From Vicinamibacteria bacterium (GTDB lineage Bacteria > Acidobacteriota > Vicinamibacteria > Marinacidobacterales > Marinacidobacteraceae): a DNA stretch of 64,000 nucleotides. The stretch lies in assembly GCA_965116805.1 (NCBI GenBank), contig OZ220713.1:703887-767886 (forward strand). Reading direction: 5' to 3'. Shown here piece after piece: positions 1 through 64,000 of this stretch. The position numbers were made by a program, and so were the translations under genes. Each line of letters opens with the position of its first letter. Positions within the stretch are counted from its first letter, which is position 1. Below the pieces are notes generated by a model that made no database searches, was not told where the DNA came from, and was given only the letters and a program-made list of their open reading frames with translations.

Positions 1-308
1 ATCCGCCCGTCCGGTCCGTAGCGGAACACCGGGTCCGGATCGTCGCTGACCGCGGTGGTCAGGAAGATCCGGTCGTCCCAGATCACCGGGCTCGAGTGCC
101 CGAGCCCCGGAATCGGGGTCTTCCAGAGGACGTTGTGCCCCGTCTGCGCGTCCCAGAGCGTCGGCGGGTTCTGCCCGTCAGCGACCCCGGAAGCGAGCGG
201 GCCCCGGAACGACGGCCACTGGAACCGGTCCTCGCCGCCCTGCGCGGCCGCCGCCAGCGGCACGAGACACACCGCGGCGACCCCCAGGAAGACCCGCAAA
301 CGCTCCAT
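1..308 (-). CDS. PQQ-binding-like beta-propeller protein (BamB-like family), N-terminal part; continues beyond window start
   Basis: Manual translation from ATG 308: [23 protein letters not shown] (signal peptide), then [39 protein letters not shown], the typical start of this family. Not in the ORF track. Confidence 0.8.
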
Positions 309-384
309 CGGACCGCCCATCGTATCCGGTGGAGGCCCCACCGGAGCCGCCGACTTTCACGGCGGCCTGGTCGCGCACGGGCTT

Positions 385-429
385 GGAACGCCGGCTTCAG
401 CCGGCACCCGCTGCGCGCCAGCGCAGCGG
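385..429 (+). repeat. Two-hairpin REP-like element, copy 1
   Basis: GGAAC-GCCGGCT-TC-AGCCGGC-AC followed directly by hairpin CCGCTGCGC-GCCA-GCGCAGCGG. Confidence 0.8.
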
Positions 430-476
430 AACGGCGTCACGGCCGAAACACCAGAGCGCCCCGCCGCGGGACGATT

Positions 477-515
477 ACAAGTAAAACGTGCTGCGCGATC
501 GCAAGTATTACTTGC
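477..515. promoter_or_regulatory. Candidate tandem palindromic operator
   Basis: Perfect 7-1-7 inverted repeat GCAAGTA-T-TACTTGC (501-515) and an 11/15 copy ACAAGTAAAACGTGC (477-491), in an AT-rich patch upstream of the beta-propeller gene. Confidence 0.5.
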
Positions 516-527
516 ATCGTCTCTGTC

Positions 528-2807
528 CTACTGCCCCGCGCCCATCGCCTCCCGGGCCGCCCGCGCCACGACGTCCCGCGGTGAGGCCATCGCGGCGGCC
601 TCCTCGATGACGGCCACCGCATCGGCGCCGCCCACCTCCCCGAGCGCGGTGACGGCCGCCGCCTGCGCGCGGTAGCTGGAATCGTTACGGAACCGCGCGA
701 TCAGGAACTCCGCTCCCGCCGAGCTGCCCAGCCGGGCGATCGCGGAGGTCCGTACGTCGGACCTCACGTCCCCCGAGGCCGCCGTCCGCAAGGCCTCGGC
801 GTCCGCCGCGTCTTCAGGATCCAGCCCCTCGGCCGCCGCCTGACGAACCGCCCAGAACGCGTCTCCGGCCACCGCGGCCCTGAGCGCCGCCCGCGCCTCC
901 TCGCCGCCCATCGCACCGAGCGCCACCGCCGCCCGGCGCCGTCCGGCGGCGTCGTCGTCCGCGAGCTGGGCCATCCACTCGGCGGCCGGCTTCGTGATGC
1001 TCAGCTCCGCTAGCAGGACATCGTCGGCGTCGAACCGCACGTAGCGGGGTTCCTCGGCGGCCGGGAAGCTGAGGTGCTGTTCCCGCCCCTCGAGCGTGAA
1101 GGGATGGACCTCGGAGCCGGACGCCGTGACCACGCGCACCGAGAGCGGAGCGCGGTACGCCTCCGGCACCGTGCCCATGCTGGCCTCGGGTCCCTGCACC
1201 TGGCGGATGTGCATCTCGACGGAATCCCCGTCCCACGTGGACTCGATCTCGAGCACCGGGTGGCCCGGGCGGCGCAGCCACATGTCGATGAACCAGCGGA
1301 TGTCCTGCCCGGTGGCCTCGGCGAAAGCGGTGATGAAGTCCTCGGTGTCCACCGGCTGGAAGGAGTGCTTCTCGAGGAAGTGCTTTATCCCGGCGCGGAA
1401 CTCCGCGTCCCCGGTGATGTGGCGGAGCAGCCGGATCAGCGCCGCGCCCTTCGGATACGTGTGGGAATCGAAGTTGTCGTTCGGCCGCCGCCACTGGTTG
1501 GTGACCACCGGCCGGAGGACGGTCCGCGCCTGGCGCAGGTAGGACTCGCGCTTCCGGCGCATGTTCTCGCCCGCCTCGGCGGGTCCGAGTTCGTAGGCGT
1601 GCCAGAGGTACTCCGAGTAGGTCCCGAAGCTCTCGGTCAGCCAGGTCTCGCCCCAGTCGCGGTAGGTGGTCAGGTCGCCCCACCAGTGGTGCGCCACCTC
1701 GTGGGCGACGAGGCCGTGGCTCGGGAAGTCCTGCTCGGCGCGCTCGTCGTGGATCGTGCTCTGGCCGAGCACGGTGGCGGTGGTGCTCTCGGCGCCGCCG
1801 CCAATCCCGGGAATGGTGATCTGGTCGTACTTGTTCCACGGATAGGGAACGCCGAACTCCTCGTCGAAGAAGGCCATCATCGCCGTCGTCTTGTGGAAGC
1901 TGCGGTGAGCGTCTTCCACGTCCTTCGGATAGACCCAGTAGTTCACCGGGATGTCGCCGTGGAAGTCCTCGATGACCTCGTAGGGACCGGCGACCAGCAC
2001 CGAGAGATAGGTCGGATGGGGCAGGTCGAGCCGCCAGTGGTGCGTCCGGGTGCCAGGCCGGGATCCCTCGCTGATGCCGATCAGCGCCCCGTTCGAGAGC
2101 ACCTTCCAGTCCTCCCGCACGGTGGCGAGCAGCTCGAAGGTGGACCGGTCCGCCGGGTGGTCCACCGAGGGATACCAGTGGCGGGCGCCCTCCGGGAACG
2201 AGAGGGTGTTGATGAGCTGGGGATTGGCGTCGGTCTCGTCCTTGAAGTCGAGTCCGAGGTCGTAGCTCGCCGGCATCCCGTACCGGGTCGCGTCCACGTC
2301 GATTCCGGACCCGCCGTAGTCGATCTCCAGGACGAGCGTTTCGCCTGCCTCGAGCGGCTCGGCGAGCGCAACCGTGAGCGTTCCGTCCGCGTGGGTGAAG
2401 TCGAGTTCCGTGCCGCCCGCGCGGACCGCGCGGACCTCGTAGGTCTCGGCGTCCAGCGCGACCTCCGAGATGTCCTCTTCGGCCTGCAGGTGGACGTCCA
2501 CCGTCCCGTCCATGCTCTTCGTGGTCTCGTCGAGGTCGAGGGCGACCCGGTAGTGGAGGACGTCGAAGGGCTCGTCGCGCTGCTCCCGGACCGGCCAGCC
2601 GGAGCGGTCCTCGTAGGGCGACTCGGCCGGGGGTGGCGGTTCGGACGCGCATCCGAAACACGAGAGCGCGATCGTAGCGAGCAGCACGTTCCTCGCCCGC
2701 CGGTGGCGGGCGGTGCCGGTCTGAAGACCGGCGCTCCCTTGACTGCAGGCGAGAGAAACGAGAGCGGCCAGCGCCGACGCGCCGGCGATCACCGGATTCC
2801 GATGCAT
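528..2807 (-). CDS. M1 family zinc aminopeptidase with C-terminal HEAT-like repeats, probably exported/lipoprotein
   Basis: HEVAH...WLTE (HEXXH+E), GGAES in place of GAMEN, YPKGA catalytic Tyr motif, Ala-rich helical repeats at the C-terminus. Start position uncertain. Confidence 0.9.
2694..2738 (-). repeat. Two-hairpin REP-like element, copy 2 (in frame within the aminopeptidase N-terminus)
   Basis: Minus strand GGGAGC-GCCGGTCT-TC-AGACCGGC-AC + CGCCCGCC-ACC-GGCGGGCG. Confidence 0.85.
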
Positions 2808-2829
2808 AGCGGGGACCTCCCCGGGACGG

Positions 2830-4800
2830 TCAGCGATTCAGGTCGATGTCCACGCCGATGTGGACGGCGCGGGGGGTGCCCAGTGTCTCGATGGGGGTGC
2901 GGGCCGAGATGATCTCGGCGTCGAGGAGGTTCTCGCCGGCCAGAAAGACGTGGAGCCGGTCGTTCACCGGGTAGGAGACGCGGAGCCCGACCGAGACGAA
3001 CCCTTCCATCGCCAGCTCGTTCCGGTCGTCCTCGAACTGGTCGCCCATGAAGCGCAGGTCGGCGCGCACCGAAACGGGGCCGTGCCAGGCGCCGCCCACG
3101 ACGCCCTGGTGGAACGGGACCTGCGGAAGACGAAGGCCCGTCTCCTCCACCTTGGAAACGGAGAACAGGTAGGCCGCGAAGAACTCGGTGTTCGGGTCGG
3201 GGTACACGTAGACCTCGGTCTCGAACCCGCGCGCCCGGGAGCGTCCGATGTTCTGCCGCTGGCGGAAAACACCCTCGTCGTTCACCTCGAGGGTGACGTT
3301 CCCCACCGTGTCGCGCATCCAGTTCCAGTAGAAGTTCCCGCGCACCAGCATCCGCTCGGTCGGATAGAAGTCGAGACCCCCTTCGGCTCCGTAGAGGGAC
3401 TCCTCGCCGAGCTGATCGTTCGCGGCGACCCGCACGTTCCCGACCCGGAAGGGCCGATAGAGCTCGTTCAGCGAGGGCGCGCGGAAGCCGCGGTAGGCGG
3501 AAGCGCGGAGCGTCGTGGTCGGGAGCACGTGGTAGCGAACCCCGAGACGGGGGTTCAGGCTGGCCTTGGAGCCGGCGTTCTGCCAGACGTCCACCCGGCC
3601 GTCGGCGAGCACCTCGAGGCTCGGCATCAACTCCAGCCGCTTCTGCACGAAGGCGCCGAGCCGGTTCTGGGAGTGGTCACCCCACGAGGTGCGCATCCAG
3701 TCGGCGCCCGCCTGCAGTCCCTCCGCGATCCGGGTGGTGAAGACGCCGCCCACGCCGGAGTACTCGAACATCTGCTGCGCGGTGGGCCTTTCCTCGTTGC
3801 GGCCGGCGAGGATGCGCGAGAAGTCGCTGTTCAGCCGGGAGTCCTGGCCGAACAGGCGCAGGTCCCAGTTGTCCTGGGTGATCCCTCCCTCCAGCATCAC
3901 CAGCCGGGAGCTGTTGATCTGGATCGGGGTGCCGTTGCGGCGGTCTTCCGAGTAGTAGTTGATCGAGAAGTGGACCGGCCCGGACGTGGCGCGGCCGACC
4001 ATGGACCGGAAGTCCACCCCGGCCGGCTGGTCGACGGCCCCCCGCTCCGCTTCCCGGATGCGGTGATAGCCCTCGCTGTTCAGCATCCGCGCCGCGCCGA
4101 CCACGGAGATGCCGTCGGCCTCGTGGGACCCGAGCACTTCCGCGTCCTGGATCCCGAAGCTGCCCAGCTGCGCCCGCGCCCGCAGGATGCCCGGTTCCGG
4201 ACCCCGCGAGAAGAGCTGCACCGTTCCGCCGAGCGCCGAACTCCCGTAGAGGGGGCTGGCGGCGCCGCGCGCCACCTCGATGCGGTCGAGGAACAGCGTC
4301 GGCATCCGGTTCCAGTAGACCCAGTTGCCGAAGGGGTCGTTGAGCGGAATCCCGTCCCACAGGACCAGCGTGCGGCTCGCCCCGCTCGGCCCGATTCCCC
4401 GGAGGGAGACCCCGGTGGTGGTCGGATGCGAGATGAAGCTGGTGTTCCGCCGGAAGAGGCCGAATCCCGGCACGCGGCTGAGCGCCTCGTCCACCAGCGT
4501 GCCCGGCGAGTTCGAGAGCTCCTCGCTGTCCAACGCGGTCACCAGCGCGATCGAGTCCACGATCGCCTCTGCGCCGCGGGTCGCGGTCACGACCACGGTT
4601 TCGGCGTGGGTCGGGCGATCGGTCTCTTTCTGGTCCTCCTCCTGGGCGTCCGCCGCTTCGACTTCCTGGAATTCGGGCGGGCGGTTCTCGTCCGCGAGGG
4701 CGCCCACCGGAATCGACAGCGACAGCGAAAACCCGGCTAGGAAGAGGCGCCGAAGGGGGCAGCTCGGCACGGAAGGAGAGGAAACGTCGGGGCGATCCAT
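2830..4800 (-). CDS. TonB-dependent outer-membrane receptor
   Basis: Signal peptide, TonB-box-like ETVVVTATR, plug motif LRGIG..RTLVLWDGIPLND, RIEVARGAASPLYGSSALGGTV, LRAPSLNELY, NLLD, amphipathic C-terminal strand. ORF trimmed to ATG 4800. Confidence 0.9.
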   Translation of the reverse strand: MDRPDVSSPSVPSCPLRRLFLAGFSLSLSIPVGALADENRPPEFQEVEAADAQEEDQKETDRPTHAETVVVTATRGAEAIVDSIALVTALDSEELSNSPGTLVDEALSRVPGFGLFRRNTSFISHPTTTGVSLRGIGPSGASRTLVLWDGIPLNDPFGNWVYWNRMPTLFLDRIEVARGAASPLYGSSALGGTVQLFSRGPEPGILRARAQLGSFGIQDAEVLGSHEADGISVVGAARMLNSEGYHRIREAERGAVDQPAGVDFRSMVGRATSGPVHFSINYYSEDRRNGTPIQINSSRLVMLEGGITQDNWDLRLFGQDSRLNSDFSRILAGRNEERPTAQQMFEYSGVGGVFTTRIAEGLQAGADWMRTSWGDHSQNRLGAFVQKRLELMPSLEVLADGRVDVWQNAGSKASLNPRLGVRYHVLPTTTLRASAYRGFRAPSLNELYRPFRVGNVRVAANDQLGEESLYGAEGGLDFYPTERMLVRGNFYWNWMRDTVGNVTLEVNDEGVFRQRQNIGRSRARGFETEVYVYPDPNTEFFAAYLFSVSKVEETGLRLPQVPFHQGVVGGAWHGPVSVRADLRFMGDQFEDDRNELAMEGFVSVGLRVSYPVNDRLHVFLAGENLLDAEIISARTPIETLGTPRAVHIGVDIDLNR

Positions 4801-4860
4801 AGGCCGCGCGCGATGATAACGGGCGAAAGGCTGTCCGGCGGCGGGGCCATACTCCGCACG

Positions 4861-5631
4861 ATGCGCAGCGGGACGGCCCCCGGCACCACGGTCGGTGCCG
4901 CCCGCCGGCTGGTCGCGGGCGCTTCGCGCATCGTAGGCTTCACCGGCGCCGGCATCTCGACCGAATCGGGGGTCCCGGACTTCCGCAGCCCGGGCGGGGT
5001 GTGGGCCGAGAACCGGATCGTGGACTTCCAGGAGTTCGTCTCCAGCGAGGAGGGACGGATCGAGTACTGGCGGCAAAAGAGCATCGGCTGGCCCGCCATG
5101 CGCGACGCGCAGCCAAACGCCGGGCACCACGCCTTCTTCGAGCTCCACCGCCAGGGCCGGCTCGACGCACTGATCACCCAGAACATCGAGCGACTGCACC
5201 AGCGCTCGGGGATCCCCGCGGAGAAGGTCTTCGAGCTGCACGGCACCACCACCGAGGCGGCATGCCTGACCTGCGGCGACCGCATCAGCTCCGACGAAGC
5301 GTGCCGTCGGATCGAGGCCGGCGAGAAGGCGCCGCGCTGCCGCGAGTGCGGCGGGTTCCTCAAGCCGGCGACGATCTCCTTCGGCCAGGCGATGCCGCAG
5401 GAGGTCGTGGAGCAGTCGGTGGCGGCGGCCGAGGCGTGCGACCTGATGCTCGCGGTGGGGTCGTCGCTGGTGGTGGAGCCGGCCGCGTCGATCCCGCGGG
5501 TGGCCAGGTTCGCGGGGGCGCGCCTGGTCATCGTCAACCGGGACCCGACCCCGCTCGACCGCATCGCCGACGCGGTGGTACGCGGCGAGATCGGCGCGGT
5601 GCTGCCGGAACTGGTGCGGCTGGACGGATAG
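4861..5631 (+). CDS. cobB: Sir2-family NAD-dependent protein deacylase
   Basis: GAGISTESGVPDFRS, TQNI(E)RLHQ, ELHG, two CxxC, KPATISFG, GSSLVV. Start could be 4813. Confidence 0.92.
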   Translation: MRSGTAPGTTVGAARRLVAGASRIVGFTGAGISTESGVPDFRSPGGVWAENRIVDFQEFVSSEEGRIEYWRQKSIGWPAMRDAQPNAGHHAFFELHRQGRLDALITQNIERLHQRSGIPAEKVFELHGTTTEAACLTCGDRISSDEACRRIEAGEKAPRCRECGGFLKPATISFGQAMPQEVVEQSVAAAEACDLMLAVGSSLVVEPAASIPRVARFAGARLVIVNRDPTPLDRIADAVVRGEIGAVLPELVRLDG

Positions 5632-5634
5632 CGG

Positions 5635-5705
5635 GCACGGACCACCTCATCCGGGTTGTCCCGGACGATCAGCCGGATCGGGACGTTCGTGTCAAGAGCG
5701 CGAAT
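5635..5705 (-). pseudogene. Remnant of a VapC/PIN-domain toxin (about 23 codons)
   Basis: (I)RALDTNVPIRLIVRDNPDEVVRAR matches the PIN N-terminal xDTNVL motif. It overlaps the antitoxin stop, has ATT where ATG is expected, and similarity ends at the cobB stop. Confidence 0.7.
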
Positions 5706-5952
5706 GCCGGCGCCGCAAGTGGATCCCAACCCCTACGTCCATCTCTTCGACGCACTTCCGTTCGGGCGGCGACGGGAAGACGGCCTGGTGGATCTCCAGC
5801 GACGAGTACTTGGTCGCCCGCCGGAAAAGCACTTCGGATTCCCGCTCGCACCACTCCACAGTGGAACCCGGCGTCAGGCCCAGCTTGCGCCGGATCCGCG
5901 CGGGGATGGACACCCGGCCCTGGGAGGTGATCCGGGATTGAACATTCTTCAT
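5692..5952 (-). CDS. AbrB/MazE/SpoVT-family DNA-binding protein (antitoxin)
   Basis: MKNVQSRITSQGRVSIPARIRRKLGLTPGSTVEW is a classic swapped-hairpin motif. Confidence 0.85.
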   Translation of the reverse strand: MKNVQSRITSQGRVSIPARIRRKLGLTPGSTVEWCERESEVLFRRATKYSSLEIHQAVFPSPPERKCVEEMDVGVGIHLRRRHSRS

Positions 5953-6064
5953 GTGCCGATCTGCGACTCTGCCCTCCGCGCCATCGTCGTTCTCACTACC
6001 CCCGTGAGTCAAGAGCGCCGGCTGGGCCGGGTGCTCTTCCCGCCAGCGAACTGCGAGTGGCGGA

Positions 6065-6793
6065 CTACCCGGTTTTCACGACCTCCTCTACGAACCGGCG
6101 GAGCAGGCCCGCCGCGCCCGGGGTCTCGGGGGTCATGGCGCGGAGTTCTTCGATCGAGCGGGCGCCGGTAAGCGGGAGGTAGGGGGGGTAGGCGGCGATC
6201 CGCTGGATGAGGTCCTCCTTCATCAGTTCAGGATGAAACTGGGTCGCGTAGATCGGCTTCCCCAGGAACTTCAGGGCCTCGTTCTCGATGGTCGAACTGG
6301 AAGCGAGGCTCACCGCGCCCTCCGGCAGCTCGTCCACGATGTCCTCGTGGCCGATGACCACCGGGAACCCGGACCCGATGGGACCGAAGACGGGGTCGCG
6401 TTCCCCCGCTTCCGTCAGGTCCAGCGGCAGCACCCCCACCTCGGCGCGGGCGTGGTCGGTGACCACCCGGCCGCCGAGCGCCTTCGCGAGGCCCTGGAAG
6501 CCCCAGCAGGAGGCGAACGTGGGGATGGAGTGCTCGTGGAGCAGTTCCATCGCCCCGAGCGCGCCGGGAAGCCACGGCCCTCCCCGGACCACCGAGTGGT
6601 CGCCGCTCCCTCCGATGAGCACCGCGTCGGCGGACCGGAGGAGAGATAGCGCCGGCGCGCCCGCGAGCAGGTCGAACACTTCGAGCTGGTCCGGTTCCAA
6701 TCCGAGCGCCCGCCGAAAGGCGAACGTCTCGTTGGCCGCCATGGGGTCGCCCGGCTCGCGCACCTGGAGCAGAAGGAAACGAGGCAGGGTCAC
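6065..6793 (-). CDS. Class I glutamine amidotransferase (GuaA/GATase1-like)
   Basis: IGGSG, ASCWGFQ nucleophile elbow, TQFHPE triad. Start set at GTG 6793. Confidence 0.85.
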   Translation of the reverse strand: MTLPRFLLLQVREPGDPMAANETFAFRRALGLEPDQLEVFDLLAGAPALSLLRSADAVLIGGSGDHSVVRGGPWLPGALGAMELLHEHSIPTFASCWGFQGLAKALGGRVVTDHARAEVGVLPLDLTEAGERDPVFGPIGSGFPVVIGHEDIVDELPEGAVSLASSSTIENEALKFLGKPIYATQFHPELMKEDLIQRIAAYPPYLPLTGARSIEELRAMTPETPGAAGLLRRFVEEVVKTG

Positions 6794-6843
6794 CGGGCGC
6801 AGAGGGTACGGGAACGCGGCGCTCCCGGCGCGTTCCGGTCTCG

Positions 6844-8385
6844 TTACTCCGACGTGTAGCGGCTGAGGAGCGGTTTCCCGGGGAACACGCCCTCGATCAG
6901 CGCGCCGTCCCGCACCACCGGGACGCCGTCCACCACCACGTGGGCCACCCCCTCCGAGAAGGTGAGGTCGTCCTCGAAGGTCGCGGTGTCGATGATGGTG
7001 TCCGGATCGAACACGGTGATGTCGGCGATGGCGCCGATCTGGATACGTCCCTTCCGCCGCATCAGGGGAGCGACCTCCTGGAGCCGCTCGGCCGGCATGA
7101 GCGTGATCTTCTTGAGCGCCTCGTTCAGCGTCATCACCCCCTGGTCGCGCACGTAGCGGCCCAGCACCCGGGAGAAGGTCCCCGCCGAGCGCGGGTGGGC
7201 GCCCGGCGCGTAGGGCATCCCGTCCGAGGCCACCATCACGAACGGGGTGGTGATCGCCAGCTCGATCATCTCGGGATCCATCATGTGCATGATCACCGTG
7301 CCTCCCTCCTGCTGGAAGAAGTTGAACGTCTCCTCGGTGAGGCGCTCCCCGGTGTCCTGCCACTGGATGTCCCCGTAGGTCATCCCGAGCTTCTCCTGCC
7401 AGCCCTCGTCGAAGATCGCCGAGGAGATGCCGGTGGAGGCCGCGGTATACGGATAGGCCTCGGTGGTCACGTCCACCCCGGCATCCCGGGCGCCCTTGAT
7501 CAGGGCGAGGTTGACCGGCAGGTGGTGCAGGCTGGAGCTGTTCAGGTGCACGATGTGGAGCGACGCTCCGGTGGCCGTCGCGTTCGAGATCACCTCCTGG
7601 ATGGCCGAGATGGCCATGTCGCGCACGTGGCAGTAGATGGGTACGTCCAGTTCCGCCGCGAGTTCGAAGACCCGGAAGATCTCGGCGTGGTCGGCGCCCG
7701 GGTAGTACTGGTGGGGCAGGCCGATCCCGAGCCCTCCGGCGCGCATCTCCGCGGCGATGGCCTCGTGCACCGCTTCGGTGTCTTCAACGCCAGCGTAGTT
7801 CGCGTCGCGAAGGAGGTTCGCGTGCTCGATCACCAGTTCGGCGCCCGTGCTCTCGGCGTCGAGGACCCCTTCCGCCACCTCGCTGACATCCGGAATCCCG
7901 AGCAGCCGCAGGCCGCCGTGGGACACCGAGGCCCCGTAGTGGATGATCGCGTTGCCCGTCCGGCTCTCGATGAAGCGGGCGATGCGGGGAACGCCGCCCT
8001 CCAGCTCCAGCGCGGTCGTCACGCCGTCCATCGCCTGGTACTTGTTCGCTTCTTCCGACTGCCCGTGGGCGTGGAGGTCGATGAACCCGGGACTCACCAC
8101 CTTCCCGGCGGCGTCGAGGAGCACCCCGCCCTGCTTCAGCCGGTTCTGGAGCACCTCGCGGGAGATGGCCACGATCTCGTTCCGCACCACCCCCACGTCG
8201 CGCACCGCGTCGAGCCCGGTCTCGGGGTCGATGACCCGGCCTCCGGTGACCACCAGGTCCAGGTCGCGGTCCTGGGCGAAGAGCGCCGCCGGGAGCAGCA
8301 GCGCAAGGAACAACGCGCCGGAACGGCGCCTGAGACGCGAAGACATGGGTCGGGATCTCCTTGTCGCGATCATCTTTGGACTCAT
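6844..8385 (-). CDS. Exported amidohydrolase (D-aminoacylase/dihydroorotase-like)
   Basis: Signal peptide, VVTGGRVIDP, PGFIDLHAH, VASDG, KGRIQIGAIADITVFD. ATG overlaps the upstream stop (ATGA). Confidence 0.85.
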   Translation of the reverse strand: MSPKMIATRRSRPMSSRLRRRSGALFLALLLPAALFAQDRDLDLVVTGGRVIDPETGLDAVRDVGVVRNEIVAISREVLQNRLKQGGVLLDAAGKVVSPGFIDLHAHGQSEEANKYQAMDGVTTALELEGGVPRIARFIESRTGNAIIHYGASVSHGGLRLLGIPDVSEVAEGVLDAESTGAELVIEHANLLRDANYAGVEDTEAVHEAIAAEMRAGGLGIGLPHQYYPGADHAEIFRVFELAAELDVPIYCHVRDMAISAIQEVISNATATGASLHIVHLNSSSLHHLPVNLALIKGARDAGVDVTTEAYPYTAASTGISSAIFDEGWQEKLGMTYGDIQWQDTGERLTEETFNFFQQEGGTVIMHMMDPEMIELAITTPFVMVASDGMPYAPGAHPRSAGTFSRVLGRYVRDQGVMTLNEALKKITLMPAERLQEVAPLMRRKGRIQIGAIADITVFDPDTIIDTATFEDDLTFSEGVAHVVVDGVPVVRDGALIEGVFPGKPLLSRYTSE

Positions 8386-10148
8386 CGGGGAATCACCGGA
8401 AGGACCACCTTCGAGGGATGCTCGGCGTCGTGGTAGACGGTGTTCGTGGCCACGACGCCGGGACGGTCCTCCATCATCTCCCGGCCGGTGTTCCCGTTGG
8501 GGTACCACTTCGGGAAGCTGGAACTCGTGACCGTCAGCCGGATCCGCTGACCCGGCAGGAAGACGTTGGACATCGGGTAGAGCTCGATGGTGTAGGGAAC
8601 GATCTCGCCCGGCGTGAGCAGCACCGGCGCCTCGTCTCCCTCGCGGTAGCGGGCGCGCTGGATCATCTGGCGGAGCAGTTGCGAGTAGCCGGACTCGTGG
8701 ACCGCGTTCATGGTGACCACCCAGTCGGTGTCCACCGCGGACGACGCGGCGAAGAACTCCACGCGCACGATGCCCGTGACCTCGAGCGGCGCGTCGAGCG
8801 GCTCCGAGGTGTAGGTGAGGCTCACGCGGTCGGCCGGCCGGTGGTCCTGCGCGCCCCGGGGCTCGACGAAGAGGTCGCCGCCGATGGTCGGCGCCGGCTT
8901 CCGGGGGTCGTACTCGTAGGAATCCGGGGTCTCGGCGTCCGGCGGCGCCTCCCGGGACAGCAGGCCGTCGTTCAGCGAATCGATGGTCCCGGCGGGACCG
9001 GCGCGCAGGTACCAGTCCTCCTCCTGCTGTCGGGCCAGCGGAAACTCGTTCTCCTCGCGCCAGACGTTGTCTCCCATCACGTAGATGAGCACCGGGGCCT
9101 CGTCCATGATGCCGTTGTCGTGGCCCTTCAGGTGGTGGTCGAACCAGCGGAGGCGGAGCGCCAGGTGGTCGATGCTGGAGCCGGGAAAGTTCATGTCGCC
9201 GACCCGGTCGTCGGTCGGAGGCCAGCCGTGGATCCAGGGGCCAACGATGAGCTTCTGCTGTCCCCGGCCCTGGGGGCCGCCGACCTCGTTCACCCGCTTG
9301 AAGTGTTGGACCGTGCCGTGGATGTGCCGGTCGTACCAGCCGCCGAGGTGATAGATGGGCACGTCGAACTTGTCGTACTGCTCGTCCACCGCGAGACGGC
9401 GCCAGTAGTCGTTGTAGTAGGGGTTCCCGACCAGGTCGTTGTACATGTCCGAGAACATGCTCTCGGTGAACGAATCTCCCACCTCCCGGTGTTCGTCGTA
9501 CCAGGCGGTCCACGCGTCGCCGGAGCCCAGGTAGCCCCGGTGCCCCGGGACGTTCATCCGGAGGGGTTTCACCATCTCCCGCTGGGTGAGCAGCCAGGTC
9601 GGCAGCACCATGTGGAGCGCGCCGCCCTGCCAGAAGATGTCCCGGTAGCTGTTCGACGCGTACTGCGAACAGAACATCGCCTCAAGGTGGGGCGGCTGGG
9701 TGGGAGCGGTCAGGAGCTGGTTCGCGCAGGTGAACGAGAGCCCGTGGGTTCCCACCTTCCCGCTGGACATCGGGTGCCGGGCGGCCCACTCGATGGTGTC
9801 GTAGCCGTCCTGACGCTCTCCCCAGCCCTCGTCCATCAGCCAGTAGTACTCGCCCTCGGACTCGTAGCGGCCGCGTTCGTCCTGCGCCATCGCGATGTAA
9901 CCGCGGGCCGCGAAGTACTCGGCGGAGGAACGGGCGCAGCCGCCCTTGTTGTACGGGGTGCGTTCGAGAATCACCGGGAACGGTCCCGGTCCCTGGCCGC
10001 GCGGGAGGTAGACGTCGGTCGCGAGGCGGGTGCCGTCCCGCATCGGGACCATCACCTGCTCGCAGGTCCAGTTCTGGGCGGCGGCAAGCGCCGGGAACAG
10101 CAGGAAAGCGAGGACTGCGGCCGCCGGCCGGATGGGGAGACGGGTCAT
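8382..10148 (-). CDS. CocE/NonD family serine hydrolase (S15), exported
   Basis: VPMRDGTRLATDVYLP, RTPY, QDERGRYESEG, GLSF nucleophile, GGWYD, GPWIHG, C-terminal jelly-roll. Confidence 0.92.
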   Translation of the reverse strand: MTRLPIRPAAAVLAFLLFPALAAAQNWTCEQVMVPMRDGTRLATDVYLPRGQGPGPFPVILERTPYNKGGCARSSAEYFAARGYIAMAQDERGRYESEGEYYWLMDEGWGERQDGYDTIEWAARHPMSSGKVGTHGLSFTCANQLLTAPTQPPHLEAMFCSQYASNSYRDIFWQGGALHMVLPTWLLTQREMVKPLRMNVPGHRGYLGSGDAWTAWYDEHREVGDSFTESMFSDMYNDLVGNPYYNDYWRRLAVDEQYDKFDVPIYHLGGWYDRHIHGTVQHFKRVNEVGGPQGRGQQKLIVGPWIHGWPPTDDRVGDMNFPGSSIDHLALRLRWFDHHLKGHDNGIMDEAPVLIYVMGDNVWREENEFPLARQQEEDWYLRAGPAGTIDSLNDGLLSREAPPDAETPDSYEYDPRKPAPTIGGDLFVEPRGAQDHRPADRVSLTYTSEPLDAPLEVTGIVRVEFFAASSAVDTDWVVTMNAVHESGYSQLLRQMIQRARYREGDEAPVLLTPGEIVPYTIELYPMSNVFLPGQRIRLTVTSSSFPKWYPNGNTGREMMEDRPGVVATNTVYHDAEHPSKVVLPVIPR

Positions 10149-10245
10149 CGCGACCTCCGTTGAGAAACCCGAAAGGGCTTCAATCTTCCCACGGCCCTCC
10201 GGGGCGCACCAAACGGGCGCGGGGCCCCCCCGGAGGGGGCAGCGC

Positions 10246-12297
10246 TCAGCGGTCCGCCTCGTCGAGCTGGACGAAGTGGTTCACGTAACCGCGGTAGCGG
10301 TCCCGGATGTCCCGCACGTAGCGCGTCACCTCGGAGCCCCGGACGTACCCGTAGGCCGCCCGGCTGGCGTACTCCGGCTCGCTCAGCCGGTTCATGGCCT
10401 CCTCGACGTGGCCGAACCAGAGCGACCCGTCGAGCCCCAGTTGGCGGGCGAGGCGGCGCCCGTCGCGGACGTGGCCGGGTCCGGCGTTGTAGGCCGCCAG
10501 CGCGAACCAGAGCTGTTCGCCCGGCGGCAGGTCGGGGAACCGTTCGCGGACCCAGGCCAGATAGCGCACGCCGGCGTCGATGCCCACCTCGGGTTCGGCG
10601 AGGCGGACCGGATCCACCCCGAGTTCCTCCGCGGTGCGCGGCATCACCTGCATCAGGCCGCGGGCCCCCGCGAAGCTGACGGTGTCGGGATCGAAGCCGC
10701 TCTCCTGGTACATCTGCGCGACGATCAGGCGCCAGTCGAAGTCCTCGGCCTCGGCGGCGGGCTTGACCAGGGCGTCGTACCGCGAGAGTTCGTCCCCGGT
10801 GACCCGGTGCTGGCGCTGGCGCGCCTGGCGGCGCCGGTTCACGAAGTACTTGTTGTAGAGGCTGTTGAACTCGAGGCCCCGGTAGCCGGCGTCGAGGAAG
10901 GCGTCCAGCTCGCGTTTCAGATCGGCCCGGAGCGGCCCCACCGCCCAGACGAGCTGCACCGTGGGTTCCACGGCGAGCCCCAGGGTCAACCGCGGCTCGA
11001 AGAGCGCCGCCAGTTCGGCGCGGTGGCTGTCCACCAGGGTGACGTCCACCTCGCCCTCTGCCACCGCCTCGAGGATCGCGTGGCTCGAGCGCTCCGTTGC
11101 CTCGACCTCGAAGTCGCCTTCGAGGCGGCCCAGCGTCGCCAGGTAGCTCGTCGCCTCCGGGACGGTCACCGTGCGGCCGGCGAGATCCGTCAGGTCCGCA
11201 ACCGGGTCCCCGGCAGTGACGAAGGTTTCCTGGATCTCGAGGTAATGCCGGGTGAAGAGCAGGCCTTCCGCCGCGCGGGTGGGGGTCTCCACCCAGCCGG
11301 CCGCGACGAGGTCCCCGCGTCCGGTCAGCAGTCCTTCCACGAGTTCCAGGTGATCGCGGGCCACAATGACCGCCAGATCCAGGCCGTGGCTCGCCGCGAA
11401 CTGTTGCACCAGCTCGTACTCGAACCCGAGCCGTTCCCCCCGCCAGAGGTAGTGGGTCACCGGCGAACTGATGGTGAGGAGCCGGAGCTGGCCCGACGCC
11501 CGGATCGCCTCCCAGTCGCGGATTTCCGCGGGTTCGTCGGCGACCGTGTGGTGTTCGGTCAGGAAATCGTCGAGCGCTTCGCGGAGTGCGGGGTTTTGCT
11601 TCCGCACGGCCCAGGCGATGCGCCGCGCCTCGGGAAGCTCCGCGAGTTTCCGGATTCCCGGACTCGTCCGGACGACGACCCGCGCGGCGGCCTCATCCAT
11701 GATCGTGGTGTCGAACGCGCCGTCCTCGATCAGCGTCCGGATGTTGAGCGGATCGAAGACGCCGGCCACTGCCACCCGGGGCGCCTCCGGATAGTGGGCG
11801 GCCAGGCTCTCCTCGTAGGAGGTTCCGGCGGGGACGCCGAACACGCCCTCGCCGCTACCGATGACCCACTCCCGGGAGATGGTGAGCGGGACGGTGAACG
11901 CCACCCGCTGCTGGCGGGTCTCGGTGACCGTCAACGTGGCGACCGCGACGTCGGCGCGGCCTTCCTCGAGCGCGACCAGCAGTCCATCCACGTCGGGAGA
12001 AACGATCCACTCGGCGCGCAGGCCGTGACGCTCGGCGAACTGTTCGGCGAGGAAGCGATAGCGCTCCTTCGACAGCCCCTGGGAGGGAAGGGTGTCGAAC
12101 GCCTCGAAACCATGCCGCACGAAGCGGATCACGCCCCGCTCCAGGATTGCCGGCCAGTCGTCGACGGTCCCGTCGGGGACCGCGGAGGGAGCCTCCGGTT
12201 CCGGCGCCCCGCACCCGGACAGCGCGGCGGGCAACAGGAGAGCCAGCACCACCGCTCCGCTGGCCGCGAACTGGCGCGAGGTGTTCGTCTTCGACAT
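10246..12297 (-). CDS. mltF: Lytic murein transglycosylase MltF-like lipoprotein with two substrate-binding domains
   Basis: Lipobox LSGC, two SBP_bac_3-like repeats (ADVAVATLTVTETR; GDLVAAGWVETPTR), SLT motifs QESGF, GARGLMQVM, AAYNAG. Confidence 0.85.
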   Translation of the reverse strand: MSKTNTSRQFAASGAVVLALLLPAALSGCGAPEPEAPSAVPDGTVDDWPAILERGVIRFVRHGFEAFDTLPSQGLSKERYRFLAEQFAERHGLRAEWIVSPDVDGLLVALEEGRADVAVATLTVTETRQQRVAFTVPLTISREWVIGSGEGVFGVPAGTSYEESLAAHYPEAPRVAVAGVFDPLNIRTLIEDGAFDTTIMDEAAARVVVRTSPGIRKLAELPEARRIAWAVRKQNPALREALDDFLTEHHTVADEPAEIRDWEAIRASGQLRLLTISSPVTHYLWRGERLGFEYELVQQFAASHGLDLAVIVARDHLELVEGLLTGRGDLVAAGWVETPTRAAEGLLFTRHYLEIQETFVTAGDPVADLTDLAGRTVTVPEATSYLATLGRLEGDFEVEATERSSHAILEAVAEGEVDVTLVDSHRAELAALFEPRLTLGLAVEPTVQLVWAVGPLRADLKRELDAFLDAGYRGLEFNSLYNKYFVNRRRQARQRQHRVTGDELSRYDALVKPAAEAEDFDWRLIVAQMYQESGFDPDTVSFAGARGLMQVMPRTAEELGVDPVRLAEPEVGIDAGVRYLAWVRERFPDLPPGEQLWFALAAYNAGPGHVRDGRRLARQLGLDGSLWFGHVEEAMNRLSEPEYASRAAYGYVRGSEVTRYVRDIRDRYRGYVNHFVQLDEADR

Positions 12298-12371
12298 CGC
12301 AAGCATCCGGCCGGATGGCCCCACCCCGCTGCTCGAAGAGCAACGGTCCCGAAGCCTAGCGCCTCCTTGGG

Positions 12372-12447
12372 TGGCGCGCCCTGAGGGATTCGAACCCCCG
12401 ACCTACAGGTTCGTAGCCTGTTGCTCTATCCACTGAGCTAAGGGCGC
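12372..12447 (-). tRNA. tRNA-Arg(ACG)
   Basis: 76-nt cloverleaf, anticodon arm ACAGG-CTACGAA-CCTGT, TTCGAAT T-loop, encoded CCA. Confidence 0.97.
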
Positions 12448-12466
12448 TCGCGACCCGGGGGCGCGC

Positions 12467-12475
12467 AATCTAGCA
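12467..12475 (-). promoter_or_regulatory. Extended -10 promoter candidate for tRNA-Arg
   Basis: TGC-TAGATT about 20 nt upstream of the tRNA 5' end. Confidence 0.45.
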
Positions 12476-12487
12476 GGTTTGCCTGAT

Positions 12488-12547
12488 GGGAGCGCCGGCC
12501 TCGGAGCGCCAGCCTCCGGCTGGCATCGCTCCGCGCGAGCGGAGCGA
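12488..12547 (+). repeat. Two-hairpin REP-like element, copy 3, preceded by a partial left arm
   Basis: GGGAGCGCCGGCCTC then GGAGC-GCCAGCC-TCC-GGCTGGC-A + TCGCTCCGC-GCGA-GCGGAGCGA. Confidence 0.8.
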
Positions 12548-12585
12548 AACCGCACTCCGCCGACCAGGGGTAGGCAGCGTTCCCC

Positions 12586-13512
12586 TTACGCAGCGGCGGC
12601 GGGGGTTTCCATGCCCCCGTGCGCCCAGCCCCGCGCCATCCGCGGCGTACTCCAGGCGGTCACCAGGCGGGAGTCCGGGGTGACGATCAGGAGCCCGGCC
12701 GTACCGCCGAGCCGCGACCGGCAGGCGGCCAGCAGCTCGCGGGCGGCATCCGCCGGATGCTGGCCGCCTTCCATCCGGGCGAGCACGGTGCGGGCCATGG
12801 AAAGGCGCGCGATCCCTTCGCCCCACCCGGTGCAGGCCACCCCGCCGATCCGGGAATCGGCGTAGAGCCCGGCGCCGGGCAGCGGCGTGTCGCCCACCCG
12901 GCCCGGGCGCTTGTTCAGCGTGCCGCCGGTGGACCCGGCGGCCGCAATGCGCCCTTCACCATCGATGGCAACCGCGCCGACCGTGTCTGCCGGCGAGGCG
13001 GCCCGCCGGCGCGCCTGGTGTGCGCGGAGCCGCTCCACCTCGCGGGGCACCACGAGTTCCTCGGGACGGATGGCCTCGAACCCCTGCTCCCGAGCGAACT
13101 CCTCGGCGCCCGGCCCGGCGAGCAGCACCTGCCGGGTGGCGTCGATCACCCGGCGGGCGACCCGGACGGGATTGCGGAGGGTGCGCACCGCCGCCACGCC
13201 GCCGACCCGGAGATCTTCACCGTCCATGATCGACGCGTCGAGCACCGCCTCGCCCCGGCGGTTGAGCACCGAACCGGTCCCCGCGTTCAGGGCCGGGTCG
13301 TCCTCGAGCAGCGTGACCACCGCTTCTACGGTGTCGAGCGCCGAAGCGCCGCCCCGCAGGGAGTCGAAGCCGAGCCGGGCCGCGGCGAGCGCGCCGGCCT
13401 CATGCGCTTCCCGCTCCTCGGGAGGAATGTCCCACGCGCCTCCGTGCACCAGGAGGGCCGGCCCGGTCCCCCGGACGACTTCGCACCGGATCCGGGGTTC
13501 GCTGCTGGTCAC
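12586..13512 (-). CDS. iaaA: Isoaspartyl peptidase/L-asparaginase (Ntn hydrolase)
   Basis: LLVHGGA, LEDDPALNAG, DASIMDG, DTVGAVA autocleavage Thr, STGG, GRVGDTP, TGWGE. Start approximate (GTG 13512). Confidence 0.92.
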   Translation of the reverse strand: MTSSEPRIRCEVVRGTGPALLVHGGAWDIPPEEREAHEAGALAAARLGFDSLRGGASALDTVEAVVTLLEDDPALNAGTGSVLNRRGEAVLDASIMDGEDLRVGGVAAVRTLRNPVRVARRVIDATRQVLLAGPGAEEFAREQGFEAIRPEELVVPREVERLRAHQARRRAASPADTVGAVAIDGEGRIAAAGSTGGTLNKRPGRVGDTPLPGAGLYADSRIGGVACTGWGEGIARLSMARTVLARMEGGQHPADAARELLAACRSRLGGTAGLLIVTPDSRLVTAWSTPRMARGWAHGGMETPAAAA

Positions 13513-13541
13513 CGGATCACCGGAAAAAACGAAACCACGCC

Positions 13542-13616
13542 TGGTACCGCTACGGGGATTCGAACCCCGGTTTGATGGCTGAGAACCACCCGTCCTAACC
13601 CCTAGACGATAGCGGC
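13542..13616 (-). tRNA. tRNA-Glu(CTC)
   Basis: 75-nt cloverleaf, anticodon loop TTCTCAG, TTCGAAT T-loop, encoded CCA. Confidence 0.95.
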
Positions 13617-13638
13617 ACCCGCAGGCGTGGGACCGACG

Positions 13639-13647
13639 ATCATAGCA
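13639..13647 (-). promoter_or_regulatory. Extended -10 promoter candidate for tRNA-Glu
   Basis: TGC-TATGAT about 22 nt upstream of the tRNA 5' end. Confidence 0.5.
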
Positions 13648-13660
13648 CTGCCCGTCGCCG

Positions 13661-14470
13661 TCACGGCCCTCGCACGACGGTGGCCGTGGACAGGTGCCAG
13701 TCGGCGATGGACGGCGCCGGGAGGTCCCGGTCCCCGTGCTGGCGCACGAGCACCCGGGCCCGCGAGCGGCGCGGGAGGAAACGCGCCAGAAAGAGCCCCC
13801 GGGCCAGCAGGCGGTGCGGGGTCTCGAACCAGACGGACGCAGCCGGGCCCGCGGCCCGAAGCGTCTCCCCGGCAAGCAGCGCGGTCAGGTCGGGTTCCCC
13901 GGGCGGCGCGATCCACCAGGGCACCGCGAGCGCGCCTTCCGCCGCCGGTTCGAACCGGCAGCTCGCGACCGGCCGGCCGCCGCGCACCAGGTGAACGCCG
14001 GCGGCGGGGAGCGCGGCGTCGGCCGGGAATCCGGCGACCGCACCGAAATCCGGCGCGAGGCGTTCGCGGAGACTCTCTTCCTCCGGGCGGGGCAGCGCTT
14101 CGGGAACCACCGTGACGTCGGCGAGCGGGCGGGCGCGCGGCAGGAGGAGCGCCGGCAAGCCCCGGCGCAGCCAGCCGGGCCGCACCGGACTGGAGTAGCG
14201 CGGCAGGGGCCCCGCGTCGTCGAACCCGAGCGCCCGGAGATCCGGGATCAGGGCGCTGGCGTCCTCCTCGAGGACCACCGCGGAAACTCCGGCGTCTCTC
14301 GACCACGCGGCGAGCCGCGCCAGCCCCTCGCGACGCGACTCGGGAGCGGGAAGTCGGAAGCGGGCGAGGAACGCTCCGGAAGTGGGCTCACCGGCGGACT
14401 GCGCCTGGAGCGGGGCGCCGGTGATTTCCGGTTGCGCGACTCGGGAACCCATTCCAGCACCGGAGGTCAC
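13661..14470 (-). CDS. Hypothetical protein, possibly a degenerate GNAT-fold protein
   Basis: Coding-like ORF in operon orientation; LRALGFDDAGPLPRY and C-terminal WHLS loosely resemble GNAT-family proteins. Confidence 0.45.
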   Translation of the reverse strand: MTSGAGMGSRVAQPEITGAPLQAQSAGEPTSGAFLARFRLPAPESRREGLARLAAWSRDAGVSAVVLEEDASALIPDLRALGFDDAGPLPRYSSPVRPGWLRRGLPALLLPRARPLADVTVVPEALPRPEEESLRERLAPDFGAVAGFPADAALPAAGVHLVRGGRPVASCRFEPAAEGALAVPWWIAPPGEPDLTALLAGETLRAAGPAASVWFETPHRLLARGLFLARFLPRRSRARVLVRQHGDRDLPAPSIADWHLSTATVVRGP

Positions 14471-14516
14471 GGCGCCGAGTAGAACACCATCACGGCGGGC
14501 GGCTTCTGCGCCCTCC

Positions 14517-14581
14517 GCCCGCCGGTCGGCGGGCTATGCCGGTCTGAAGGCCGCTACCGCGAGAACCGGCCGGCGCTTCCC
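14517..14581 (-). repeat. Long variant of the REP-like element, copy 4
   Basis: Plus strand: hairpin GCCCGCC-GGTC-GGCGGGC, then TGCCGGTCTGAAGGCCGCTACCGCGAGAACCGGCCGGCGCTTCCC; nearly identical to 23228-23271. Confidence 0.8.
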
Positions 14582-14590
14582 AGTCCCTGC

Positions 14591-14779
14591 TCACTCCTCG
14601 GGCGGCATCAGGATCCCGAGGACGATGTAACACAGGATGCCGGGAAAGGCGGCCGAGCACACGCTTACCAGCACGTAGAGAACGCGCAGCAGCGTCCGGT
14701 CCATGTTCCACCAGTCCGCGAGCCCGGCGCAGACCCCGAGCAGCATCCGGCCCTGGGAAGGGCGAACCAGCTTGGCCAT
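14591..14779 (-). CDS. pspC: PspC domain protein
   Basis: KLVRPSQGRMLLGVCAGLADWWNMDRTLLRVLYV...YIVLGILMP. Confidence 0.9.
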   Translation of the reverse strand: MAKLVRPSQGRMLLGVCAGLADWWNMDRTLLRVLYVLVSVCSAAFPGILCYIVLGILMPPEE

Positions 14780-14814
14780 TGTCTTCTCCTACGAATTGTC
14801 GGGGACGATAGTCG

Positions 14815-14997
14815 AATGGCCTGTGAACAAAGTGACACGGTATTCGACCGGCGATGCATCCCGGCTGAACCGCTCGGTTACACCTCGCTCATCGTTGCGC
14901 TTCGGTCGCAATACACTCGGTATTCCTCCCTCGCGCGCCTCGTCAGCCAGGCGCCTCGCCGGTCTCGGTACTCGCGGCACTTTATCCACAGGCCATT
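14815..14997. mobile_element. MITE-like non-autonomous element (about 183 bp)
   Basis: 20-bp terminal inverted repeats AATGGCCTGTGAACAAAGTG (14815-14834) and CACTTTATCCACAGGCCATT (14978-14997), 18/20 match; internal GACCGGCGA/TCGCCGGTC pair; no transposase ORF. Confidence 0.75.
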
Positions 14998-15844
14998 AGG
15001 CGATTGGAGATACGCCCACCGCCGACGCCAGGATCGCGAGCGCGCTCGCGGCGAGCAGGAGGAGCGCCCAGAGGCCGTGCTTGCCGCGTTCGGGCGAGTA
15101 GGCGCCAAAACGCGACGCGACGAAGTAACCGCCGAGGAACCCACCCAGATGGGCGGCGTTGTCGATCCCCGGCACCAGCGCGCCGAAGATCGCGATGAAG
15201 ATCACGTAGCGCCAGATCTGCCGGGCGAAGTCCGAACTGGTGCGCCGCCCGAAGTACAGGAGCGCCCCGATCAGGCCGCAGAGCGACGCCGAGGCCCCGA
15301 CCGTGATGCCCGGCGCCCCTCCGAGGAACGGGATGGCGATGCCGGACGCTCCCATGAACGAGGACAGCGCGAAGCCGGTGACCGCCGAAACCTGGTAGAT
15401 CACGAGCGCGCGGCTGGTGCCGAACATCTCCCCCACCGCCGGGAACAGGTTCCAGAGCCAGTACATGTTGAAGAAGATGTGCAGCAGCCCGCCGTGCAGC
15501 CAGCCCGCGCTCAGGACCGCGGACCACTTCCCGACTCCGAACACCGGAATGGCGCCCGCCGCTCCGAGCCGGTAGAGGATGCGGCCGTCCGGGCTGAGGA
15601 AACCCAGGAACCCGCGCATCTCGATGGCGCCCACGCTGAGCACCAGCGCCACCAGGAAGAGCCCGATGTTGGCGGCGAGGAGGACCTTCAGGACGCTCTC
15701 GGTATCGAAGCGGAGCACCCCCGCGAAACCGAACAGCCCGGGGTTCCGGCGGCCGCAGGAAAGACACTCCCGATCGTTGACCCCCACCAGCTTGCCGCAG
15801 CCGGGGCAGAGCACCGCGCCCTGCCGTTTCGCGCCGAACACCAC
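14996..15844 (-). CDS. Rhomboid intramembrane serine protease with N-terminal zinc ribbon
   Basis: CPGC...CLSC, LHGGLLHIFFNMYWL, GASA catalytic Ser, AHLGG catalytic His. Confidence 0.9.
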   Translation of the reverse strand: MVFGAKRQGAVLCPGCGKLVGVNDRECLSCGRRNPGLFGFAGVLRFDTESVLKVLLAANIGLFLVALVLSVGAIEMRGFLGFLSPDGRILYRLGAAGAIPVFGVGKWSAVLSAGWLHGGLLHIFFNMYWLWNLFPAVGEMFGTSRALVIYQVSAVTGFALSSFMGASGIAIPFLGGAPGITVGASASLCGLIGALLYFGRRTSSDFARQIWRYVIFIAIFGALVPGIDNAAHLGGFLGGYFVASRFGAYSPERGKHGLWALLLLAASALAILASAVGVSPIA

Positions 15845-15848
15845 CGGA

Positions 15849-16976
15849 TTATTCTGACACCGGTTCGGAGGGCCACCGCCGCGCGAAGAACGCCCGGACG
15901 CTCGCGGCGACCCGTTCGACCTCGCGTTCCGAGAGGCCGGGATGGAGCGGCAGGCTCAGCACCTCCCGGGCCGCCGCCTCGGCCTCCGGACAGGTTCCGC
16001 CGGCCACCAGAGCGTCCAAAAACGCGGGTTGCTCTGTGAGCGCGGCCGGATAGTGGACGAGGGCGTCGATTCCGGCGGCCTCGATATGCGCACGGAGCGC
16101 GTCCCGGGGCGCCGTCCGGATCACGAAGAGATGCGACGAGCCCTCCACTCCGGGCCCCGGGGTCACGAAGCGCAGCGGCAGCCCGTCGAGCAACTCCCGG
16201 TAGCGAAGCGCCAGGGCGGCGCGCCGCCGGTTCCCTTCCGGCAGCGCGGGGAGCCGCTCCCGAAGCACCGCGGCCTGGATTTCGTCGAGGCGGCTGTTCC
16301 ACCCCGGCGCGAGGTGGTGGTGGCGCTTCCCCTGCGCGCCGGAACGGAGGCTCCGCACGCGCGCGGCGAGCCCTTCGTCCGCCGTGGCCACCAGCCCGGC
16401 GTCGCCGAGGGCCCCGAGGTTCTTGGTGGGATAGAAGCTGAACGCGGCGGCCCGCCCGAAGGAGCCGAGCGCCCGCCCCGAAGCGCGCGCTCCGTGCGCC
16501 TGACAGGCGTCCTCGACGACGGGAATCTCGTGGCGGTCCGCGATCTCCAGGAGCTTCCCCCAGCCGGCGCCCGCGCCCCCGAAGATGTGCACCGGAACGA
16601 TCGCCCGGACCTCCTGTTCCTCGAGGGCCCGGGCCACGGCGCCGGCGTCGAGACACAGGCTCTCGGGCTCGACGTCGGCGAAGACCGGGGTCGCGCCGGC
16701 GTGCCGGATGCCGATCGCCGTGTAGCCGGTCGAGAACGCGGCGGTCAGGACCCGGTCGCCGGGGCCGATCCCGGCCGCCGCGAGCGCCAGCGTGATCGCG
16801 TCCGTCCCCGAGGCCACCCCCACGGCGTGCGCGACACCGATCGAGGCGGCGAAGGCCCGCTCGAACGCCTCCACCTCCGGACCCAGGACGAAGCGGCCCG
16901 ACGCCAGCACGCGCCCGACGGCCCGCCGGACGCCGGGATCGGAATCGGCCGCGAGGCGCTGAAACGGGATCCTCAT
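15849..16976 (-). CDS. DegT/DnrJ/EryC1/StrS PLP-dependent sugar aminotransferase
   Basis: SGTDAI, VHIFG, EDACQAHG, FSFYPTKNLGALGDAG, NSRLDEIQAA. Trimmed to ATG 16976. Confidence 0.93.
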   Translation of the reverse strand: MRIPFQRLAADSDPGVRRAVGRVLASGRFVLGPEVEAFERAFAASIGVAHAVGVASGTDAITLALAAAGIGPGDRVLTAAFSTGYTAIGIRHAGATPVFADVEPESLCLDAGAVARALEEQEVRAIVPVHIFGGAGAGWGKLLEIADRHEIPVVEDACQAHGARASGRALGSFGRAAAFSFYPTKNLGALGDAGLVATADEGLAARVRSLRSGAQGKRHHHLAPGWNSRLDEIQAAVLRERLPALPEGNRRRAALALRYRELLDGLPLRFVTPGPGVEGSSHLFVIRTAPRDALRAHIEAAGIDALVHYPAALTEQPAFLDALVAGGTCPEAEAAAREVLSLPLHPGLSEREVERVAASVRAFFARRWPSEPVSE

Positions 16977-17938
16977 GACATCGGGGCGCGCATGGCTTGA
17001 ACCGTCTCGGCGAGGCCGGACTCGAGGGTCCACGCCGGCTCCCACCCGAGATCGTGCCGGATCGCGGACCAGTCGGAGTGGAAGTCGCCGATCGCGATGG
17101 CCTCGAGGCCCAGCGGGAGCGGCGCGAGCCGCACCCGCGGTTCCTCGCCGAGCGCCCGGAAGACCGCCTCCGCGAACGCGCGCAGGCGGACCGGCGCGGC
17201 GCCCAGGTTCCAGGTCCCGGCGGGGGCCTCGCGCTCCCCGGCGCGCAGGAAGGCGTCGACCACGTCGTCCACGTAGTTGAAGTCCCGCAGCAACCCGGGA
17301 TCTCCGAGGATCGTGACCTCCCGGCCGGCGAGCGCGTCGCCGAGGAAACGGCCGGTCAGGCCCGCTGCCGGCCCCGCGGTCGGTTGCCCCGGGCCGTAGG
17401 TGTTCGTGAGCCGCAGGACCGAGAAGGGGACGCCGCGCTGCTCCGCGCTGTGGCGCACCAGTTGCTCGGCCGTCTCCTTGTGGATCGCATGGACGTCCGG
17501 CGGGGCGACCGCGTGCCCCTCGTCCGCGGGGAGGGATGCGGCCCGGCCGTAGAGCTGGCGCGTGCTCGCGAACACCACGCGGGCTCGGGGCGCCCGCTGC
17601 GCCACTGCGGCCAACAGCGAGACGGTCCCCATCACGTTGTCCTCGAAGTCGGCCCGCGGCTGGTCCATGCTGGCCCGATGCCCGTTCGCCGCCGCCAGGT
17701 GGAAGACCACGTCGGCTTCCGCAACCGCGTCCCCGAGCGCTTCGGCATCCCGCAGGTCCGCCTGGCGGTACTCGATGTCCGCCACCTGAGTGTTCGGCCG
17801 GATCCGGTCGAAACCCGTGACGCGGGCGCCGGCAGCCGCGAGGCGCCTCGCGAGCCGGCGCCCGATGAAGCCCGCCGCGCCGGTGACGAGAACCCGGCGC
17901 TCGTTCCAGGCGGTGGCGTCCGTCGCGGGAACAGTCAT
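16973..17938 (-). CDS. NAD-dependent nucleotide-sugar epimerase/dehydratase (extended SDR)
   Basis: VTGAAGFIG, STRQLYG, HAIHK in place of YxxxK, RLTNTYGP, RDFNYVDD. Confidence 0.9.
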   Translation of the reverse strand: MTVPATDATAWNERRVLVTGAAGFIGRRLARRLAAAGARVTGFDRIRPNTQVADIEYRQADLRDAEALGDAVAEADVVFHLAAANGHRASMDQPRADFEDNVMGTVSLLAAVAQRAPRARVVFASTRQLYGRAASLPADEGHAVAPPDVHAIHKETAEQLVRHSAEQRGVPFSVLRLTNTYGPGQPTAGPAAGLTGRFLGDALAGREVTILGDPGLLRDFNYVDDVVDAFLRAGEREAPAGTWNLGAAPVRLRAFAEAVFRALGEEPRVRLAPLPLGLEAIAIGDFHSDWSAIRHDLGWEPAWTLESGLAETVQAMRAPMS

Positions 17939-18008
17939 GGTCGGCGAAAACGGTACGCCAAGTCAGGCAACAGCGGATGCCACCCGGACGAACTGGCGTT
18001 GGTCCTTT

Positions 18009-18054
18009 CGCCCGCCTCTCGGCGGGCGGTGCCGGTCTAAAGACCGGCGCTCCC
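18009..18054 (-). repeat. Two-hairpin REP-like element, copy 5
   Basis: Minus strand GGGAGC-GCCGGTCT-TT-AGACCGGC-AC + CGCCCGCC-GAGA-GGCGGGCG. Confidence 0.85.
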
Positions 18055-18075
18055 TGGCGGGCTACGGTTCGCGGC

Positions 18076-18798
18076 ATGAGAGCGGTACCCGGGCCGGGGG
18101 CTTCCGGCACCCTCTTCGTGGTCGCCACCCCCATCGGGAACCTCGACGACCTCTCGCCCCGGGCGCTCACCGTGCTGCGCGCCGTGCCCTGGATCGCCTG
18201 CGAGGACACCCGCGTCGCCCGGCGGCTCCGGACGCACTTCGGCCTGACCGCCCGGCTCATCTCGTACCACGACCACAACGAAGCGCAACAGGTCGAGTTC
18301 CTCCTGGGCCGGCTCCGGTCCGGCGAGGACCTGGCGCTCATCTGCGATGCCGGAACGCCCCTGATCTCGGACCCCGGTTACCGGGTCGTGCGCGCCGCGC
18401 GCACCGAAGACCTGCCGGTGCGCACCGTTCCCGGGCCGTCCGCGGTCGCCTCGGCGCTCTCGGTCTCGGGCCTGCCGACCGACAGCTTCACGTTCTTCGG
18501 TTTTCCGCCGGGACGGCGAAGCGCGAAGCGGCGGGCGTTCCTGCAGCGGTCGGCCGAGGCGCCCGGGTCGCTGGTGTTCTTCGAGTCGGCCCGCCGCGCG
18601 GCGGAACTTCTCGACGAACTGGCGCGAATCCTCGGTCCCCGCGAGGCCTCCGTCTCCCGGGAGATGACGAAGATCCACGAAGAGCACTGGTTCGGCTCGC
18701 TCCCCGACCTCGCCCGGCGGGCGAAGCAGGAACCGCCGCGCGGGGAGGTGACCCTGGTCGTCGCCCCCGCGGGCCGGAAGAAACAGGGCGCCACGTAG
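18076..18798 (+). CDS. rsmI: 16S rRNA (cytidine1402-2'-O)-methyltransferase
   Basis: LFVVATPIGNLDDLSPRA, CEDTR, DAGTPLISDPG, VPGPSA, FESARR, SREMTKIHEE. Confidence 0.95.
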   Translation: MRAVPGPGASGTLFVVATPIGNLDDLSPRALTVLRAVPWIACEDTRVARRLRTHFGLTARLISYHDHNEAQQVEFLLGRLRSGEDLALICDAGTPLISDPGYRVVRAARTEDLPVRTVPGPSAVASALSVSGLPTDSFTFFGFPPGRRSAKRRAFLQRSAEAPGSLVFFESARRAAELLDELARILGPREASVSREMTKIHEEHWFGSLPDLARRAKQEPPRGEVTLVVAPAGRKKQGAT

Positions 18799-18896
18799 AA
18801 TTCCGGCCGGGGCAGGGTGACGCTGATGGCGGGCCTTGTCCGCCCGCCCGTTTCTTCGACCGTGGCCCGGACTCCCGGGCGCTGAGTTTCCCGAAC

Positions 18897-20006
18897 ATGG
18901 ATTTCCTGCTCGTCTATCCCGCGTCGTCCGAGATCGGCCGCTATCCGTTCTTTGGCGCCACCGTCGCGGCCGCCGCCTCCGGGGCCGCCGCCTCCTTTCA
19001 GGCGGACGAGTTCGTCGTCCTGAACGGAGCCGCGGGCGACTCCGCCGCTCTGGAGCGCCGCGGAACCCGGGGCGCCATCCTCGCGCCGGGAATCGTCGCC
19101 CCGCCGGTCGACGCCGTCCACGCCTTGGTGGCGGCCGCGGACGAACCGCTGCGGCTCCAGAACGACGCCGGCCAGACCCTGGCGCTCGCCGGGACCGCGG
19201 AAGCTCTCGGCGCCGCCGTGCGCCCGAGCTTTGGCGAGACCGCCGATGCCCTGCGAGCCGCGGAATCTCCCGCGGGAGCCGTCCCCGGACACACCCGGAT
19301 CGAGGACGCGGCGACCTGGTCCGCGGCCATTCGCGAGTCCCAGCGCGCCACCGCCCGGCGATTCGTCGAAAACGGGGCGCTGGTGGAGGATCCGGAGACC
19401 CTGTGGGCCGATCCCACCTGCGAGGCCGGGCCCGGCGCCCGCATCGGGGCCTCGGTGCGGCTCACCGGCAGTACGAAGATCGCCGGCGGCGCCGAGGTCC
19501 AGAGCTTCTGCCGGCTCGAGAACACCGAGGTGGAGGCCGGGGCGCGCATCCTCAGCCATTCCGTGCTGCTCGACAGCGCGATCGGGCGCGATGCGAAAGT
19601 GGGTCCCTTCGCCCACATCCGCCCGAACACCCGGCTCGAACCCGAGTCCTTCGCGGGCAGCTTCGTCGAGACCAAGAACGCCGTGCTGGCCCGCCGGGCC
19701 GCGCTGCCCCACCTGTCCTACGTGGGGGACGCGGACGTCGGCGTTCGCGCCAACCTGGGGGCCGGGACCATCACGTGCAACTACGACGGGCGCGGCAAGT
19801 ACCGGACCGTGGTGGAAGCGGGAGCGTTCGTGGGAAGCAACGCCATCCTGGTGGCGCCGGTGACCATCGGCCGGCGGGCGTTCGTCGCGGCCGGGTCCGT
19901 GATCGTCGAGGATGTCCCCGAGGGGGCGCTCGCCATCGCCCGGGGCCGTCAGGCGGTGAAGCCGGGCCGGGCGGCGGGCCGCTTCGAAGGAGCCGACGAG
20001 GTCTGA
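18897..20006 (+). CDS. glmU: GlmU-like protein: intact acetyltransferase (left-handed beta-helix) domain, eroded uridyltransferase domain
   Basis: VGPFAHIRP, FVETKN, HLSYVGDA, GAGTITCNYDG, FVGSN, LAIARGRQ are present. The N-terminal LAAGxGxRMxSxxPK motif is absent and that domain is about 150 aa. Confidence 0.85.
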   Translation: MDFLLVYPASSEIGRYPFFGATVAAAASGAAASFQADEFVVLNGAAGDSAALERRGTRGAILAPGIVAPPVDAVHALVAAADEPLRLQNDAGQTLALAGTAEALGAAVRPSFGETADALRAAESPAGAVPGHTRIEDAATWSAAIRESQRATARRFVENGALVEDPETLWADPTCEAGPGARIGASVRLTGSTKIAGGAEVQSFCRLENTEVEAGARILSHSVLLDSAIGRDAKVGPFAHIRPNTRLEPESFAGSFVETKNAVLARRAALPHLSYVGDADVGVRANLGAGTITCNYDGRGKYRTVVEAGAFVGSNAILVAPVTIGRRAFVAAGSVIVEDVPEGALAIARGRQAVKPGRAAGRFEGADEV

Positions 20007-20020
20007 GCCCGACCCAGAAG

Positions 20021-21025
20021 ATGGAGGCGCCTCCGGCGCTCCTCGCCGAGATCCGCGACCAGCCGGCCGCGGCGCGGCGCACGCTGGCCGCCCTCGCGGC
20101 CGGTGCGTCCCGGCGCGCGGCCGCACTTCGGGACGCCGACGCGCTCCGGCAGGCGCGGGTCCTGCTCGTCGGGGCCGGATCGAGCCGCTACGCCGCCGAG
20201 ATCGGCGCCGAGTGGTTCCGGGGCTGGAAACTCGATGGCGACGTCCGTTCGGCGAGCGGCGTCGGCGGGCCGCCGGCGAGCGGAGTCCTGCTGGTCGTCA
20301 CCCAGTCCGGCGCCACCCGCAGCACGCTCCGGCTTCTCGACCAGGCCGCGGCCGCCGGCATCTTTCGCATCGTGGTCACCAACGAGGCGGAAAGCCCGGC
20401 GGCGCGAAGCGCGGAGCTGGCGCTCATTACCGAGGCGGGACGGGAACACGCGATTCCGGCGACCAAGACATTCACTTCGGCTCTGGTCGCGCTCCGGGTT
20501 CTGGGTCTCGAATGGGCCGCCGCGCTCGGCCGGCGGCCGCCCCGGCCCGGCACGCGCCACGACCCGGCGAAGCTCCTCGACGACGCGGTAGCACGAGAGT
20601 CGAAGATCGCGGCGCGGATCGCCGAGATCGAGATCGGCGGGCCGTGGTTTTTCCTGGGAAGCGGCATCTTCAGTCCCCTGGCACGCGAAGGCGCCCTCAA
20701 GCTGATGGAGACCGCGCTGCTCCCGGCCATCCCGGTACCCGCCGGCGAGCTGGCCCACGGACCGGCCGCCCTGCTCGGGCCGACCACGCCCGTCGTGCTG
20801 CTGTCCGCCAACGACCCTCTTTCCCGGAGCGAGGCGCGGTCCGTCGCTGCGGCGCGCGCCGCCGGCGCTCCGGTGTTCCGGTTCGGCGATTCCGGCGTCC
20901 CCGCGGAGCTCCAGCCCTTCGCGGTGGCGCCCGTCCTGCAACTGCTCGCCTTCTTCGCCGGACGGCAGCTCGGCCGCGACGTGGACGCCCCGGCGGGGCT
21001 CCAGAAGGCGGTCCGTGACGACTGA
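20021..21025 (+). CDS. SIS-domain protein homologous to the GlmS isomerase half (no glutaminase domain)
   Basis: EIRDQP, GAGSS, VTQSGAT, AGREHAIPATKTFT, AREGALKLME, GELAHGP, GRDVDAPAGLQKAV; no N-terminal Cys1 Ntn domain. Confidence 0.85.
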   Translation: MEAPPALLAEIRDQPAAARRTLAALAAGASRRAAALRDADALRQARVLLVGAGSSRYAAEIGAEWFRGWKLDGDVRSASGVGGPPASGVLLVVTQSGATRSTLRLLDQAAAAGIFRIVVTNEAESPAARSAELALITEAGREHAIPATKTFTSALVALRVLGLEWAAALGRRPPRPGTRHDPAKLLDDAVARESKIAARIAEIEIGGPWFFLGSGIFSPLAREGALKLMETALLPAIPVPAGELAHGPAALLGPTTPVVLLSANDPLSRSEARSVAAARAAGAPVFRFGDSGVPAELQPFAVAPVLQLLAFFAGRQLGRDVDAPAGLQKAVRDD

Positions 21026-23165
21026 TCCGGCCGGCCCTGACGACCGCGCCGGGCAGTCGGTCCTCGCGGAGCTGAACGCCTCCCAGCAGGAGGCGGTCTC
21101 GGCGCCCGCCGGACCCACCCTGGTGCTCGCGGGCGCCGGCTCGGGCAAGACCCGGGTCATCACGCACCGGATCGGCTGGCGCCTGCTCGTGGACGGGGCC
21201 CCGCCGGAATCCATCCTCGCCGTCACCTTCACGAACAAGGCGGCGCGCGAGATGCGCACCCGCGTGAACGCCCTCGCCGCCGCGGTGCGGGAGACCGGAT
21301 CCCTGCCCTGGGTCTCCACCTTCCACGCGTTCGGGCTGAACCTGCTGCGGCGCTTCGGCGGTGACATCGGCCTGCCGTCCGGGTTCCCGGTGTTCGGGGC
21401 GGACGAGAGCCGCGCGCTCGTTCGGCAGGTCGCGCGCGAACTCCTGATCGACGACGACCGTCTCCCGCTCGGGCGGCTCGTCCAGTTGATCTCCCGGCTC
21501 CGGAACGCCGAGGCCTCCGGCGCCGCCTTTCGCGGACCGCGGGATCCGCGGCTGGCGGAGTCCGTGCGGGAGGCGACTGCCCTGTACCGGCGCAAGGTCG
21601 CCGAATTGAAGGGAGCGGACTTCGACGACCTGCTGATTCGCGCCCTCGAGCTGCTGGACGCTTCGGAGGCGGCCCGCTCGTTCGTCGACCGGCGGGTGCG
21701 CCACCTGTTGATCGACGAGTATCAGGACACCGGTCCCACCCAGCACCGGCTGGTCCTGAGGCTCGCCGGTCACCGCGACGTCTTCGCGGTCGGCGACGAC
21801 GACCAGGCGATCTACTCGTTCCGGGGGGCCGACTTCCGGAACATCCTCCGTTTCCGGGAGGACTTCCCGGGCGCGCGGGTCCTGCGGCTCGAGGAGAACT
21901 ACCGCTCCACCGCCGCCATCGTGGACGCCGCCAACGCGGTGATCCGCCGCAACCGACGCCGCGACGGCAAGACCCTCCGTCCGCTGGGAGAGCAGGGCGA
22001 GCGGGCCCGGTTCCGTTCGTTTGCCAGCGAAACGAGCGAGGCGCAGGCGATCGCCGTCGAGATCGCGGCCAAGGGGGAGGGGCGCGGCTCCACCGCCGTG
22101 CTCCTCCGGACCCGCGCCCAGACGCGGGCGTTCGAAGAAGCGTTCGCCGCCCATCGGATCCCGCACGTGATCGTGGGCGGGCTCCGCTTCTACGAGCGGC
22201 GCGAGGTGCTGGACGCGCTCGCCGGCCTCCGGGTGGCGGCCAATCCGGACGACGACTCCGCCTTCCGGCGGGCGCTGGCGGCGATTCCGCGCGGCGTGGG
22301 CCCGAAATCGCTCCGCCGCATCGAAGAGCAGGGGGCCGCGGACGAAACGTCCCTGCTCGCGGCGGCGGAGCGGGTCGTGGCGGATCGGGGCCTGCCGGCC
22401 CGGGCGCTGAACGGACTCCGCGCTTTCGTGGAGGGGATCGCCGCGGTTCGCCGCGCCATCCCCGGGGGACCGGAGAAGGTCGTCCGTTCGGCGATCGCGG
22501 ACACGGGCCTCGGGCCCTTTTTCCAGGAGAACGACCGGGAGCGCTTCGAGAACCTCGTCTCGCTGCAGAACGCCGCCCGGGAATTCGAGCGGACGAACCC
22601 GGAGGGCTCCGTCGATGCCTTTCTGGACCAGGTGAGCCTGCTGTCGGCGGAGGACCTGATGCCGGAGGAAGGGGCCGATCCCGGCGTGCCGCCGGTGATG
22701 GTGATGACGGTGCACGCCGCCAAGGGGCTCGAGTTCGATTCGGTGTTCCTGGCCGGTCTCTGGGAGGGGCTCTTCCCGCACGCGTTCTCGCTCGAATCGG
22801 ACCTCCAGCTCGAAGAGGAACGGCGCCTCTTCTACGTCGGGATGACCCGGGCGCGGAAGCGCCTGCAGCTCTCGGCGGCGCCGGGCGGAGCGCCCTACCT
22901 CCGGTCGCGGGGCGGGGTCTCGCGGTTCCTCGGCGAGATTCCCCGGGACCTGCTCGAGACGGCGCGCGGCGAGGCCCGGACGCTCCCCATCGCGACGGCT
23001 CCCGCGGCCGGACCGTTCCGCAAGGGCGACTCCGTGCGCCACCCCAAGTTCGGGGTCGGCCGGGTAGAGACCGTGGACCCGGACGGCAAGCGCCTCTCCG
23101 TCCTGTTCCGTTACCACGGGCGGCGGCGGCTGGTCCTGGAGTTCGCGCGTCTGGAACGGGTCTAG
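21015..23165 (+). CDS. uvrD: UvrD/PcrA ATP-dependent DNA helicase
   Basis: AGAGSGKT, TFTNKAA, DEYQD, VGDDDQAIYSFRGA, LEENYRST, TVHAAKGLEF, EERRLFYVGMTRA, C-terminal Tudor VRHPKFGVG. Confidence 0.96.
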   Translation: MTTDPAGPDDRAGQSVLAELNASQQEAVSAPAGPTLVLAGAGSGKTRVITHRIGWRLLVDGAPPESILAVTFTNKAAREMRTRVNALAAAVRETGSLPWVSTFHAFGLNLLRRFGGDIGLPSGFPVFGADESRALVRQVARELLIDDDRLPLGRLVQLISRLRNAEASGAAFRGPRDPRLAESVREATALYRRKVAELKGADFDDLLIRALELLDASEAARSFVDRRVRHLLIDEYQDTGPTQHRLVLRLAGHRDVFAVGDDDQAIYSFRGADFRNILRFREDFPGARVLRLEENYRSTAAIVDAANAVIRRNRRRDGKTLRPLGEQGERARFRSFASETSEAQAIAVEIAAKGEGRGSTAVLLRTRAQTRAFEEAFAAHRIPHVIVGGLRFYERREVLDALAGLRVAANPDDDSAFRRALAAIPRGVGPKSLRRIEEQGAADETSLLAAAERVVADRGLPARALNGLRAFVEGIAAVRRAIPGGPEKVVRSAIADTGLGPFFQENDRERFENLVSLQNAAREFERTNPEGSVDAFLDQVSLLSAEDLMPEEGADPGVPPVMVMTVHAAKGLEFDSVFLAGLWEGLFPHAFSLESDLQLEEERRLFYVGMTRARKRLQLSAAPGGAPYLRSRGGVSRFLGEIPRDLLETARGEARTLPIATAPAAGPFRKGDSVRHPKFGVGRVETVDPDGKRLSVLFRYHGRRRLVLEFARLERV

Positions 23166-23205
23166 GCGATCGCGCCCGCTGCGAGGCTGGATGGAGTCGC
23201 GACGT

Positions 23206-23271
23206 GCGCGGTGCGGAGCACCGCGCGTGCCGGTCTGGAGGCCGCTACCGCGAGAACCGGCCGGCGTTCCC
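23206..23271 (-). repeat. Long variant of the REP-like element, copy 6
   Basis: Plus strand: hairpin GCGCGGTGC-GGA-GCACCGCGC, then GTGCCGGTCTGGAGGCCGCTACCGCGAGAACCGGCCGGCGTTCCC, abutting the pyrE stop. Confidence 0.85.
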
Positions 23272-23825
23272 TAGGTGTCCGTGAGGTCGTCCAGGCCGAA
23301 CGCCGCCGCGTAGGGGACGCCGGCCCCGGCGAGCAGCGGACCGGCCCCCATGCCCCGGTCCACGAGCGCCACCGCTCCCACCACCTCGAAGCCGGCCTCG
23401 CGGGCGGCCTCCACCGCCGCGAGGGTCGATTTCCCCGTGGTGGCGGTGTCTTCGAGGATGACCGCCGCGCCCTGCGGGTGCTCGACCCCCTCGATGCGCC
23501 GGCCGCGGCCGTGGTCCTTCGCCTCCTTGCGGACGAAGAACCCGGCAAGCCGCCGTCCGCCAGCGTGCGCCTCCATGACGACCGCCGTGGTCAGGGGGAT
23601 CGCTCCGGCCGCCATCCCCCCCACCGCGGACGCCCGAAAACCCGAGCGGTCCATGGTGTCGAGCAGGATCCGGCCGACCAGCGCCGCCGCGTCGGAACGC
23701 AGGACGGTGAGCCGGGCGTCCACGTAGACGTTGGAGGTGCCGCCGTGCGCGAGCTGGAACTCGCCGAACCTGACGGACTCCCGGCGGAGGATGGCGAGCA
23801 GGGCGGTGCGGGGGTCGCCGCTCAC
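23271..23825 (-). CDS. pyrE: Orotate phosphoribosyltransferase
   Basis: FGEFQLAHGGTSNVYVDAR, FFVRKEAKDHG, VILEDTATTGKS PRPP-binding motif. Confidence 0.95.
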   Translation of the reverse strand: MSGDPRTALLAILRRESVRFGEFQLAHGGTSNVYVDARLTVLRSDAAALVGRILLDTMDRSGFRASAVGGMAAGAIPLTTAVVMEAHAGGRRLAGFFVRKEAKDHGRGRRIEGVEHPQGAAVILEDTATTGKSTLAAVEAAREAGFEVVGAVALVDRGMGAGPLLAGAGVPYAAAFGLDDLTDT

Positions 23826-23871
23826 GCTCCCAGGCGTCCCCGCAGTTCCTCGCCGTCGGCGGTCGCCGTTG

Positions 23872-23914
23872 CGCCCGCTGCGCGGGCGGTGCCGGTGTGA
23901 ACACCGGCGCTCCC
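23872..23914 (-). repeat. Two-hairpin REP-like element, copy 7
   Basis: Plus strand CGCCCGC-TGC-GCGGGCG + GT-GCCGGTGT-GA-ACACCGGC-GCTCCC; compensatory change relative to GCCGGTCT/AGACCGGC. Confidence 0.85.
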
Positions 23915-23925
23915 GAGGAGTCGTC

Positions 23926-24629
23926 TCACGTCGTGGGCTCGATGGCGGCGATGATCCAGCGCGCGGGTATGTCGGCGCCCTGCTGGTTCTGGAGGTCGTA
24001 GCGGATGAGGGCGAAGCGGTATTCGCGCGCCGCCCCTTCCTCCACCGTCCTCACCAGCAGCTCCTGCTCCGAGATGTTCCCCGTGAGGTAGTCCACGGGC
24101 GCCTCCCGAAGCAGGCTCCGCTGGGCCCGCCGGCGTTCCTCCTCGAGCGCCATCTGCACCTCGCTCAGCGAGGTGACCAGCCGGCGCCGCTCGGCCGCGT
24201 GGGCGTCCCACTCGTCGGCGGTCTCCCCCAGGCGTCCCCCGATGGCAACATTCGGGTTCCCGTCCCGGCGGTCCGTGATCATCGCGAGGGCCTCCTGGTT
24301 CGCCTGACGAAAGTCGTAGAAGATCTTGAACTGCTCGTCCCGGGCGGCCTCCGCGTCCGTCTCCTCCCTGCGAAGCTCCGGCACCCGGTACGGGCCCTCC
24401 GTCACCATCCCGGTCTCGAGGATCTCCCACGACTCGACCGGGCCCCCGGGAAAGCCGGCCATCGAGAGCCCCCCGGCGCTCACCCGGTCGTCCGCCGCGA
24501 TGGCGCGAAAGAACTGCGAAAGGAGCGCCTCTTCGGGCGGGGAGGAACACCCGGCCGCGAACGCCGCCACGATCGCGAGCGCCGGGAAAGCGGTGCGGAA
24601 GCCAGAGCGGGCGTCGCGGACGGTCGCGT

Positions 24630-24633
<4 letters not shown>
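23926..24633 (-). CDS. Hypothetical lipoprotein
   Basis: Lipobox AAGC, central coiled-coil-like segment, ATGA overlap with the gyrA stop. Confidence 0.75.
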
Positions 24634-29896
<5,263 letters not shown>

Positions 29897-29927
29897 GCTC
29901 AGCGAACCGTGCGTGGTCGCGGACCGA

Positions 29928-31052
29928 TCAAACGAGCGGCATCCCGACGCAGAAGTGCTCGATGCTGTCGTCCTCGTCGAGCGGACGCAGGATGAAGGCG
30001 GTGTCCGGAGTGTTGAACTCCAGCGCGACCGCCTCACAGTCGAAGCTCTTTGCGAAATCACGCAGATGCACGAGGTTCAGGTGAAGAGTCAGCGGAGTCC
30101 CCGACGCCTCCAGAACCTCGACCTCCGAGATGGCCTCGCCCCGCACCGACGTGACGTCGATCCGGATGGACTCCTCGCCGATGTCGAGCTTGGCCCGGTT
30201 GAAGTCCCCGGTCGAGAACGGGAGCGCGGCCTGGACGGCGCCGAGCAGTCCCTCCCGGCTGGTGCGAATCCGGATCGGGCAGTCGCGCGGGATCACATGC
30301 TCGTATTCCGGCAGCCGATCGGCGAGCTTGGCGCACACCAGCAGCCGGTGTCCGAACTCGAGGAAGAGGTGGTTCTCTCCCTCAAAGAAGCGCATGCCGG
30401 AGTCACCGCTGCGCGCCAGCAGGGTCAGCTCTGAAATGGCCTTCATTCCGAGTCCGAAGGCCTGCTTGCCGCCGGAAGCGGCTCCATCTCCATCTCCCAG
30501 CGTGGCGCTGGAGTAGGCCAGGCGCGAGTGGTCGGACGAAACGATCCGCACGCTGCCGCCCTCGACTTCGAGCTGGGCGCCGGCCGTCGCGACCGACGCG
30601 TCCACCGCGGCCGGAAAGGCGTACGAGCCGGACCGCAGCAGGGTCGCAAACATCTCGGACGGCACCGTGCAGAGCGGATCCGCAGGGGGATCCGAGAGCG
30701 TTGGCGGGTCTCCGACCCGGCCGGGGATGCGGGTGTCGTTTCCCCCACAGCGAACCTGGATCCAGTTCTGGTCGGTCTCGTGGAACGAAACCTGCTCCGC
30801 GCGCCCTTCCTTGAGCCAGCGCGCCAGGAGGCTCACCGGCACGCTGAGCAGGCCCTCGCCCTGGGTCTCCGCGGCGATGCTGGACCTGAGACCGATCTCT
30901 CCGCCCGACGCGGTCAATTCGCATCCGTTCTCCGATGGCCGGAAGGTGACGTTCGAGAACATGGAGAGTGGGTCTGACGGCCGGTTCTCGACCACGCCGG
31001 CGAACAGGTTCAGTTCTGCCAGCAGGGCTTCTCGGTTAGTGGTGAAGTCCAT
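29928..31052 (-). CDS. dnaN: DNA polymerase III beta sliding clamp
   Basis: 374 aa, position between dnaA and gyrB, DHSRLA (cf. DGHRLA), LPEYEHVIP, C-terminal GMPLV; divergent sequence. Confidence 0.9.
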   Translation of the reverse strand: MDFTTNREALLAELNLFAGVVENRPSDPLSMFSNVTFRPSENGCELTASGGEIGLRSSIAAETQGEGLLSVPVSLLARWLKEGRAEQVSFHETDQNWIQVRCGGNDTRIPGRVGDPPTLSDPPADPLCTVPSEMFATLLRSGSYAFPAAVDASVATAGAQLEVEGGSVRIVSSDHSRLAYSSATLGDGDGAASGGKQAFGLGMKAISELTLLARSGDSGMRFFEGENHLFLEFGHRLLVCAKLADRLPEYEHVIPRDCPIRIRTSREGLLGAVQAALPFSTGDFNRAKLDIGEESIRIDVTSVRGEAISEVEVLEASGTPLTLHLNLVHLRDFAKSFDCEAVALEFNTPDTAFILRPLDEDDSIEHFCVGMPLV

Positions 31053-31194
31053 GAAGTGCTCTTTTCCGAATCAGCAATTGGCGGCGCGGAGGTAGGGGAG
31101 ACTCCCGCGAGTATCGACAGGATCCAGGACGCCTCGATTCAAAACGGAGAAGGCGCGAAGATCGAACGGATCAATAGAAACAGAGGAGCCGTCG

Positions 31195-31420
31195 AGGAGG
31201 AATTATAGTCATTAATTGAGCGTGTGGAAAGTGGGGATAAATCATTCAAGTCATTGAAAAAAGGACACTTGAAAGGTCTTTTGATTGTTGGGGAACTGCC
31301 CGGTTGATGGTGGGGTCCTGTGCAAAACCGCACAACCGGTGTCCGGCGGGTATGGATGGGCCGGGTTTTCCACAGGAATCCACACGTTTTCCACAGGTTT
31401 TCCGCACCTTTTCCACATTC
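31195..31420. other. Replication origin oriC (dnaA-dnaN intergenic)
   Basis: DnaA boxes TGTGGAAAG 31223-31231 and TGGGGATAA 31232-31240; TTTTCCACA 31366, GAATCCACA 31376, TTTTCCACA 31387, TTTTCCGCA 31398, TTTTCCACA 31409; AT-rich tract about 31200-31290. Confidence 0.88.
31247..31259 (-). promoter_or_regulatory. IHF-like site in oriC
   Basis: Minus strand TTTCAATGACTTG, one mismatch to WATCAANNNNTTR. Confidence 0.5.
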
Positions 31421-31466
31421 TTCGAGGTGCCCGAGGACCGTGCGTTTCCGGGTCCGGGCCGAGCCC

Positions 31467-31496
31467 GGAACGCCGGCCGGCTCTCGCGGCAGCGGC
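31467..31496 (+). repeat. Partial long-variant REP-like element beside oriC, copy 9
   Basis: GGAACGCCGGCCGGCTCTCGCGGCAGCGGC matches the reverse complement of copy 6 at 28/30. Confidence 0.75.
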
Positions 31497-31540
31497 GAGC
31501 CCTGGGGGGTCTGGAGCAGAGTCCCGCTCAGGTCGGCCGC

Positions 31541-33001
31541 TCAGGAAAGCTGGTCCAGGAGTCGCTCCAACAGCTTGTTGAGTCCGAGATCACGCTTGCG
31601 CGCCGCAGCGATGCGACGGATCCCGTAGGTCACCGTCGAGTGATCCCGCCGGAACTCCTTCCCGATCTCCACGAGAGTCCGGCCCGTTGTCTGGCGGCAA
31701 ACGTACATGGCCACATGGCGCGCCAGGACGAGGACGTTGGACCGTTGCTTCCCGACAAGACGTAGCGGTGCGAAGCCGAAAGCTTTCGCCACGGCCACCT
31801 GAACCTCCTGGATGGAGGGTTGCCGGCTTCGCCGGGAGGCGCGCTCCGAGAGAATCCGGTCCAGGAGCGCGGGAGTTATCCGAACCCGGTCGGCATGCGA
31901 TTCCGAGACCAGTTTGTTGACAGTTCCCTCGAGTTTCCGGACGTCGTGCTGGTACCGGGAGGCGATGGTCTCCGCGACCCCATCCGGCAGCTCCAACCCC
32001 AGGGTGGCGGCCTTCTTGCGCACGATGGCCGCCCGCGTCTCCCAGTCAGGACTGCCGATGTCGGTCGCCAGCCCGCTCTCCAGGCGGCTCCGGATCTGGC
32101 CGTCCAGGTTCGGGATGTCCCGCGGGTCGCGGTCGGACGTCAGGACAATCGGCCGGCCCCGGTCCGAGAGCGCGGAGAGAGCGTAGAAGAACTCCTGGGC
32201 AACCCGGGTGAAGTTATCGAGACCGGTGATGAACTGGATGTTGTCCACCAGCAACATGTCGAGCTGGGCGCACTCGTGGCGAAAACCGAAGAGATCGTGC
32301 GACTTGATCGCGCTGACCACTTGCGTGCTGAAGGTGTCCCCCCTGGTCAGGAGGACGGTTCGCCCCGGGTTCTGTTCCACAAACCGCCGGGCGATCGCCT
32401 GGAGGAGGTGGGTCTTGCCGAGCCCGGCCTCTCCGTAGATCAGGAGTGGGTTGTAGGGGGAGTTCTCGACTCCCGGATTGCTCACGTCCAGGGCCGCCGA
32501 GTGGGCGAACCGGTTGCTCGCACCGACAACGAAGGAATCGAAGGAGAAGGAAGCGGAAACGGCGTCGCTCTGCAAGGCCGTCCGGGGTGACTCGCCGTTC
32601 CGGACGTGATGGGCGCCGGTTGGGACATCGTCCACCGCCGAGCCGCCCGCCATCCCCGGAGAGGCGCCGGCGTTCTCGGCCGGGAAAGCGGTTCCCCCGG
32701 GGGTGGCGGAAGGACCCGCGGAGATCGAACACCGAATCGAGGCCATGGGGCTGCCCGTTGCGGCGAACGCGCTCAGGATCCGGTCCCGGTATTCACCCTC
32801 GAGATGACTCGCGAACATGGCGTTGGGCACCCGGATCACGACGACGTCGCCTTCGGCCCCCACGAACCGGGCCGGAGCGAACCAGGTGTCGAATTCGTGG
32901 GGAGAAAGGCTCGTCCGGATGGTGGACAGCACCTCCACCCACTGATCCTCGGCGGTTTCGGGCGCTTCGATGGCTGTTGTCAGGCGCGAATGTGGGTGCA
33001 A
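31541..33001 (-). CDS. dnaA: Chromosomal replication initiator DnaA
   Basis: FDSFVVGASNRFA, YNPLLIYGEAGLGKTHLL, LLVDNIQF, RSRL, DVRKLEG, domain IV RDHSTV. Start codon TTG, uncertain. Confidence 0.96.
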   Translation of the reverse strand: MHPHSRLTTAIEAPETAEDQWVEVLSTIRTSLSPHEFDTWFAPARFVGAEGDVVVIRVPNAMFASHLEGEYRDRILSAFAATGSPMASIRCSISAGPSATPGGTAFPAENAGASPGMAGGSAVDDVPTGAHHVRNGESPRTALQSDAVSASFSFDSFVVGASNRFAHSAALDVSNPGVENSPYNPLLIYGEAGLGKTHLLQAIARRFVEQNPGRTVLLTRGDTFSTQVVSAIKSHDLFGFRHECAQLDMLLVDNIQFITGLDNFTRVAQEFFYALSALSDRGRPIVLTSDRDPRDIPNLDGQIRSRLESGLATDIGSPDWETRAAIVRKKAATLGLELPDGVAETIASRYQHDVRKLEGTVNKLVSESHADRVRITPALLDRILSERASRRSRQPSIQEVQVAVAKAFGFAPLRLVGKQRSNVLVLARHVAMYVCRQTTGRTLVEIGKEFRRDHSTVTYGIRRIAAARKRDLGLNKLLERLLDQLS

Positions 33002-33109
33002 GAAAAGATCGAAAGATTGGGGCTGGAGGCGCAGCAGTAGCTGGGACGAAAAAGGGAAAAGAACCGCCCGCCCGGCTCGCGGCAGCGCGGTTCTCGACGA
33101 CCGGGACGG

Positions 33110-33140
33110 AATGTAGCAACGCCCTTTCGGAGTGCGTCAA
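33110..33140 (-). promoter_or_regulatory. dnaA promoter candidate
   Basis: TTGACG (33140-33135), long 19-nt spacer, extended -10 TGC-TACATT (33118-33110). Confidence 0.45.
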
Positions 33141-33345
33141 CCCGGTTGTGACAATCCCAAGAAATCCCCGAGAAAAAGCCAACGCCAGGTGGATCTCCGC
33201 GGGGTCCGGGGGGCGGGTTTTGGCCTGCGCGGAATGCCGTACCGCCGCTTCGGACGCGCGACATTTCCACTCGCTGGCGCCTCCCGAGGAACGTGTACAG
33301 CGCCATGGGCGACACGCGGCCGCCCCCGGGGAAACCGGAACTGAC

Positions 33346-33375
33346 TTTACGTGAAACGTGCGTTGGCGGTATACT
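33346..33375 (+). promoter_or_regulatory. rpmH promoter candidate
   Basis: TTTACG, 18 nt, TATACT (33370-33375). Confidence 0.5.
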
Positions 33376-33433
33376 GTCGCGCTCGGTGGAGCGGGGCGGA
33401 GGAAGCGGCCACGACCACCGAGTTTTCGTTTAG

Positions 33434-33446
33434 ATTCAATGACTTG
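33434..33446 (+). promoter_or_regulatory. IHF-like site upstream of rpmH
   Basis: ATTCAATGACTTG; the 12-mer core is the exact reverse complement of oriC 31247-31258. Confidence 0.45.
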
Positions 33447-33460
33447 GAGAGGACAATCCC

Positions 33461-33595
33461 GTGAAACGGACGTTTCAGCCCAATAGGCGGCGGAGGAAGC
33501 GGAAGCACGGTTTCCGGGCGCGGATGAGCACTCCCGGCGGCCGCGCGGTCATCGCCCGCCGGCGTCGCCGGGGCCGTCGAAGGCTGTCGGCCTGA
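33461..33595 (+). CDS. rpmH: 50S ribosomal protein L34
   Basis: GTG start after GGAGAGG; [44 protein letters not shown]. Missed by the ORF track. Confidence 0.97.
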
Positions 33596-33674
33596 GCCGC
33601 CGGTCGGCCGTTCCGTGCGCGCTGCTGGGGTGTCCGACCTGGCGCCGGCGACGACGGCTGCCGGGGAGGTCGTC

Positions 33675-34106
33675 ATGAGTGGTCGCCCGGCTGCCGCGGA
33701 CGCCCGCCGGAGCGGGGCTTTGTCGCGGGACCAGCGGATCTCCCGGTCCTCCGAGTTCCGTGCGGTGATGGCCTCCGGAGCACGTGGCGTTTCCCCATAC
33801 CTCGTGGCGATCCGGCCGACCGGGGTTGACGGCAGCGCGCCTTCGCGCCTCGGAGTGGTGGCCAGCCGGAAAATCGGAGGAGCCGTCCAGAGGTCCCGGG
33901 CCAAGCGTCTCCTGCGCGAGGTGTACCGGCGTGGGGAACGCCCCGCCGGCGATCTCATCCTGATCGCCCGCCACGGAATCGGCGAGGCCTCCTGGCCGGA
34001 CCTGCAGCATGCCTACCGGACGGCGATCCGGCTGGCGGCCGGAAGCGGACGCCGCCGCCGCCGGGGCGGACGCCGTGGCTCCGAAGGAAGCGGCCGGCCG
34101 GCCTGA
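33675..34106 (+). CDS. rnpA: Ribonuclease P protein component
   Basis: [33 protein letters not shown]; SD GGGAGG upstream of ATG 33675. Confidence 0.93.
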
Positions 34107-34107
34107 A

Positions 34108-34446
34108 ATGGCAACCGTCGCCCGCGCAACCACGGCGCTCACCGAGCCGATTCCGGCGCCCGGCCTCGTGCGTCGCGGTCTCGCCGGGTTCTTCGTGGGC
34201 CTCATCTGGCTGTATCGCGTGGCGCTCAGCCCGCTGTTTGCGGGGGTCTGCCGCTTCCAGCCGTCGTGTTCGCACTATGCCGAGGAAGCCATCCGGCTTC
34301 ATGGCCCGGGACGCGGGATTGTGCTCGCCGCCCGGCGCCTGCTGCGCTGCCACCCGTTCGGCGGGTCCGGATATGACGCGGTGCCGGCGCCGCCCGGCCC
34401 AACCGGCGGTCTCGCCGCCGACCGCACCTCGCCCAGGGGCCGCTAG
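34108..34446 (+). CDS. yidD: Membrane protein insertion efficiency factor YidD
   Basis: [24 protein letters not shown]...[14 protein letters not shown]. Confidence 0.95.
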
Positions 34447-34448
34447 TC

Positions 34449-36203
34449 ATGGAACGCCGCGTTCTCCTCGCGTTTCTGCTGTCGTTCTTCGTCTTTCTCC
34501 TCTTCGTCCGCTTCTTCGGACCGGAGAGCGCGCCGCCGGCGCCGCCGGCGGAGGAAACGCCGGCCGCCGCGAGCCGGGCGGCATCCCCGGTCCCGGATGT
34601 CCCCGTCGCGGCGGCCGAAGCCGCCCCTCCCGAGGCCCCCACGGAGGTACGGGAGGCCGAGCGCGAGCAGACGATTGCGGTGGAGACGAGCCGCTATGTG
34701 GCCGAGTTTTCCAATCGCGGCGGCCGGCTGCTCCGGCTGCGGCTCCTCGAGCACACCGATTCGCTGGGCGCTCCGCTCGAGGCGCTGCCGCAGGGCGACG
34801 ATCTCGTCAACGCGGTGCGGCCGCTCGACGTGGTGCTCCCCGGCGACCCGGCGCCCGCCCGCCTCACGACCGCGCTGCACGAGGTCGCGGTGGATGGGCA
34901 GGTTCGCACGGGCCCCGTCCGGCTGGAGCTGAGGGACGGAGAAACCCGCGAGATCGAGTTCCGCTGGGCGTCCGCGGATGGCCTGGAGGTCTCCAAGACC
35001 GTGCGGGTACAGGGGGGCGACTACCGGATGGGGGTGTCGGTCTCGGCGATCCGGGGAGGTGCGGAGCAACTGAAGGAGATCCTGTTCGGTCCCGGGATCG
35101 AGAACGAAAGCTCCGTCGGGAGATATCAGGGCGCCGAGCAGGGGGTCATCGAGTCCGCTGGCGAGAGCCGGCTCTTTTCCTTTGCCGAGGCGGCCGGCGG
35201 AGAGGCGGCGAGCCTTTCAGCCCAGGCGGTCGGCGTCGCGTCGCACTACTTCGCGGGGCTGCTGGTGGCTGATCCCGGCCAGCGCTACGAGGCGAGGCTG
35301 GAGGCGCTGGCCATTCCGTGGGAGAGCTTCGAGATCCCCGCGGAGGACCCGACCGGCTCCCGGAATCTCCTGGTCGCGCACCTGACATCCGCGGGCGCCA
35401 GCGAGTTCACGCTGTTCACCGGTCCGAAGCAGGTGGAGCTGCTCACCGAACTCGGGGTGGACATCGTGGAATTCGGCGCCTGGCTGCGGTTCCTGGTGGT
35501 TCCGATTCGGCAGGGCCTGCTCTGGGCCTTCGACCTGCTCGGGAACTACGGATGGGCCATCGTGCTGGTGACCATCCTGATCAGCCTCCTGCTCGCACCG
35601 CTGAAGCACTACAGCTACGTCTCCATCCGGCGGATGCAGAAGATCAGCCCGCAGGTGAAACGGATCCAGGAGAAGTACAAGGGGATGAAACCGACGGATC
35701 CGAAACGCGGCGAAATGAACCAGGAGATGGTGGCCCTGTACCGGGAGCACAACGTCTCGCCCATCGGCGGCTGTCTGCCCATGCTGCTGATGATTCCCTT
35801 CTTTTTCGCCTTCTACCGCCTGTTGGTGGTTTCCGTCGAGTTGCGGCACGCCCCGTTCGTGTTCTGGGTGCAGGACCTGTCCCGGGAGGATCCGTACTTC
35901 ATCCTGCCGTTGCTGATGGGGGCGAGTCAGCTCATCATGCAGAAGATGACCGCGACGCAGGTCGAGGGCATCCAGGCCAAGATCATGATGTTCATGCCCG
36001 TGGTCTTCGTCCTGATCATGGCCTGGGCGCCCTCCGGCCTGGTGCTCTACTGGTTCGCGAACAACGTGATCTCCATGGGGCAGCAGGCGGTGACCAGCCG
36101 GATCATGGACCGCCGGGAGGCCGACGCCAGCGTGGTGGAGGCGTCCGGCAAGGGCAAGCGGCACAAGGGCGGCTCGAGACGAAAACTGACGGCCGGGAGG
36201 TGA
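34449..36203 (+). CDS. yidC: Membrane protein insertase YidC
   Basis: N-terminal TM, AEFSNRGG, GNYGWAIVLVT, GGCLPMLL, WVQDLS..DPYFILP, PSGLVLYW. Confidence 0.96.
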   Translation: MERRVLLAFLLSFFVFLLFVRFFGPESAPPAPPAEETPAAASRAASPVPDVPVAAAEAAPPEAPTEVREAEREQTIAVETSRYVAEFSNRGGRLLRLRLLEHTDSLGAPLEALPQGDDLVNAVRPLDVVLPGDPAPARLTTALHEVAVDGQVRTGPVRLELRDGETREIEFRWASADGLEVSKTVRVQGGDYRMGVSVSAIRGGAEQLKEILFGPGIENESSVGRYQGAEQGVIESAGESRLFSFAEAAGGEAASLSAQAVGVASHYFAGLLVADPGQRYEARLEALAIPWESFEIPAEDPTGSRNLLVAHLTSAGASEFTLFTGPKQVELLTELGVDIVEFGAWLRFLVVPIRQGLLWAFDLLGNYGWAIVLVTILISLLLAPLKHYSYVSIRRMQKISPQVKRIQEKYKGMKPTDPKRGEMNQEMVALYREHNVSPIGGCLPMLLMIPFFFAFYRLLVVSVELRHAPFVFWVQDLSREDPYFILPLLMGASQLIMQKMTATQVEGIQAKIMMFMPVVFVLIMAWAPSGLVLYWFANNVISMGQQAVTSRIMDRREADASVVEASGKGKRHKGGSRRKLTAGR

Positions 36204-36850
36204 GCGACAGCGGGGCCACCGCGCCGGTTGGCCCGCTGACCGAAGCGCTGGCCGGCGTCGAGCCGCCGATTCCCCCGGAAGCGCACGAGAAGCTGGCGCG
36301 CCTCTTCGAGATGCTCGGCGCCTGGAAGGGAGCGGGCATCACGGGTTTTGGCTCACCGGAAGACCTTGCGCGGTACTACTTTCGCGAGGCGCTGGTCCTG
36401 GGCCGCCTGCTGCCGGAGCGCGGCCCTTTCCTGGACATCGGGAGCGGAGGCGGAACTCCGGCGCTGCCGCTCGCGATCGCCGGAGGCGGGAACTGGCTCC
36501 TGCTGGAGCCGCGGCAGGTTTCCGCCGCCTTTCTCGAGATGGCCGCCGACAAGCTTGGGCTGAGCACCCGGGTTCGCGTCGTCAGGCAGAGACTCAAGGA
36601 GTTCTTGAGATCCGAGACAGGACGGACGGAGCTCGCGCGCGTTTCGGCGGTGACGATGCGCGCCGTCAAACTGCAGGCGGGCGAATGGAGCCTGCTCGCG
36701 GCCGGAATGTCCGCCGGAGCGCCGGTGATCTGGCCGACGTCCCGTCCCGCCCGGGAGCGCGCGGGGCTCGAGAGTGGCCTCTTTGACGAGGAATTCGTTC
36801 CCGCGGACCGGGGGATCGTCTGGGTCGGACGGCCCCGGAAGGCGTCGTGA
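36200..36850 (+). CDS. rsmG: 16S rRNA (guanine527-N7)-methyltransferase
   Basis: LDIGSGGGTPALPLAI SAM motif, LLEPR..AFL, VTMRA; GTG overlaps the yidC stop; position before parA. Confidence 0.85.
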   Translation: MSDSGATAPVGPLTEALAGVEPPIPPEAHEKLARLFEMLGAWKGAGITGFGSPEDLARYYFREALVLGRLLPERGPFLDIGSGGGTPALPLAIAGGGNWLLLEPRQVSAAFLEMAADKLGLSTRVRVVRQRLKEFLRSETGRTELARVSAVTMRAVKLQAGEWSLLAAGMSAGAPVIWPTSRPARERAGLESGLFDEEFVPADRGIVWVGRPRKAS

Positions 36851-36862
36851 CGGACGCCCGGC

Positions 36863-36878
36863 TGTTTCACGTGAAACA
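36863..36878. promoter_or_regulatory. parS centromere site
   Basis: Perfect palindrome TGTTTCACGTGAAACA just upstream of parA. Confidence 0.95.
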
Positions 36879-36923
36879 CACCGGGAAGCTGTTGGTCCCC
36901 GTGGTAGTCTCGGGACCCTCCAG

Positions 36924-37700
36924 ATGAGGATTCTGGCGGTCGTCAATCAGAAAGGGGGGGTTGGCAAGACCACCACCACGGTGAACCTGGGCGCGGCGCT
37001 CGCGATGAGCGGGCATCGATGCCTGGTCGTGGACCTGGATCCTCAGAGCAATCTCACCACCAGCCTCGGGCTTCAGATCGCCGAGGACGGATACAGCGTT
37101 TATGACGTGCTCGTGGACCGGGAACCGCTCGGTCGTGCCGTTCTGGACACGGAATTCCCGAATCTGATCGCGTGTCCTTCCGATCCGTCGCTGGCCGCCG
37201 CGGACCTGCAGATCGCGACCGACGATCCGGACCCCGAACGCCGGGCACTTCGGCTCCGCGGGAGTCTCTCGGACTACGCCCGGGACGATCCGGGCGTCGA
37301 GTTCGTCCTGCTGGACTGTCCTCCGTCGCTGGGACTGCTCACCGTCAACGCGCTGGTGGCCGCGGACGCCGTTGTCGTCCCCATGCAATGCGAGTTCTTT
37401 GCGATGCAGGGGCTTTCCCGGCTGCTCGACACCGTCACCCGCATCGGCCGCTCGTGGAACCCGGGGCTCGATCTGCTGGGAGTCCTCTTCACCATGGTTG
37501 ACCGGCGCACGAACCTCGCGCGGGACGTGATCGCCGAAGTTCGGGGCAAACTGGGGGACCGGGTGTTCGACTCCATCGTTCCGCGATCGGTCCGGGCTGC
37601 CGAGGCGCCCTCCTACGGGGTCCCCCTGCAGATCTACGACCCGCGGTCCAGAGTGGCGGCCGCCTACGCGGACCTGGCGCAGGAGGTCCTTTCCCGGTGA
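36924..37700 (+). CDS. parA: Chromosome partitioning ATPase ParA/Soj
   Basis: NQKGGVGKTTT, DLDPQSN, DCPPSLGLLTVNAL, PMQCEFFA, IVPRSVRAAEAPSYG. Confidence 0.97.
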   Translation: MRILAVVNQKGGVGKTTTTVNLGAALAMSGHRCLVVDLDPQSNLTTSLGLQIAEDGYSVYDVLVDREPLGRAVLDTEFPNLIACPSDPSLAAADLQIATDDPDPERRALRLRGSLSDYARDDPGVEFVLLDCPPSLGLLTVNALVAADAVVVPMQCEFFAMQGLSRLLDTVTRIGRSWNPGLDLLGVLFTMVDRRTNLARDVIAEVRGKLGDRVFDSIVPRSVRAAEAPSYGVPLQIYDPRSRVAAAYADLAQEVLSR

Positions 37701-38557
37701 AGCGACGTGGTCTGGGGCGCGGCCTCGATGCCCTGCTTCCATCGGCCGTGTCGACTGAGGGGCCCCGTTCGGTGCCGGTCGGGGAGCTGGCGCCGAACCC
37801 CGCGCAGCCGCGTTCGCAGATCGCCGCCGAGGACCTGGAAGGGCTGGCGGCCTCCATCGCCGCCCGCGGCGTCATCGAACCGATCGTCGTTCGGCCGCAC
37901 GCCGGGAGATTCCAGATCATCGCCGGCGAGCGCCGCTGGCGCGCCGCCCAACTCGCGGGTCTGGAGCGCGTCCCGGTCGTGGTTCGGGAGGCCTCCGACG
38001 AGGACGTCGGGCTGCTGGCGCTCGTCGAGAACCTGCAACGGGAGGACCTCAACCCGATCGAGGAGGCGCTCGCCTTCCGCCGGCTCGCCGATGCGGCAGG
38101 AATGACCCACGGCGCGATCGCCTCGGAGGTCGGGCGCAGCCGCACCGGGGTGACCAACACGCTGCGGCTGCTGGAGTTGACGCCCCAGGTAAGGCGCCTG
38201 GTGGAAACGGGAAAGCTGCGCGCGGCGGCGGGCCGGGCCCTCGTTCCCCTCGACGCCGCGGCGCAGGCCCGGCTCGCCGAGGAGATCATCCGGGGCGATC
38301 TGTCGGTTCGGGAGGTGGAGCGCCGGGTCAAGCGGGCCCGGGGGGATCACGAGTCCGGACAGCCAGGGACGTCCCGGCCGTCCGGCCTCGACCCGAATAC
38401 GCGCGATGCGCAGGAGCGGATGCAGCGGGCGGTCGGGTTTCCGGTCCAGATCCGGCGGCGTGGCAAGGGTGGGGCGGTCCAGATACAATTTTTCTCCGAG
38501 GATGACCTGCACCGCATCTTCGTCGTGTTGACCAGTGAACGGGAAGTGAGCGAATAG
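37697..38557 (+). CDS. parB: Chromosome partitioning protein ParB/Spo0J
   Basis: RGLGRGLDALL, PNPAQPR, IIAGERRWRAA, LVENLQREDLNPIEEA, HTH GRSRTGVTNTLRLL. Confidence 0.97.
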   Translation: MKRRGLGRGLDALLPSAVSTEGPRSVPVGELAPNPAQPRSQIAAEDLEGLAASIAARGVIEPIVVRPHAGRFQIIAGERRWRAAQLAGLERVPVVVREASDEDVGLLALVENLQREDLNPIEEALAFRRLADAAGMTHGAIASEVGRSRTGVTNTLRLLELTPQVRRLVETGKLRAAAGRALVPLDAAAQARLAEEIIRGDLSVREVERRVKRARGDHESGQPGTSRPSGLDPNTRDAQERMQRAVGFPVQIRRRGKGGAVQIQFFSEDDLHRIFVVLTSEREVSE

Positions 38558-38561
38558 AACG

Positions 38562-38990
38562 ATGGCGCGAGATCCATCGCGGGACGCCCATAGCGGATAT
38601 GTCGGATCCGGGTCGCGTCTCTCAGGCCGACTGAACGCCCCGGGCCCGTTCAACGTGAACGGGGAGTTCGTGGGAGAGATCCACTCCGAGGACGAGGTCT
38701 CGGTGGGCGGCTCCGGGAACTTCGACGGCCGGATCTACGCCCAGCGGGTCGTCGTGGAAGGCGGAGGCCGGGTGAGCGGCGAGATCGCGGCTCAGGACGT
38801 CATCGTGCATTCCGGAGGGTCCATCGCGGGGGTGGCGGTCCAGGCCGCCAACCTGACCCTGGAGGCCAAGAGCGACGCCGACGGCGCTCACTTTCGGGTC
38901 CACCGCGACTACCAGCGCTCGCCGTCCCAGGCGTCGGCCAACCCGGCTCCGCCACCGCCGGCGAGCGAACCCGATAGCGCCAGCCCCTGA
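38562..38990 (+). CDS. Bactofilin (polymer-forming cytoskeletal protein)
   Basis: GSRLSGRL...VNGEFVGEIHS..EVSVG.SGNFDGRIYA..VVVEG..VSGEI beta-helix repeats. Confidence 0.85.
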   Translation: MARDPSRDAHSGYVGSGSRLSGRLNAPGPFNVNGEFVGEIHSEDEVSVGGSGNFDGRIYAQRVVVEGGGRVSGEIAAQDVIVHSGGSIAGVAVQAANLTLEAKSDADGAHFRVHRDYQRSPSQASANPAPPPPASEPDSASP

Positions 38991-39014
38991 CGGGTTGTCC
39001 GGCCGCCGGATTCC

Positions 39015-39043
39015 TTGGCAACCCCGGTGCCGGGTGATAGCCT
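39015..39043 (+). promoter_or_regulatory. Sigma70-type promoter candidate for the atp operon
   Basis: TTGGCA, 17 nt, TAGCCT with a TG extension. Confidence 0.55.
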
Positions 39044-39171
39044 TCCCGCCGTCCGTGGCGGGTTAGTTCGCTAAACCGCACGCATCCGGCCGCCCTCGGT
39101 TTCCCGACCGGTGTCTTCCCGTTCCTGGTGGGGCGGCGCGCTTCCCTTGTCCTCTGTAGGCCGCAGGTTTC

Positions 39172-39600
39172 GTGACCATCATTCCTGACATCACCGCGCT
39201 GATCGTGTCGGTGATCGTGGTGTGCCTGACGCTGGTCCTGAAACGGCAGTTCTTCGAGCCGCTGGCGCGTGCGATGGAGGCCCGGGAGCAGGAGGCCGGC
39301 GGCGCCCGTCAGTCCCGGGAAGCGGCGGAGGCCGACGCCGTGGCCGCGGAAACCCGGGTTGCGAACGCCGTCGCGGCCGTACGCGACGAGGGCTATCGGG
39401 AGATGGACCGGATTCGGCGCGAGGCGGGCGAACGCGCCGAGGCAACGCTGGCCGCGGCTCGCGAACAGGCTGCCGCCACCCTGGAGACCGGCAAGGACTC
39501 GCTTCGCGAGCAAAGCGCCCGCGCCGCCTCCGAACTCGAACAGGTGGCGGAGAGTCTGGCCAGCGATCTCACCGCCAGAGTCCTGCGCCGCGCCTCATGA
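39172..39600 (+). CDS. atpF2: ATP synthase F0 subunit b'
   Basis: N-terminal TM, LKRQFFEPL, Ala/Glu/Arg coiled coil; first gene of the atp cluster. Confidence 0.9.
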   Translation: MTIIPDITALIVSVIVVCLTLVLKRQFFEPLARAMEAREQEAGGARQSREAAEADAVAAETRVANAVAAVRDEGYREMDRIRREAGERAEATLAAAREQAAATLETGKDSLREQSARAASELEQVAESLASDLTARVLRRAS

Positions 39601-40202
39601 AGCTGGCACGCCGGGACGACTTCCCGAGCGCCCGCGCCATGCCGATCCGCCTCTCGCGGCGGGTGATCCTGGCCGCCGCGGTCGCCGTCATGGTGCTCGC
39701 CGTCGGTGCGCCGGCATTCGCTGCCGAAGAGGGAGCCTCGAATCTGCCCAAGATCGTCAACTTCACGATCCTGGCGACGATTCTGGTCATCGTTCTTCGC
39801 AAGCCGATCGCCGGTTACCTTGAAGCGCGCGCGCTCCAGATTCGGGAGCAGCTTGCCGCGGCGCGGGCCGACCGCGAGGCGGCTGCCCGGACGGCCGAAA
39901 GAGCGGCGGCGCGGTCTCGCGAACTGGACGACGAGGTGGAAGCGGCGCGTCAGCGGATCACCGAGGCCGCGACCGCCGAGGGCCGCCGCATCGTGGCGGC
40001 GGCCGAGGAACAGGCCCGGAAAATCGGCGCCACGGCCCAGGCCGAGCTGAACCAGGAGGTACGGGTCGCGGAGCGCCGCCTCGCCACCGGAGCGGCGCGG
40101 GCGGCCGTCAAGATCGCGCGGACGCGGCTCCGCGACACCATGTCCGAGGAAGACCATCGGCGTCTCATTGATGCCGGGATGACGGCGATCCGCCGCGACT
40201 GA
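39597..40202 (+). CDS. atpF: ATP synthase F0 subunit b
   Basis: N-terminal extension, IVNFTILATILVIVLRKPI, coiled coil; ATGA overlap with b'. Confidence 0.9.
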   Translation: MKLARRDDFPSARAMPIRLSRRVILAAAVAVMVLAVGAPAFAAEEGASNLPKIVNFTILATILVIVLRKPIAGYLEARALQIREQLAAARADREAAARTAERAAARSRELDDEVEAARQRITEAATAEGRRIVAAAEEQARKIGATAQAELNQEVRVAERRLATGAARAAVKIARTRLRDTMSEEDHRRLIDAGMTAIRRD

Positions 40203-40220
40203 CGGGAACGCGCACCGGCG

Positions 40221-40766
40221 ATGTCCAGCGAAGTAGCCCACCACTACGCGCGCGTGCTCCTGGACACGGTGGTCGCCGCCGGGGGCGACGAGAACCTGGA
40301 GCCGCTCGCGGGCGGTCTCGAGGAGTTCGCGGCATCGCTCGAGCGCTCCCCGGAACTCCTCAAGACGCTGATCTCGCCGGCGATCGCGCGGGAACGGCGC
40401 GCCGCGGTCGCGAAGGCCGTCGCCGACCGGATCCTGCCGGACTCCGAGCTGGGCAGGTTCGTGTCGGTCATGGTGGCCCGGGAGCGGTCCGGGCACCTGG
40501 CGGAGACCGCGGCGGCGTTTCGGGCGGCGCTGGATGAGCATCGGGGGATCGTCGAGGCGGAGGTGGTGTCCGCGCGCCAACTCGACGAGCGCGACCGGGC
40601 GAGCCTCCGGGCGGCGCTGGCATCGGCCTTTTCCGGCACGCCGAGGCTGCGCTTCCGCGAGGACCCGGAGCTGCTCGGCGGATTCGTCATCCGGATCGGC
40701 AATCGCATCTACGACGCCAGCGTCAGTCGCCAGCTTGCCCGGTTCGAGGAGCGCTACGGCGCCTGA
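40221..40766 (+). CDS. atpH: ATP synthase F1 subunit delta
   Basis: VAHHYARVL, VVSARQL, DPELLGGFVIRIGNRIYDASV. Confidence 0.95.
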   Translation: MSSEVAHHYARVLLDTVVAAGGDENLEPLAGGLEEFAASLERSPELLKTLISPAIARERRAAVAKAVADRILPDSELGRFVSVMVARERSGHLAETAAAFRAALDEHRGIVEAEVVSARQLDERDRASLRAALASAFSGTPRLRFREDPELLGGFVIRIGNRIYDASVSRQLARFEERYGA

Positions 40767-40809
40767 TTCAGCATAACACACCTGGAATCAATATCTTATA
40801 GGAAGACCC

Positions 40810-42372
40810 ATGAGTATTCGAGCAGACGAGATCGCCGCCCTGCTGCGGGAACAGATCGCCGGCCACGACACCGGCGTCGATGTCGCGGAGGTCGGAACCG
40901 TCGTCTCTTCGGGAGACGGGATCGCGCGCGTCCATGGCCTCGAAGGGGTCATGTACGGCGAGCTGGTGGAACTGCCGAACGACGTGTTCGGCCTCGCGCT
41001 GAACCTCGAAGAGTCTTCGGTGGGACTCGTTCTCTTCGGCGACGTGACCTCCATCAGGGAGGGAGACACCGCGAAGCGCACCCGGCGGATCCTGCAGGTA
41101 CCCGTGGGCGAGGCGATGAAGGGACGCGTGGTGGACGCGCTGGGCCGGCCGCTGGACGGCAAGGGACCCATCGAGACGACCGAAACGGGCGCCGTGGAAC
41201 GCATCGCTCCGGGCATCGTCGCCCGGCAGCCGGTGAAGGAGCCGCTCCAGACGGGAGTCAAGGCGGTGGACGCCATGATTCCCATCGGCCGCGGCCAGCG
41301 TGAGCTCATCATCGGGGACCGCCAGACCGGAAAGACCGCGATCGCGGTGGACGCGATCATCAACCAGCGGGACACCGGCGTGGTCTGCGTGTATGTCGCG
41401 GTCGGCCAGAAACTGTCGACGGTCGCCCAGGTGGTGCAGACGCTCGAAGACCACGGGGCGCTCGACCACACGGTCATCGTGTCCGCGGCGGCGTCCGAAC
41501 CGGCGCCGCTCCAGTACCTCGCACCCTATTCGGGGTGCGCCATCGGCGAGTACTTCATGGATCACGGCGGCCACGCCCTCTGTATCTACGACGACCTCTC
41601 GAAGCACGCCGCCGCCTACCGCGAGATTTCGCTCCTCCTGCGGCGGCCGCCGGGCCGCGAGGCCTATCCCGGCGACGTCTTCTACCTCCACTCGCGGCTG
41701 CTCGAGCGGGCGGCCAAGCTCTCCGACAAGCGGGGAGGAGGCTCCCTGACGGCCTTCCCCTTCATCGAGACGCAGGCGGGCGACCTGTCGGCCTACGTGC
41801 CCACGAACGTGATCTCGATCACGGACGGGCAGATCTACCTGGAGGGAGACCTCTTCAACGCCGGCATCCGCCCCGCGATCAACGTCGGCAACTCGGTGAG
41901 CCGCGTGGGGGGTTCGGCGCAGATCCGCGCGATGCGGCAGGTCGCCGGCACCATGCGGCTGCAGCTCGCGCAGTATCGGGAGATGGCGGCGTTCGCCCAG
42001 TTCGGCTCGGACCTCGACAAGGCCACCCAGGCCCAGTTGGCCAAGGGAGAGCGCCTGACCGAGGTCCTGAAGCAGGACCAGTACGAGCCGCTGCCGGTGG
42101 AGAAGCAGGTAGCGATCATCTTCGCCGCGAACGAGGGCTTCCTCGATGACCTCGAGCCGGCCGACTGCCGGGATTTCGAGCGGGGGCTCAACGAGTTCCT
42201 CGAGACCCGCCACCCGGACACGCTGGCCCGGGTTCGGGAGGAGCGGAAGCTCGACGACTCACTCACTGCCGCGCTTCGGGACGCGATCGCCGAGTTCAAG
42301 CGCGACGCCTTCCGCGCCGGCGGAGCCGCGGTCGCCCCGGCCGCGGAGGCGCGGGAGCCGGTCACGGCGTAA
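40810..42372 (+). CDS. atpA: ATP synthase F1 subunit alpha
   Basis: [45 protein letters not shown]. Confidence 0.99.
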
Positions 42373-42392
42373 GCCCCCGCCGATACCGTCCC

Positions 42393-44721
<2,329 letters not shown>

Positions 44722-44735
44722 CCGGGACGGCGGAC

Positions 44736-45161
44736 ATGAGCACCCCTTCGCGCCTGCGGCTCGAGGTCATCACTCCGGGCGGAGTGGTGTTCCGGGACGA
44801 CGTGGACTACGTGGAGGCTCCGGCGCTCTTCGGCTACATCGGCATCCTGCCCGGTCATGCTCCGCTCCTCTACCAGATCCGCAGCGGCCAGCTTCAGTAC
44901 CGCCAGGGCGAAGAGGACCACTTTCTGGCCGTCCACTGGGGATTCCTCGAGGTGTTGGACGACACCGTGACGGTGCTGGCCGAGACCGCCGAAAGGCCCG
45001 AGGACATCGATCTGGCGCGCGCCGAGAGCGCGCTGAACCGGGCGAAGGCCCGGCTCGAGGAGTTCGGCGCCGCCTACGGCGTCGAACAGGCGCAGCAGGC
45101 AGTGGCCCGTGCCGAGGCCCGTCTCAGGGCCGCGGAGGCAGAAGTCAAGGCGCAGCCTTAG
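44736..45161 (+). CDS. atpC: ATP synthase F1 subunit epsilon
   Basis: LEVITP, GYIGILPGHAP, GFLEV...VTVLAETAE..EDIDLARA. Confidence 0.97.
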   Translation: MSTPSRLRLEVITPGGVVFRDDVDYVEAPALFGYIGILPGHAPLLYQIRSGQLQYRQGEEDHFLAVHWGFLEVLDDTVTVLAETAERPEDIDLARAESALNRAKARLEEFGAAYGVEQAQQAVARAEARLRAAEAEVKAQP

Positions 45162-45162
45162 A

Positions 45163-45684
45163 ATGTGCCGGGTGCGCACCCGGACTTGCGGCGGCTGGCT
45201 CATCCCGCTGGCCGGTTTCGTGATCGCTCTGCTCCTGCCCGTCTCGCTGGCGGGCGGCGTCACCGAACCAGGCGCGCCGGAAGCGCCCGGGACGCTCACC
45301 GTGGCCGTCGCGGAGAAGCCTGCCGCCGCCGAACCGAAGCTGACGCTGCGCGCTCCCCGGCAGCTGTTCCTCCGTCCGCGGATGCCCGGCGAGATGCGCC
45401 GGCCGTCCCTGGATGTCGAAGTCAGCGCCCGTCTTGAAGATTTGGACACGGCCGAGAACCTCGAGGACTACTACTGCCTCGAAGAGGTCTGGGATTGGGA
45501 CGACGACACCGAATCGGTGTACGAACCCGACTGCGATCCCTACGAAGAGGGCTCCGAAGTCGAAACGTTCTTCTTCGGCAGCCACCGCTTTTCGCTGCCG
45601 GGCACCTACCGCGTCTGGTTGCGCCTCCAGCGCAGCGGCGAGACCGTGATCGCGGGCAACGTGATCGTCCGCATCCGGAACTGA
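45163..45684 (+). CDS. Exported hypothetical protein with PKD/Ig-like C-terminus
   Basis: Signal-like hydrophobic segment; W(D)WDDDT..S...C...HRFSLPGTYRVWLRL resembles the PKD WDFGD...HxYxxPGxYxV pattern. Confidence 0.6.
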   Translation: MCRVRTRTCGGWLIPLAGFVIALLLPVSLAGGVTEPGAPEAPGTLTVAVAEKPAAAEPKLTLRAPRQLFLRPRMPGEMRRPSLDVEVSARLEDLDTAENLEDYYCLEEVWDWDDDTESVYEPDCDPYEEGSEVETFFFGSHRFSLPGTYRVWLRLQRSGETVIAGNVIVRIRN

Positions 45685-45723
45685 GCCACTCGATCCCGCC
45701 TACTCCCGCCAAGGACCGTCAGC

Positions 45724-46206
45724 ATGAAGGCATTTGCATCCCTGTTCCTCGCGTTCGGCATTGCCGTGGCCCCGATGCACGCTCACGCGGCGGCGGTTCG
45801 GGCCCCGGCCGCCGCGCGTTCCCTCCTTGAGGCGGCCGAGATCGCCGCAGCGAGCGGCGTCTATCGGGCGCAGAACACCGCCGGAATCGCCAGCGGACGG
45901 ATCCGGGAGGACGACAACAAGCGCAGTGCGATCGCATTCGCCCTGAGCGGCGTGCTGGCCTTCACGGGCGCGGCGCTCTGGCGCAACCTGACTTGCCGAG
46001 ATGGAGGTGACGCACGGCACTTCGGCGAAGGACTCAAGACGCAGACCGAGTGCTACGAAGAGGACGGTTCGCGAAAGGGCTGGAGCACTCCCACCAAGGC
46101 CCTGTTCGGGGCCGGCGTCGGCCTCGAATTGGTTTCGCTCTTCTACCTGGTGCGGCACCTCCGCGAGGATCGTCAGCAGGACGACGCACAGCCTGCGATG
46201 CCGTAG
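45724..46206 (+). CDS. Uncharacterised exported/membrane protein, paralog 1
   Basis: Signal peptide, LEAAE.AAASGVYRAQNT, two hydrophobic helices flanking a Cys-Cys loop; clear paralog of 46215-46685. Confidence 0.75.
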   Translation: MKAFASLFLAFGIAVAPMHAHAAAVRAPAAARSLLEAAEIAAASGVYRAQNTAGIASGRIREDDNKRSAIAFALSGVLAFTGAALWRNLTCRDGGDARHFGEGLKTQTECYEEDGSRKGWSTPTKALFGAGVGLELVSLFYLVRHLREDRQQDDAQPAMP

Positions 46207-46214
46207 TCGCCGCC

Positions 46215-46685
46215 ATGAAGAAGGCCCTCGCCATCGTCGTCTGCTCTGGGCTCGTAACGACACCCCTCCACGCCGGAGCGCTCCCGTTGGCCGGTGCCGG
46301 AACCGGGGGAGCGCCCTCCTTCCTCGAAGCTGCCGAGGTCGCGGCGGCGAGCGGCGTTTATCGCGCCCAGAACACCTCGACGATCAGCACCGGCCGGATT
46401 CAGCCCGGCGACAAGAAGCGGAGCGCGCTGGCGTTTGCGATCAGCGGGGTGGCGGCGTTCGCCGGCGCCGCGCTCTGGCGCTGGCTGCCCTGCCGCAACG
46501 TGAGCACCACCTTCAGCCAAAACGCCACGGAGAACACGAAGTACGTCAAGTGCTACGACGAGGACGGCCAGCGCAAGGGACTCGAAACCCCCACCAAGCT
46601 GCTCCTGGGGGCGGGGTTCGCGCTCGAACTCGTCTCGCTCGGTTACTTCATCGCCCACCTGGCGTCCGACGGGGACGATCCTTAG
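46215..46685 (+). CDS. Uncharacterised exported/membrane protein, paralog 2
   Basis: Same architecture and motifs as 45724-46206; trimmed to ATG 46215. Confidence 0.75.
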   Translation: MKKALAIVVCSGLVTTPLHAGALPLAGAGTGGAPSFLEAAEVAAASGVYRAQNTSTISTGRIQPGDKKRSALAFAISGVAAFAGAALWRWLPCRNVSTTFSQNATENTKYVKCYDEDGQRKGLETPTKLLLGAGFALELVSLGYFIAHLASDGDDP

Positions 46686-46709
46686 CGAACCCCCCGGTGG
46701 TGGCCCGCG

Positions 46710-48256
46710 CTATCGCCGCGCGCCGGCCGCCTTCCGCTCCAGGTAGTCGTCCAGCCCCCGCAGCGGCGGGATGTGGTGGGGCATCAGGGGATAGTCGGTG
46801 TCCACGAAGGGGGCGGGATCGGTCGGGAGCAAAGCGTTCAGCCGGGCCTTGTCCGCGGCGTAGCGGGAATCGCCGGCGAGGTTGTTCCACTCTTCCGGAT
46901 CCGTTTCGAGGTCGTACAGCTCCTCGCTCCCGTCGATGTAGCGGAGGTAGTGGAAGCGCTCGTCCCGGATCGCGTACTCGCCGTACTGGTAGGTGCTGAT
47001 GACGGGGCGATCCCAGGCCGCGTCAGGGTCTCCGAGCAGCGGCACCAGGCTCCGGCCGTCGAGGCCCTCCTTCCCCGGTAGCCCGCCGAGTTCCACCAGC
47101 GTGGGATAGAGGTCGAGGAGCGAGACCGTTCTGCCGGAGCGCACCCCGGCGGGGGTGCCCCCGGGAAGGGCGGCAGTCCCTTTCGGCACCCGGAACATCA
47201 GGACCACGCGGGTGAGGTTGTCCCAGAGCGCGAACTTCCTCCAGTGTTCCTTCTCGCCGAGCTGCCACCCGTGGTCGGACCAGAGGACCACGACGGTGTT
47301 CTCCGCGTGCGGGCTGGCGTCGAGCGCGTCGAGCAGCAGGCCGACCATCGCGTCGGCGTAGGCGATCGAGGCGAGATACCCCTGGACGCCCTCCCGCCAC
47401 TGATCCGCGGCAAGGACGTGTTCGTGGTAGTTGCCGCTGCGGCGCGCGATCTCGACCGCGCGCTCGGGGACGTCCGCGAGATCGTCGTCGCGCAGCAGCG
47501 GGAGCTGGACCTCATCGAGCGGAAACATCTCGAAGTACTTGCGGGGCACGTACCAGGGCAGGTGGGGACGATAGATGCCGACCGCCAGGAAGAACGGTTT
47601 CTCGTGCTCCCGCTCCAGCGCTTCGATGGCCCAGGCCACCGACTGGTGGTCGCCCATCTCCTCGTCCGGGACGTCGAGCGGCGCCCAGTCGAAAGCGCCG
47701 TACATGTCGGGGAAGGCCGGCATGTTCACGGTCCCTTCTCCCTCCGGCCGCGGAGACGCGGGCATGTGCTCCTCGAGCGACGGGAAGTAGTCATCCCAGG
47801 AGCCGGGGTCGGGCTGGTTGTTGTGGAAGATCTTCCCGGCGCCTCCCGCCCAGTACCCGTTGTCGGCGAAGTGGCGGGGAAGCGTCACGGCATTGGGCAT
47901 GACGTCACGCCACCACTGGTAGTTCGAGTACATACCTGACGTATAGGTGTGCTTTCCGGTCAGGAGCGCGGTCCGCGACGGGTTGCAGGACGGCGAGGGC
48001 GTGTAGGCGCGGGTGAAGAGCACGCCCTCGCCGGCCAGGCGCGAGAGGTTGGGCGTCCGGGCCTGGGGATGGCCGCCGAGCGGCTCGATCCAATCGTTCA
48101 GGTCGTCGACGGAGATGAAGAGGATGTTGGGCCGGCGTGCCGGGTCCTCCCCGGCGGCCCGGTCACCCGCGCAGCCCGCGAGGAGCGGCAGGAAGAGCAG
48201 CGCGGCGCCCGACCGCGCGGAACTCGCGGCTGCGACGCCGTCTCGCCGCTGGACGT

Positions 48257-48260
<4 letters not shown>
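46710..48260 (-). CDS. Formylglycine-dependent sulfatase (choline/iduronate-2-sulfatase-like), lipoprotein
   Basis: LLAGC lipobox, [24 protein letters not shown] (CxPxR), [21 protein letters not shown]. Start GTG 48260, approximate. Confidence 0.93.
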
Positions 48261-50370
<2,110 letters not shown>

Positions 50371-50374
<4 letters not shown>

Positions 50375-51441
50375 GGGCCGGTGGAGTTGGTTTCCGCCGA
50401 CGCGGGGGCGGTCCGTTCGCCGCCCCAGCGAATCGCGGCGGTGCCGATGGTCAGCCCGGCGCCCACCGAACTGAACAGCACCAGGTCGCCGGGCGCGAGC
50501 AGCGAGCGGTCGAGCGCGTCGCGGAGCGCGGTGGGGATCGAGGCGGCGGTGGTGTTGCCGTACTTGTGGATCGTCTTCACCACGCGTTCCGGCGGAAGCT
50601 GCAGCCGCCGTGCGACCGCGTCGATGATCCGGGCGTTCGCCTGGTGGCAGACCAGGAAGGAAACCTCGTCGCGAGAAAAGCCGAGCTCGTCCAGCAGCTT
50701 CTCGGCGGCATCGGCCGAGTTGCGCACGGCGAAGCGGAAGACCGCCTTGCCCTGCTGCTGCAGGTAGTGCTCCTTGCGGTCCACGGTTTCGTGGGTGGGC
50801 GGGCGAATGCTGCCCCCGGCCGGCATCTTGAGCAGGTCACAGCCGGAGCCGTCCACCTGGTTGTTGAACCCCAGGATGCCCTCTCCGTCCTGGGCGGCTT
50901 CCAGCAGGACCGCCCCGCCGGCGTCCCCGAACAGGATGCAGGTGGCGCGGTCCTCGTAGTCGGTGATCGAGCTCATCACGTCGGCCCCGATCACCAGCGC
51001 CCGTTCCGCGGCCCCGCTGGCGACGAACTGCGTCCCCGCGGCGAGCGCGAAGTTGAAACCGCTGCACGCCGCCGACAGATCGAATCCCCAGGCGCGGCTG
51101 GCGCCGATCTGGTCCTGGACCAGGCAGGCGGTGGCGGGGAAGCTCATGTCGGGGGTCACGGTGGCGACCACGATGAGGTCGATGTCGTCGGCGGTGATGC
51201 CCCGTCGCCGCAGCGCGTCCTGGGCCGCCCGGGAGGCCAGGAAGGAACAACCGGTGCCCTTGTCCACGATCCGGCGCTCGCTGATGCCGGTGCGCTCCCG
51301 GATCCACTCGTCGGAGGTGTCCACCATCCTCTCCAGGTCGTCGTTCGACAGCACCCGGTCCGGAAGATAGGCCCCGACCGCCGTGATTGCGACGCGGCGG
51401 ACGGCTTGCGAGGGCTCTTTCGGGGTGGGGCGTTGAATCAC
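50371..51441 (-). CDS. fabH: 3-oxoacyl-ACP synthase III
   Basis: [19 protein letters not shown] (Cys), [12 protein letters not shown] (His), YGNT (Asn). Start GTG 51441, approximate. Confidence 0.96.
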
Positions 51442-51573
51442 GAACTTCTCGCCCCCGTGGGGCGAATTGGGGCGTTCCAGGCGAGCGGAGGACCGTGGAT
51501 GGTACGTCAACGCCCGCCTCGGCCGCGCCTCGCGCCACCGTGGCAGCCGGCGCGCGGCGATAATCTGACCTCG

Positions 51574-52290
51574 ATGTCACGCGGCGAACCAGCGAACCGT
51601 CCGGCGAAGGCGGCGGCGTTCTACGATCTGGACGGCACCCTGATCCGCACGAATCTCGTTCATGTCCTCGGGTACTACGCCCGGAACGACCAGGGGCTGC
51701 TGCGGAGCCTCAAGACCACCGCGTCGACGCTTGCCGGGATCCCGCTCTTCCTGGCGACCGACTTCTACAGCCGCAAACTCTTCAACGACCTCTTCTTCAA
51801 GTGGTATCGGGGCCAGTCCTATGACCGGTTGCGCTCGCTCGCCGAGGATCTCTACCGGGACGTGATCCGTCCGGGCATCTTCCCGGGAACGCGGGCGCTC
51901 ATCGAGCAGTCGCGCCGGAGCGGCCTGCGTCAGGTCGTGGTGACAGGCGCGCTCGAGGTGTCCGTCCGGCCCCTCCTCGACGACCTCGGCATCACCGAGT
52001 TCGTCGCGAACCGCCTGGAGTTCGCGGACGGCCGGGCGACCGGCCGACTGGCGCCGCCGGTGATGGCGAGCGCCAGCAAGGCGCTCTGGATCCGGGAATA
52101 CGCGGAACGCGAGGGACTCTCGTTGAACGACAGTTACGCCTACGCCGACAGCATGTCCGACCTCCCGATGCTGAGCGTGGTCGGACATCCCACCGCGGCC
52201 AACCCGGACGTCCGCTTGCGGAGCACGGCCCGGCACCACGACTGGCCGGTGATCGACCTCAGCCAGCCGAATCTCACTCCCGCGCTCTAG
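51574..52290 (+). CDS. HAD subfamily IB phosphatase (SerB/PlsC-associated type); elb-cluster-like
   Basis: [10 protein letters not shown] motif I, VVTGA motif II, K motif [14 protein letters not shown] motif IV. Confidence 0.9.
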
Positions 52291-52316
52291 CAGTTGCCAG
52301 GAAGGACCCCCCCTGC

Positions 52317-53915
52317 ATGACCCCCGCCCTGCGCCACAAGACCGATCCCGGGATCGTGTTCATCGATAACGACTCGGCCGCCCGCGTCCTGCATTACGGC
52401 GAGGACTTTCTGGAGGAACACCTGCCGGTGGGCACCCGGGTGGTCTATCCGCCGCCTCCGATCCGGGGCCTGCCGAACCCGCGCGGCGCCATCCGGCACG
52501 CGCTGAACCACCCCCTGGGCTGCGATCCGCTCTACGCGCAGCTTCGTCCCGGGATGCGGGTCACCATCGCCCTCGACGACATCAGCCTGCCGCTGCCGCC
52601 GATGGCCACCCCCGACGTCCGCCAGACCGCGCTCGAGATCGTGCTGGAAATGCTCGGCGACCACGGCGTGGACGACGTCCACCTGGTCATCGCGAACTCG
52701 CTGCACCGGAAGATGACCGAATCGGAAATGCGCCGGATGGTGGGGCCGGACATCCACAAGGCGTTCTATCCGAACCGCTACTACAACCACGATGCCGAGG
52801 ATCCGAACGGCATGGTCGCGCTCGGAAAGACCCGTCATCACGAGCCGGTCCGGGTGAACCGGCGGGTGACGGAGAGCGACCTCGTCATCTACCTGAACAT
52901 CAACCTGGTTCCCATGGACGGGGGTCACAAGTCGGTGACGGTGGGGCTTTGCGACTACGAGAGCCTGAGGCCCCACCACGAGCCGCAGACGATCCGCGAT
53001 TCCGACGGCTACATGGATCCGGCCAAGTCGGAACTGAGCCGCAAGGTGGACCGGATGGGCAAGATCGTGGACCGGCACCTGAACGTGTTCCACGTGGAGA
53101 CGGTGCTCAATAACCGGATGTACTCCGACGCCCTCTCGTTCCTGGGCAAGGACGAGGACGAGTTCAGCGACCTCGACCGGCTGAAGCTCGCGGGAACGCG
53201 CTGGTCGCTGAGCCGCCTCCCCGCGCCGGCGAAGCGGCAGTTCCTGCACCGCATCCCGGGCGCCTTCGAGCTGATCGGCTGCTACGCGGGGCGCACGGAG
53301 CCCGTTCACGAAAAGACGCTCGAGCGTTCCTTCCAGCAGTACGCGGTCCCCGTGAAGGGACAGTGCGACATCCTGCTGTCGGGGATTCCCTATATCTCGC
53401 CCTACAACGTGAACTCGATCCTGAACCCGCTCCTCGTCCAGGTCATGGGTCCGGGCTACCTGTTCAATCTCTACCGGGGTAAGCCCCTCATCAAGAAGGG
53501 CGGCACCCTGATCCTGGCCCATCCCTGTTACGACGACTTCGATCCCCTGTTTCACCCCAGCTACATCGAGTTCTTCCACCGGCTGCTCCCGGAGACCCGG
53601 GACCCCTTCGTGTTGCGGACCAAGTACGAGGAGGAGTTCGCGCACAACCCCTCCTACGTGCAGATGTACCGGGACGGGAACGCCTACCACGGGGCCCATC
53701 CCTTCTTCATGTGGTACTGGGGCGAGAACGGGCGCCAGCACGTCGGCCGGATCATCGTGGCCGGGGCAAAGAACCAGCACGTCCCCGAGATCCTCGGCTG
53801 GGAATCGGCGGAGACGGTGACCGAGGCTATCGCGATGGCGCGCAGCACGCACGGCCGCTCCGCGGAGATCACCATGCTCCACGTCCCGCCGATCATGATC
53901 CCCGAGGTGTCCTAG
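52317..53915 (+). CDS. LarA (lactate racemase)-superfamily/DUF2088 protein; elb-cluster-like
   Basis: [33 protein letters not shown]....VRVNRRV.ESD, GGHKS; by-eye similarity to the LarA N-terminal domain. Confidence 0.75.
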
Positions 53916-53922
53916 ACCCGCC

Positions 53923-56900
53923 GTGGCCGACACTGCCCGCCCCCGGATCGACGTGGGCGAAGCCTTCGCCGGGCGGAGCATCCTGCTGCTCGGCGGGACC
54001 GGGTTCCTGGGCAAGGTCTGCCTCGGGATGCTGCTCGAGTTCTTCCCGCAGATCCGGCGCGTTTACCTCATGGTGCGGGCCGCCGGCGAGGCGGAGAGCC
54101 GGGTCCGCTTCACGGACATCGTGGAGAACTCCCCGGCGCTCGCGCCGGTGCGCGAGCGCCACGGGGCCGGGCTCCACGATTTCCTGGACGAGAAGATCGT
54201 CGTCCTCGGCGGGGACATCACGAGCGACAACCTCGGCTATTCGGAAGAGCGCGCCGCCGGGATCGCCGCCGACATCGACCTGGTGCTCAACTGTTCCGGC
54301 CGGGTGACCTTCAACCCGTCGCTGGAGGCGGCGCTCCAGACGAACGTCCACGGAACCCGGAACACCATCGCCTTCGCGCGCCGCATGAAGCGCCCCGCGC
54401 TCGTGCACATCAGCACCTGTTTCGTCGCGGGGATGCGATCGGGCGAGGTGCGCGAGGACGAACCGCTGGTCGGCTACTTCCCGCGCCGCGACCGGGAGGA
54501 CCAGGAGTTCTCGGTCGAGAAGGAGATCGAGGACTGCGAACGCCTCGCCGCCCGGGTGCGCGACGAAGCCGAGGACAAGTCACGCGTCGACGCCTTCCAG
54601 GAAGCGGCCCGCAAGCGGTTCGCCGAGGAAGGCCGCGATCCGGACGATGCGCGTTCGCTGTCGCTCGCCATCGCCCGCGAGCGCAAGGAGTGGATCCGCC
54701 GCCGGCTCCGGGACCTCGGCATCGAAAAGGCGCAGGGCTGGGGCTGGCCGAACATCTACACCTACACGAAGAGCCTCGGGGATCAGCTCGTGGCGGGTGC
54801 CGAGGGCGTCGCCCGCGCCATCGTTCGCCCGGCGGTCGTGGAGAGCGCGCTCTCGTTCCCCCACACCGGCTGGAACGAGGGCTTCACCACCAGCGCCCCG
54901 CTGGTCAGGATGGCGCTCCGCGGCCAGAACCTGTTCCCGGTCGGTCCGGGGGTGGTCCTGGACGTCGTGCCGGTGGACCTGGTCGCCTCGGCGACGCTGG
55001 CGGTCGCCGCCGAGACGATCGTGTCGGAGCCTCACCTCGTCTACCAGGTGTCCAGCGGGGACCGGAATCCGGCCCGGGTGGAGCGGCTCGTGGACATCGT
55101 CGGGATCTACAAGCGCCGGCACTTCCGCGACAAACCGACCGGGGTGAAGCTCTGGAACGAGGCGCTCGCCCGGATGGAGGCGCAGGCGGTCCGCGCCGAC
55201 CGCTTCGAAAAACACACCCTCAAGTGGATGCGGCAGTCCGCCTCCGCGCTGTCCGGCGTGCTCGAGCGGGCCGGTGACGAACCCATCGGTCCCCTGGTCG
55301 GGGTGGTGGAGGCGCTCCAGCGGAACGTGGACTCGTTCGAGGACTTCGTCGTCCAGGGCGAGCGGCAGTACCACACGTTCCGGCCCTTCATCGCCGGCGA
55401 GGAGTTCATCTTCCGCGCCGACAACACCCACGACCTTTTCTCCCGGCTCGACGGCAACGACGGAAAGCTCTTCTTCAATCCCGAGGAGATCGACTGGTAC
55501 GACTACTGGCTCCACGTCCACCTGCCGGGCCTCGAGAAGTGGGTGTTCCCGGCGCTCGAGGACCAGGAGCGCGGCCAGCGCCGCGCGCAGAAACGCGTCT
55601 ACACCTACCGGACGATCAACGAGCTGTTCGAGGCCTGCACGAAGAACCACGCCGGAAGGGTCGCGATGCGGATCACCCGCGGCGGCCGGGAGGAGCGCTA
55701 CACCTACGCCGATCTCCGGGAGTGCGTGCTCCGGGGGGCCGCGTTCCTGGCCGCCCGGGGGCTTGGCGCCGGCGATCACGTCGGGCTGATCGGCGAGAAC
55801 TCCCCCGAGTGGGGCATGGCGTACTTCGCCATCCAGCGGATCGGGGCGACCGCCATCCCGCTCGAACGCGACCTGCGCCGCGAGGAGATCGTCCGGCTGC
55901 TCCGGCTCGGCGACGCCAGGGCGGTCCTGATGAGCGACTCGCTGTTCGAGCGGCACGCCGGGCTCTCCAGCGACAACGGCGCCGCGCCACCCGCCGCCGC
56001 CCATCCGTTCCGGGACGTCTTCGCGATGGGAGAAACGGAGGACGGAGAGGCGGCCCCTCCAAAGGCCGTCCGTACCAGCCCGACGACGCTGGCCTCCATC
56101 CTGTTCACCTCCGGAACGACCGGCACACCCAAGGGCGTGATGCTGACGCACCGGAACTTCACCTCGCTGGTGGCCAAGCTGCTGTCGGTCTACGACATCG
56201 GCGAAAAGGACGGCGCGCTCAGCATCCTGCCGCTCCACCATTCCTTCGAGTTCACCACCGGCTTCCTGCTGCCGCTGTCCCGGGGCGCCCAGATCGCCTA
56301 TCTGGAAGAGATCGGCCCCGAAGCCATCAACGCCGAACTGCAGAAGGGGCACACCACCTGCATCGTGGGAGTGCCGGCGCTGTGGGACCTCCTGCGGCGG
56401 CGCATCCTGGCGCCCTTCGCGGATCGGTCGCAGCGGGCGGAGGACCTCGCCACCGCCCTGATCGACGCGGCGCACCTCCTGCGGGAGGACACCGGAGTCA
56501 ACGTCGGGCCCGCGGTCTTCCTGCCGGTGCACACCGCGCTGGGAGGCAGGATCCGCTATCTGATCAGCGGCGCGTCCGCGCTCTCCGAGGCGACCTGGAA
56601 GGCGTTCCGGGGCCTCGGGTTCCACATCGCCCAGGGCTACGGGCTCACGGAAGCGGCGCCCGTGCTGACGGTGACCTCGCCGGACGGCCCCGTTCCCATC
56701 GGCAGCGTCGGCAAGGCGCTTCCCGGGATCGAGATCCGCATCGTGGATCCCGACGCTTCGGGGGTCGGCGAGGTCGCGGCGAAGGGCCCGAACGTCATGG
56801 CCGGGTACTACGGAAACGAGGAGGCGACGGCGGAAGCGCTGCGCGACGGCTGGCTCTACACGGGCGACCTGGGGCGCCTCGACGAGCAGGGACACCTCTT

Positions 56901-58344
56901 CCTCGTCGGCCGCCGCAAGGACGTGATCGTGGACAGCGGCGGCAAGAACATCTACCCGGACGAGGTGGAAGAGATCTACGCCTCGCCGGACCTGATCGCC
57001 GAACTCGCCGTTGTCGGACTTCCCGACGGAATGGCCGAGCAGGTGGCCGCGGTGGTCGTCCCGAAGGAAAAGACGCCGGAAGGCAGGCAACGCGTCGAGA
57101 CCCACTTCCGGTCCGTTTCGTCCCGACTACCGCTGCACAAGCGGATCAAGACCGTCGAGTTCTCGGACGAGGCGCTTCCCCGGACGGCCACCCGCAAGGT
57201 GAAACGCGGCGAGCTCGTGCGCTGGCTGCGCGACCGGCGCCGCGAGGCGGCCGCCGAATCCGGCGAGGAAGCCTTCGCGGGGAATCGGATTCTCGAACTG
57301 ATCGCCTCCATCTGCGAGCGTCCGGTCTCGGAGATCCGGACGTCGTCCTCCTTTGCCGAGCTGGGCTTCGACAGCCTCATGTACAACGAACTCGCGGCCG
57401 GGCTCGACGCCGAGTTCGGCGAGTCGGCGGCTCCCGAGGCGCTCGCCAACATGGCCACCATCGAGGAACTGGTGCTCGCCATGCGGACGCCTCCGGGAGG
57501 CGTCCGGGGCCGCCGTCCGCGCCGCGGCGAGTCCCGGAAGAAGCGCGAAGAGGACGAGATCGAGATTCCGCCGGCCGTGGCCAACGCCGGCCGCGCGGCG
57601 CTGACCGAGGTCCAGCACTGGTTCTACCACCAGGTGCTGGAGCCGACCTTCACGGGCCGGGCGCACGTCCCGAACCACACGAACTACCTGGTGGTCGCGA
57701 ATCACGGCTCCCATCTCGACATGGGACTCGTGAAGATGGCGCTCGGAGACGCGGGCTCGAACCTGCTGGCCCTGGCCGCCGCCGACTATTTCTTCGACAA
57801 CCGGGTGAAGCGCACCTTCTTCGGCAACTTCACCAACCTCGTGCCGATGGAACGCCGCGGTTCGCTCCGCGAATCGCTGGACCGGGCCGCGGAGTACCTG
57901 AACCAGGGCTACAGCGTGCTGGTGTTCCCCGAGGGCACCAGGTCGCGGAGCGGGCAGATCCAGAAGTTCCGGCGCGGGTTCGCGCACCTGGCGTACCGCT
58001 GCCGGGTCGGGGTCCTGCCGATCCATCTCGACACCTGGGGAGCGTTCCCCCCCGGCGCCGTCGGGCTCCGTTCGCGCACCGTGGCGGCGCGGATCGGACC
58101 GTTCCTCTCCCACGATTTCCTGCTTCGCTTCGCCGGGGGAGGGGTCCGGGCCGCGGTTGCGGAGGGGCGGGTGACCGCGCTCGTCCAGACCATGGTCGAG
58201 CGTCTGGGGCGTCAGGAACCGATCCAGCTCGAGGAGGAGGCGGCGCGCATCCTCGAAGCCGCCGAGCCCGCCGGCGCGGAGTCCCGACGTGCCGCCGGTT
58301 CGCCGGCGAACGACCGGGTGCCCGATCCGACCCCGGTAGGCTGA
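53923..58344 (+). CDS. elbD: Multidomain fatty acyl reductase - AMP-ligase - ACP - acyltransferase (ElbD-like)
   Basis: FAR: GGTGFLGK, HISTCFV, YTYTK, RPAVV. A domain: FTSGTTGTPKG, QGYGLTE, YTGDLG, GRRKDVI. ACP: LGFDSL. PlsC: NHGSHLD, FPEGTRS. Confidence 0.88.
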   Translation: MADTARPRIDVGEAFAGRSILLLGGTGFLGKVCLGMLLEFFPQIRRVYLMVRAAGEAESRVRFTDIVENSPALAPVRERHGAGLHDFLDEKIVVLGGDITSDNLGYSEERAAGIAADIDLVLNCSGRVTFNPSLEAALQTNVHGTRNTIAFARRMKRPALVHISTCFVAGMRSGEVREDEPLVGYFPRRDREDQEFSVEKEIEDCERLAARVRDEAEDKSRVDAFQEAARKRFAEEGRDPDDARSLSLAIARERKEWIRRRLRDLGIEKAQGWGWPNIYTYTKSLGDQLVAGAEGVARAIVRPAVVESALSFPHTGWNEGFTTSAPLVRMALRGQNLFPVGPGVVLDVVPVDLVASATLAVAAETIVSEPHLVYQVSSGDRNPARVERLVDIVGIYKRRHFRDKPTGVKLWNEALARMEAQAVRADRFEKHTLKWMRQSASALSGVLERAGDEPIGPLVGVVEALQRNVDSFEDFVVQGERQYHTFRPFIAGEEFIFRADNTHDLFSRLDGNDGKLFFNPEEIDWYDYWLHVHLPGLEKWVFPALEDQERGQRRAQKRVYTYRTINELFEACTKNHAGRVAMRITRGGREERYTYADLRECVLRGAAFLAARGLGAGDHVGLIGENSPEWGMAYFAIQRIGATAIPLERDLRREEIVRLLRLGDARAVLMSDSLFERHAGLSSDNGAAPPAAAHPFRDVFAMGETEDGEAAPPKAVRTSPTTLASILFTSGTTGTPKGVMLTHRNFTSLVAKLLSVYDIGEKDGALSILPLHHSFEFTTGFLLPLSRGAQIAYLEEIGPEAINAELQKGHTTCIVGVPALWDLLRRRILAPFADRSQRAEDLATALIDAAHLLREDTGVNVGPAVFLPVHTALGGRIRYLISGASALSEATWKAFRGLGFHIAQGYGLTEAAPVLTVTSPDGPVPIGSVGKALPGIEIRIVDPDASGVGEVAAKGPNVMAGYYGNEEATAEALRDGWLYTGDLGRLDEQGHLFLVGRRKDVIVDSGGKNIYPDEVEEIYASPDLIAELAVVGLPDGMAEQVAAVVVPKEKTPEGRQRVETHFRSVSSRLPLHKRIKTVEFSDEALPRTATRKVKRGELVRWLRDRRREAAAESGEEAFAGNRILELIASICERPVSEIRTSSSFAELGFDSLMYNELAAGLDAEFGESAAPEALANMATIEELVLAMRTPPGGVRGRRPRRGESRKKREEDEIEIPPAVANAGRAALTEVQHWFYHQVLEPTFTGRAHVPNHTNYLVVANHGSHLDMGLVKMALGDAGSNLLALAAADYFFDNRVKRTFFGNFTNLVPMERRGSLRESLDRAAEYLNQGYSVLVFPEGTRSRSGQIQKFRRGFAHLAYRCRVGVLPIHLDTWGAFPPGAVGLRSRTVAARIGPFLSHDFLLRFAGGGVRAAVAEGRVTALVQTMVERLGRQEPIQLEEEAARILEAAEPAGAESRRAAGSPANDRVPDPTPVG

Positions 58345-58348
58345 ACGC

Positions 58349-59350
58349 GTGACCGAAGCGAGTTCCGGAACCGCTCCGGTATTGGTCACGGGCGCGACGG
58401 GCTTTCTCGGCAGCCATCTGCTTCCCCTGCTGCTCGAGGAAGACGAGCCCGTCCGCGTGCTGGCGCGCCAGCCCGCCCCCGAACTCTCGGCCCGCGGCGT
58501 CGAGGTCATGGTCGGCGACGTGGTCTCGGGAGCGGGGCTGGAGGAGGCGCTCGAGGGCGTCAGGCGGGTCTTCCACCTCGCCGGACGGGTCTCCCGCGAT
58601 CCGGATGCCGCCGCCGGTCTCCAGCGGGTTCACGTGGACGGCGCCCGCACGCTGGCGGCCGCCGCCCGGCGGGCGGAGGTGGAGCGGATCCTGCTCGTGT
58701 CCAGCAGCGGAACGATCGCGGTTTCGCGCGATCCGGAACCCGACTGCGACGAGACGGCGCCCGTTCCCGTCGAGCTGATCGGCCGTTGGCCCTACTACCG
58801 GAGCAAGTGGCTGCAGGAGCGCGCGTTGCTCGCCGACGCCGGCGAAATCGAGGTGGTGATCGCGAACCCGTCGCTGCTCCTCGGTCCCGGGGACGAGAGG
58901 CTCTCCTCGACGGGGGACGTGCTGCGGTTCCTGTCCGGCCAGCTCAGCGTGATTCCTCCGGGCGGGCTGAACTTCGTGGATGTCCGGGATGCGGCGGCCG
59001 GGGTGGTGGCCGCCATGGCGAAGGGCCGGAGCGGCCAGCGCTACCTGCTCGGCGGGCACAACTGGAGCTTCGCGGACTTCTTCGCCCGTCTCGCGGAGGT
59101 GTCCGGTTCGCCCGCGCCGCGCCTGCGGCTCGCGCGCGGTCTCTACACGGCGGGCGCCCTGCTCACCGAGGAAGTCGCGCGCCAGGTCGGACGCGAACCG
59201 GCGGTGGACCGCATCAGCCGGGAAATGGCGGCCTGCTACTGGTACTTCAGCTCCGAAAAGGCGACGCGGGAACTGGGCCACGACCCGCGCGACGGCCGCG
59301 TCACGCTCCTCGAGACGGTGAACTGGTTCCGGGGCCGGGACGCCTCCTGA
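58349..59350 (+). CDS. NAD-dependent epimerase/dehydratase (dihydroflavonol reductase-like SDR); elb-cluster-like
   Basis: VTGATGFLGSH, FHLAG, VSSSG, YYRSK (YxxxK), NPSLLLGPGD, VDVRDAA. Confidence 0.9.
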   Translation: MTEASSGTAPVLVTGATGFLGSHLLPLLLEEDEPVRVLARQPAPELSARGVEVMVGDVVSGAGLEEALEGVRRVFHLAGRVSRDPDAAAGLQRVHVDGARTLAAAARRAEVERILLVSSSGTIAVSRDPEPDCDETAPVPVELIGRWPYYRSKWLQERALLADAGEIEVVIANPSLLLGPGDERLSSTGDVLRFLSGQLSVIPPGGLNFVDVRDAAAGVVAAMAKGRSGQRYLLGGHNWSFADFFARLAEVSGSPAPRLRLARGLYTAGALLTEEVARQVGREPAVDRISREMAACYWYFSSEKATRELGHDPRDGRVTLLETVNWFRGRDAS

Positions 59351-59428
59351 TCCGCACGGCGCCCCCCGCTTGGCCGGCGCCATCACGGCTGTTGGTGGAC
59401 CGCCGATCATGGCGATCCCCTGACCAGC

Positions 59429-61642
59429 GTGGACCGCATCGAAGCCCTCGCCCGGCCCGACAAGTGGTACCTGGGGGGACTCGACGGGGTGCTCTGGGCC
59501 CCGCCGTTTCCCCGCTGGCTGCACCGTCCCGGATTCTGGGACGGGGCCCATCTGCTGCAGTACGAGGCGGGGCCCTGTTTTTCGGCGGCCCTGCTGGGCG
59601 GCTCGGGGACGGAGACTCCGCTGTCGGGGGGACCGGCCGCATACCGCTGGCGTCCGGGCACCCTGGTCGCCGAGTGGCGGACCGGGGAGGGCGGACCGGC
59701 AGTCGAGACCCGACAGGTCCTCCCCGGCGGCATTCTCGAGAGCGCCTGGGCACTCCCCCCCGGAGCGGCCGGGGGCTTCCTCGTCGCGTTCACGGCCCAG
59801 CCGGCGGCCTCGGTGTCCGGGCTGCAGCGGTCTTCCGGGGGCGTGCGGTGGGTGCGCCACCTCGTCGACCGCGCCGGGCAGAAGCTGTCGGTCGAGATGG
59901 AGATCTGCGGGTCCCGCGCCCCCGCGTGGCGCCGGGTGCTCCCCTCGGAGGGCGGCGCGCAGCCCGACTGGACCGCGTCTCCATTCGCGGAAGGGGGGCT
60001 CGAGGACATCGAGGACGCCGGCGGCGTTGCCGGAGCGCCCGCCACCGCTCGGAGCGGCTGGCTCTGGGTGGCGGTGGCGTTCCCGGTTCCCGCCCCCGGC
60101 CAGGGGGTCCTTTCGCTCCGGATGCATCTCGACCCGCGGCTGTCCGAGCCGCCGTGGCGAGGAGGCCGCGCCCCCGCCGAGCACCTCTCCTGGGAGTCCT
60201 TTTTCGCCGGCTTCCCCGTTTTCACCTGCGGCGACGCCCGCCTGGACCAGTACTTCGACTACCGCGTCCACGGCCTCGGGCTCAACCGCATCGAGGGCCA
60301 CTCGGGCCATGTGCGCCACCCCTGCATCGCGGAAGGGATCGAGTACTTCCACGTCCCGATCACCTACAGCGCCCAGTGCCACATGATGGAGATGCGCTGG
60401 CGCGAGAGCGGCCGCGAGGCGTGGGGATCGCTCCTCAACTTTCTCGACAACCAGAAGAAGGACGGGTCGTTCCCCGGACGGCTCTACCCGAACCACCTCG
60501 AACAGACCGACTTCTACCACGCGAACTGGGGCGACGCTCTGCTCGCGGTGGATGCGATGCACCCCGAGCCCGCGGCCCTGGCCCGCTGCTACGACGGCCT
60601 GTCCCGTTACGCCCGCTGGCTGGACCGCTCGCGCGATCCCGAGGGCTCGGGCATGTTCACCGTCGTGAACCACTTCGAGACCGGGCAGGAGTACATGTCG
60701 CGGTACATGGCGGTGGATCCGGAGGCGGACGTGCGCGGCTGGGAGCCGCGCCTCTGCCTCAAGGGCATCGACGTGACGGTCTATGCGCACCAGCTCTTCC
60801 GCGCGCTCGCGAGGCTCGCCGGGCGAGTCGGGCGGCCGGCGGACGCCTCCGACTGGCGGGCGCTCCAGCTCCGTTGCGCGGCCGCGATCACGGAGCGCAT
60901 GTGGTGCCCCCAGGCGCGCTTCTTCACCGACGTGGACGGACGCACCTTCGAGCGTACCGGCGTCAAGGCCGCCGTGGGTTTCTACCCGATGCTGGCCGGC
61001 CTGGTGGACGGCTCCCGCCTCGACGCCCTGATGGACCACCTCGAGGACCCGCGGACCTTCGGCACCCCCTTTCCGGTGCCGTCGTCCAGCGTGGACGACC
61101 CCCGTTTCTCCGCCGAGGGGATCTGGCGGGGCAAGCGGCGCAACTGCCCGTGGAACGGCCGGGTGTGGCCGATGACGACCAGCCACGTGATCGAAGGACT
61201 GCTGCGCTGCTGGCGGCGGGGGAACCGGCGCGCGGGGGAGCTGGCCGCGGACCGGCTCCTCCGCTTCGTGCACCTGATGTTCACTGACGGCGACCCGCGC
61301 CGCCCCAACGCCTTCGAGCACTACAACCCCTACACCGGCCGGGCCTGTCACTTCCGCGGCATCGACGACTACCAGCACTCATGGGTGCTGGATCTGCTCG
61401 CCCGGGGGATCGCCGGGCTCCACTTCGACGAGGAAGGCGTCGAGGTGCGGCCGCTGCCGCACGAGCTGTCTCCGGTGCGGCTGGGGCCGGTGCGCGCCCG
61501 CGGGCGCCGCGTCACGGTTGAACTCGACGACGGCCGGATCTCGCTGGCCGTGGATGGAACCCGGTACGAGGGGCCCCGGGGGCGGCCGCTCCGGGTGGAG
61601 TGGGAGACGCTGAACCGGCGGGGGGAGGGCGGGCGGCCATGA
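59429..61642 (+). CDS. Glycoside hydrolase with (alpha/alpha)6 barrel, GH63/MGH1-like
   Basis: ETGQEYMSRY (cf. ESGxDNSPR), GIDVTVY, MWC..FFTD, FGTPFPVPS, WNGRVWP, FEHYNP..G. Confidence 0.7.
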   Translation: MDRIEALARPDKWYLGGLDGVLWAPPFPRWLHRPGFWDGAHLLQYEAGPCFSAALLGGSGTETPLSGGPAAYRWRPGTLVAEWRTGEGGPAVETRQVLPGGILESAWALPPGAAGGFLVAFTAQPAASVSGLQRSSGGVRWVRHLVDRAGQKLSVEMEICGSRAPAWRRVLPSEGGAQPDWTASPFAEGGLEDIEDAGGVAGAPATARSGWLWVAVAFPVPAPGQGVLSLRMHLDPRLSEPPWRGGRAPAEHLSWESFFAGFPVFTCGDARLDQYFDYRVHGLGLNRIEGHSGHVRHPCIAEGIEYFHVPITYSAQCHMMEMRWRESGREAWGSLLNFLDNQKKDGSFPGRLYPNHLEQTDFYHANWGDALLAVDAMHPEPAALARCYDGLSRYARWLDRSRDPEGSGMFTVVNHFETGQEYMSRYMAVDPEADVRGWEPRLCLKGIDVTVYAHQLFRALARLAGRVGRPADASDWRALQLRCAAAITERMWCPQARFFTDVDGRTFERTGVKAAVGFYPMLAGLVDGSRLDALMDHLEDPRTFGTPFPVPSSSVDDPRFSAEGIWRGKRRNCPWNGRVWPMTTSHVIEGLLRCWRRGNRRAGELAADRLLRFVHLMFTDGDPRRPNAFEHYNPYTGRACHFRGIDDYQHSWVLDLLARGIAGLHFDEEGVEVRPLPHELSPVRLGPVRARGRRVTVELDDGRISLAVDGTRYEGPRGRPLRVEWETLNRRGEGGRP

Positions 61643-62751
61643 CGCGCGAGCCGCGGGCAGTGGTGCTGAAGGGCGTCCGGAAGCGTTTCGGGGACGTGAC
61701 GGCGGTGGCCGCGGTCGATCTCGAGATCCGCCCCGGCGAACTGATGGTGCTGGTGGGTCCTTCGGGGTGCGGGAAGAGCACGCTGCTGCGCCTCATCGCC
61801 GGTCTCGAGGAGCGGGATGCCGGGGAGGTGTGGATCGGAGATCGGTGCGTGGATGAGGTCCCGCCGGGCGGCCGCGACGTGGCAATGGTCTTTCAGAGCT
61901 ACGCCCTCTACCCGCACATGACCGTCGCCGGGAACCTGGGCTTCGGCCTCCGGGTGCGGGGCGCGGGTACGGCCGCGACCGAGGCGCGCGTGAACGCGGT
62001 TGCCGACGTGCTGGGGCTCCGGGGGCTCCTGTCCCGGCGTCCCGGCCAACTCTCGGGAGGACAGCAGCAGCGGGTGGCGCTGGGACGGGCGATGGTGCGC
62101 GATCCCGGCGTCTTTCTCTTCGACGAGCCGCTGTCGAACCTGGACGCCGCGCTGCGGCTGCAGACCCGTGACGAGATCGCGGCGCTCCACCGCCGCCTCG
62201 GCACGACCATGATCTTCGTCACCCACGACCAGGTCGAGGCGCTCTCGCTCGGCCAGCGGGTTGCGGTGATGGACCACGGCCGGGTGCAGCAGGTGGGGAC
62301 GCCGCACGAGGTTTACCGAAGGCCCGCCAACCTCTTCGTGGCGGGCTTCGTGGGATCGCCGCCCATGAACCGGCTTCCCGTGGTCCGCGACCGGGAAGGG
62401 CGCCTCGCGGGCGGCCCGTTCGTCTTCCCGGGAGCCTCACCCCACCGCGAAGCCACGTTGGGGGTCCGGCCCGAGGACCTCACGCTCGCCCTCGCCGCCC
62501 CGCCTGACCCCGACCCGACCCCCGAGTTCACCGCAACCGCGCTGCGCGTCGAGTCGCTCGGCAGCGAACAGCGGATCCACCTCGACGGACCGGGCGATGC
62601 CGCCTGGGTGGCTCGCGCGCCGTCCGCGCTGCGCGTCACCGCCGGGGACCGGGTGGCGGTCTCGGTCGCGTGGGAGCGGACGCATCTTTTCGGCGCCGAC
62701 GGCGGCCGGATCGGGGCGGCGCCCCGGCCAGTTCGGGGATCGCGTCCATGA
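61639..62751 (+). CDS. Carbohydrate ABC transporter ATP-binding subunit (MalK/UgpC family)
   Basis: GPSGCGKS, AMVFQSYALYPHMTV, LSGGQQQR, DEPLSNLD, VTHDQ, FVGSPPMN, TOBE C-terminus. Confidence 0.95.
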   Translation: MTREPRAVVLKGVRKRFGDVTAVAAVDLEIRPGELMVLVGPSGCGKSTLLRLIAGLEERDAGEVWIGDRCVDEVPPGGRDVAMVFQSYALYPHMTVAGNLGFGLRVRGAGTAATEARVNAVADVLGLRGLLSRRPGQLSGGQQQRVALGRAMVRDPGVFLFDEPLSNLDAALRLQTRDEIAALHRRLGTTMIFVTHDQVEALSLGQRVAVMDHGRVQQVGTPHEVYRRPANLFVAGFVGSPPMNRLPVVRDREGRLAGGPFVFPGASPHREATLGVRPEDLTLALAAPPDPDPTPEFTATALRVESLGSEQRIHLDGPGDAAWVARAPSALRVTAGDRVAVSVAWERTHLFGADGGRIGAAPRPVRGSRP

Positions 62752-64000
62752 GAGCCCTCATCCCGGCCGCCCTGTCCCTCGCCGCCGCCGCCTGTTTCCC
62801 CGCGGGTTCCGGCGTCTCGCCCGCCGTCACCACCCTTCGGGTCGCTCTTTGGGCCGGCGGTTTCGAACTTGAGATCGAGCAGCAGGTCGCCGATCGCTAC
62901 GAGGCGTTGCGCCCGGGGACGCGCGTCCTTCTCGAGTCCGCGCCGAACGGATACGAGGAGCGTCTCCTCACCTCCATCGCGGCGGGCCACCCTCCCGACG
63001 TGTACCTCCTCGACTCGCCCGACATCCCCACGTTCGTGGACCGGGGACTGGCGGTGGACCTGACGCCCTACCAGGAGGCGCTGGACTTTCGGGCCGACCG
63101 GGTCTTCCCGCAGGTCCTCGAGGCGTACCGGCGCGGGCGGGCCCTGTTCGCGCTGCCCAAGGACTTCACTCCGATGGTGATCTACGCGAACCGCGCGGTG
63201 CTGGCGGGCGCGGGGATCGACCGGACCCTGGTCGGGCCAACCGGCGCCTGGGCGAGCGGCTGGACCTGGGAGGACTTTCGCCGCGCGGTCCGTTCCGTGA
63301 CCACCGACCGGGACGGCGACGGCAGGCCGGACGTCTATGGCTTCGATTTCCCCCGCAACCTCTTCCAGTGGGTGCCGTTCGTCTGGTCGGCTGGCGGAGA
63401 CATCCTCGCGCCCGGCGGGGACCGCGCCACGGGCTACCTGGACGGCCCGGCGGCGCTCTCCGCCTACGCCTTCCTCACCGAACTGGCCGAGGAGGAACTG
63501 ACGCCGGGCGCCCAGTTCATCCAGCAGGCGGACCCGGCGCGGGAAGCCCGGTTCGCTTCGGGCGGACAGGCGTTCCTGCTGTCCGGGCACTGGACGCTTC
63601 CCCTCTTCCACGACCTGGTGCGCGCCGGCGCGCTGGACCTGGCGATCCTGCCGATTCCGCACCACCCGTCGCAGCCGGGTGCGACGAGCGTCCTCTACGC
63701 GTCCGGGTGGGCGGTGCCCCCGAATGCGGCGAACCTCCGTCAGGCAATCGACCTGGCCGGCTTCCTCGCCTCGCCCGAGGCGCAGCGGATCCGGGCGCGC
63801 TCGGGTCTGGCGATCCCGACGCGGGTTGACGTCGCCGAGGAGATCGCCGCCGCCGATCCCACGGGGGTGGAGGACGCGTTCATCGCGCTGGCGGAGCGGG
63901 CCCGGGTGACCTGGGGCGCGACCGTGCGCGACTTCTCGCGGGTCGAGCGGCTGGCGCTGGAGATCATGGATCGGCGGCTGCTGCGAGGGGAACCGCTCGA
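62748..64000 (+). CDS. Carbohydrate ABC transporter substrate-binding lipoprotein; runs off window end
   Basis: Manual translation from ATG 62748: MRALIPAALSLAAAC lipobox, YEERLLTSIAAGHPPDVY, LFALPKDFTPMVIYANR, WTWEDF, SGWAV. Confidence 0.88.
   Translation, partial: MRALIPAALSLAAAACFPAGSGVSPAVTTLRVALWAGGFELEIEQQVADRYEALRPGTRVLLESAPNGYEERLLTSIAAGHPPDVYLLDSPDIPTFVDRGLAVDLTPYQEALDFRADRVFPQVLEAYRRGRALFALPKDFTPMVIYANRAVLAGAGIDRTLVGPTGAWASGWTWEDFRRAVRSVTTDRDGDGRPDVYGFDFPRNLFQWVPFVWSAGGDILAPGGDRATGYLDGPAALSAYAFLTELAEEELTPGAQFIQQADPAREARFASGGQAFLLSGHWTLPLFHDLVRAGALDLAILPIPHHPSQPGATSVLYASGWAVPPNAANLRQAIDLAGFLASPEAQRIRARSGLAIPTRVDVAEEIAAADPTGVEDAFIALAERARVTWGATVRDFSRVERLALEIMDRRLLRGEPL

Follow-up and report, generated by a model that had tools for sequence, protein, structure and literature searches.

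The stretch of DNA analyzed here, which we call the window, comprises 64,000 nt (positions 703,887 to 767,886 of the forward strand) of contig OZ220713.1 in assembly GCA_965116805.1, from a Vicinamibacteria bacterium (Acidobacteriota; Vicinamibacteria; Marinacidobacterales; Marinacidobacteraceae) of the uncultured, sponge- or coral-associated genus 'Ca. Marinacidobacterium'. We label this genome G000; G001, G003, G008, G009, G010, and G012 are congeners. An earlier note on this DNA had described eight full copies and one partial copy of a dispersed two-hairpin repeat, and all of these sequences were present when re-read in place. A covariance model built from genome-wide copies and run over the window with filters off recovered only the reported copies, scored six short copies at 53–65 bits and two long copies at 27–32 bits, and gave no credible match between 32 and 64 kb. 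The pattern TGCCRG..CYGGCGYTCC matched the window eight times, compared to 0.04 matches expected from shuffles; because two matches overlap at 12489/12503, the eight represent seven sites, and copy 14517 is not among them. The copies, and a transposase gene located elsewhere in the genome, are as follows.

379..434, minus strand: REP class A; 62.5 bits; single-stranded DNA fold z = −3.5. Read on the plus strand, tag GGAAC at 385-389, hairpin 1 at 390-405 (GCCGGC TTCA GCCGGC), and hairpin 2 at 408-429 (CCGCTGCGC GCCA GCGCAGCGG).
2688..2743, plus strand: REP class C; hairpin 2 at 2694-2712, hairpin-1 core and tag at 2714-2737 (TGCCGGTCTGAAGACCGGCGCTCC); 59.4 bits; z = −4.5.
12497..12552, minus strand: REP class B variant; core at 12503-12525, with compensatory hairpin 1 GCCAGCC/GGCTGGC; 63.5 bits.
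14516..14582, plus strand: long REP copy; hairpin 2 intact (GCCCGCC GGTC GGCGGGC); covariance-model match at 14516-14577, 26.8 bits; z = −0.25.
14537-14579, plus strand: hairpin-1 core of that long copy, with a 19–20 nt insert (GCCGCTACCGCGAGAACCG) and the degenerate tag GCTTCC.
18003..18059, plus strand: REP class C with loop TAAA; core at 18030-18053; 64.9 bits; z = −5.5.
23207..23272, plus strand: long REP copy; hairpin 2 GCGCGGTGC GGA GCACCGCGC; core at 23228-23270 with a 19–20 nt insert; covariance-model match at 23207-23270, 32 bits.
23866..23919, plus strand: REP class C variant; core at 23890-23913, with compensatory hairpin 1 GCCGGTG/CACCGGC; 53.1 bits.
29818..29874, plus strand: REP class D with loop TGGA and tag GTTCC; core at 29845-29868; 60.3 bits.
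31461..31503, minus strand: decayed or partial copy that reads GGAAC, then GCCGGCCGGC, then a second stem with imperfections; marginal model E = 0.05; fold z = −1.1.
G000:C1 ~3342870-3343585, minus strand, outside the window: intact RAYT gene (PF01797).

Read with the tag first, each unit comprises GGAR (less often GGAC), a single C, hairpin 1 (a 6–8 bp stem built on GCCGG, with a 3–4 nt loop), 1–3 linker bases, and hairpin 2 (a G+C stem of 7–10 bp with a 3–4 nt loop); with a G-rich, weakly conserved tail on the tag side, the repeating unit is ~83 nt. A conserved tag had been proposed as GG(G)ARC; conservation was borne out, but the actual forms are GGAGC, GGAAC, or GGACC, with GGAAGC in copy 14517. 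The tag position thus holds GGAG, GGAA, or GGAC plus C and not the GTAG or GTGG tetranucleotide that published accounts give as conserved at the 5' side of REPs, 0–2 nt from the hairpin foot (PMC6006769, PMC3733652). When folded as single-stranded DNA, the six short copies formed two adjoining hairpins with z-scores from −3.1 to −5.5. The claim that every copy has both hairpins does not extend to copies 14517 and 23206, where the 19–20 nt insert interrupts hairpin 1 and folding was poor (z = −0.25 and −1.9).

The two hairpins behave differently. Compensatory pairs do occur in hairpin 1, but most of the reported covariation distinguishes a few subfamilies from one another, each of them tied to a RAYT lineage of its own. 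In 69.5% of copies, the stem of hairpin 2 is perfect over 7 bp or more, compared to ~1% in three controls, and the same hairpin-2 types are paired with several hairpin-1 classes. The statement that its sequence differs in most copies was too strong, as its stems fall genome-wide into about nine major types and some rare ones. Of 40 class-A doublets, 29 have unlike hairpin-2 types at their two ends, and none has identical types. Judged from sequence, hairpin 1 and the tag appear to be a sequence-constrained, RAYT-linked specificity module, with its own class for each RAYT paralogue; hairpin 2 appears to be maintained as a structure rather than as a sequence, with the ends of class-A doublets differing like the left and right ends of insertion sequences. 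Selection on structure, as previously suggested, is supported for hairpin 2 by perfect stems far in excess of controls and by their diverse sequences, but self-templated repair of DNA palindromes could produce the same pattern without selection.

Many of the sites in the window differ among congeners. Copy 379..434 lies 3' of the stop codon of a minus-strand gene ending at 528, and the orthologous site in G003 is occupied as well. The site of copy 2688..2743 spans 142 bp here versus 37 bp in G010; in one reading, the difference would be a clean 47-nt insert made up of hairpin 2, hairpin 1, and the tag. Copy 12497..12552, which neighbors a tRNA gene (12375-12447) and adjoins a truncated second head at 12489-12502 (GGGAGCGCCGGCCTC), occupies a site that is empty in G003 and G010 (55–56 bp versus 138 bp) and is occupied by another REP class in G008 and G009. 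At the site of copy 14516..14582, G010 has a short form with the same hairpin 2, and G003, G008, and G009 are empty. Copy 18003..18059 lies between divergently transcribed genes, at a site of 179 bp here versus 98 bp in G003. In the spacer between convergent genes that contains copy 23207..23272, G003 carries a class-A doublet and G010 a class-D copy, and G009 and G001 carry other forms. Copy 23866..23919 is shared with G003, and its spacer is 100 bp here versus 14 bp, without residual hairpin 2, in G010, G012, and G008. Copy 29818..29874, immediately upstream of a minus-strand gene starting at 29763 (the gyrB position), is shared with G010, at a site of 164 bp versus 31 bp in G003 and G012. 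The partial copy 31461..31503 is ~45 nt from a DnaA-box cluster, and ~43 nt are missing at the G003 site. Hairpin 2 was also absent from the empty orthologous sites examined (those of copies 2694, 12503, 14517, 18009, 23872, and 29823).

A direct repeat of 25 nt (at 29740 and 29873) bounds the extra 133-bp segment at copy 29818..29874. Such a boundary around the insertion at 29823 is not expected from HUH transposition and counts against that mechanism.

Genome-wide, ~629 cores were counted in 3.55 Mb, of which 590 (94%) are intergenic, compared to an intergenic share of ~16% of the genome; the units make up ~1% of the 3.5-Mb genome. Inverted neighbors have their tags outward in 72 cases and show the opposite arrangement in 3, with a fixed gap of ~110 nt. 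Fifty inverted pairs have gaps of 95–120 nt (40 of them A-A), and their minimum-free-energy structures pair both arms into long hairpins. Direct arrays have a period of 82–84 nt and mix classes, and single units and direct arrays outnumber doublets. Genome-wide, the copies show no marked replication-strand bias (289 versus 340).

As noted earlier, no transposase is encoded in the window. The genome contains two Y1/HUH genes (PF01797), one an intact RAYT and one broken; neither is in the window, and each has these repeats on its flanks. The intact RAYT, a class-2 Y1/HUH protein, scores 86.1 bits against NCBIfam NF047646 (REP_Tyr_transpos; curated cut-off 80). It can be aligned to E. coli TnpA-REP (4ER8) and has the HUH motif NHVHV and the Tyr motif YVRNNP. 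All 15 congeners carry the repeats, with at least 146 covariance-model matches each, and no matches were found in the other families of the order that were searched with this model. RAYTs of 68–93% identity are present in 12 of the 15; in the other three, repeats are present and no RAYT was detectable. Genomes have 0–3 RAYT genes, and paralogues are 68–75% identical. At every locus examined with sequence on both sides of the gene, a count that leaves out two congener loci cut near a contig end, repeats left of the gene are minus-strand copies and those to its right are plus-strand copies. RAYT clades agree with the class of the flanking repeats (A, B, a GACC variant, and C). In G000, no cognate RAYT exists for classes B and D, and that of class C is a pseudogene; the majority of copies in this genome may therefore be immobile relics.

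These repeats are very probably REPs, partly arranged as inverted doublets (REPINs) and tandem arrays, and the RAYT encoded elsewhere on the chromosome would be the most likely agent of their spread and maintenance in trans. The earlier suggestion of a RAYT substrate lacking canonical GTAG is thereby upheld, based on the repeat-flanked RAYT genes, the match between clades and classes, the empty sites in sister species, and the lack of target duplication at doublet ends. If it works like E. coli TnpA-REP and IS200/IS605, the RAYT would bind hairpin 1 on single-stranded DNA, read the tag beside the foot of this hairpin, and then cut and rejoin, moving units and leaving the target unduplicated.

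Might the repeats instead be kept by the host primarily as functional RNA or DNA structures, such as terminators, mRNA 3'-end stabilizers, or protein-binding sites, with only an incidental link to the transposase? Copies are enriched after gene 3' ends: spacers between convergent genes hold 33% of intergenic copies versus 16% of intergenic length, and one quarter of copies have a stop codon within 21 nt. The hairpins are very stable, hairpin 2 is conserved in structure and not in sequence, and terminator-, stabilizer-, and binding-type roles are documented for REPs of other bacteria (PMC6006769, PMC3733652). Nevertheless, we regard this explanation as unlikely for their primary role, although a secondary use of this kind may exist. 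Copies face either way with respect to the upstream gene (306 versus 399), with 83 between divergent genes; their presence varies among sister species at otherwise conserved sites; they form mosaic arrays and doublets; and they bracket every RAYT gene with both flanks covered. The T-run that follows the hairpin of intrinsic terminators is missing on both strands, and a terminator scan of 12001–32000 called no REP site; the hairpins are followed by GCTCCC or GTTCCAAGCC and, on the other strand, by the leader of hairpin 2. At the gathering threshold, Rfam reported only two tRNAs in the window and the repeats matched no family, and G·T and A·C mismatches (16 versus 8; p = 0.15) gave no strand signal.

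Two further explanations concern what moves and by which enzyme. Hairpin 2 could be an older chromosomal palindrome, for example a terminator stem, that served as the target of a smaller mobile unit of hairpin 1 plus tag. This idea fits a variable hairpin 2 next to a constant hairpin 1 and the recurrence of hairpin-2 types with several hairpin-1 classes, and it has a precedent in the GTAG-23 elements of Thermomicrobium roseum, for which small CCGSSCC(n3,4)GGSSCGG palindromes were proposed as such targets (PMC3733652). It is largely refuted by the orthologous sites examined, all of which lacked hairpin 2 where they were empty, and is very improbable; moreover, perfect intergenic hairpins outside hairpin-1 cores number 852, of which 440 occupy precisely the hairpin-2 position and the other 412 include few hairpin-2-like sequences, and hairpin-2 type is linked to end identity in class-A doublets. 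The doublets, which are ~170 nt with terminal inverted repeats of ~30 nt or more and tens of copies, could also be ordinary MITEs moved by a DDE-type transposase, but such an origin is scarcely credible. No target-site duplication of at least 3 bp (direct repeats of 3–8 bp) was found at any offset at the ends of 43 class-A doublets, single units and direct arrays are commoner than doublets, and the Y1/HUH gene is the only gene consistently bracketed by the repeats, with no DDE transposase gene bearing the same terminal repeats seen at RAYT loci.

Within the preferred REP–RAYT reading, the GGAR-C tag is one base from GTAG-C and, across phyla, goes together with a change in the RAYT from Trp-Gln to Trp-Met. 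Six RAYTs with FW-M, from Acidobacteriota, Verrucomicrobiota, and Myxococcota, have GGAxC-tagged hairpins at their flanks; GTAG(C) flanks the two RAYTs with FW-Q, and GTAC(C) the one with FW-A. GTAG(C) is the tag carried by more distant RAYT relatives (43–44% identity). We take the Gln beside the conserved Trp to be the equivalent of Q95 in E. coli TnpA-REP, which contacts GTAG. It is possible, although we lean against it, that a multi-phylum RAYT clade switched its guide from GTAG to GGAR via this Gln-to-Met change, and that its REPs have two modules, with hairpin 1 and the tag providing transposase specificity and a freely evolving hairpin 2 providing doublet-end identity. If so, the two forms are a natural pair of specificity variants, useful for examining how HUH transposases recognize their guides. 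The one-base tag variant with its matching Trp-Gln to Trp-Met change is a testable handle on guide recognition. The results extend the range of REP/REPIN–RAYT systems to an uncultured, host-associated genus of Acidobacteriota, in which 16 sister species with intact, broken, or absent sets of RAYT paralogues provide a natural experiment on repeat persistence and decay after transposase loss.

In the read data examined, assembled contigs break at the repeats, which also create spurious ORFs and fall inside annotated gene starts. Because the repeats disrupt short-read assemblies and annotation in these ways, we advise annotators of metagenome-assembled genomes of this genus to mask them.

Among IS200/IS605 elements (IS608, ISDra2), the TnpA proteins belong to the same HUH/Tyr family (PF01797), subterminal hairpins lie next to a guide tetranucleotide, targets are not duplicated, and the two ends differ, as here. 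By contrast, the transposase gene in our system is single or low copy and is not itself multiplied, the repeats beside it are inverted with respect to each other instead of sharing one orientation, and dispersed units are gene-free. Replication-strand bias has been reported for IS608-type elements and was not detected here. TIRtrons/TIRYTs are closer in phylum. As described in PMC3733652, they are RAYT-like genes with non-GTAG inverted repeats, some 'double palindromic', and include an Acidobacteria-specific protein group; they share with our system non-GTAG repeats beside a RAYT-like gene and self-complementary-capable repeats in dispersed families of dimers or clusters. Copy number here is far above that of their 'moderately abundant' families, and our repeat is a clear tag-plus-hairpin REP one base from GTAG.

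The closest parallel is the REP/REPIN–RAYT system of Pseudomonas, Enterobacteria, and Stenotrophomonas (Nunvar 2010; Bertels & Rainey 2011, PMC3116915; Ton-Hoang 2012; Di Nocera 2013, PMC3733652). Both have hundreds of short G+C-rich palindromes, nearly all extragenic and enriched past 3' ends, with a conserved tetranucleotide at the hairpin foot. In both, some palindromes are clustered in tandem and others form inverted doublets able to fold as long hairpins; the HUH/Tyr transposase is low in copy number, has its own repeats on either side, and occurs as several paralogues that each have their own REP class; and the system persists vertically across a genus and shows compensatory stem changes. 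Here, however, the tag is GGAR (or GGAC) plus C rather than GTAG/GTGG, every unit has a second adjoining hairpin that is variable in sequence and marks the two doublet ends, direct arrays with an 82–84 nt period mix classes, and the host is an uncultured sponge- or coral-associated genus of Vicinamibacteria rather than a member of the Proteobacteria. REP/REPIN–RAYT is thus a kind of system already known, found here in a new lineage and with modest variant features.

Each of the nine repeat sites (full copies at 385, 2694, 12503, 14517, 18009, 23206, 23872 and 29823, a partial copy at 31467) reads as the earlier note had described, with a tag, a hairpin 1 and an adjoining hairpin 2. We call the strand that runs hairpin 2, hairpin 1, G(C/T/G)TCC the forward strand, and its complement, which runs GGA(G/A/C)C, hairpin 1, hairpin 2, the tag-first strand. 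The pattern TGCCRG..CYGGCGYTCC matched eight times in the window, compared to 0.04 expected; these matches represent seven sites, with two overlapping near 12500, and copy 14517 was missed because of its degenerate tag. When a covariance model built on 80 genome-wide copies was applied to the entire window with filters off, the six short copies scored 53–65 bits, the two long copies (14517 and 23206) scored 27–32 bits, the partial copy had E = 0.05, and the second half of the window gave no credible match. Folded as ssDNA, each of the six short copies formed two adjoining hairpins (z = –3.1 to –5.5), and the two long copies retained hairpin 2 and lost a clean hairpin 1. A search of Rfam found no family matching the repeats.

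In the long copies (14537–14579 and 23228–23270), a 19–20 nt module, CCCCCACCGGGAGAACTGG or its variant GCCGCTACCGCGAGAACCG, is inserted in the 3' arm of hairpin 1. This module occurs at least 115 times genome-wide, ~67 times inside hairpin 1, ~10 times at the hairpin-2 place just upstream of the core, and otherwise elsewhere; in sister-species genomes G009 and G001 both arms contain it, which makes the hairpin much longer. The full copy at 12503 is directly adjoined at 12489–12502 by a truncated repeat head, GGGAGCGCCGGCCTC, which consists of the tag, the 5' arm and some of the loop; the arrangement suggests insertion of one unit into another, or recombination between the two. The decayed repeat at 31461–31503 lies ~45 nt from a cluster of DnaA-box-like 9-mers (31223–31417; TTTTCCACA three times, plus variants). 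This cluster sits between the genes in the dnaN and dnaA positions and is likely to be oriC. The minimum of the cumulative GC skew, which is weak, falls at genome position 554,100, ~180 kb from this cluster.

The genome is a single contig of 3,555,437 bp (69.8% G+C), in which relaxed patterns covering hairpin 1 and the tag only found ~629 cores (556 short and 73 long), equally on both strands. The main classes were as follows.

Hairpin-1/tag classes of the repeat cores in the genome
Class A, TGCCGGCTGAAGCCGGCGTTCC, 173 exact copies
Class B, TGCCGGCCGGAGGCCGGCGCTCC, 111 copies plus 17 with CAG
Class C, TGCCGGTCTGAAGACCGGCGCTCC, 56 copies plus 25 with GGTCC
Class D, TGCCGGTCTGGAGACCGGCGTTCC, 46 copies
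Long class, also one of the main classes

Rarer variants carried clean double changes in hairpin 1 (GCCAGCC/GGCTGGC, GCCGACC/GGTCGGC, GCCGGTG/CACCGGC and GCCGATC/GATCGGC). Of all cores, 590/629 were intergenic in a genome that is ~16% intergenic, as judged by a home-made GC3-based suffix-score gene caller (84% coding) on which all intergenic statistics depend; two cruder callers (71–78% coding) were set aside as too strict. Convergent spacers held 33% of intergenic copies and 16% of intergenic length, and divergent spacers 14% of copies and 26% of length. Copies were divided 289 versus 340 by replication strand (p = 0.046; isolated copies 109 versus 129), a bias too slight to count as evidence of lagging-strand targeting. 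Outside the window, a second small palindrome, GCGCCTC-GNA-GAGGCGC, has at least 15 intergenic occurrences without an adjoining hairpin 1, is present in insertions in sister species G010 as well, and may be another repeat family.

The earlier note had proposed that hairpin 2 keeps its structure and not its sequence, and a census of copies picked by hairpin 1 and tag alone bears this out. A perfect stem of ≥7 bp whose end lay no more than 5 nt from the core was present in 69.5% of copies, compared to 0.6% of shuffled upstream sequences, 0.8% of downstream flanks and 1.1% of random repeat-free intergenic DNA, and the innermost 7-mers fell into 46 distinct types, nine of them common. This per-copy census with three controls replaced column-wise covariation, as MAFFT left the variable-geometry hairpin 2 unaligned; pair counts from one alignment (A1), whose seeds were pre-selected for a good hairpin 2, are illustrative only. 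Truly internal single mismatches were rare (34 in ~470 stems), and a comparison of G·T with A·C mismatches in hairpin 2, meant to reveal the strand under selection, gave 16 versus 8 (p = 0.15), with no strand signal. Hairpin-2 types had favoured hairpin-1 partners, yet were common to several classes; the diversity is mostly that of a few old lineages rather than copy-by-copy change. Intrastrand template switching, established for quasi-palindromes in E. coli, also restores perfect palindromes, and covariation is therefore weaker evidence of selection in DNA palindromes than in RNA genes. Bertels and Rainey had earlier described frequent compensatory changes in REPINs (PMC3116915).

Neighbouring copies followed strict geometry. 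Direct neighbours had a core-to-core gap of ~60 nt and a period of 82–84 nt, and hairpin-1 classes were mixed at constant spacing in 77 of 80 direct arrays. Spacers shared a weak G-rich consensus (AAGCCG-t.gcg.c...c.gg), and isolated class-A copies carried the same tail. The spacing and common tail indicate a repeating unit of ~83 nt, of which the two hairpins first described are the conserved core. Inverted neighbours faced tags outward in 72 cases versus 3, with a gap of ~109–112 nt; this is the REPIN arrangement. Such doublets folded as a single long hairpin, in which the hairpin-1/tag modules paired mutually and each hairpin 2 folded locally, and inverted similarity reached ~24 nt past the tag in some of them. 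In 29 of 40 class-A doublets the hairpin-2 stem was GCCCGCC at one end and GCGGCCC at the other, and in none of the 40 was the hairpin-2 type identical at both ends. Part of the hairpin-2 variation is thus a dimorphism between left and right ends.

A Y1/HUH transposase gene flanked by the same repeats, which the earlier note had proposed to look for, was found twice: a PF01797 search of the genome gave two genes, both with flanking repeats.

RAYT genes of the genome (C1, its contig)
C1:~3342870–3343585, minus strand, intact RAYT, NF047646 (REP-associated tyrosine transposase), 86.1 bits with a cut-off of 80
~3214970–3215640, broken RAYT, split by a stop or frameshift, class-C and long copies flanking

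Aligned to E. coli TnpA-REP (PDB 4ER8), the intact protein has NHVHV and YVRNNP. In gene orientation, class-A repeats flank it, two upstream and three immediately downstream, followed by an array of 12 in the opposite orientation. All 15 other species of the genus had at least 146 covariance-model matches each, numbers that are lower bounds and do not allow species that have a RAYT to be compared with those that lack one. Weak matches numbered 8 and 19 in two further genera of the family, and 12 genomes from other families of the order gave none. RAYT homologues were present in 12 of the 15 congeners (68–93% identity, 1–3 copies each). At every RAYT locus that included both flanks of the gene, minus-strand repeats lay to its left and plus-strand repeats to its right, in many cases in arrays. 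A literature search on the genus name, 'Ca. Marinacidobacterium', returned no result. In a maximum-likelihood tree, the RAYT clades agreed with the class of the flanking repeats (G000, the genome under study; others, sister species).

RAYT clades and flanking repeats
G000, G003, G007a: class A
G005, G011, G007b: class B (support 100/99)
G006, G008: GCCGACC variant
G013, G000 pseudogene: class C

By this match, G000 has an active-looking RAYT for class A only. Class A is also the most homogeneous class (68 distinct hairpin-2 strings in 173 copies versus 44 in 56 for class C), a comparison confounded by sample size.

Synteny with sister species was conserved, and comparison of orthologous loci, which the earlier note had suggested, revealed empty sites from which hairpin 2 was absent as well.

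Window sites and their orthologues
23872: 100 bp here and in G003; 14 bp in G010, G012 and G008
29823: 164 bp here and in G010; 31 bp in G003 and G012; the extra 133 bp end in a 25-nt direct repeat
12503: 138 bp here; 55–56 bp in G003 and G010; a different class at the same spot in G008 and G009
14517: long form here; short form with the same hairpin 2 in G010; three species empty
18009: 179 bp here; 98 bp in G003
2694: 142 bp here; 37 bp in G010; on one reading, a clean 47-nt insert (hairpin 2, hairpin 1, tag)
23206: long copy here; different classes in different species

Several size differences (81–86 bp) equal the array period, and the module at site 14517, present here and absent in G010, was gained or lost in place. 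The 25-nt direct repeat, CGGAGTCAGTACGGTGCTGTCCATG, occurs at 29740 and 29873, 133 nt apart, and bounds the insertion upstream of a gene at the gyrB position; exactly 133 bp of 29740–29897 are missing in G003 and G012, and the insertion is present in G010. This flanking duplication is not predicted by HUH transposition and could account for precise loss through repeat-mediated deletion. Public runs with the locus were assembled contigs that end at repeats, with inflated depth there. In one metatranscriptome contig from a strain ~98% identical, the 107 nt of the window at the 23206 site are represented by 51 nt, which hints at strain polymorphism; the contig shows no clean excision joint.

Larger insertions occupied the same spacers. 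Orthologues of 2688–2829 in G003, G008 and G009 (loci L106, L110 and L112) have a 670–870 bp insert where G000 has a repeat; by eye, it encodes a putative small antitoxin–toxin pair, ribbon-helix-helix-like then PIN-like, of which G003 has the first gene only, followed by class-B repeats. The 23206 intergenic site (orthologue of 23166–23270) contains a 3.7-kb insertion in G004, and the 385 site (orthologue of 342–527) a 6-kb insertion in G010. Spacers with repeats seem to be hot spots for insertions in general.

The repeat tag varied together with one RAYT residue. Distant relatives at 43–44% identity have FW-Q and flanking hairpins tagged GTAG(C), an Armatimonadota relative has FW-A and is flanked by GTAC(C), and six FW-M RAYTs, representing the three clades of the genus, a coral-associated Vicinamibacteraceae genome, an Opitutales MAG and a Myxococcota MAG, are flanked by GCCGGC-type hairpins with GGAxC tags. 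On this graded series, the tag here is a single-base variant of GTAG that keeps the canonical position, 1 nt away from the stem. In the protein, the altered residue corresponds to Q95 of E. coli TnpA-REP in the alignment, one of those listed as involved in GTAG recognition (PMC6006769). From these alignments, the change in tag appears to track the change in residue, as a correlation across few lineages. The Opitutales (L032, contig CAZLPS010000063.1) and Myxococcota (L033) RAYTs are 50–55% identical to that of G000, with GGGAAC or GGGATC tags, and the Opitutales contig, with 59% G+C and unrelated flanking genes, is not a mis-binned relative. Their very similar hairpins suggest that the clade shares an old ancestor or that a RAYT moved horizontally along with its repeats.

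The earlier note had left open whether the repeats are RAYT substrates lacking a GTAG tag or a functional RNA or single-stranded DNA motif. A primary role as terminator or RNA motif could draw on the enrichment at 3' ends, but no T-runs follow the hairpins, a terminator scan called no repeat site, orientation relative to the upstream gene was mixed (306 versus 399), and divergent spacers contain 83 copies; given the enrichment, a secondary use by the host is possible. Another kind of mobile element, a DDE-type MITE, was rejected on the ends of 43 class-A doublets, where no target duplication was found, a result that counts against such elements and fits HUH chemistry. Nor is hairpin 2 a pre-existing insertion target, as it never remained at empty sites and solo hairpin-2-like palindromes were scarce; it is part of the element. 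We infer that the RAYT binds, cleaves and transposes the repeats.

The family is a REP/REPIN–RAYT system with modest variant features, a finding for those who study REPs and HUH enzymes more than for generalists. It resembles known systems in geometry, gene linkage, matching of paralogue to class and genus-level persistence. By contrast, its repeats lack the GTAG/GTGG tetranucleotide often used as the rule for REPs and add an obligatory second hairpin, which brings them close to the 'double palindromic' repeats near RAYT-like genes described by Di Nocera et al. (PMC3733652), who singled out an Acidobacterial protein group. For GTAG-23 of T. roseum, a pre-existing target was suggested (PMC3733652), whereas hairpin 2 here belongs to the element itself.

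Follow-up and report, generated by a model that had tools for sequence, protein, structure and literature searches.

In bacteria, the synthesis of amino sugars and of the cell wall is treated as starting with GlmS, a committed and irreversible step that depends on glutamine, and the enzyme is usually regarded as near-universal. The E. coli enzyme is generally considered not to use exogenous ammonia. Within the window, by which we mean the whole 64,000-nucleotide stretch of DNA analysed here, the gene that follows a GlmU-like gene in the manner of glmS encodes two SIS domains and no glutaminase domain (Table 1). This raises the question of whether such a protein could still provide GlcN6P for its cell, and of how it came to lie where it does.

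Table 1. Features of the locus, with positions counted from the first nucleotide of the window
Feature	Position	Strand	Remarks
rsmI (16S rRNA C1402 2'-O-methyltransferase)	17977..18798	+	TIGR00096 200 bits, above cut-off; left flank
Terminator-like GC hairpin in the rsmI / GlmU-like interval	18828..18848	+	Consensus match only
GlmU-like gene, 369 aa	18897..20006	+	234-238 bits to GlmU models, positions 225-446 only
SIS-only GlmS-like gene	20021..21025	+	334 aa, two SIS domains, no glutaminase domain
Phosphate-loop codons T94-Q95-S96-G97-A98-T99	20300..20317	+	Equivalent to E. coli S347-T352
Codons K227-L-M-E230	20699..20710	+	K227 = E. coli K485; E230 = catalytic base E488
His246 codon	20756..20758	+	Equivalent to E. 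coli H504, ring-opening residue; invariant
C-terminal tail P-A-G-L-Q-K329-A-V-R-D-D and stop	20993..21025	+	K329 = E. coli K603
uvrD/pcrA-type helicase	21015..23165	+	PF00580, PF13361; TIGR01073 560 bits; right flank

The SIS-only open reading frame begins with ATG, and its third-position GC content of 0.82-0.93 favours this frame. The Pfam SIS model matches the 334-residue product in two stretches (E 3e-22), while the glmS model TIGR01135 aligns residues 8-331 with model positions 254-604 of 607 (146 bits, E 1e-42). This match comprises the isomerase half only, and the Ntn-type glutaminase domain, with its catalytic Cys after the initiator Met, is absent. The score lies far below the curated TIGR01135 cut-off of 418 bits, but GlmS is nevertheless the best sequence match. 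The NagB-II model NF046059 gives 66.5 bits against a cut-off of 430 and aligns with residues 88-331 only, the GlmD model NF041128 gives 48 bits against a cut-off of 580, and the AgaS and FrlB models (TIGR02815 and NF008481) give 38.6 and 23.3 bits, far under their cut-offs.

The stop codon of the GlmU-like gene is separated from the SIS-only ATG by a spacer of 14 bp, which is too small to hold a hidden domain in front of the SIS-only gene. Some relatives carry a stop codon 3-25 codons 5' of the start, which shows that the short form is genuine and no artefact of gene calling. The preliminary description of this locus had proposed a GlmS with two SIS domains and no glutaminase, and both the extent of the TIGR01135 match and the short spacer bear it out. 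A longer open frame does run from 18836 to 21025, but we ruled out a hidden glutaminase domain within it, as the additional sequence is Arg/Pro/Gly-rich and overlaps the GlmU-like gene; this reading is further countered by third-position GC, which backs the GlmU frame, and by the stops in relatives.

The genes rsmI, GlmU-like, SIS-only and uvrD are co-oriented, and the GTG start of uvrD overlaps the end of the SIS-only gene by 11 nt. The hairpin upstream of the GlmU-like gene is a possible boundary ahead of a distinct transcription unit made up of the GlmU-like gene, the SIS-only gene and uvrD, although terminator-like consensus matches of this kind are no more numerous than in shuffled sequence. 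The GlmU-like protein has an intact C-terminal left-handed beta-helix acetyltransferase, and its N-terminus (~136 aa) is unrecognisable as a uridyltransferase. An AlphaFold model of this protein (pLDDT 57, falling to 28-56 in the N-terminus) is too poor for fold assignment. By alignment the N-terminus resembles a decayed nucleotidyltransferase start.

To follow the glmS position across the order we used 41 genomes, of which 25 (including the window genome) belong to the window's family, termed f1, and 16 to the sister families f2 and f3. The f2/f3 tallies include one unpublished genome, G033, whose glmS is split over two contigs, and no claim depends on G033 alone. The gene block consisting of DegT, rsmI, the GlmU-like gene, a variable slot, uvrD, a lipoprotein gene and gyrA is conserved order-wide. 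In f2 and f3 the slot is occupied by full-length glmS, in open frames mostly of 614-625 aa. In f1 it is occupied by the SIS-only gene in 22 of the 25 genomes, with 47-100% identity, and the placement of this gene in the canonical position after glmU, as first described, therefore extends well beyond the window. Full-length glmS is lacking from 19 of these 22 genomes, seven of which are single-contig assemblies (G000, G008, G017, G018, G020, G022 and G024).

The loss of the glutaminase domain is thus specific to one family, and a 300-genome sample of the phylum yielded no additional member of the SIS-only family. The degeneration of GlmU has a different distribution: in all 41 genomes of the order, those of the families with full-length glmS included, the GlmU-like protein matches the GlmU model only from ~205-235 to 450. 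It is therefore a separate and apparently older event, and the earlier suggestion that both genes of an ancestral pair lost their N-termini together finds no support.

The exceptions within f1 are informative in different ways. Three close relatives, G001, G004 and G014, carry a full-length glmS in addition to the SIS-only gene, the full-length copy lying within a 3.9-kb segment that is missing from G000. Recent horizontal transfer as the source of the near-identical glmS genes in these three genomes was ruled out, since their flanks are 92-97% identical; the three are simply close relatives, and it is the SIS allele that differs. Two SIS alleles, ~54% identical to each other, occur within the genus and are distributed discordantly with the flanks, indicating that the slot gene has been exchanged between close relatives. 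The slot is unoccupied in G019 and G021, where the GlmU-like gene leads directly into uvrD and full-length glmS is found elsewhere in the genome. A tree of the flanking genes places the genera of G019 and G021 inside the SIS-bearing lineages, beside the window's genus (98/98), so that their loss of the SIS-only gene is secondary. In the remaining genome, G012, the whole locus is missing; as this includes the otherwise universal GlmU-like gene, an assembly gap is probably responsible. Wherever the locus is assembled, the genome carries the SIS-only gene, full-length glmS, or both.

With regard to the active site, the residues expected of a GlmS isomerase are retained. In an alignment of 21 family orthologs with E. 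coli GlmS, the equivalents of K485, E488, H504 and K603 and the S/T-Q-S-G-x-T loop are invariant. The motifs ALKLME and LQKAV, which had been picked out from the sequence of the window for a catalytic Glu and a C-terminal Lys, are indeed present and correspond to K485/E488 and K603 respectively. In the phosphate loop, TQSGAT, the Q, S, G and T are invariant across the family and Glu351 of E. coli GlmS is replaced by Ala. Substitutions are also found at Lys487, Lys503, Cys300, Ser401 and the G-V-A motif at 398-400. The tail, which in GlmS shuts the sugar site, reads AKSVTVE in every full-length GlmS compared but x-K-A-V-x-D-D in the SIS-only family, and the equivalent of Ala602, an ammonia-channel residue in E. 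coli GlmS, is variable. In the E. coli enzyme the C-terminal tail and residue 602 form the ammonia channel together with the glutaminase domain (PMC10087520). When columns were selected as invariant in ten full-length GlmS sequences from bacteria and archaea and changed in at least seven of eight family members, 29 such trait-linked columns were obtained, of which 20 are changed too in unrelated SIS-only paralogs. The motif changes of the family, among them A-I/V-P-x-T-K, are seen in other SIS-only proteins regardless of their position in the tree.

Comparison with seven close relatives gave dN/dS values of 0.19-0.27 for the SIS-only gene, similar to those of the GlmU-like gene (0.16-0.25) and uvrD (0.11-0.19); the gene is under purifying selection and looks functional. 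An AlphaFold model computed with 20 family sequences is confident, with a pLDDT of 90.5 and a pTM of 0.91. Its top Foldseek matches are the GlmS isomerase domains 7DNR, 3TBF and 4S1W (TM 0.75-0.83), with Pyrococcus furiosus GlmD ranked 12th and Shewanella NagB-II 22nd. Sequence comparison with the PDB again puts GlmS first, with 85-89 bits for GlmS chains, 57 for NagB-II and 33-34 for archaeal GlmD-type proteins.

Phylogenetic analysis nevertheless separates the SIS-only proteins from conventional GlmS. The SIS-only family is monophyletic, with a stem of 1.1-2.3 changes per site, and in every tree it falls outside a well-supported clade containing all full-length GlmS (support 96-100). The phylogeny, which the preliminary description had called for, accordingly does not put it inside GlmS proper, and AU tests reject its grouping with the f2/f3 glmS clade of the order (p 1e-5 under LG+G4 and p 0.016 under C20), a rejection that holds when the 29 trait-linked columns are omitted (p 0.015). 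The family joins instead, weakly (80/55), the SIS-only paralogs of four f2/f3 genomes, which in G035 and G038 have uninformative neighbours (an adenylosuccinate-lyase-like gene and a solute-binding protein gene). A profile search against 1.84 billion representatives retrieved the family itself at 293 bits or more, followed by two isolated SIS-only proteins at 213 and 195 bits, below which are matches of ~160-190 bits that are mostly full-length GlmS. Matches from Poseidoniales were rejected as SIS-only relatives, since their open frames of ~606-610 aa encode full-length GlmS.

Since the sister relation to the order's glmS is rejected, truncation in place and displacement are both possible origins. 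We are somewhat inclined to the view that the local glmS was truncated where it stands, with the cut at the interdomain linker. Descent in place has its only support in synteny, by which the gene would be the positional ortholog of glmS, and the basal position of the SIS-only family in the trees is possibly an artefact of long branches or heterotachy. The column and motif changes shared with other SIS-only proteins form a pattern of released constraints, through which a derived lineage can be pushed to the base of a tree.

The competing origin, displacement, is a serious contender that we nonetheless rate at rather less than an even chance. An older and separately evolving SIS-only GlmS-like gene would have replaced glmS in the slot, with the flanking glmU and uvrD as sites of recombination, for instance, and such an origin fits either direction of the reaction. 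The position of the family outside the full-length GlmS clade in all trees, the three AU results and the weak grouping with the f2/f3 paralogs count in its favour, the slot gene has been swapped among close relatives within the genus, and a SIS-only gene flanked by glmU and uvrD is known in another lineage (P0095, encoded on a 187-kb metagenome contig with a complete glmU on one side and uvrD on the other). Displacement is harder to reconcile with the exact synteny over five flanking genes and with the very long stem. Most of the GlmS-invariant columns that have changed in the family have also changed in unrelated paralogs, as noted above, and SIS-only proteins nested within GlmS proper show the motif changes as well, as would be expected of released constraints; moreover, no closer donor family for the gene was found among the 1.84 billion representatives of the profile search.

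What the protein does can be approached through the remainder of the genome, which is assembled as one contig of 3.56 Mb. The genes murA (393 bits) and murG (270 bits) are present, both above cut-offs, and UDP-GlcNAc is therefore required. The check for a full-length glmS elsewhere, which had been proposed at the outset, found none in this contig: the sole other match to TIGR01135 is purF (528 bits to TIGR01134), which rules this match out as a separate glutaminase subunit. Model searches of the same contig found no nagB, no ROK, Glk or BadF/G-type kinase and no PTS EIIC, and matches to nagA did not exceed 36 bits; for kinases and transporters these absences refer to model searches of six-frame translations, and unknown enzymes, kinases or other uptake systems may be present. 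Beyond the window genome, just one of 41 genomes of the order has nagA, and none of the 24 f1 relatives yielded nagB. The SIS-only gene thus apparently encodes the sole visible GlcN6P-forming enzyme of its genome, as it does in most of the family genomes searched.

We consider it somewhat more probable than otherwise that the SIS-only protein is a reversible GlcN6P isomerase/deaminase that runs in the synthetic direction and replaces GlmS. It would convert Fru6P and free ammonia to GlcN6P, the reverse of the reaction of known SIS-fold GlcN6P deaminases, and would in this way stand in for glutamine-dependent GlmS at the start of the route to UDP-GlcNAc. The GlcN6P formed would be taken up by the one enzyme of the phosphohexomutase family, followed by the neighbouring GlmU-like protein acting as a GlcN-1-P acetyltransferase and finally by a separate sugar-1-P nucleotidyltransferase for the uridyltransferase step. 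Two sugar-1-P nucleotidyltransferase/beta-helix genes are present in the contig (G000, near 3.074 Mb and 2.332 Mb) and could supply this missing activity. If this reading is right, the remodelled tail and site residues may be the adaptation that opens the site to ammonia. Substrate, direction of flux and use of ammonia are deduced here from the architecture of the protein and the content of the genome.

Several lines of evidence argue for this synthetic role. The protein has the isomerase-only architecture of GlmS with the catalytic residues invariant, and the gene bears the marks of purifying selection, stands in the glmS slot and shows reciprocity with full-length glmS, no alternative enzymes having been found. 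Parallel SIS-only genes occur in comparable contexts, not only in P0095 but also in P0096, from a MAG named Moorella mulderi, where the gene follows glmM in a cdaA-cdaR-glmM operon and the protein nests inside GlmS proper. In the Bacillus subtilis operon the position after glmM belongs to glmS. The preliminary description had left the choice between an ammonia-dependent synthesis route and an amino-sugar salvage module undecided; gene content favours the former and tells against the latter.

That a deaminase can be driven towards synthesis finds precedent in two other systems. Overexpressed NagB suppresses the glmS defect of E. coli (PMC11822699, citing Vogler et al. 1989), and engineered yeast has been made to produce GlcN with Pyrococcus GlmD working as an aminating enzyme at high ammonium (PMC12385614); judged by this published work, an ammonia-dependent synthase appears feasible. 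The NagB case is that of a deaminase supplying GlcN6P without GlmS, the role proposed here for the SIS-only protein, but NagB has an unrelated fold and suppression requires its overexpression in a laboratory mutant, whereas the SIS-only arrangement is the natural and conserved state of a whole family.

Other observations weigh against the synthetic reading. The characterised SIS-only relatives of GlmS, NagB-II and GlmD, are catabolic deaminases (PMC10201695), and at least one close SIS-only homolog, P0050, has an MFS transporter on one side and a BadF/G-type kinase on the other, a catabolic setting from which it follows that the direction of the reaction is not given by architecture alone. Variants of E. 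coli GlmS that lack the catalytic Cys failed to complement a glmS nagB double mutant (PMC11822699). The single phosphohexomutase-family protein, on which the next step would depend, scores 192 bits against the GlmM model, for which the cut-off is 447. The presence of the SIS-only gene together with full-length glmS in three f1 genomes fits a division of labour between synthase and deaminase too.

These observations bear on the best of the alternative functions, that of a catabolic or salvage GlcN6P deaminase like NagB-II or GlmD, turning GlcN6P derived from host or environmental amino sugars into Fru6P and ammonia, in a cell that is auxotrophic for amino sugars and uses the hexosamines of a sponge. 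Sponge tissue is rich in glycans, and the deaminase activity of the characterised relatives, the surroundings of P0050 and the retention of full-length glmS beside the SIS-only gene in three genomes would all suit such a role. We regard it as improbable all the same, because nagA, nagB, the ROK, Glk and BadF/G kinases and PTS EIIC were not found in the one-contig genome and because the SIS-only gene lies beside a GlcN-1-P acetyltransferase gene and not among transport or kinase genes. Furthermore, the only f1 members that lack the SIS-only gene, G019 and G021, carry full-length glmS, a distribution that is expected of a synthase and not of a dispensable catabolic enzyme.

NagB-II of Shewanella (PDB 8EOL/8FDB), a deaminase activated by GlcNAc6P, shares with the SIS-only protein a two-SIS architecture of ~330 aa and, if our proposal is correct, the chemistry of the same reversible reaction, and it retains a catalytic Glu and Ser of the GlmS type (PMC10201695). 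The SIS-only protein differs from it in matching the NagB-II model poorly and only from residue 88, in the PDB comparison (57 bits against up to 89 for GlmS) and in having rsmI, the GlmU-like gene and uvrD in place of nag-type neighbours such as amino-sugar uptake, kinase and deacetylase genes, and the proposed flux is opposite. Archaeal GlmD (Thermococcus/Pyrococcus; PDB 2CB0 and 2DEC) is likewise a SIS-only relative of the GlmS isomerase domain, but it is still more distant by both model and PDB scores, and the SIS-only gene lies in a biosynthetic setting. GlmD was reportedly described by Tanaka et al. in 2005 as part of a chitin-catabolic pathway. GlmS itself remains the closest known system in sequence, fold, catalytic residues, phosphate loop and position after a GlmU-type gene, and the SIS-only protein is set apart from it by the missing Ntn glutaminase domain and AKSVTVE tail, by the replacement of Ala602, Lys487, Lys503, Cys300 and the G-V-A motif, and by its place outside the GlmS clade. 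Placement in the glmS slot, together with the status of apparently sole GlcN6P-forming enzyme, distinguishes it from the known SIS-only GlmS-like enzymes.

It is very unlikely that the protein acts on another substrate, as an isomerase or deglycase of a different phosphosugar or as a sugar-phosphate-binding regulator outside hexosamine metabolism. The SIS fold serves many substrates and the scores fall far under every curated family cut-off, but the full GlmS catalytic set is kept, including both lysines, which FrlB lacks entirely and of which E. coli AgaS lacks K603, and the conserved adjacency to a GlcN-1-P acetyltransferase gene and the reciprocity with full-length glmS would be difficult to explain. 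A split GlmS, in which a separately encoded glutaminase docks on the SIS protein and passes on ammonia from glutamine, is hardly credible, for although split and fused forms are common among amidotransferases, the glutaminase half of the GlmS model matches only purF in the genome and the channel-forming tail and residue 602 are unconserved in the SIS-only family.

The close relatives of the window genome are sponge-derived Acidobacteriota MAGs (SB0661_bin_8, RHO1_bin_67, Ca. Marinacidobacterium sp. and bin61). The sponge habitat is rich in ammonium, and there may be a link between the SIS-only enzyme and these surroundings. Among these genomes, bin61 comes from a study of the sponge Aplysina aerophoba (PMC5649159). 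A literature search on Marinacidobacterium and on ammonia-dependent GlmS isomerase domains found nothing in the library searched.

Taken as a whole, it is conceivable, with odds that we would put a little short of even, that an entire sponge-associated family of Acidobacteriota lives without glutamine-dependent GlmS and makes all of its amino sugars by way of free ammonia, and that the same transition has occurred independently elsewhere, as represented by P0096 and P0095. If so, lineages would have discarded the glutaminase domain repeatedly in evolution and not just once, and the GlcN6P entry step, which has been studied as an antibiotic target in the form of GlmS (PMC10087520), could be rewired to free ammonia. 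The protein would then be a naturally occurring GlcN6P synthase of compact build that runs on ammonia, and would be of interest for producing glucosamine, a purpose that GlmD already serves in this way (PMC12385614). The annotation "SIS domain-containing protein" can mask a genome's only GlcN6P-forming enzyme, and pathway reconstructions that score these symbionts as glmS-negative may consequently mislead. For the family itself, the arrangement would amount to a change in core biosynthesis tied to life in an ammonium-rich animal host.

Two allele types of the SIS-only gene occur in the window's genus; they share only approximately 54% protein identity, and their distribution is discordant with the flanking genes. 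Genome G010 differs from the window's genome (G000) by a dS of 0.2 in uvrD, yet by a dN of 0.34 in the SIS-only gene. The flanks of the gene in G004 and G014, two close relatives of G000, share 85-93% DNA identity, and the SIS-only genes themselves give no DNA-level alignment. Because the allele types do not follow their neighbours, this comparison of sequences points to recombinational exchange of the gene in the glmS slot within the genus. The terminator-like hairpin between rsmI and the GlmU-like gene is GC-rich. Since the GTG start of uvrD overlaps the end of the SIS-only gene by 11 nt, the arrangement suggests that the GlmU-like gene, the SIS-only gene and uvrD share one transcript.

Coordinates of the features discussed (G, genome; C, contig; L, locus handle)
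Feature	Location	Loci
SIS-only gene (two allele types)	window 20021-21025	L011, L014, L015, L018
Terminator-like hairpin	window 18828-18848	
GlmU-like gene	window 18897-20006	
uvrD start/SIS-only gene end	window 21015-21025	
3.9-kb segment	L129 989-4915	L129
Corresponding site in G000	C1 about 649,330-649,560	
SIS-only paralog, G035	G035:C21:332477-333517	L133, L134 (both paralogs)
SIS-only paralog, G038	G038:C108:35677-36624	
Phosphohexomutase-family gene and neighbour	G000:C1:2330293-2332700	L005, L046
Nucleotidyltransferase-like gene	G000:C1:3074251-3074835	L004
Gene for P0096	Moorella mulderi MAG	L148-L150
Gene for P0095	metagenome contig	L147

The full-length glmS of G001, G004 and G014 lies in a 3.9-kb segment, together with an amidohydrolase gene and a REP-like repeat that is found repeatedly around the G000 genome. 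This segment is absent from G000 at the corresponding site, ~54 kb before the window, and was either inserted in the three relatives or deleted in G000.

In other lineages, too, the position of glmS is taken by SIS-only GlmS-like genes: that for P0096 follows cdaA-cdaR-glmM in a MAG that bears the name Moorella mulderi; that for P0095 stands between a full glmU and uvrD on a 187-kb metagenome contig. Some sister-family genomes, among them G035 and G038, carry an extra SIS-only GlmS-like paralog that scores 206-223 bits against the GlmS model; its genomic contexts are uninformative, and in one tree it groups weakly with the window's family.

The acetyltransferase beta-helix of the GlmU-like protein is intact. 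No nucleotidyltransferase model matched its N-terminus of ~136-170 residues in any of the 41 genomes of the order, and AlphaFold gave no usable model of this part; its opening residues resemble a decayed Rossmann-type start. Although the organism belongs to the Acidobacteriota, the lpxA model gave no match at E 1e-5 or better in its one-contig genome. ROK, Glk and BadF/G-type sugar kinases and PTS EIIC were not found anywhere in G000, and the customary routes for phosphorylating free hexoses appear to be missing from this organism. Its sole phosphohexomutase-family gene (192 bits to GlmM) adjoins a nucleotidyltransferase/beta-helix gene, and a second gene resembles archaeal-type bifunctional sugar-1-phosphate nucleotidyltransferases (192 bits to TIGR03992). 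The phosphohexomutase-family and nucleotidyltransferase genes are candidates to fill the missing GlmM and uridyltransferase steps.

Follow-up and report, generated by a model that had tools for sequence, protein, structure and literature searches.

A probable orthologue of the Myxococcus xanthus elbB-elbC-elbD-elbE cluster, predicted to direct alkyl ether-lipid synthesis, in the core genome of sponge Vicinamibacteria

The stretch of DNA we analysed (the window, 64,000 nucleotides) carries at positions 51574-59350 four genes that an ORF check found to be intact, tightly packed and all on the + strand. The elbB homologue (51574-52290, +) encodes a HAD-IB phosphatase of 238 aa from an ATG start and is followed after 26 bp by the elbC homologue (52317-53915, +), which also has an ATG start and encodes a LarA-family (DUF2088) protein of 532 aa. 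A gap of 7 bp leads to the elbD homologue (53923-58344, +), whose GTG start opens a FAR-adenylation-ACP-acyltransferase protein of 1473 aa, and 4 bp separate this gene from the elbE homologue (58349-59350, +), an extended SDR of 333 aa that likewise begins at GTG. The initial annotation had described exactly this series of a HAD phosphatase, a LarA-like protein, a 1473-aa fusion and an SDR with gaps of 4-26 bp, and the ORFs together with Pfam and NCBIfam searches bear it out. Third-position GC is 0.89-0.92 in the frames of the four genes versus 0.67-0.70 in the long antisense ORFs at 52287-54014, 54580-57105 and 57830-61378 (all on the - strand), and because of this difference in codon-position GC we rejected the latter as non-coding. 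A promoter scan of 50300-61800 found no promoter-like site and terminators in the same interval were no more numerous than in shuffled sequence, so that the scan says nothing on the limits of an operon; Rfam and tRNA scans returned nothing inside or adjoining the cluster. At the head of the cluster elbA, the second NAD-epimerase gene, is absent and a divergent FabH gene is found instead, which is compatible with membership of an elbB-E core because elbA is dispensable in M. xanthus (PMC9131029).

The ElbD homologue has the domain order on which the initial annotation had based its comparison with M. xanthus ElbD. Pfam places a NAD_binding_4 (FAR) domain at residues 24-357 (53992-54993), a weak match to the FAR C-terminal "Sterile" domain at residues 484-542 (55372-55548), an AMP-binding adenylation domain at residues 570-963 (55630-56811) with its AMP-binding_C at residues 1014-1092 (56962-57198), a PP-binding ACP at residues 1122-1184 (57286-57474) and a PlsC-type Acyltransferase at residues 1242-1368 (57646-58026). 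The motifs in all four domains had been called intact, and their positions confirm this: GGTGFLG at residue 24 and YTYTK at 279 in the FAR; SGTTGTPKG at 730, GYGLTE at 905, GRRKD at 996 and PRTATRKVKR at 1086 in the adenylation region, with the A10 Lys present; GFDSL at 1148 in the ACP; and HGSHLD (HX4D) at 1261 and FPEGTR at 1335 in the acyltransferase. Residues 9-542 match a solved fatty acyl-CoA reductase (7eoz, E 1.4e-44). Full-length homologues with all four domains occur at 94-50% identity, and a representative search in which residues 1-1200 were the query added about 50 more clusters of full-length proteins that are 32-49% identical.

In the ElbB homologue, which matches Pfam HAD (E 7e-35) and passes TIGR01490 (119.6 bits vs a cut-off of 98.3), the DLDGT nucleophile motif lies close to the N-terminus, and the protein is 63-76% identical to the HAD protein encoded immediately before elbC in Marinacidobacterales, Pyrinomonadaceae and Myxococcota loci, with identities above that range in close relatives. 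The ElbE homologue belongs to the NAD-dependent epimerase/dehydratase family (Pfam Epimerase, E 1.5e-26) and has GATGFLG and YYRSK motifs; it scored 241 bits against the HpnA model, under the cut-off of that model, and among solved structures it comes closest to the putative oxidoreductase 3wj7 and to cinnamoyl-CoA and dihydroflavonol reductases.

Of the four proteins the ElbC homologue is the most conserved, with 69-78% identity across phyla, nearly the level of AtpD. It matches Pfam Lar_N (E 1e-36), passes the NF052592 "LarAH14/15/16" equivalog model (818 bits vs a cut-off of 740) and has 9q2u as its best PDB sequence match (E 1e-35). Its AlphaFold model (pLDDT 75, pTM 0.80) was submitted to Foldseek, where all 19 matches at E <0.001 were LarA-family structures, the top 18 with TM values of 0.54-0.78 and the best ones with 0.68-0.74. 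H130 aligns with the first catalytic His of LarA enzymes, and by alignment D88 corresponds to the ribose-binding Asp (Asp73 of 9q2u), K205 to the cofactor-tethering Lys (Lys195 of 9q2u) and H220/H221 to the Ni-ligand His that lies 16 residues past Lys195 in 9q2u; D88, K205 and H220/H221 are invariant across 14 sequences from several phyla. In the alignment there is no second catalytic His where LarA has His174, which argues that ElbC is no racemase; LarAH Groups 14 and 15 have been reported to be without this residue. The ElbC homologue is thus a protein of LarA fold in which the residues predicted to hold a nickel-pincer cofactor are retained. The window genes searched against Pfam and NCBIfam included no larB, larC or larE. 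Over 383 aa without gaps it is 60% identical (E 2e-179) to M. xanthus ElbC (MXAN_1529), in a one-directional comparison with the first 399 residues of that protein, taken from the supplement of PMC7583248, where MXAN_1529 is listed as LarAH Group 15 with "unknown function". A profile search with Myxococcota ElbC returned Polyangia and Myxococcales MAGs and nothing else.

The host is a sponge-associated acidobacterium from an uncultured lineage of the order Ca. Marinacidobacterales in the class Vicinamibacteria (subdivision 6), in keeping with the suspicion of a non-myxobacterial genome in the initial annotation, and its genome has 95.6% DNA identity to a sponge MAG. High GC and a genome of about 3 Mb had suggested Rubrobacter or Actinobacteria, but we rejected this because a TonB-dependent receptor and MltF are encoded, from which we take the host to be diderm. 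A location near oriC had also been proposed and is supported by gyrA, gyrB, dnaN and dnaA at 24630-33001 (-), by rpmH, rnpA, yidD and yidC from 33461 onwards (+) and by four DnaA-box-like sites at 31232-31417, between dnaA and dnaN, the origin region being about 20 kb from the elb cluster. The cluster is flanked by an arylsulfatase gene (46710-48455), a thioredoxin/GlcNAc-2-epimerase-like DUF255 gene (48257-50203) and the FabH gene (beta-ketoacyl-ACP synthase III; 50371-51510, -; NF006829, 413 bits vs a cut-off of 249), which is transcribed divergently from it. FabH keeps this position in the Vicinamibacteria/Marinacidobacterales loci (L001-L017, L038 and L046) and is absent from it in the Pyrinomonadaceae and Myxococcota loci compared; it is a lineage-specific neighbour outside the core elb unit. 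The cluster has the same nucleotide composition as the rest of the genome and still adjoins the atp operon in relatives as distant as those with 81-82% AtpD identity, and because of this native composition and stable place we consider it to be inherited and not a recent island.

The four genes recur with unchanged order and common strand in 53 of 80 related loci, which belong to Vicinamibacteria, Pyrinomonadaceae/Blastocatellia (subdivision 4) and Myxococcota (Myxococcales/Polyangia); an SDR gene lies downstream of elbD in 53 of the 80, and contig ends account for all but two of the 27 loci in which the full unit was not found. With Myxococcales/Polyangia MAG loci as surrogates for M. xanthus ElbB, ElbD and ElbE, the HAD protein was 63-66%, ElbD over its full length 48-51% and the SDR 50-51% identical. 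The cluster sequence is present in sponge metagenomes. Unstranded contigs from two metatranscriptome-labelled runs also contain the region, although the coverage may be DNA carry-over, since the depth is flat and includes the opposite-strand FabH and intergenic DNA.

We conclude that 51574-59350 is probably the orthologue of M. xanthus elbB-elbC-elbD-elbE, that it belongs to the core genome of sponge Vicinamibacteria and that it would direct the synthesis of sn-1 O-alkyl glycerol lipids, with alkyl ethers as the likely product. The adenylation domain of ElbD would activate a fatty acid with ATP and load it onto its own ACP, steps that have been demonstrated in vitro for M. xanthus ElbD, and the FAR-type reductase would then convert the thioester to a fatty aldehyde or alcohol with NAD(P)H; i15:0 aldehyde in M. 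xanthus depends on elbD. The PlsC-type acyltransferase, with its HX4D and FPEGTR motifs, would acylate a glycerol-phosphate or DHAP backbone, on which ElbB may act as the phosphatase, while LarA-type ElbC would carry out a hidden redox step on a secondary alcohol, and a keto group or aldehyde would be the target for reduction by the SDR ElbE. The expected products are monoalkyl glycerol ethers or alkyl-acyl phospholipids with an sn-1 O-alkyl chain, and not plasmalogens.

Might the cluster instead make or recycle lipids that contain no ether, such as fatty alcohols or aldehydes, wax esters or lysophospholipids re-acylated in the manner of Aas, its likeness to elb reflecting no more than shared parts? 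Several observations favour this: adenylation-ACP-acyltransferase proteins with no FAR domain are frequent among the weaker ElbD matches; ElbD scores 220.6 bits on the Aas-type model PRK08633; analyses of Pontiella strains, which have loosely defined elbD homologues, detected no ether lipids; and of the ElbD activities the reductase and acyltransferase ones are predicted, those shown in vitro being fatty-acid activation and ACP loading (PMC9131029). Both Aas-type models failed, however, with cut-offs far above the scores (1221 bits for PRK08633; 1349 for PRK06814, on which ElbD reached 173.8), and what is common to Myxococcota and ether-producing subdivision-4 Acidobacteria is the entire four-gene unit and not the multidomain gene alone, with an ElbC closely homologous to that of M. 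xanthus. We therefore regard a product free of ether linkages as unlikely.

A second possibility is that an alkyl ether is made as a specialised signalling or defensive compound, the product of an NRPS-like natural-product cluster, and not as a bulk membrane lipid. The label NRPS-like BGC is the one that antiSMASH-type analyses give to such clusters, bioactivity has been reported for sponge ether lipids, and TG-1, an ether lipid of M. xanthus, is a developmental signal. That the cluster is fixed order-wide in the core genome, beside FabH and the atp operon and not far from the origin, speaks against such a role, as do the genes for a DAG-kinase-like protein and a CDP-alcohol phosphatidyltransferase that directly follow the cluster in a relative whose ElbD is 76% identical, which fit housekeeping phospholipid synthesis. 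A specialised compound is accordingly, in our judgement, quite improbable. [quoted passage not shown]

A question raised by the reading of the cluster as an alkyl ether-lipid pathway is which of its proteins could form the ether bond. One tentative answer, which we think has a real but minor chance of being right, is that ElbC is a nickel-pincer enzyme for this step, a non-flavin analogue of AGPS. An acyl-glycerol-phosphate would be transiently oxidised by ElbC at its sn-2 hydroxyl, giving the ketone that AGPS requires as activation in acyl-DHAP; the sn-1 acyl group would then be swapped for a fatty alcohol made by ElbD, after which ElbC would return the hydride. The support is circumstantial: the idea arises because ElbC has kept the cofactor residues and lost the second catalytic His, because the best-conserved protein of the cluster stands in a position equivalent to that of AGPS in MXAN_1676-1674, and because LarAH groups 14-16 adjoin acyltransferase, HAD phosphatase and reductase genes in lineages with a record of ether lipids. 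Desguin et al. (2020) list these groups for Myxococcota and Rubrobacter xylanophilus, and they also occur in the Pyrinomonadaceae (subdivision 4 Acidobacteria) loci compared here. LarAH14 of Frankia, a Group 14 member, was inactive on the 2-hydroxyacids assayed. Studies of elb-like clusters in sponges (PMC9426513; bioRxiv 10.64898/2026.06.23.733905) leave elbC/LarA out of their discussion, and we found no link between LarA and elb in the literature searched. If ElbC does form the ether, a lipid substrate and a role other than that of an isomerase would both be firsts for the LarA superfamily, bacterial ether-lipid synthesis would be predicted to depend on nickel, and elbC would be a far more specific marker of the producers of ether-lipid biomarkers than are loosely defined elbD homologues.

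The identification of the elb cluster is correct but such clusters were already known for sponge Acidobacteriota, and the further suggestion that this genome would extend the range of the pathway consequently falls: elb-like clusters were published in exactly this sponge subdivision-6 group in 2022 (Loureiro et al., PMC9426513) and again in 2026 (bioRxiv 10.64898/2026.06.23.733905), the latter with a cblaster search that found such clusters in more than 150 organisms. In both studies monoalkyl glycerol ethers were detected and elb-like clusters assigned to Acidobacteriota MAGs. [quoted passage not shown] Our analysis adds one more genome to that set and modestly strengthens the case that sponge Vicinamibacteria are a source of the non-isoprenoid alkyl glycerol ethers of sponges and reef sediments; the fresh angle is ElbC, which may be an actor in the ether-forming chemistry.

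Set against the founding example, M. xanthus elbABCDE (MXAN_1531-1527; MIBiG BGC0000871; Lorenzen et al., 2014), for which the order and functions of elbB-E have been described (PMC9131029, PMC13012113), the cluster has the same succession on a single strand of HAD, LarA-like/DUF2088, FAR-ACS-ACP-AT and NAD-epimerase-type SDR genes, but it belongs to a different phylum and has the divergent FabH in place of elbA; CarF, which the plasmalogen-producing myxobacterial lineage has in addition, was not seen in our searches of window genes. Cultured subdivision-4 Acidobacteria produce alkyl glycerol ethers, and in Pyrinomonadaceae and Blastocatellia the same four-gene unit recurs with identities to the window of about 66% (HAD), 70% (ElbC), 50% (ElbD) and 46% (SDR), although there the intergenic gaps are wider, the FabH and atp neighbourhood is missing and the hosts are from soil and not sponge symbionts. 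The AGPS route, that is, FAR1, GNPAT, AGPS and a reductase in eukaryotic peroxisomes and MXAN_1676-1675-1674 in M. xanthus, follows the same logic of parts, a fatty-acyl reductase, an acyltransferase for the glycerol backbone and an SDR being common to both, except that no FAD-dependent AGPS lies within or adjoins the elb cluster and the LarA-type gene occupies its place. ElbC resembles the LarA superfamily (LarAH groups 14-16 and the single-histidine structures 9q2u, 9q3k and 9q3j) in its fold, in having a Lar_N domain and in the four residues (Asp, His, Lys and His) that are predicted to serve the cofactor, whereas it differs in its missing second catalytic His and in its gene neighbours, which are enzymes of lipid and not of sugar or acid metabolism.

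The cluster comprises four plus-strand genes, homologues of elbB (51574-52290, 238 aa, ATG start), elbC (52317-53915, 532 aa, ATG start), elbD (53923-58344, 1473 aa, GTG start) and elbE (58349-59350, 333 aa, GTG start), separated by gaps of 26, 7 and 4 bp. The window has a GC content of about 70%, and we rejected the long antisense ORFs over the cluster as composition artefacts because their third-position GC is low (0.67-0.70 versus 0.89-0.92 in the four gene frames). In Pfam and NCBIfam searches, the first product is a HAD-IB hydrolase exceeding the TIGR01490 cut-off and the fourth an extended SDR (epimerase/dehydratase family); the second has a Pfam Lar_N domain and scores 818 bits on the NCBIfam equivalog NF052592, "NPN-dependent hydroxyacid isomerase, LarAH14/15/16 family", whose cut-off is 740. 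Pfam domains in ElbD run NAD_binding_4 (FAR), a weak "Sterile" match (FAR C-terminal), AMP-binding, AMP-binding_C, PP-binding and Acyltransferase; the usual motifs are complete in all four domains, and residues 9-542 align with the full length of a solved fatty acyl-CoA reductase.

In Myxococcus xanthus, elbA (NAD-epimerase type, dispensable), elbB (HAD), elbC (unknown function), elbD (FAR-ACS-ACP-AT) and elbE (NAD-epimerase type) form one operon (PMC9131029; PMC13012113), with locus tags MXAN_1531 to MXAN_1527, and elbB-C-D-E are present in the window in identical order. Compared with the first 399 residues of MXAN_1529, which Desguin et al. 2020 printed in their supplement (PMC7583248), window ElbC was 60% identical over 383 residues with zero gaps. 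All four genes lie on one strand in the same order in 53 of 80 related loci, which derive from Vicinamibacteria/Marinacidobacterales, Pyrinomonadaceae/Blastocatellia (subdivision 4) and Myxococcales/Polyangia MAGs. Every locus without ElbD terminates at most 1.7 kb past ElbC, every locus without the HAD gene begins at most 166 bp from ElbC, and only two (L024 and L043) miss an adjacent SDR despite at least 1.7 kb of sequence beyond ElbD. Identities to the Myxococcota loci are 63-66% for HAD, 69-70% for ElbC, 48-51% for ElbD (full length) and 50-51% for the SDR. The initial annotation, which had reported an intact four-gene elb-like operon, thus holds in its ORF coordinates, domains and motifs, and by gene order and protein identity the cluster is of elb type. 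Nor does ElbD group with other FAR fusions, which that annotation had counted against the assignment, as far as the Aas-type NCBIfam models extend, because it scores below their cut-offs.

The genomic setting points to a resident feature. Upstream lie gyrA, gyrB, dnaN and dnaA (24630-33001, minus strand) and, from 33461 on the plus strand, rpmH, rnpA, yidD and yidC. Four DnaA-box-like 9-mers at 31232-31417, in the spacer separating dnaA from dnaN, likely mark oriC; three of these read TTTTCCACA, with a spacing of 21-22 bp. GC skew along the window showed no sharp switch. FabH (50371-51510, minus strand) diverges from elbB, and on its side are a DUF255 gene with a thioredoxin-like domain (48257-50203, minus strand; Pfam Thioredox_DsbH, residues 2-123) and a sulfatase ORF (46710-48455, minus strand), whose true start is probably further downstream than listed because the two ORFs overlap by about 200 bp. 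Further off, spurious long ORFs overlap or adjoin both tRNA-Arg(ACG) (12372-12447) and tRNA-Glu(CTC) (13542-13616), on the minus strand. Relatives with AtpD identities as low as 81-82% retain the order atp operon, DUF255 gene, divergent FabH, elbBCDE, and the composition of the cluster agrees with the remainder of the window, so the cluster is an inherited core-genome feature. We place its end at 59350 because the genes that follow at 59429-63998 (an MGH1-like glycoside hydrolase, a MalK-like ABC ATPase and a sugar-binding protein) are unrelated. Relative L001, with 76% identity in ElbD, instead has genes for a DAG-kinase-like (YegS-type) protein and a CDP-alcohol phosphatidyltransferase behind elbE, at 15484-17340.

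The host is diderm, as is evident from the TonB-dependent receptor and the MltF encoded in the window. When relatives were located by an ElbC-alignment scan with one genome per GTDB species, the best loci came from MAGs of Acidobacteriota, Vicinamibacteria, Candidatus Marinacidobacterium and Candidatus Marinacidobacterales (NCBI class Vicinamibacteria). Over 42-64 kb, window DNA shares 95.6% identity with JAJDVI010000091 ("jk18x22bins.33"), about 91% with RHO1_bin_67 and 82-84% with two Ca. Marinacidobacterium chromosomes, and nearly all runs containing the sequence are sponge metagenomes. Judged from these relatives and occurrences, the source is a sponge-associated Vicinamibacteria (subdivision 6) acidobacterium.

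The initial annotation was right to expect a non-myxobacterial host and to place the cluster near oriC (about 20 kb away), but its proposal that the pathway's range is hereby extended fails. Loureiro et al. 2022 (PMC9426513) found elbD-centred clusters akin to BGC0000871 widespread in sponge Acidobacteriota and Poribacteria MAGs, and the same group's 2026 preprint (bioRxiv 10.64898/2026.06.23.733905) assigned 78% of 92 such clusters to Poribacteria and subdivision-6 Acidobacteriota MAGs and, by cblaster, detected elbB-E in more than 150 organisms, chiefly Acidobacteriota and Proteobacteria. The subdivision-4 cluster is likewise already published. In one clade of the preprint, the clusters have 3-oxoacyl-ACP synthase, arylsulfatase and GlcNAc-2-epimerase genes as neighbours, which the FabH, sulfatase and DUF255 genes of the window match. 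Pfam scored only Thioredox_DsbH (2-123) in the DUF255 protein, whose C-terminal part is probably the one named GlcNAc-2-epimerase in the preprint.

Two sponge runs labelled metatranscriptome (X5 and X25) contain the whole region 50300-62000, with contigs spanning the elbB/elbC and elbC/elbD junctions. Depth is flat, and opposite-strand FabH and intergenic DNA are covered alike, a pattern that would fit constitutive expression as well as DNA carried over into the RNA libraries. At 58120-58510, across the elbD/elbE junction, X5 depth falls to about 1 whereas DNA runs have 5-15, and some contigs of run X1 have small insertions (GG, GCGC) at 58344-58345; this junction seems to be strain-variable.

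What would the cluster make? Alkyl ethers are the reasonable prediction. Vinyl ethers require CarF, reported in Cystobacterineae and Leptospira only (PMC9131029), and no short-chain plasmalogens were seen in the sponge lipidomes studied (bioRxiv 10.64898/2026.06.23.733905). The FAR and acyltransferase activities of ElbD are putative (PMC9131029), and ether lipids are not always present where elbD-like genes occur.

By sequence and predicted fold, ElbC is plainly a LarA-family protein. All significant E-value matches of its AlphaFold model (pLDDT 75, pTM 0.80) are LarA-family structures, and its closest solved relatives are the single-histidine enzymes 9q2u, 9q3k and 9q3j. Residues D88 (ribose-binding Asp), H130 (first catalytic His), K205 (cofactor-tethering Lys) and H220/H221 (Ni-ligand His) align and are invariant among ElbC homologues of several phyla. 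The second catalytic His is absent in alignments to LarA structures, which makes a racemase role unlikely and agrees with LarAH Groups 14 and 15, stated to be without it. The ether-lipid reviews and sponge elb papers searched (including PMC9131029) give elbC as "unknown function" or leave it unmentioned, and no paper among those searched connects "lactate racemase" to elb. Desguin et al. (PMC7583248) placed MXAN_1529 in Group 15, also of "unknown function", and never mention lipids in their main text; their Table S1 lists as neighbours of groups 14-16 COG0204 acyltransferases, COG0560 HAD phosphatases, COG3320 thioester reductases, COG0451 epimerases and COG1022 acyl-CoA synthetases, which is the elb neighbourhood. 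Frankia LarAH14 (Group 14) was inactive on every 2-hydroxyacid tested (PMC7583248). Rxyl_2107 of Rubrobacter xylanophilus (Group 14) is 49% identical to window ElbC, and membranes of Rubrobacterales are reportedly dominated by mixed ether/ester lipids. Both proteins fall in the LarA subgroup of ElbC, and their acyltransferase, HAD and thioester-reductase neighbours (PMC7583248) suggest that the elb unit has an actinobacterial variant.

Could ElbC be the missing ether-forming enzyme? Several points stand against it: Poribacterial clusters consist of elbD and elbB only (bioRxiv 10.64898/2026.06.23.733905), no larB, larC or larE was found among the window genes searched, and the elb and ether-lipid reviews consulted report no elbC mutant. 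A weak hint in its favour comes from one Myxococcales MAG (L081, 11664-14303), where elbC is separated from elbD by genes for a metallophosphoesterase and a CorA-like divalent-metal transporter; two further Myxococcota loci (L051 and L058) have inserts of 2.6-4.6 kb there, and the two L051 ORFs searched gave zero Pfam matches. ElbC is also the best-conserved protein of the cluster: identities for ElbC, AtpD and ElbD are 88, 94 and 76% to L001, 86, 92 and 73% to L010, and 76, 81-82 and 60% to L013/L014, so that within Vicinamibacteria it approaches AtpD, and across Acidobacteriota classes and Myxococcota it retains 69-78% versus just 48-60% for ElbD. We hypothesize that ElbC would perform a cofactor-mediated hidden redox step on the glycerol backbone and may form the ether, because of its LarA-type residues, its conservation, the elb-like neighbourhoods of groups 14-16 and its AGPS-like position. 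The link to LarA stands apart from the elb finding and can be tested in its own right, and we see more potential in it than in the cluster as first described. The AGPS-like position is that of the parallel M. xanthus operon MXAN_1676-1675-1674, encoding AGPS, FAR-AT and SDR (PMC9131029), in which AGPS occupies the place that ElbC holds in elb, ahead of ElbD and ElbE.
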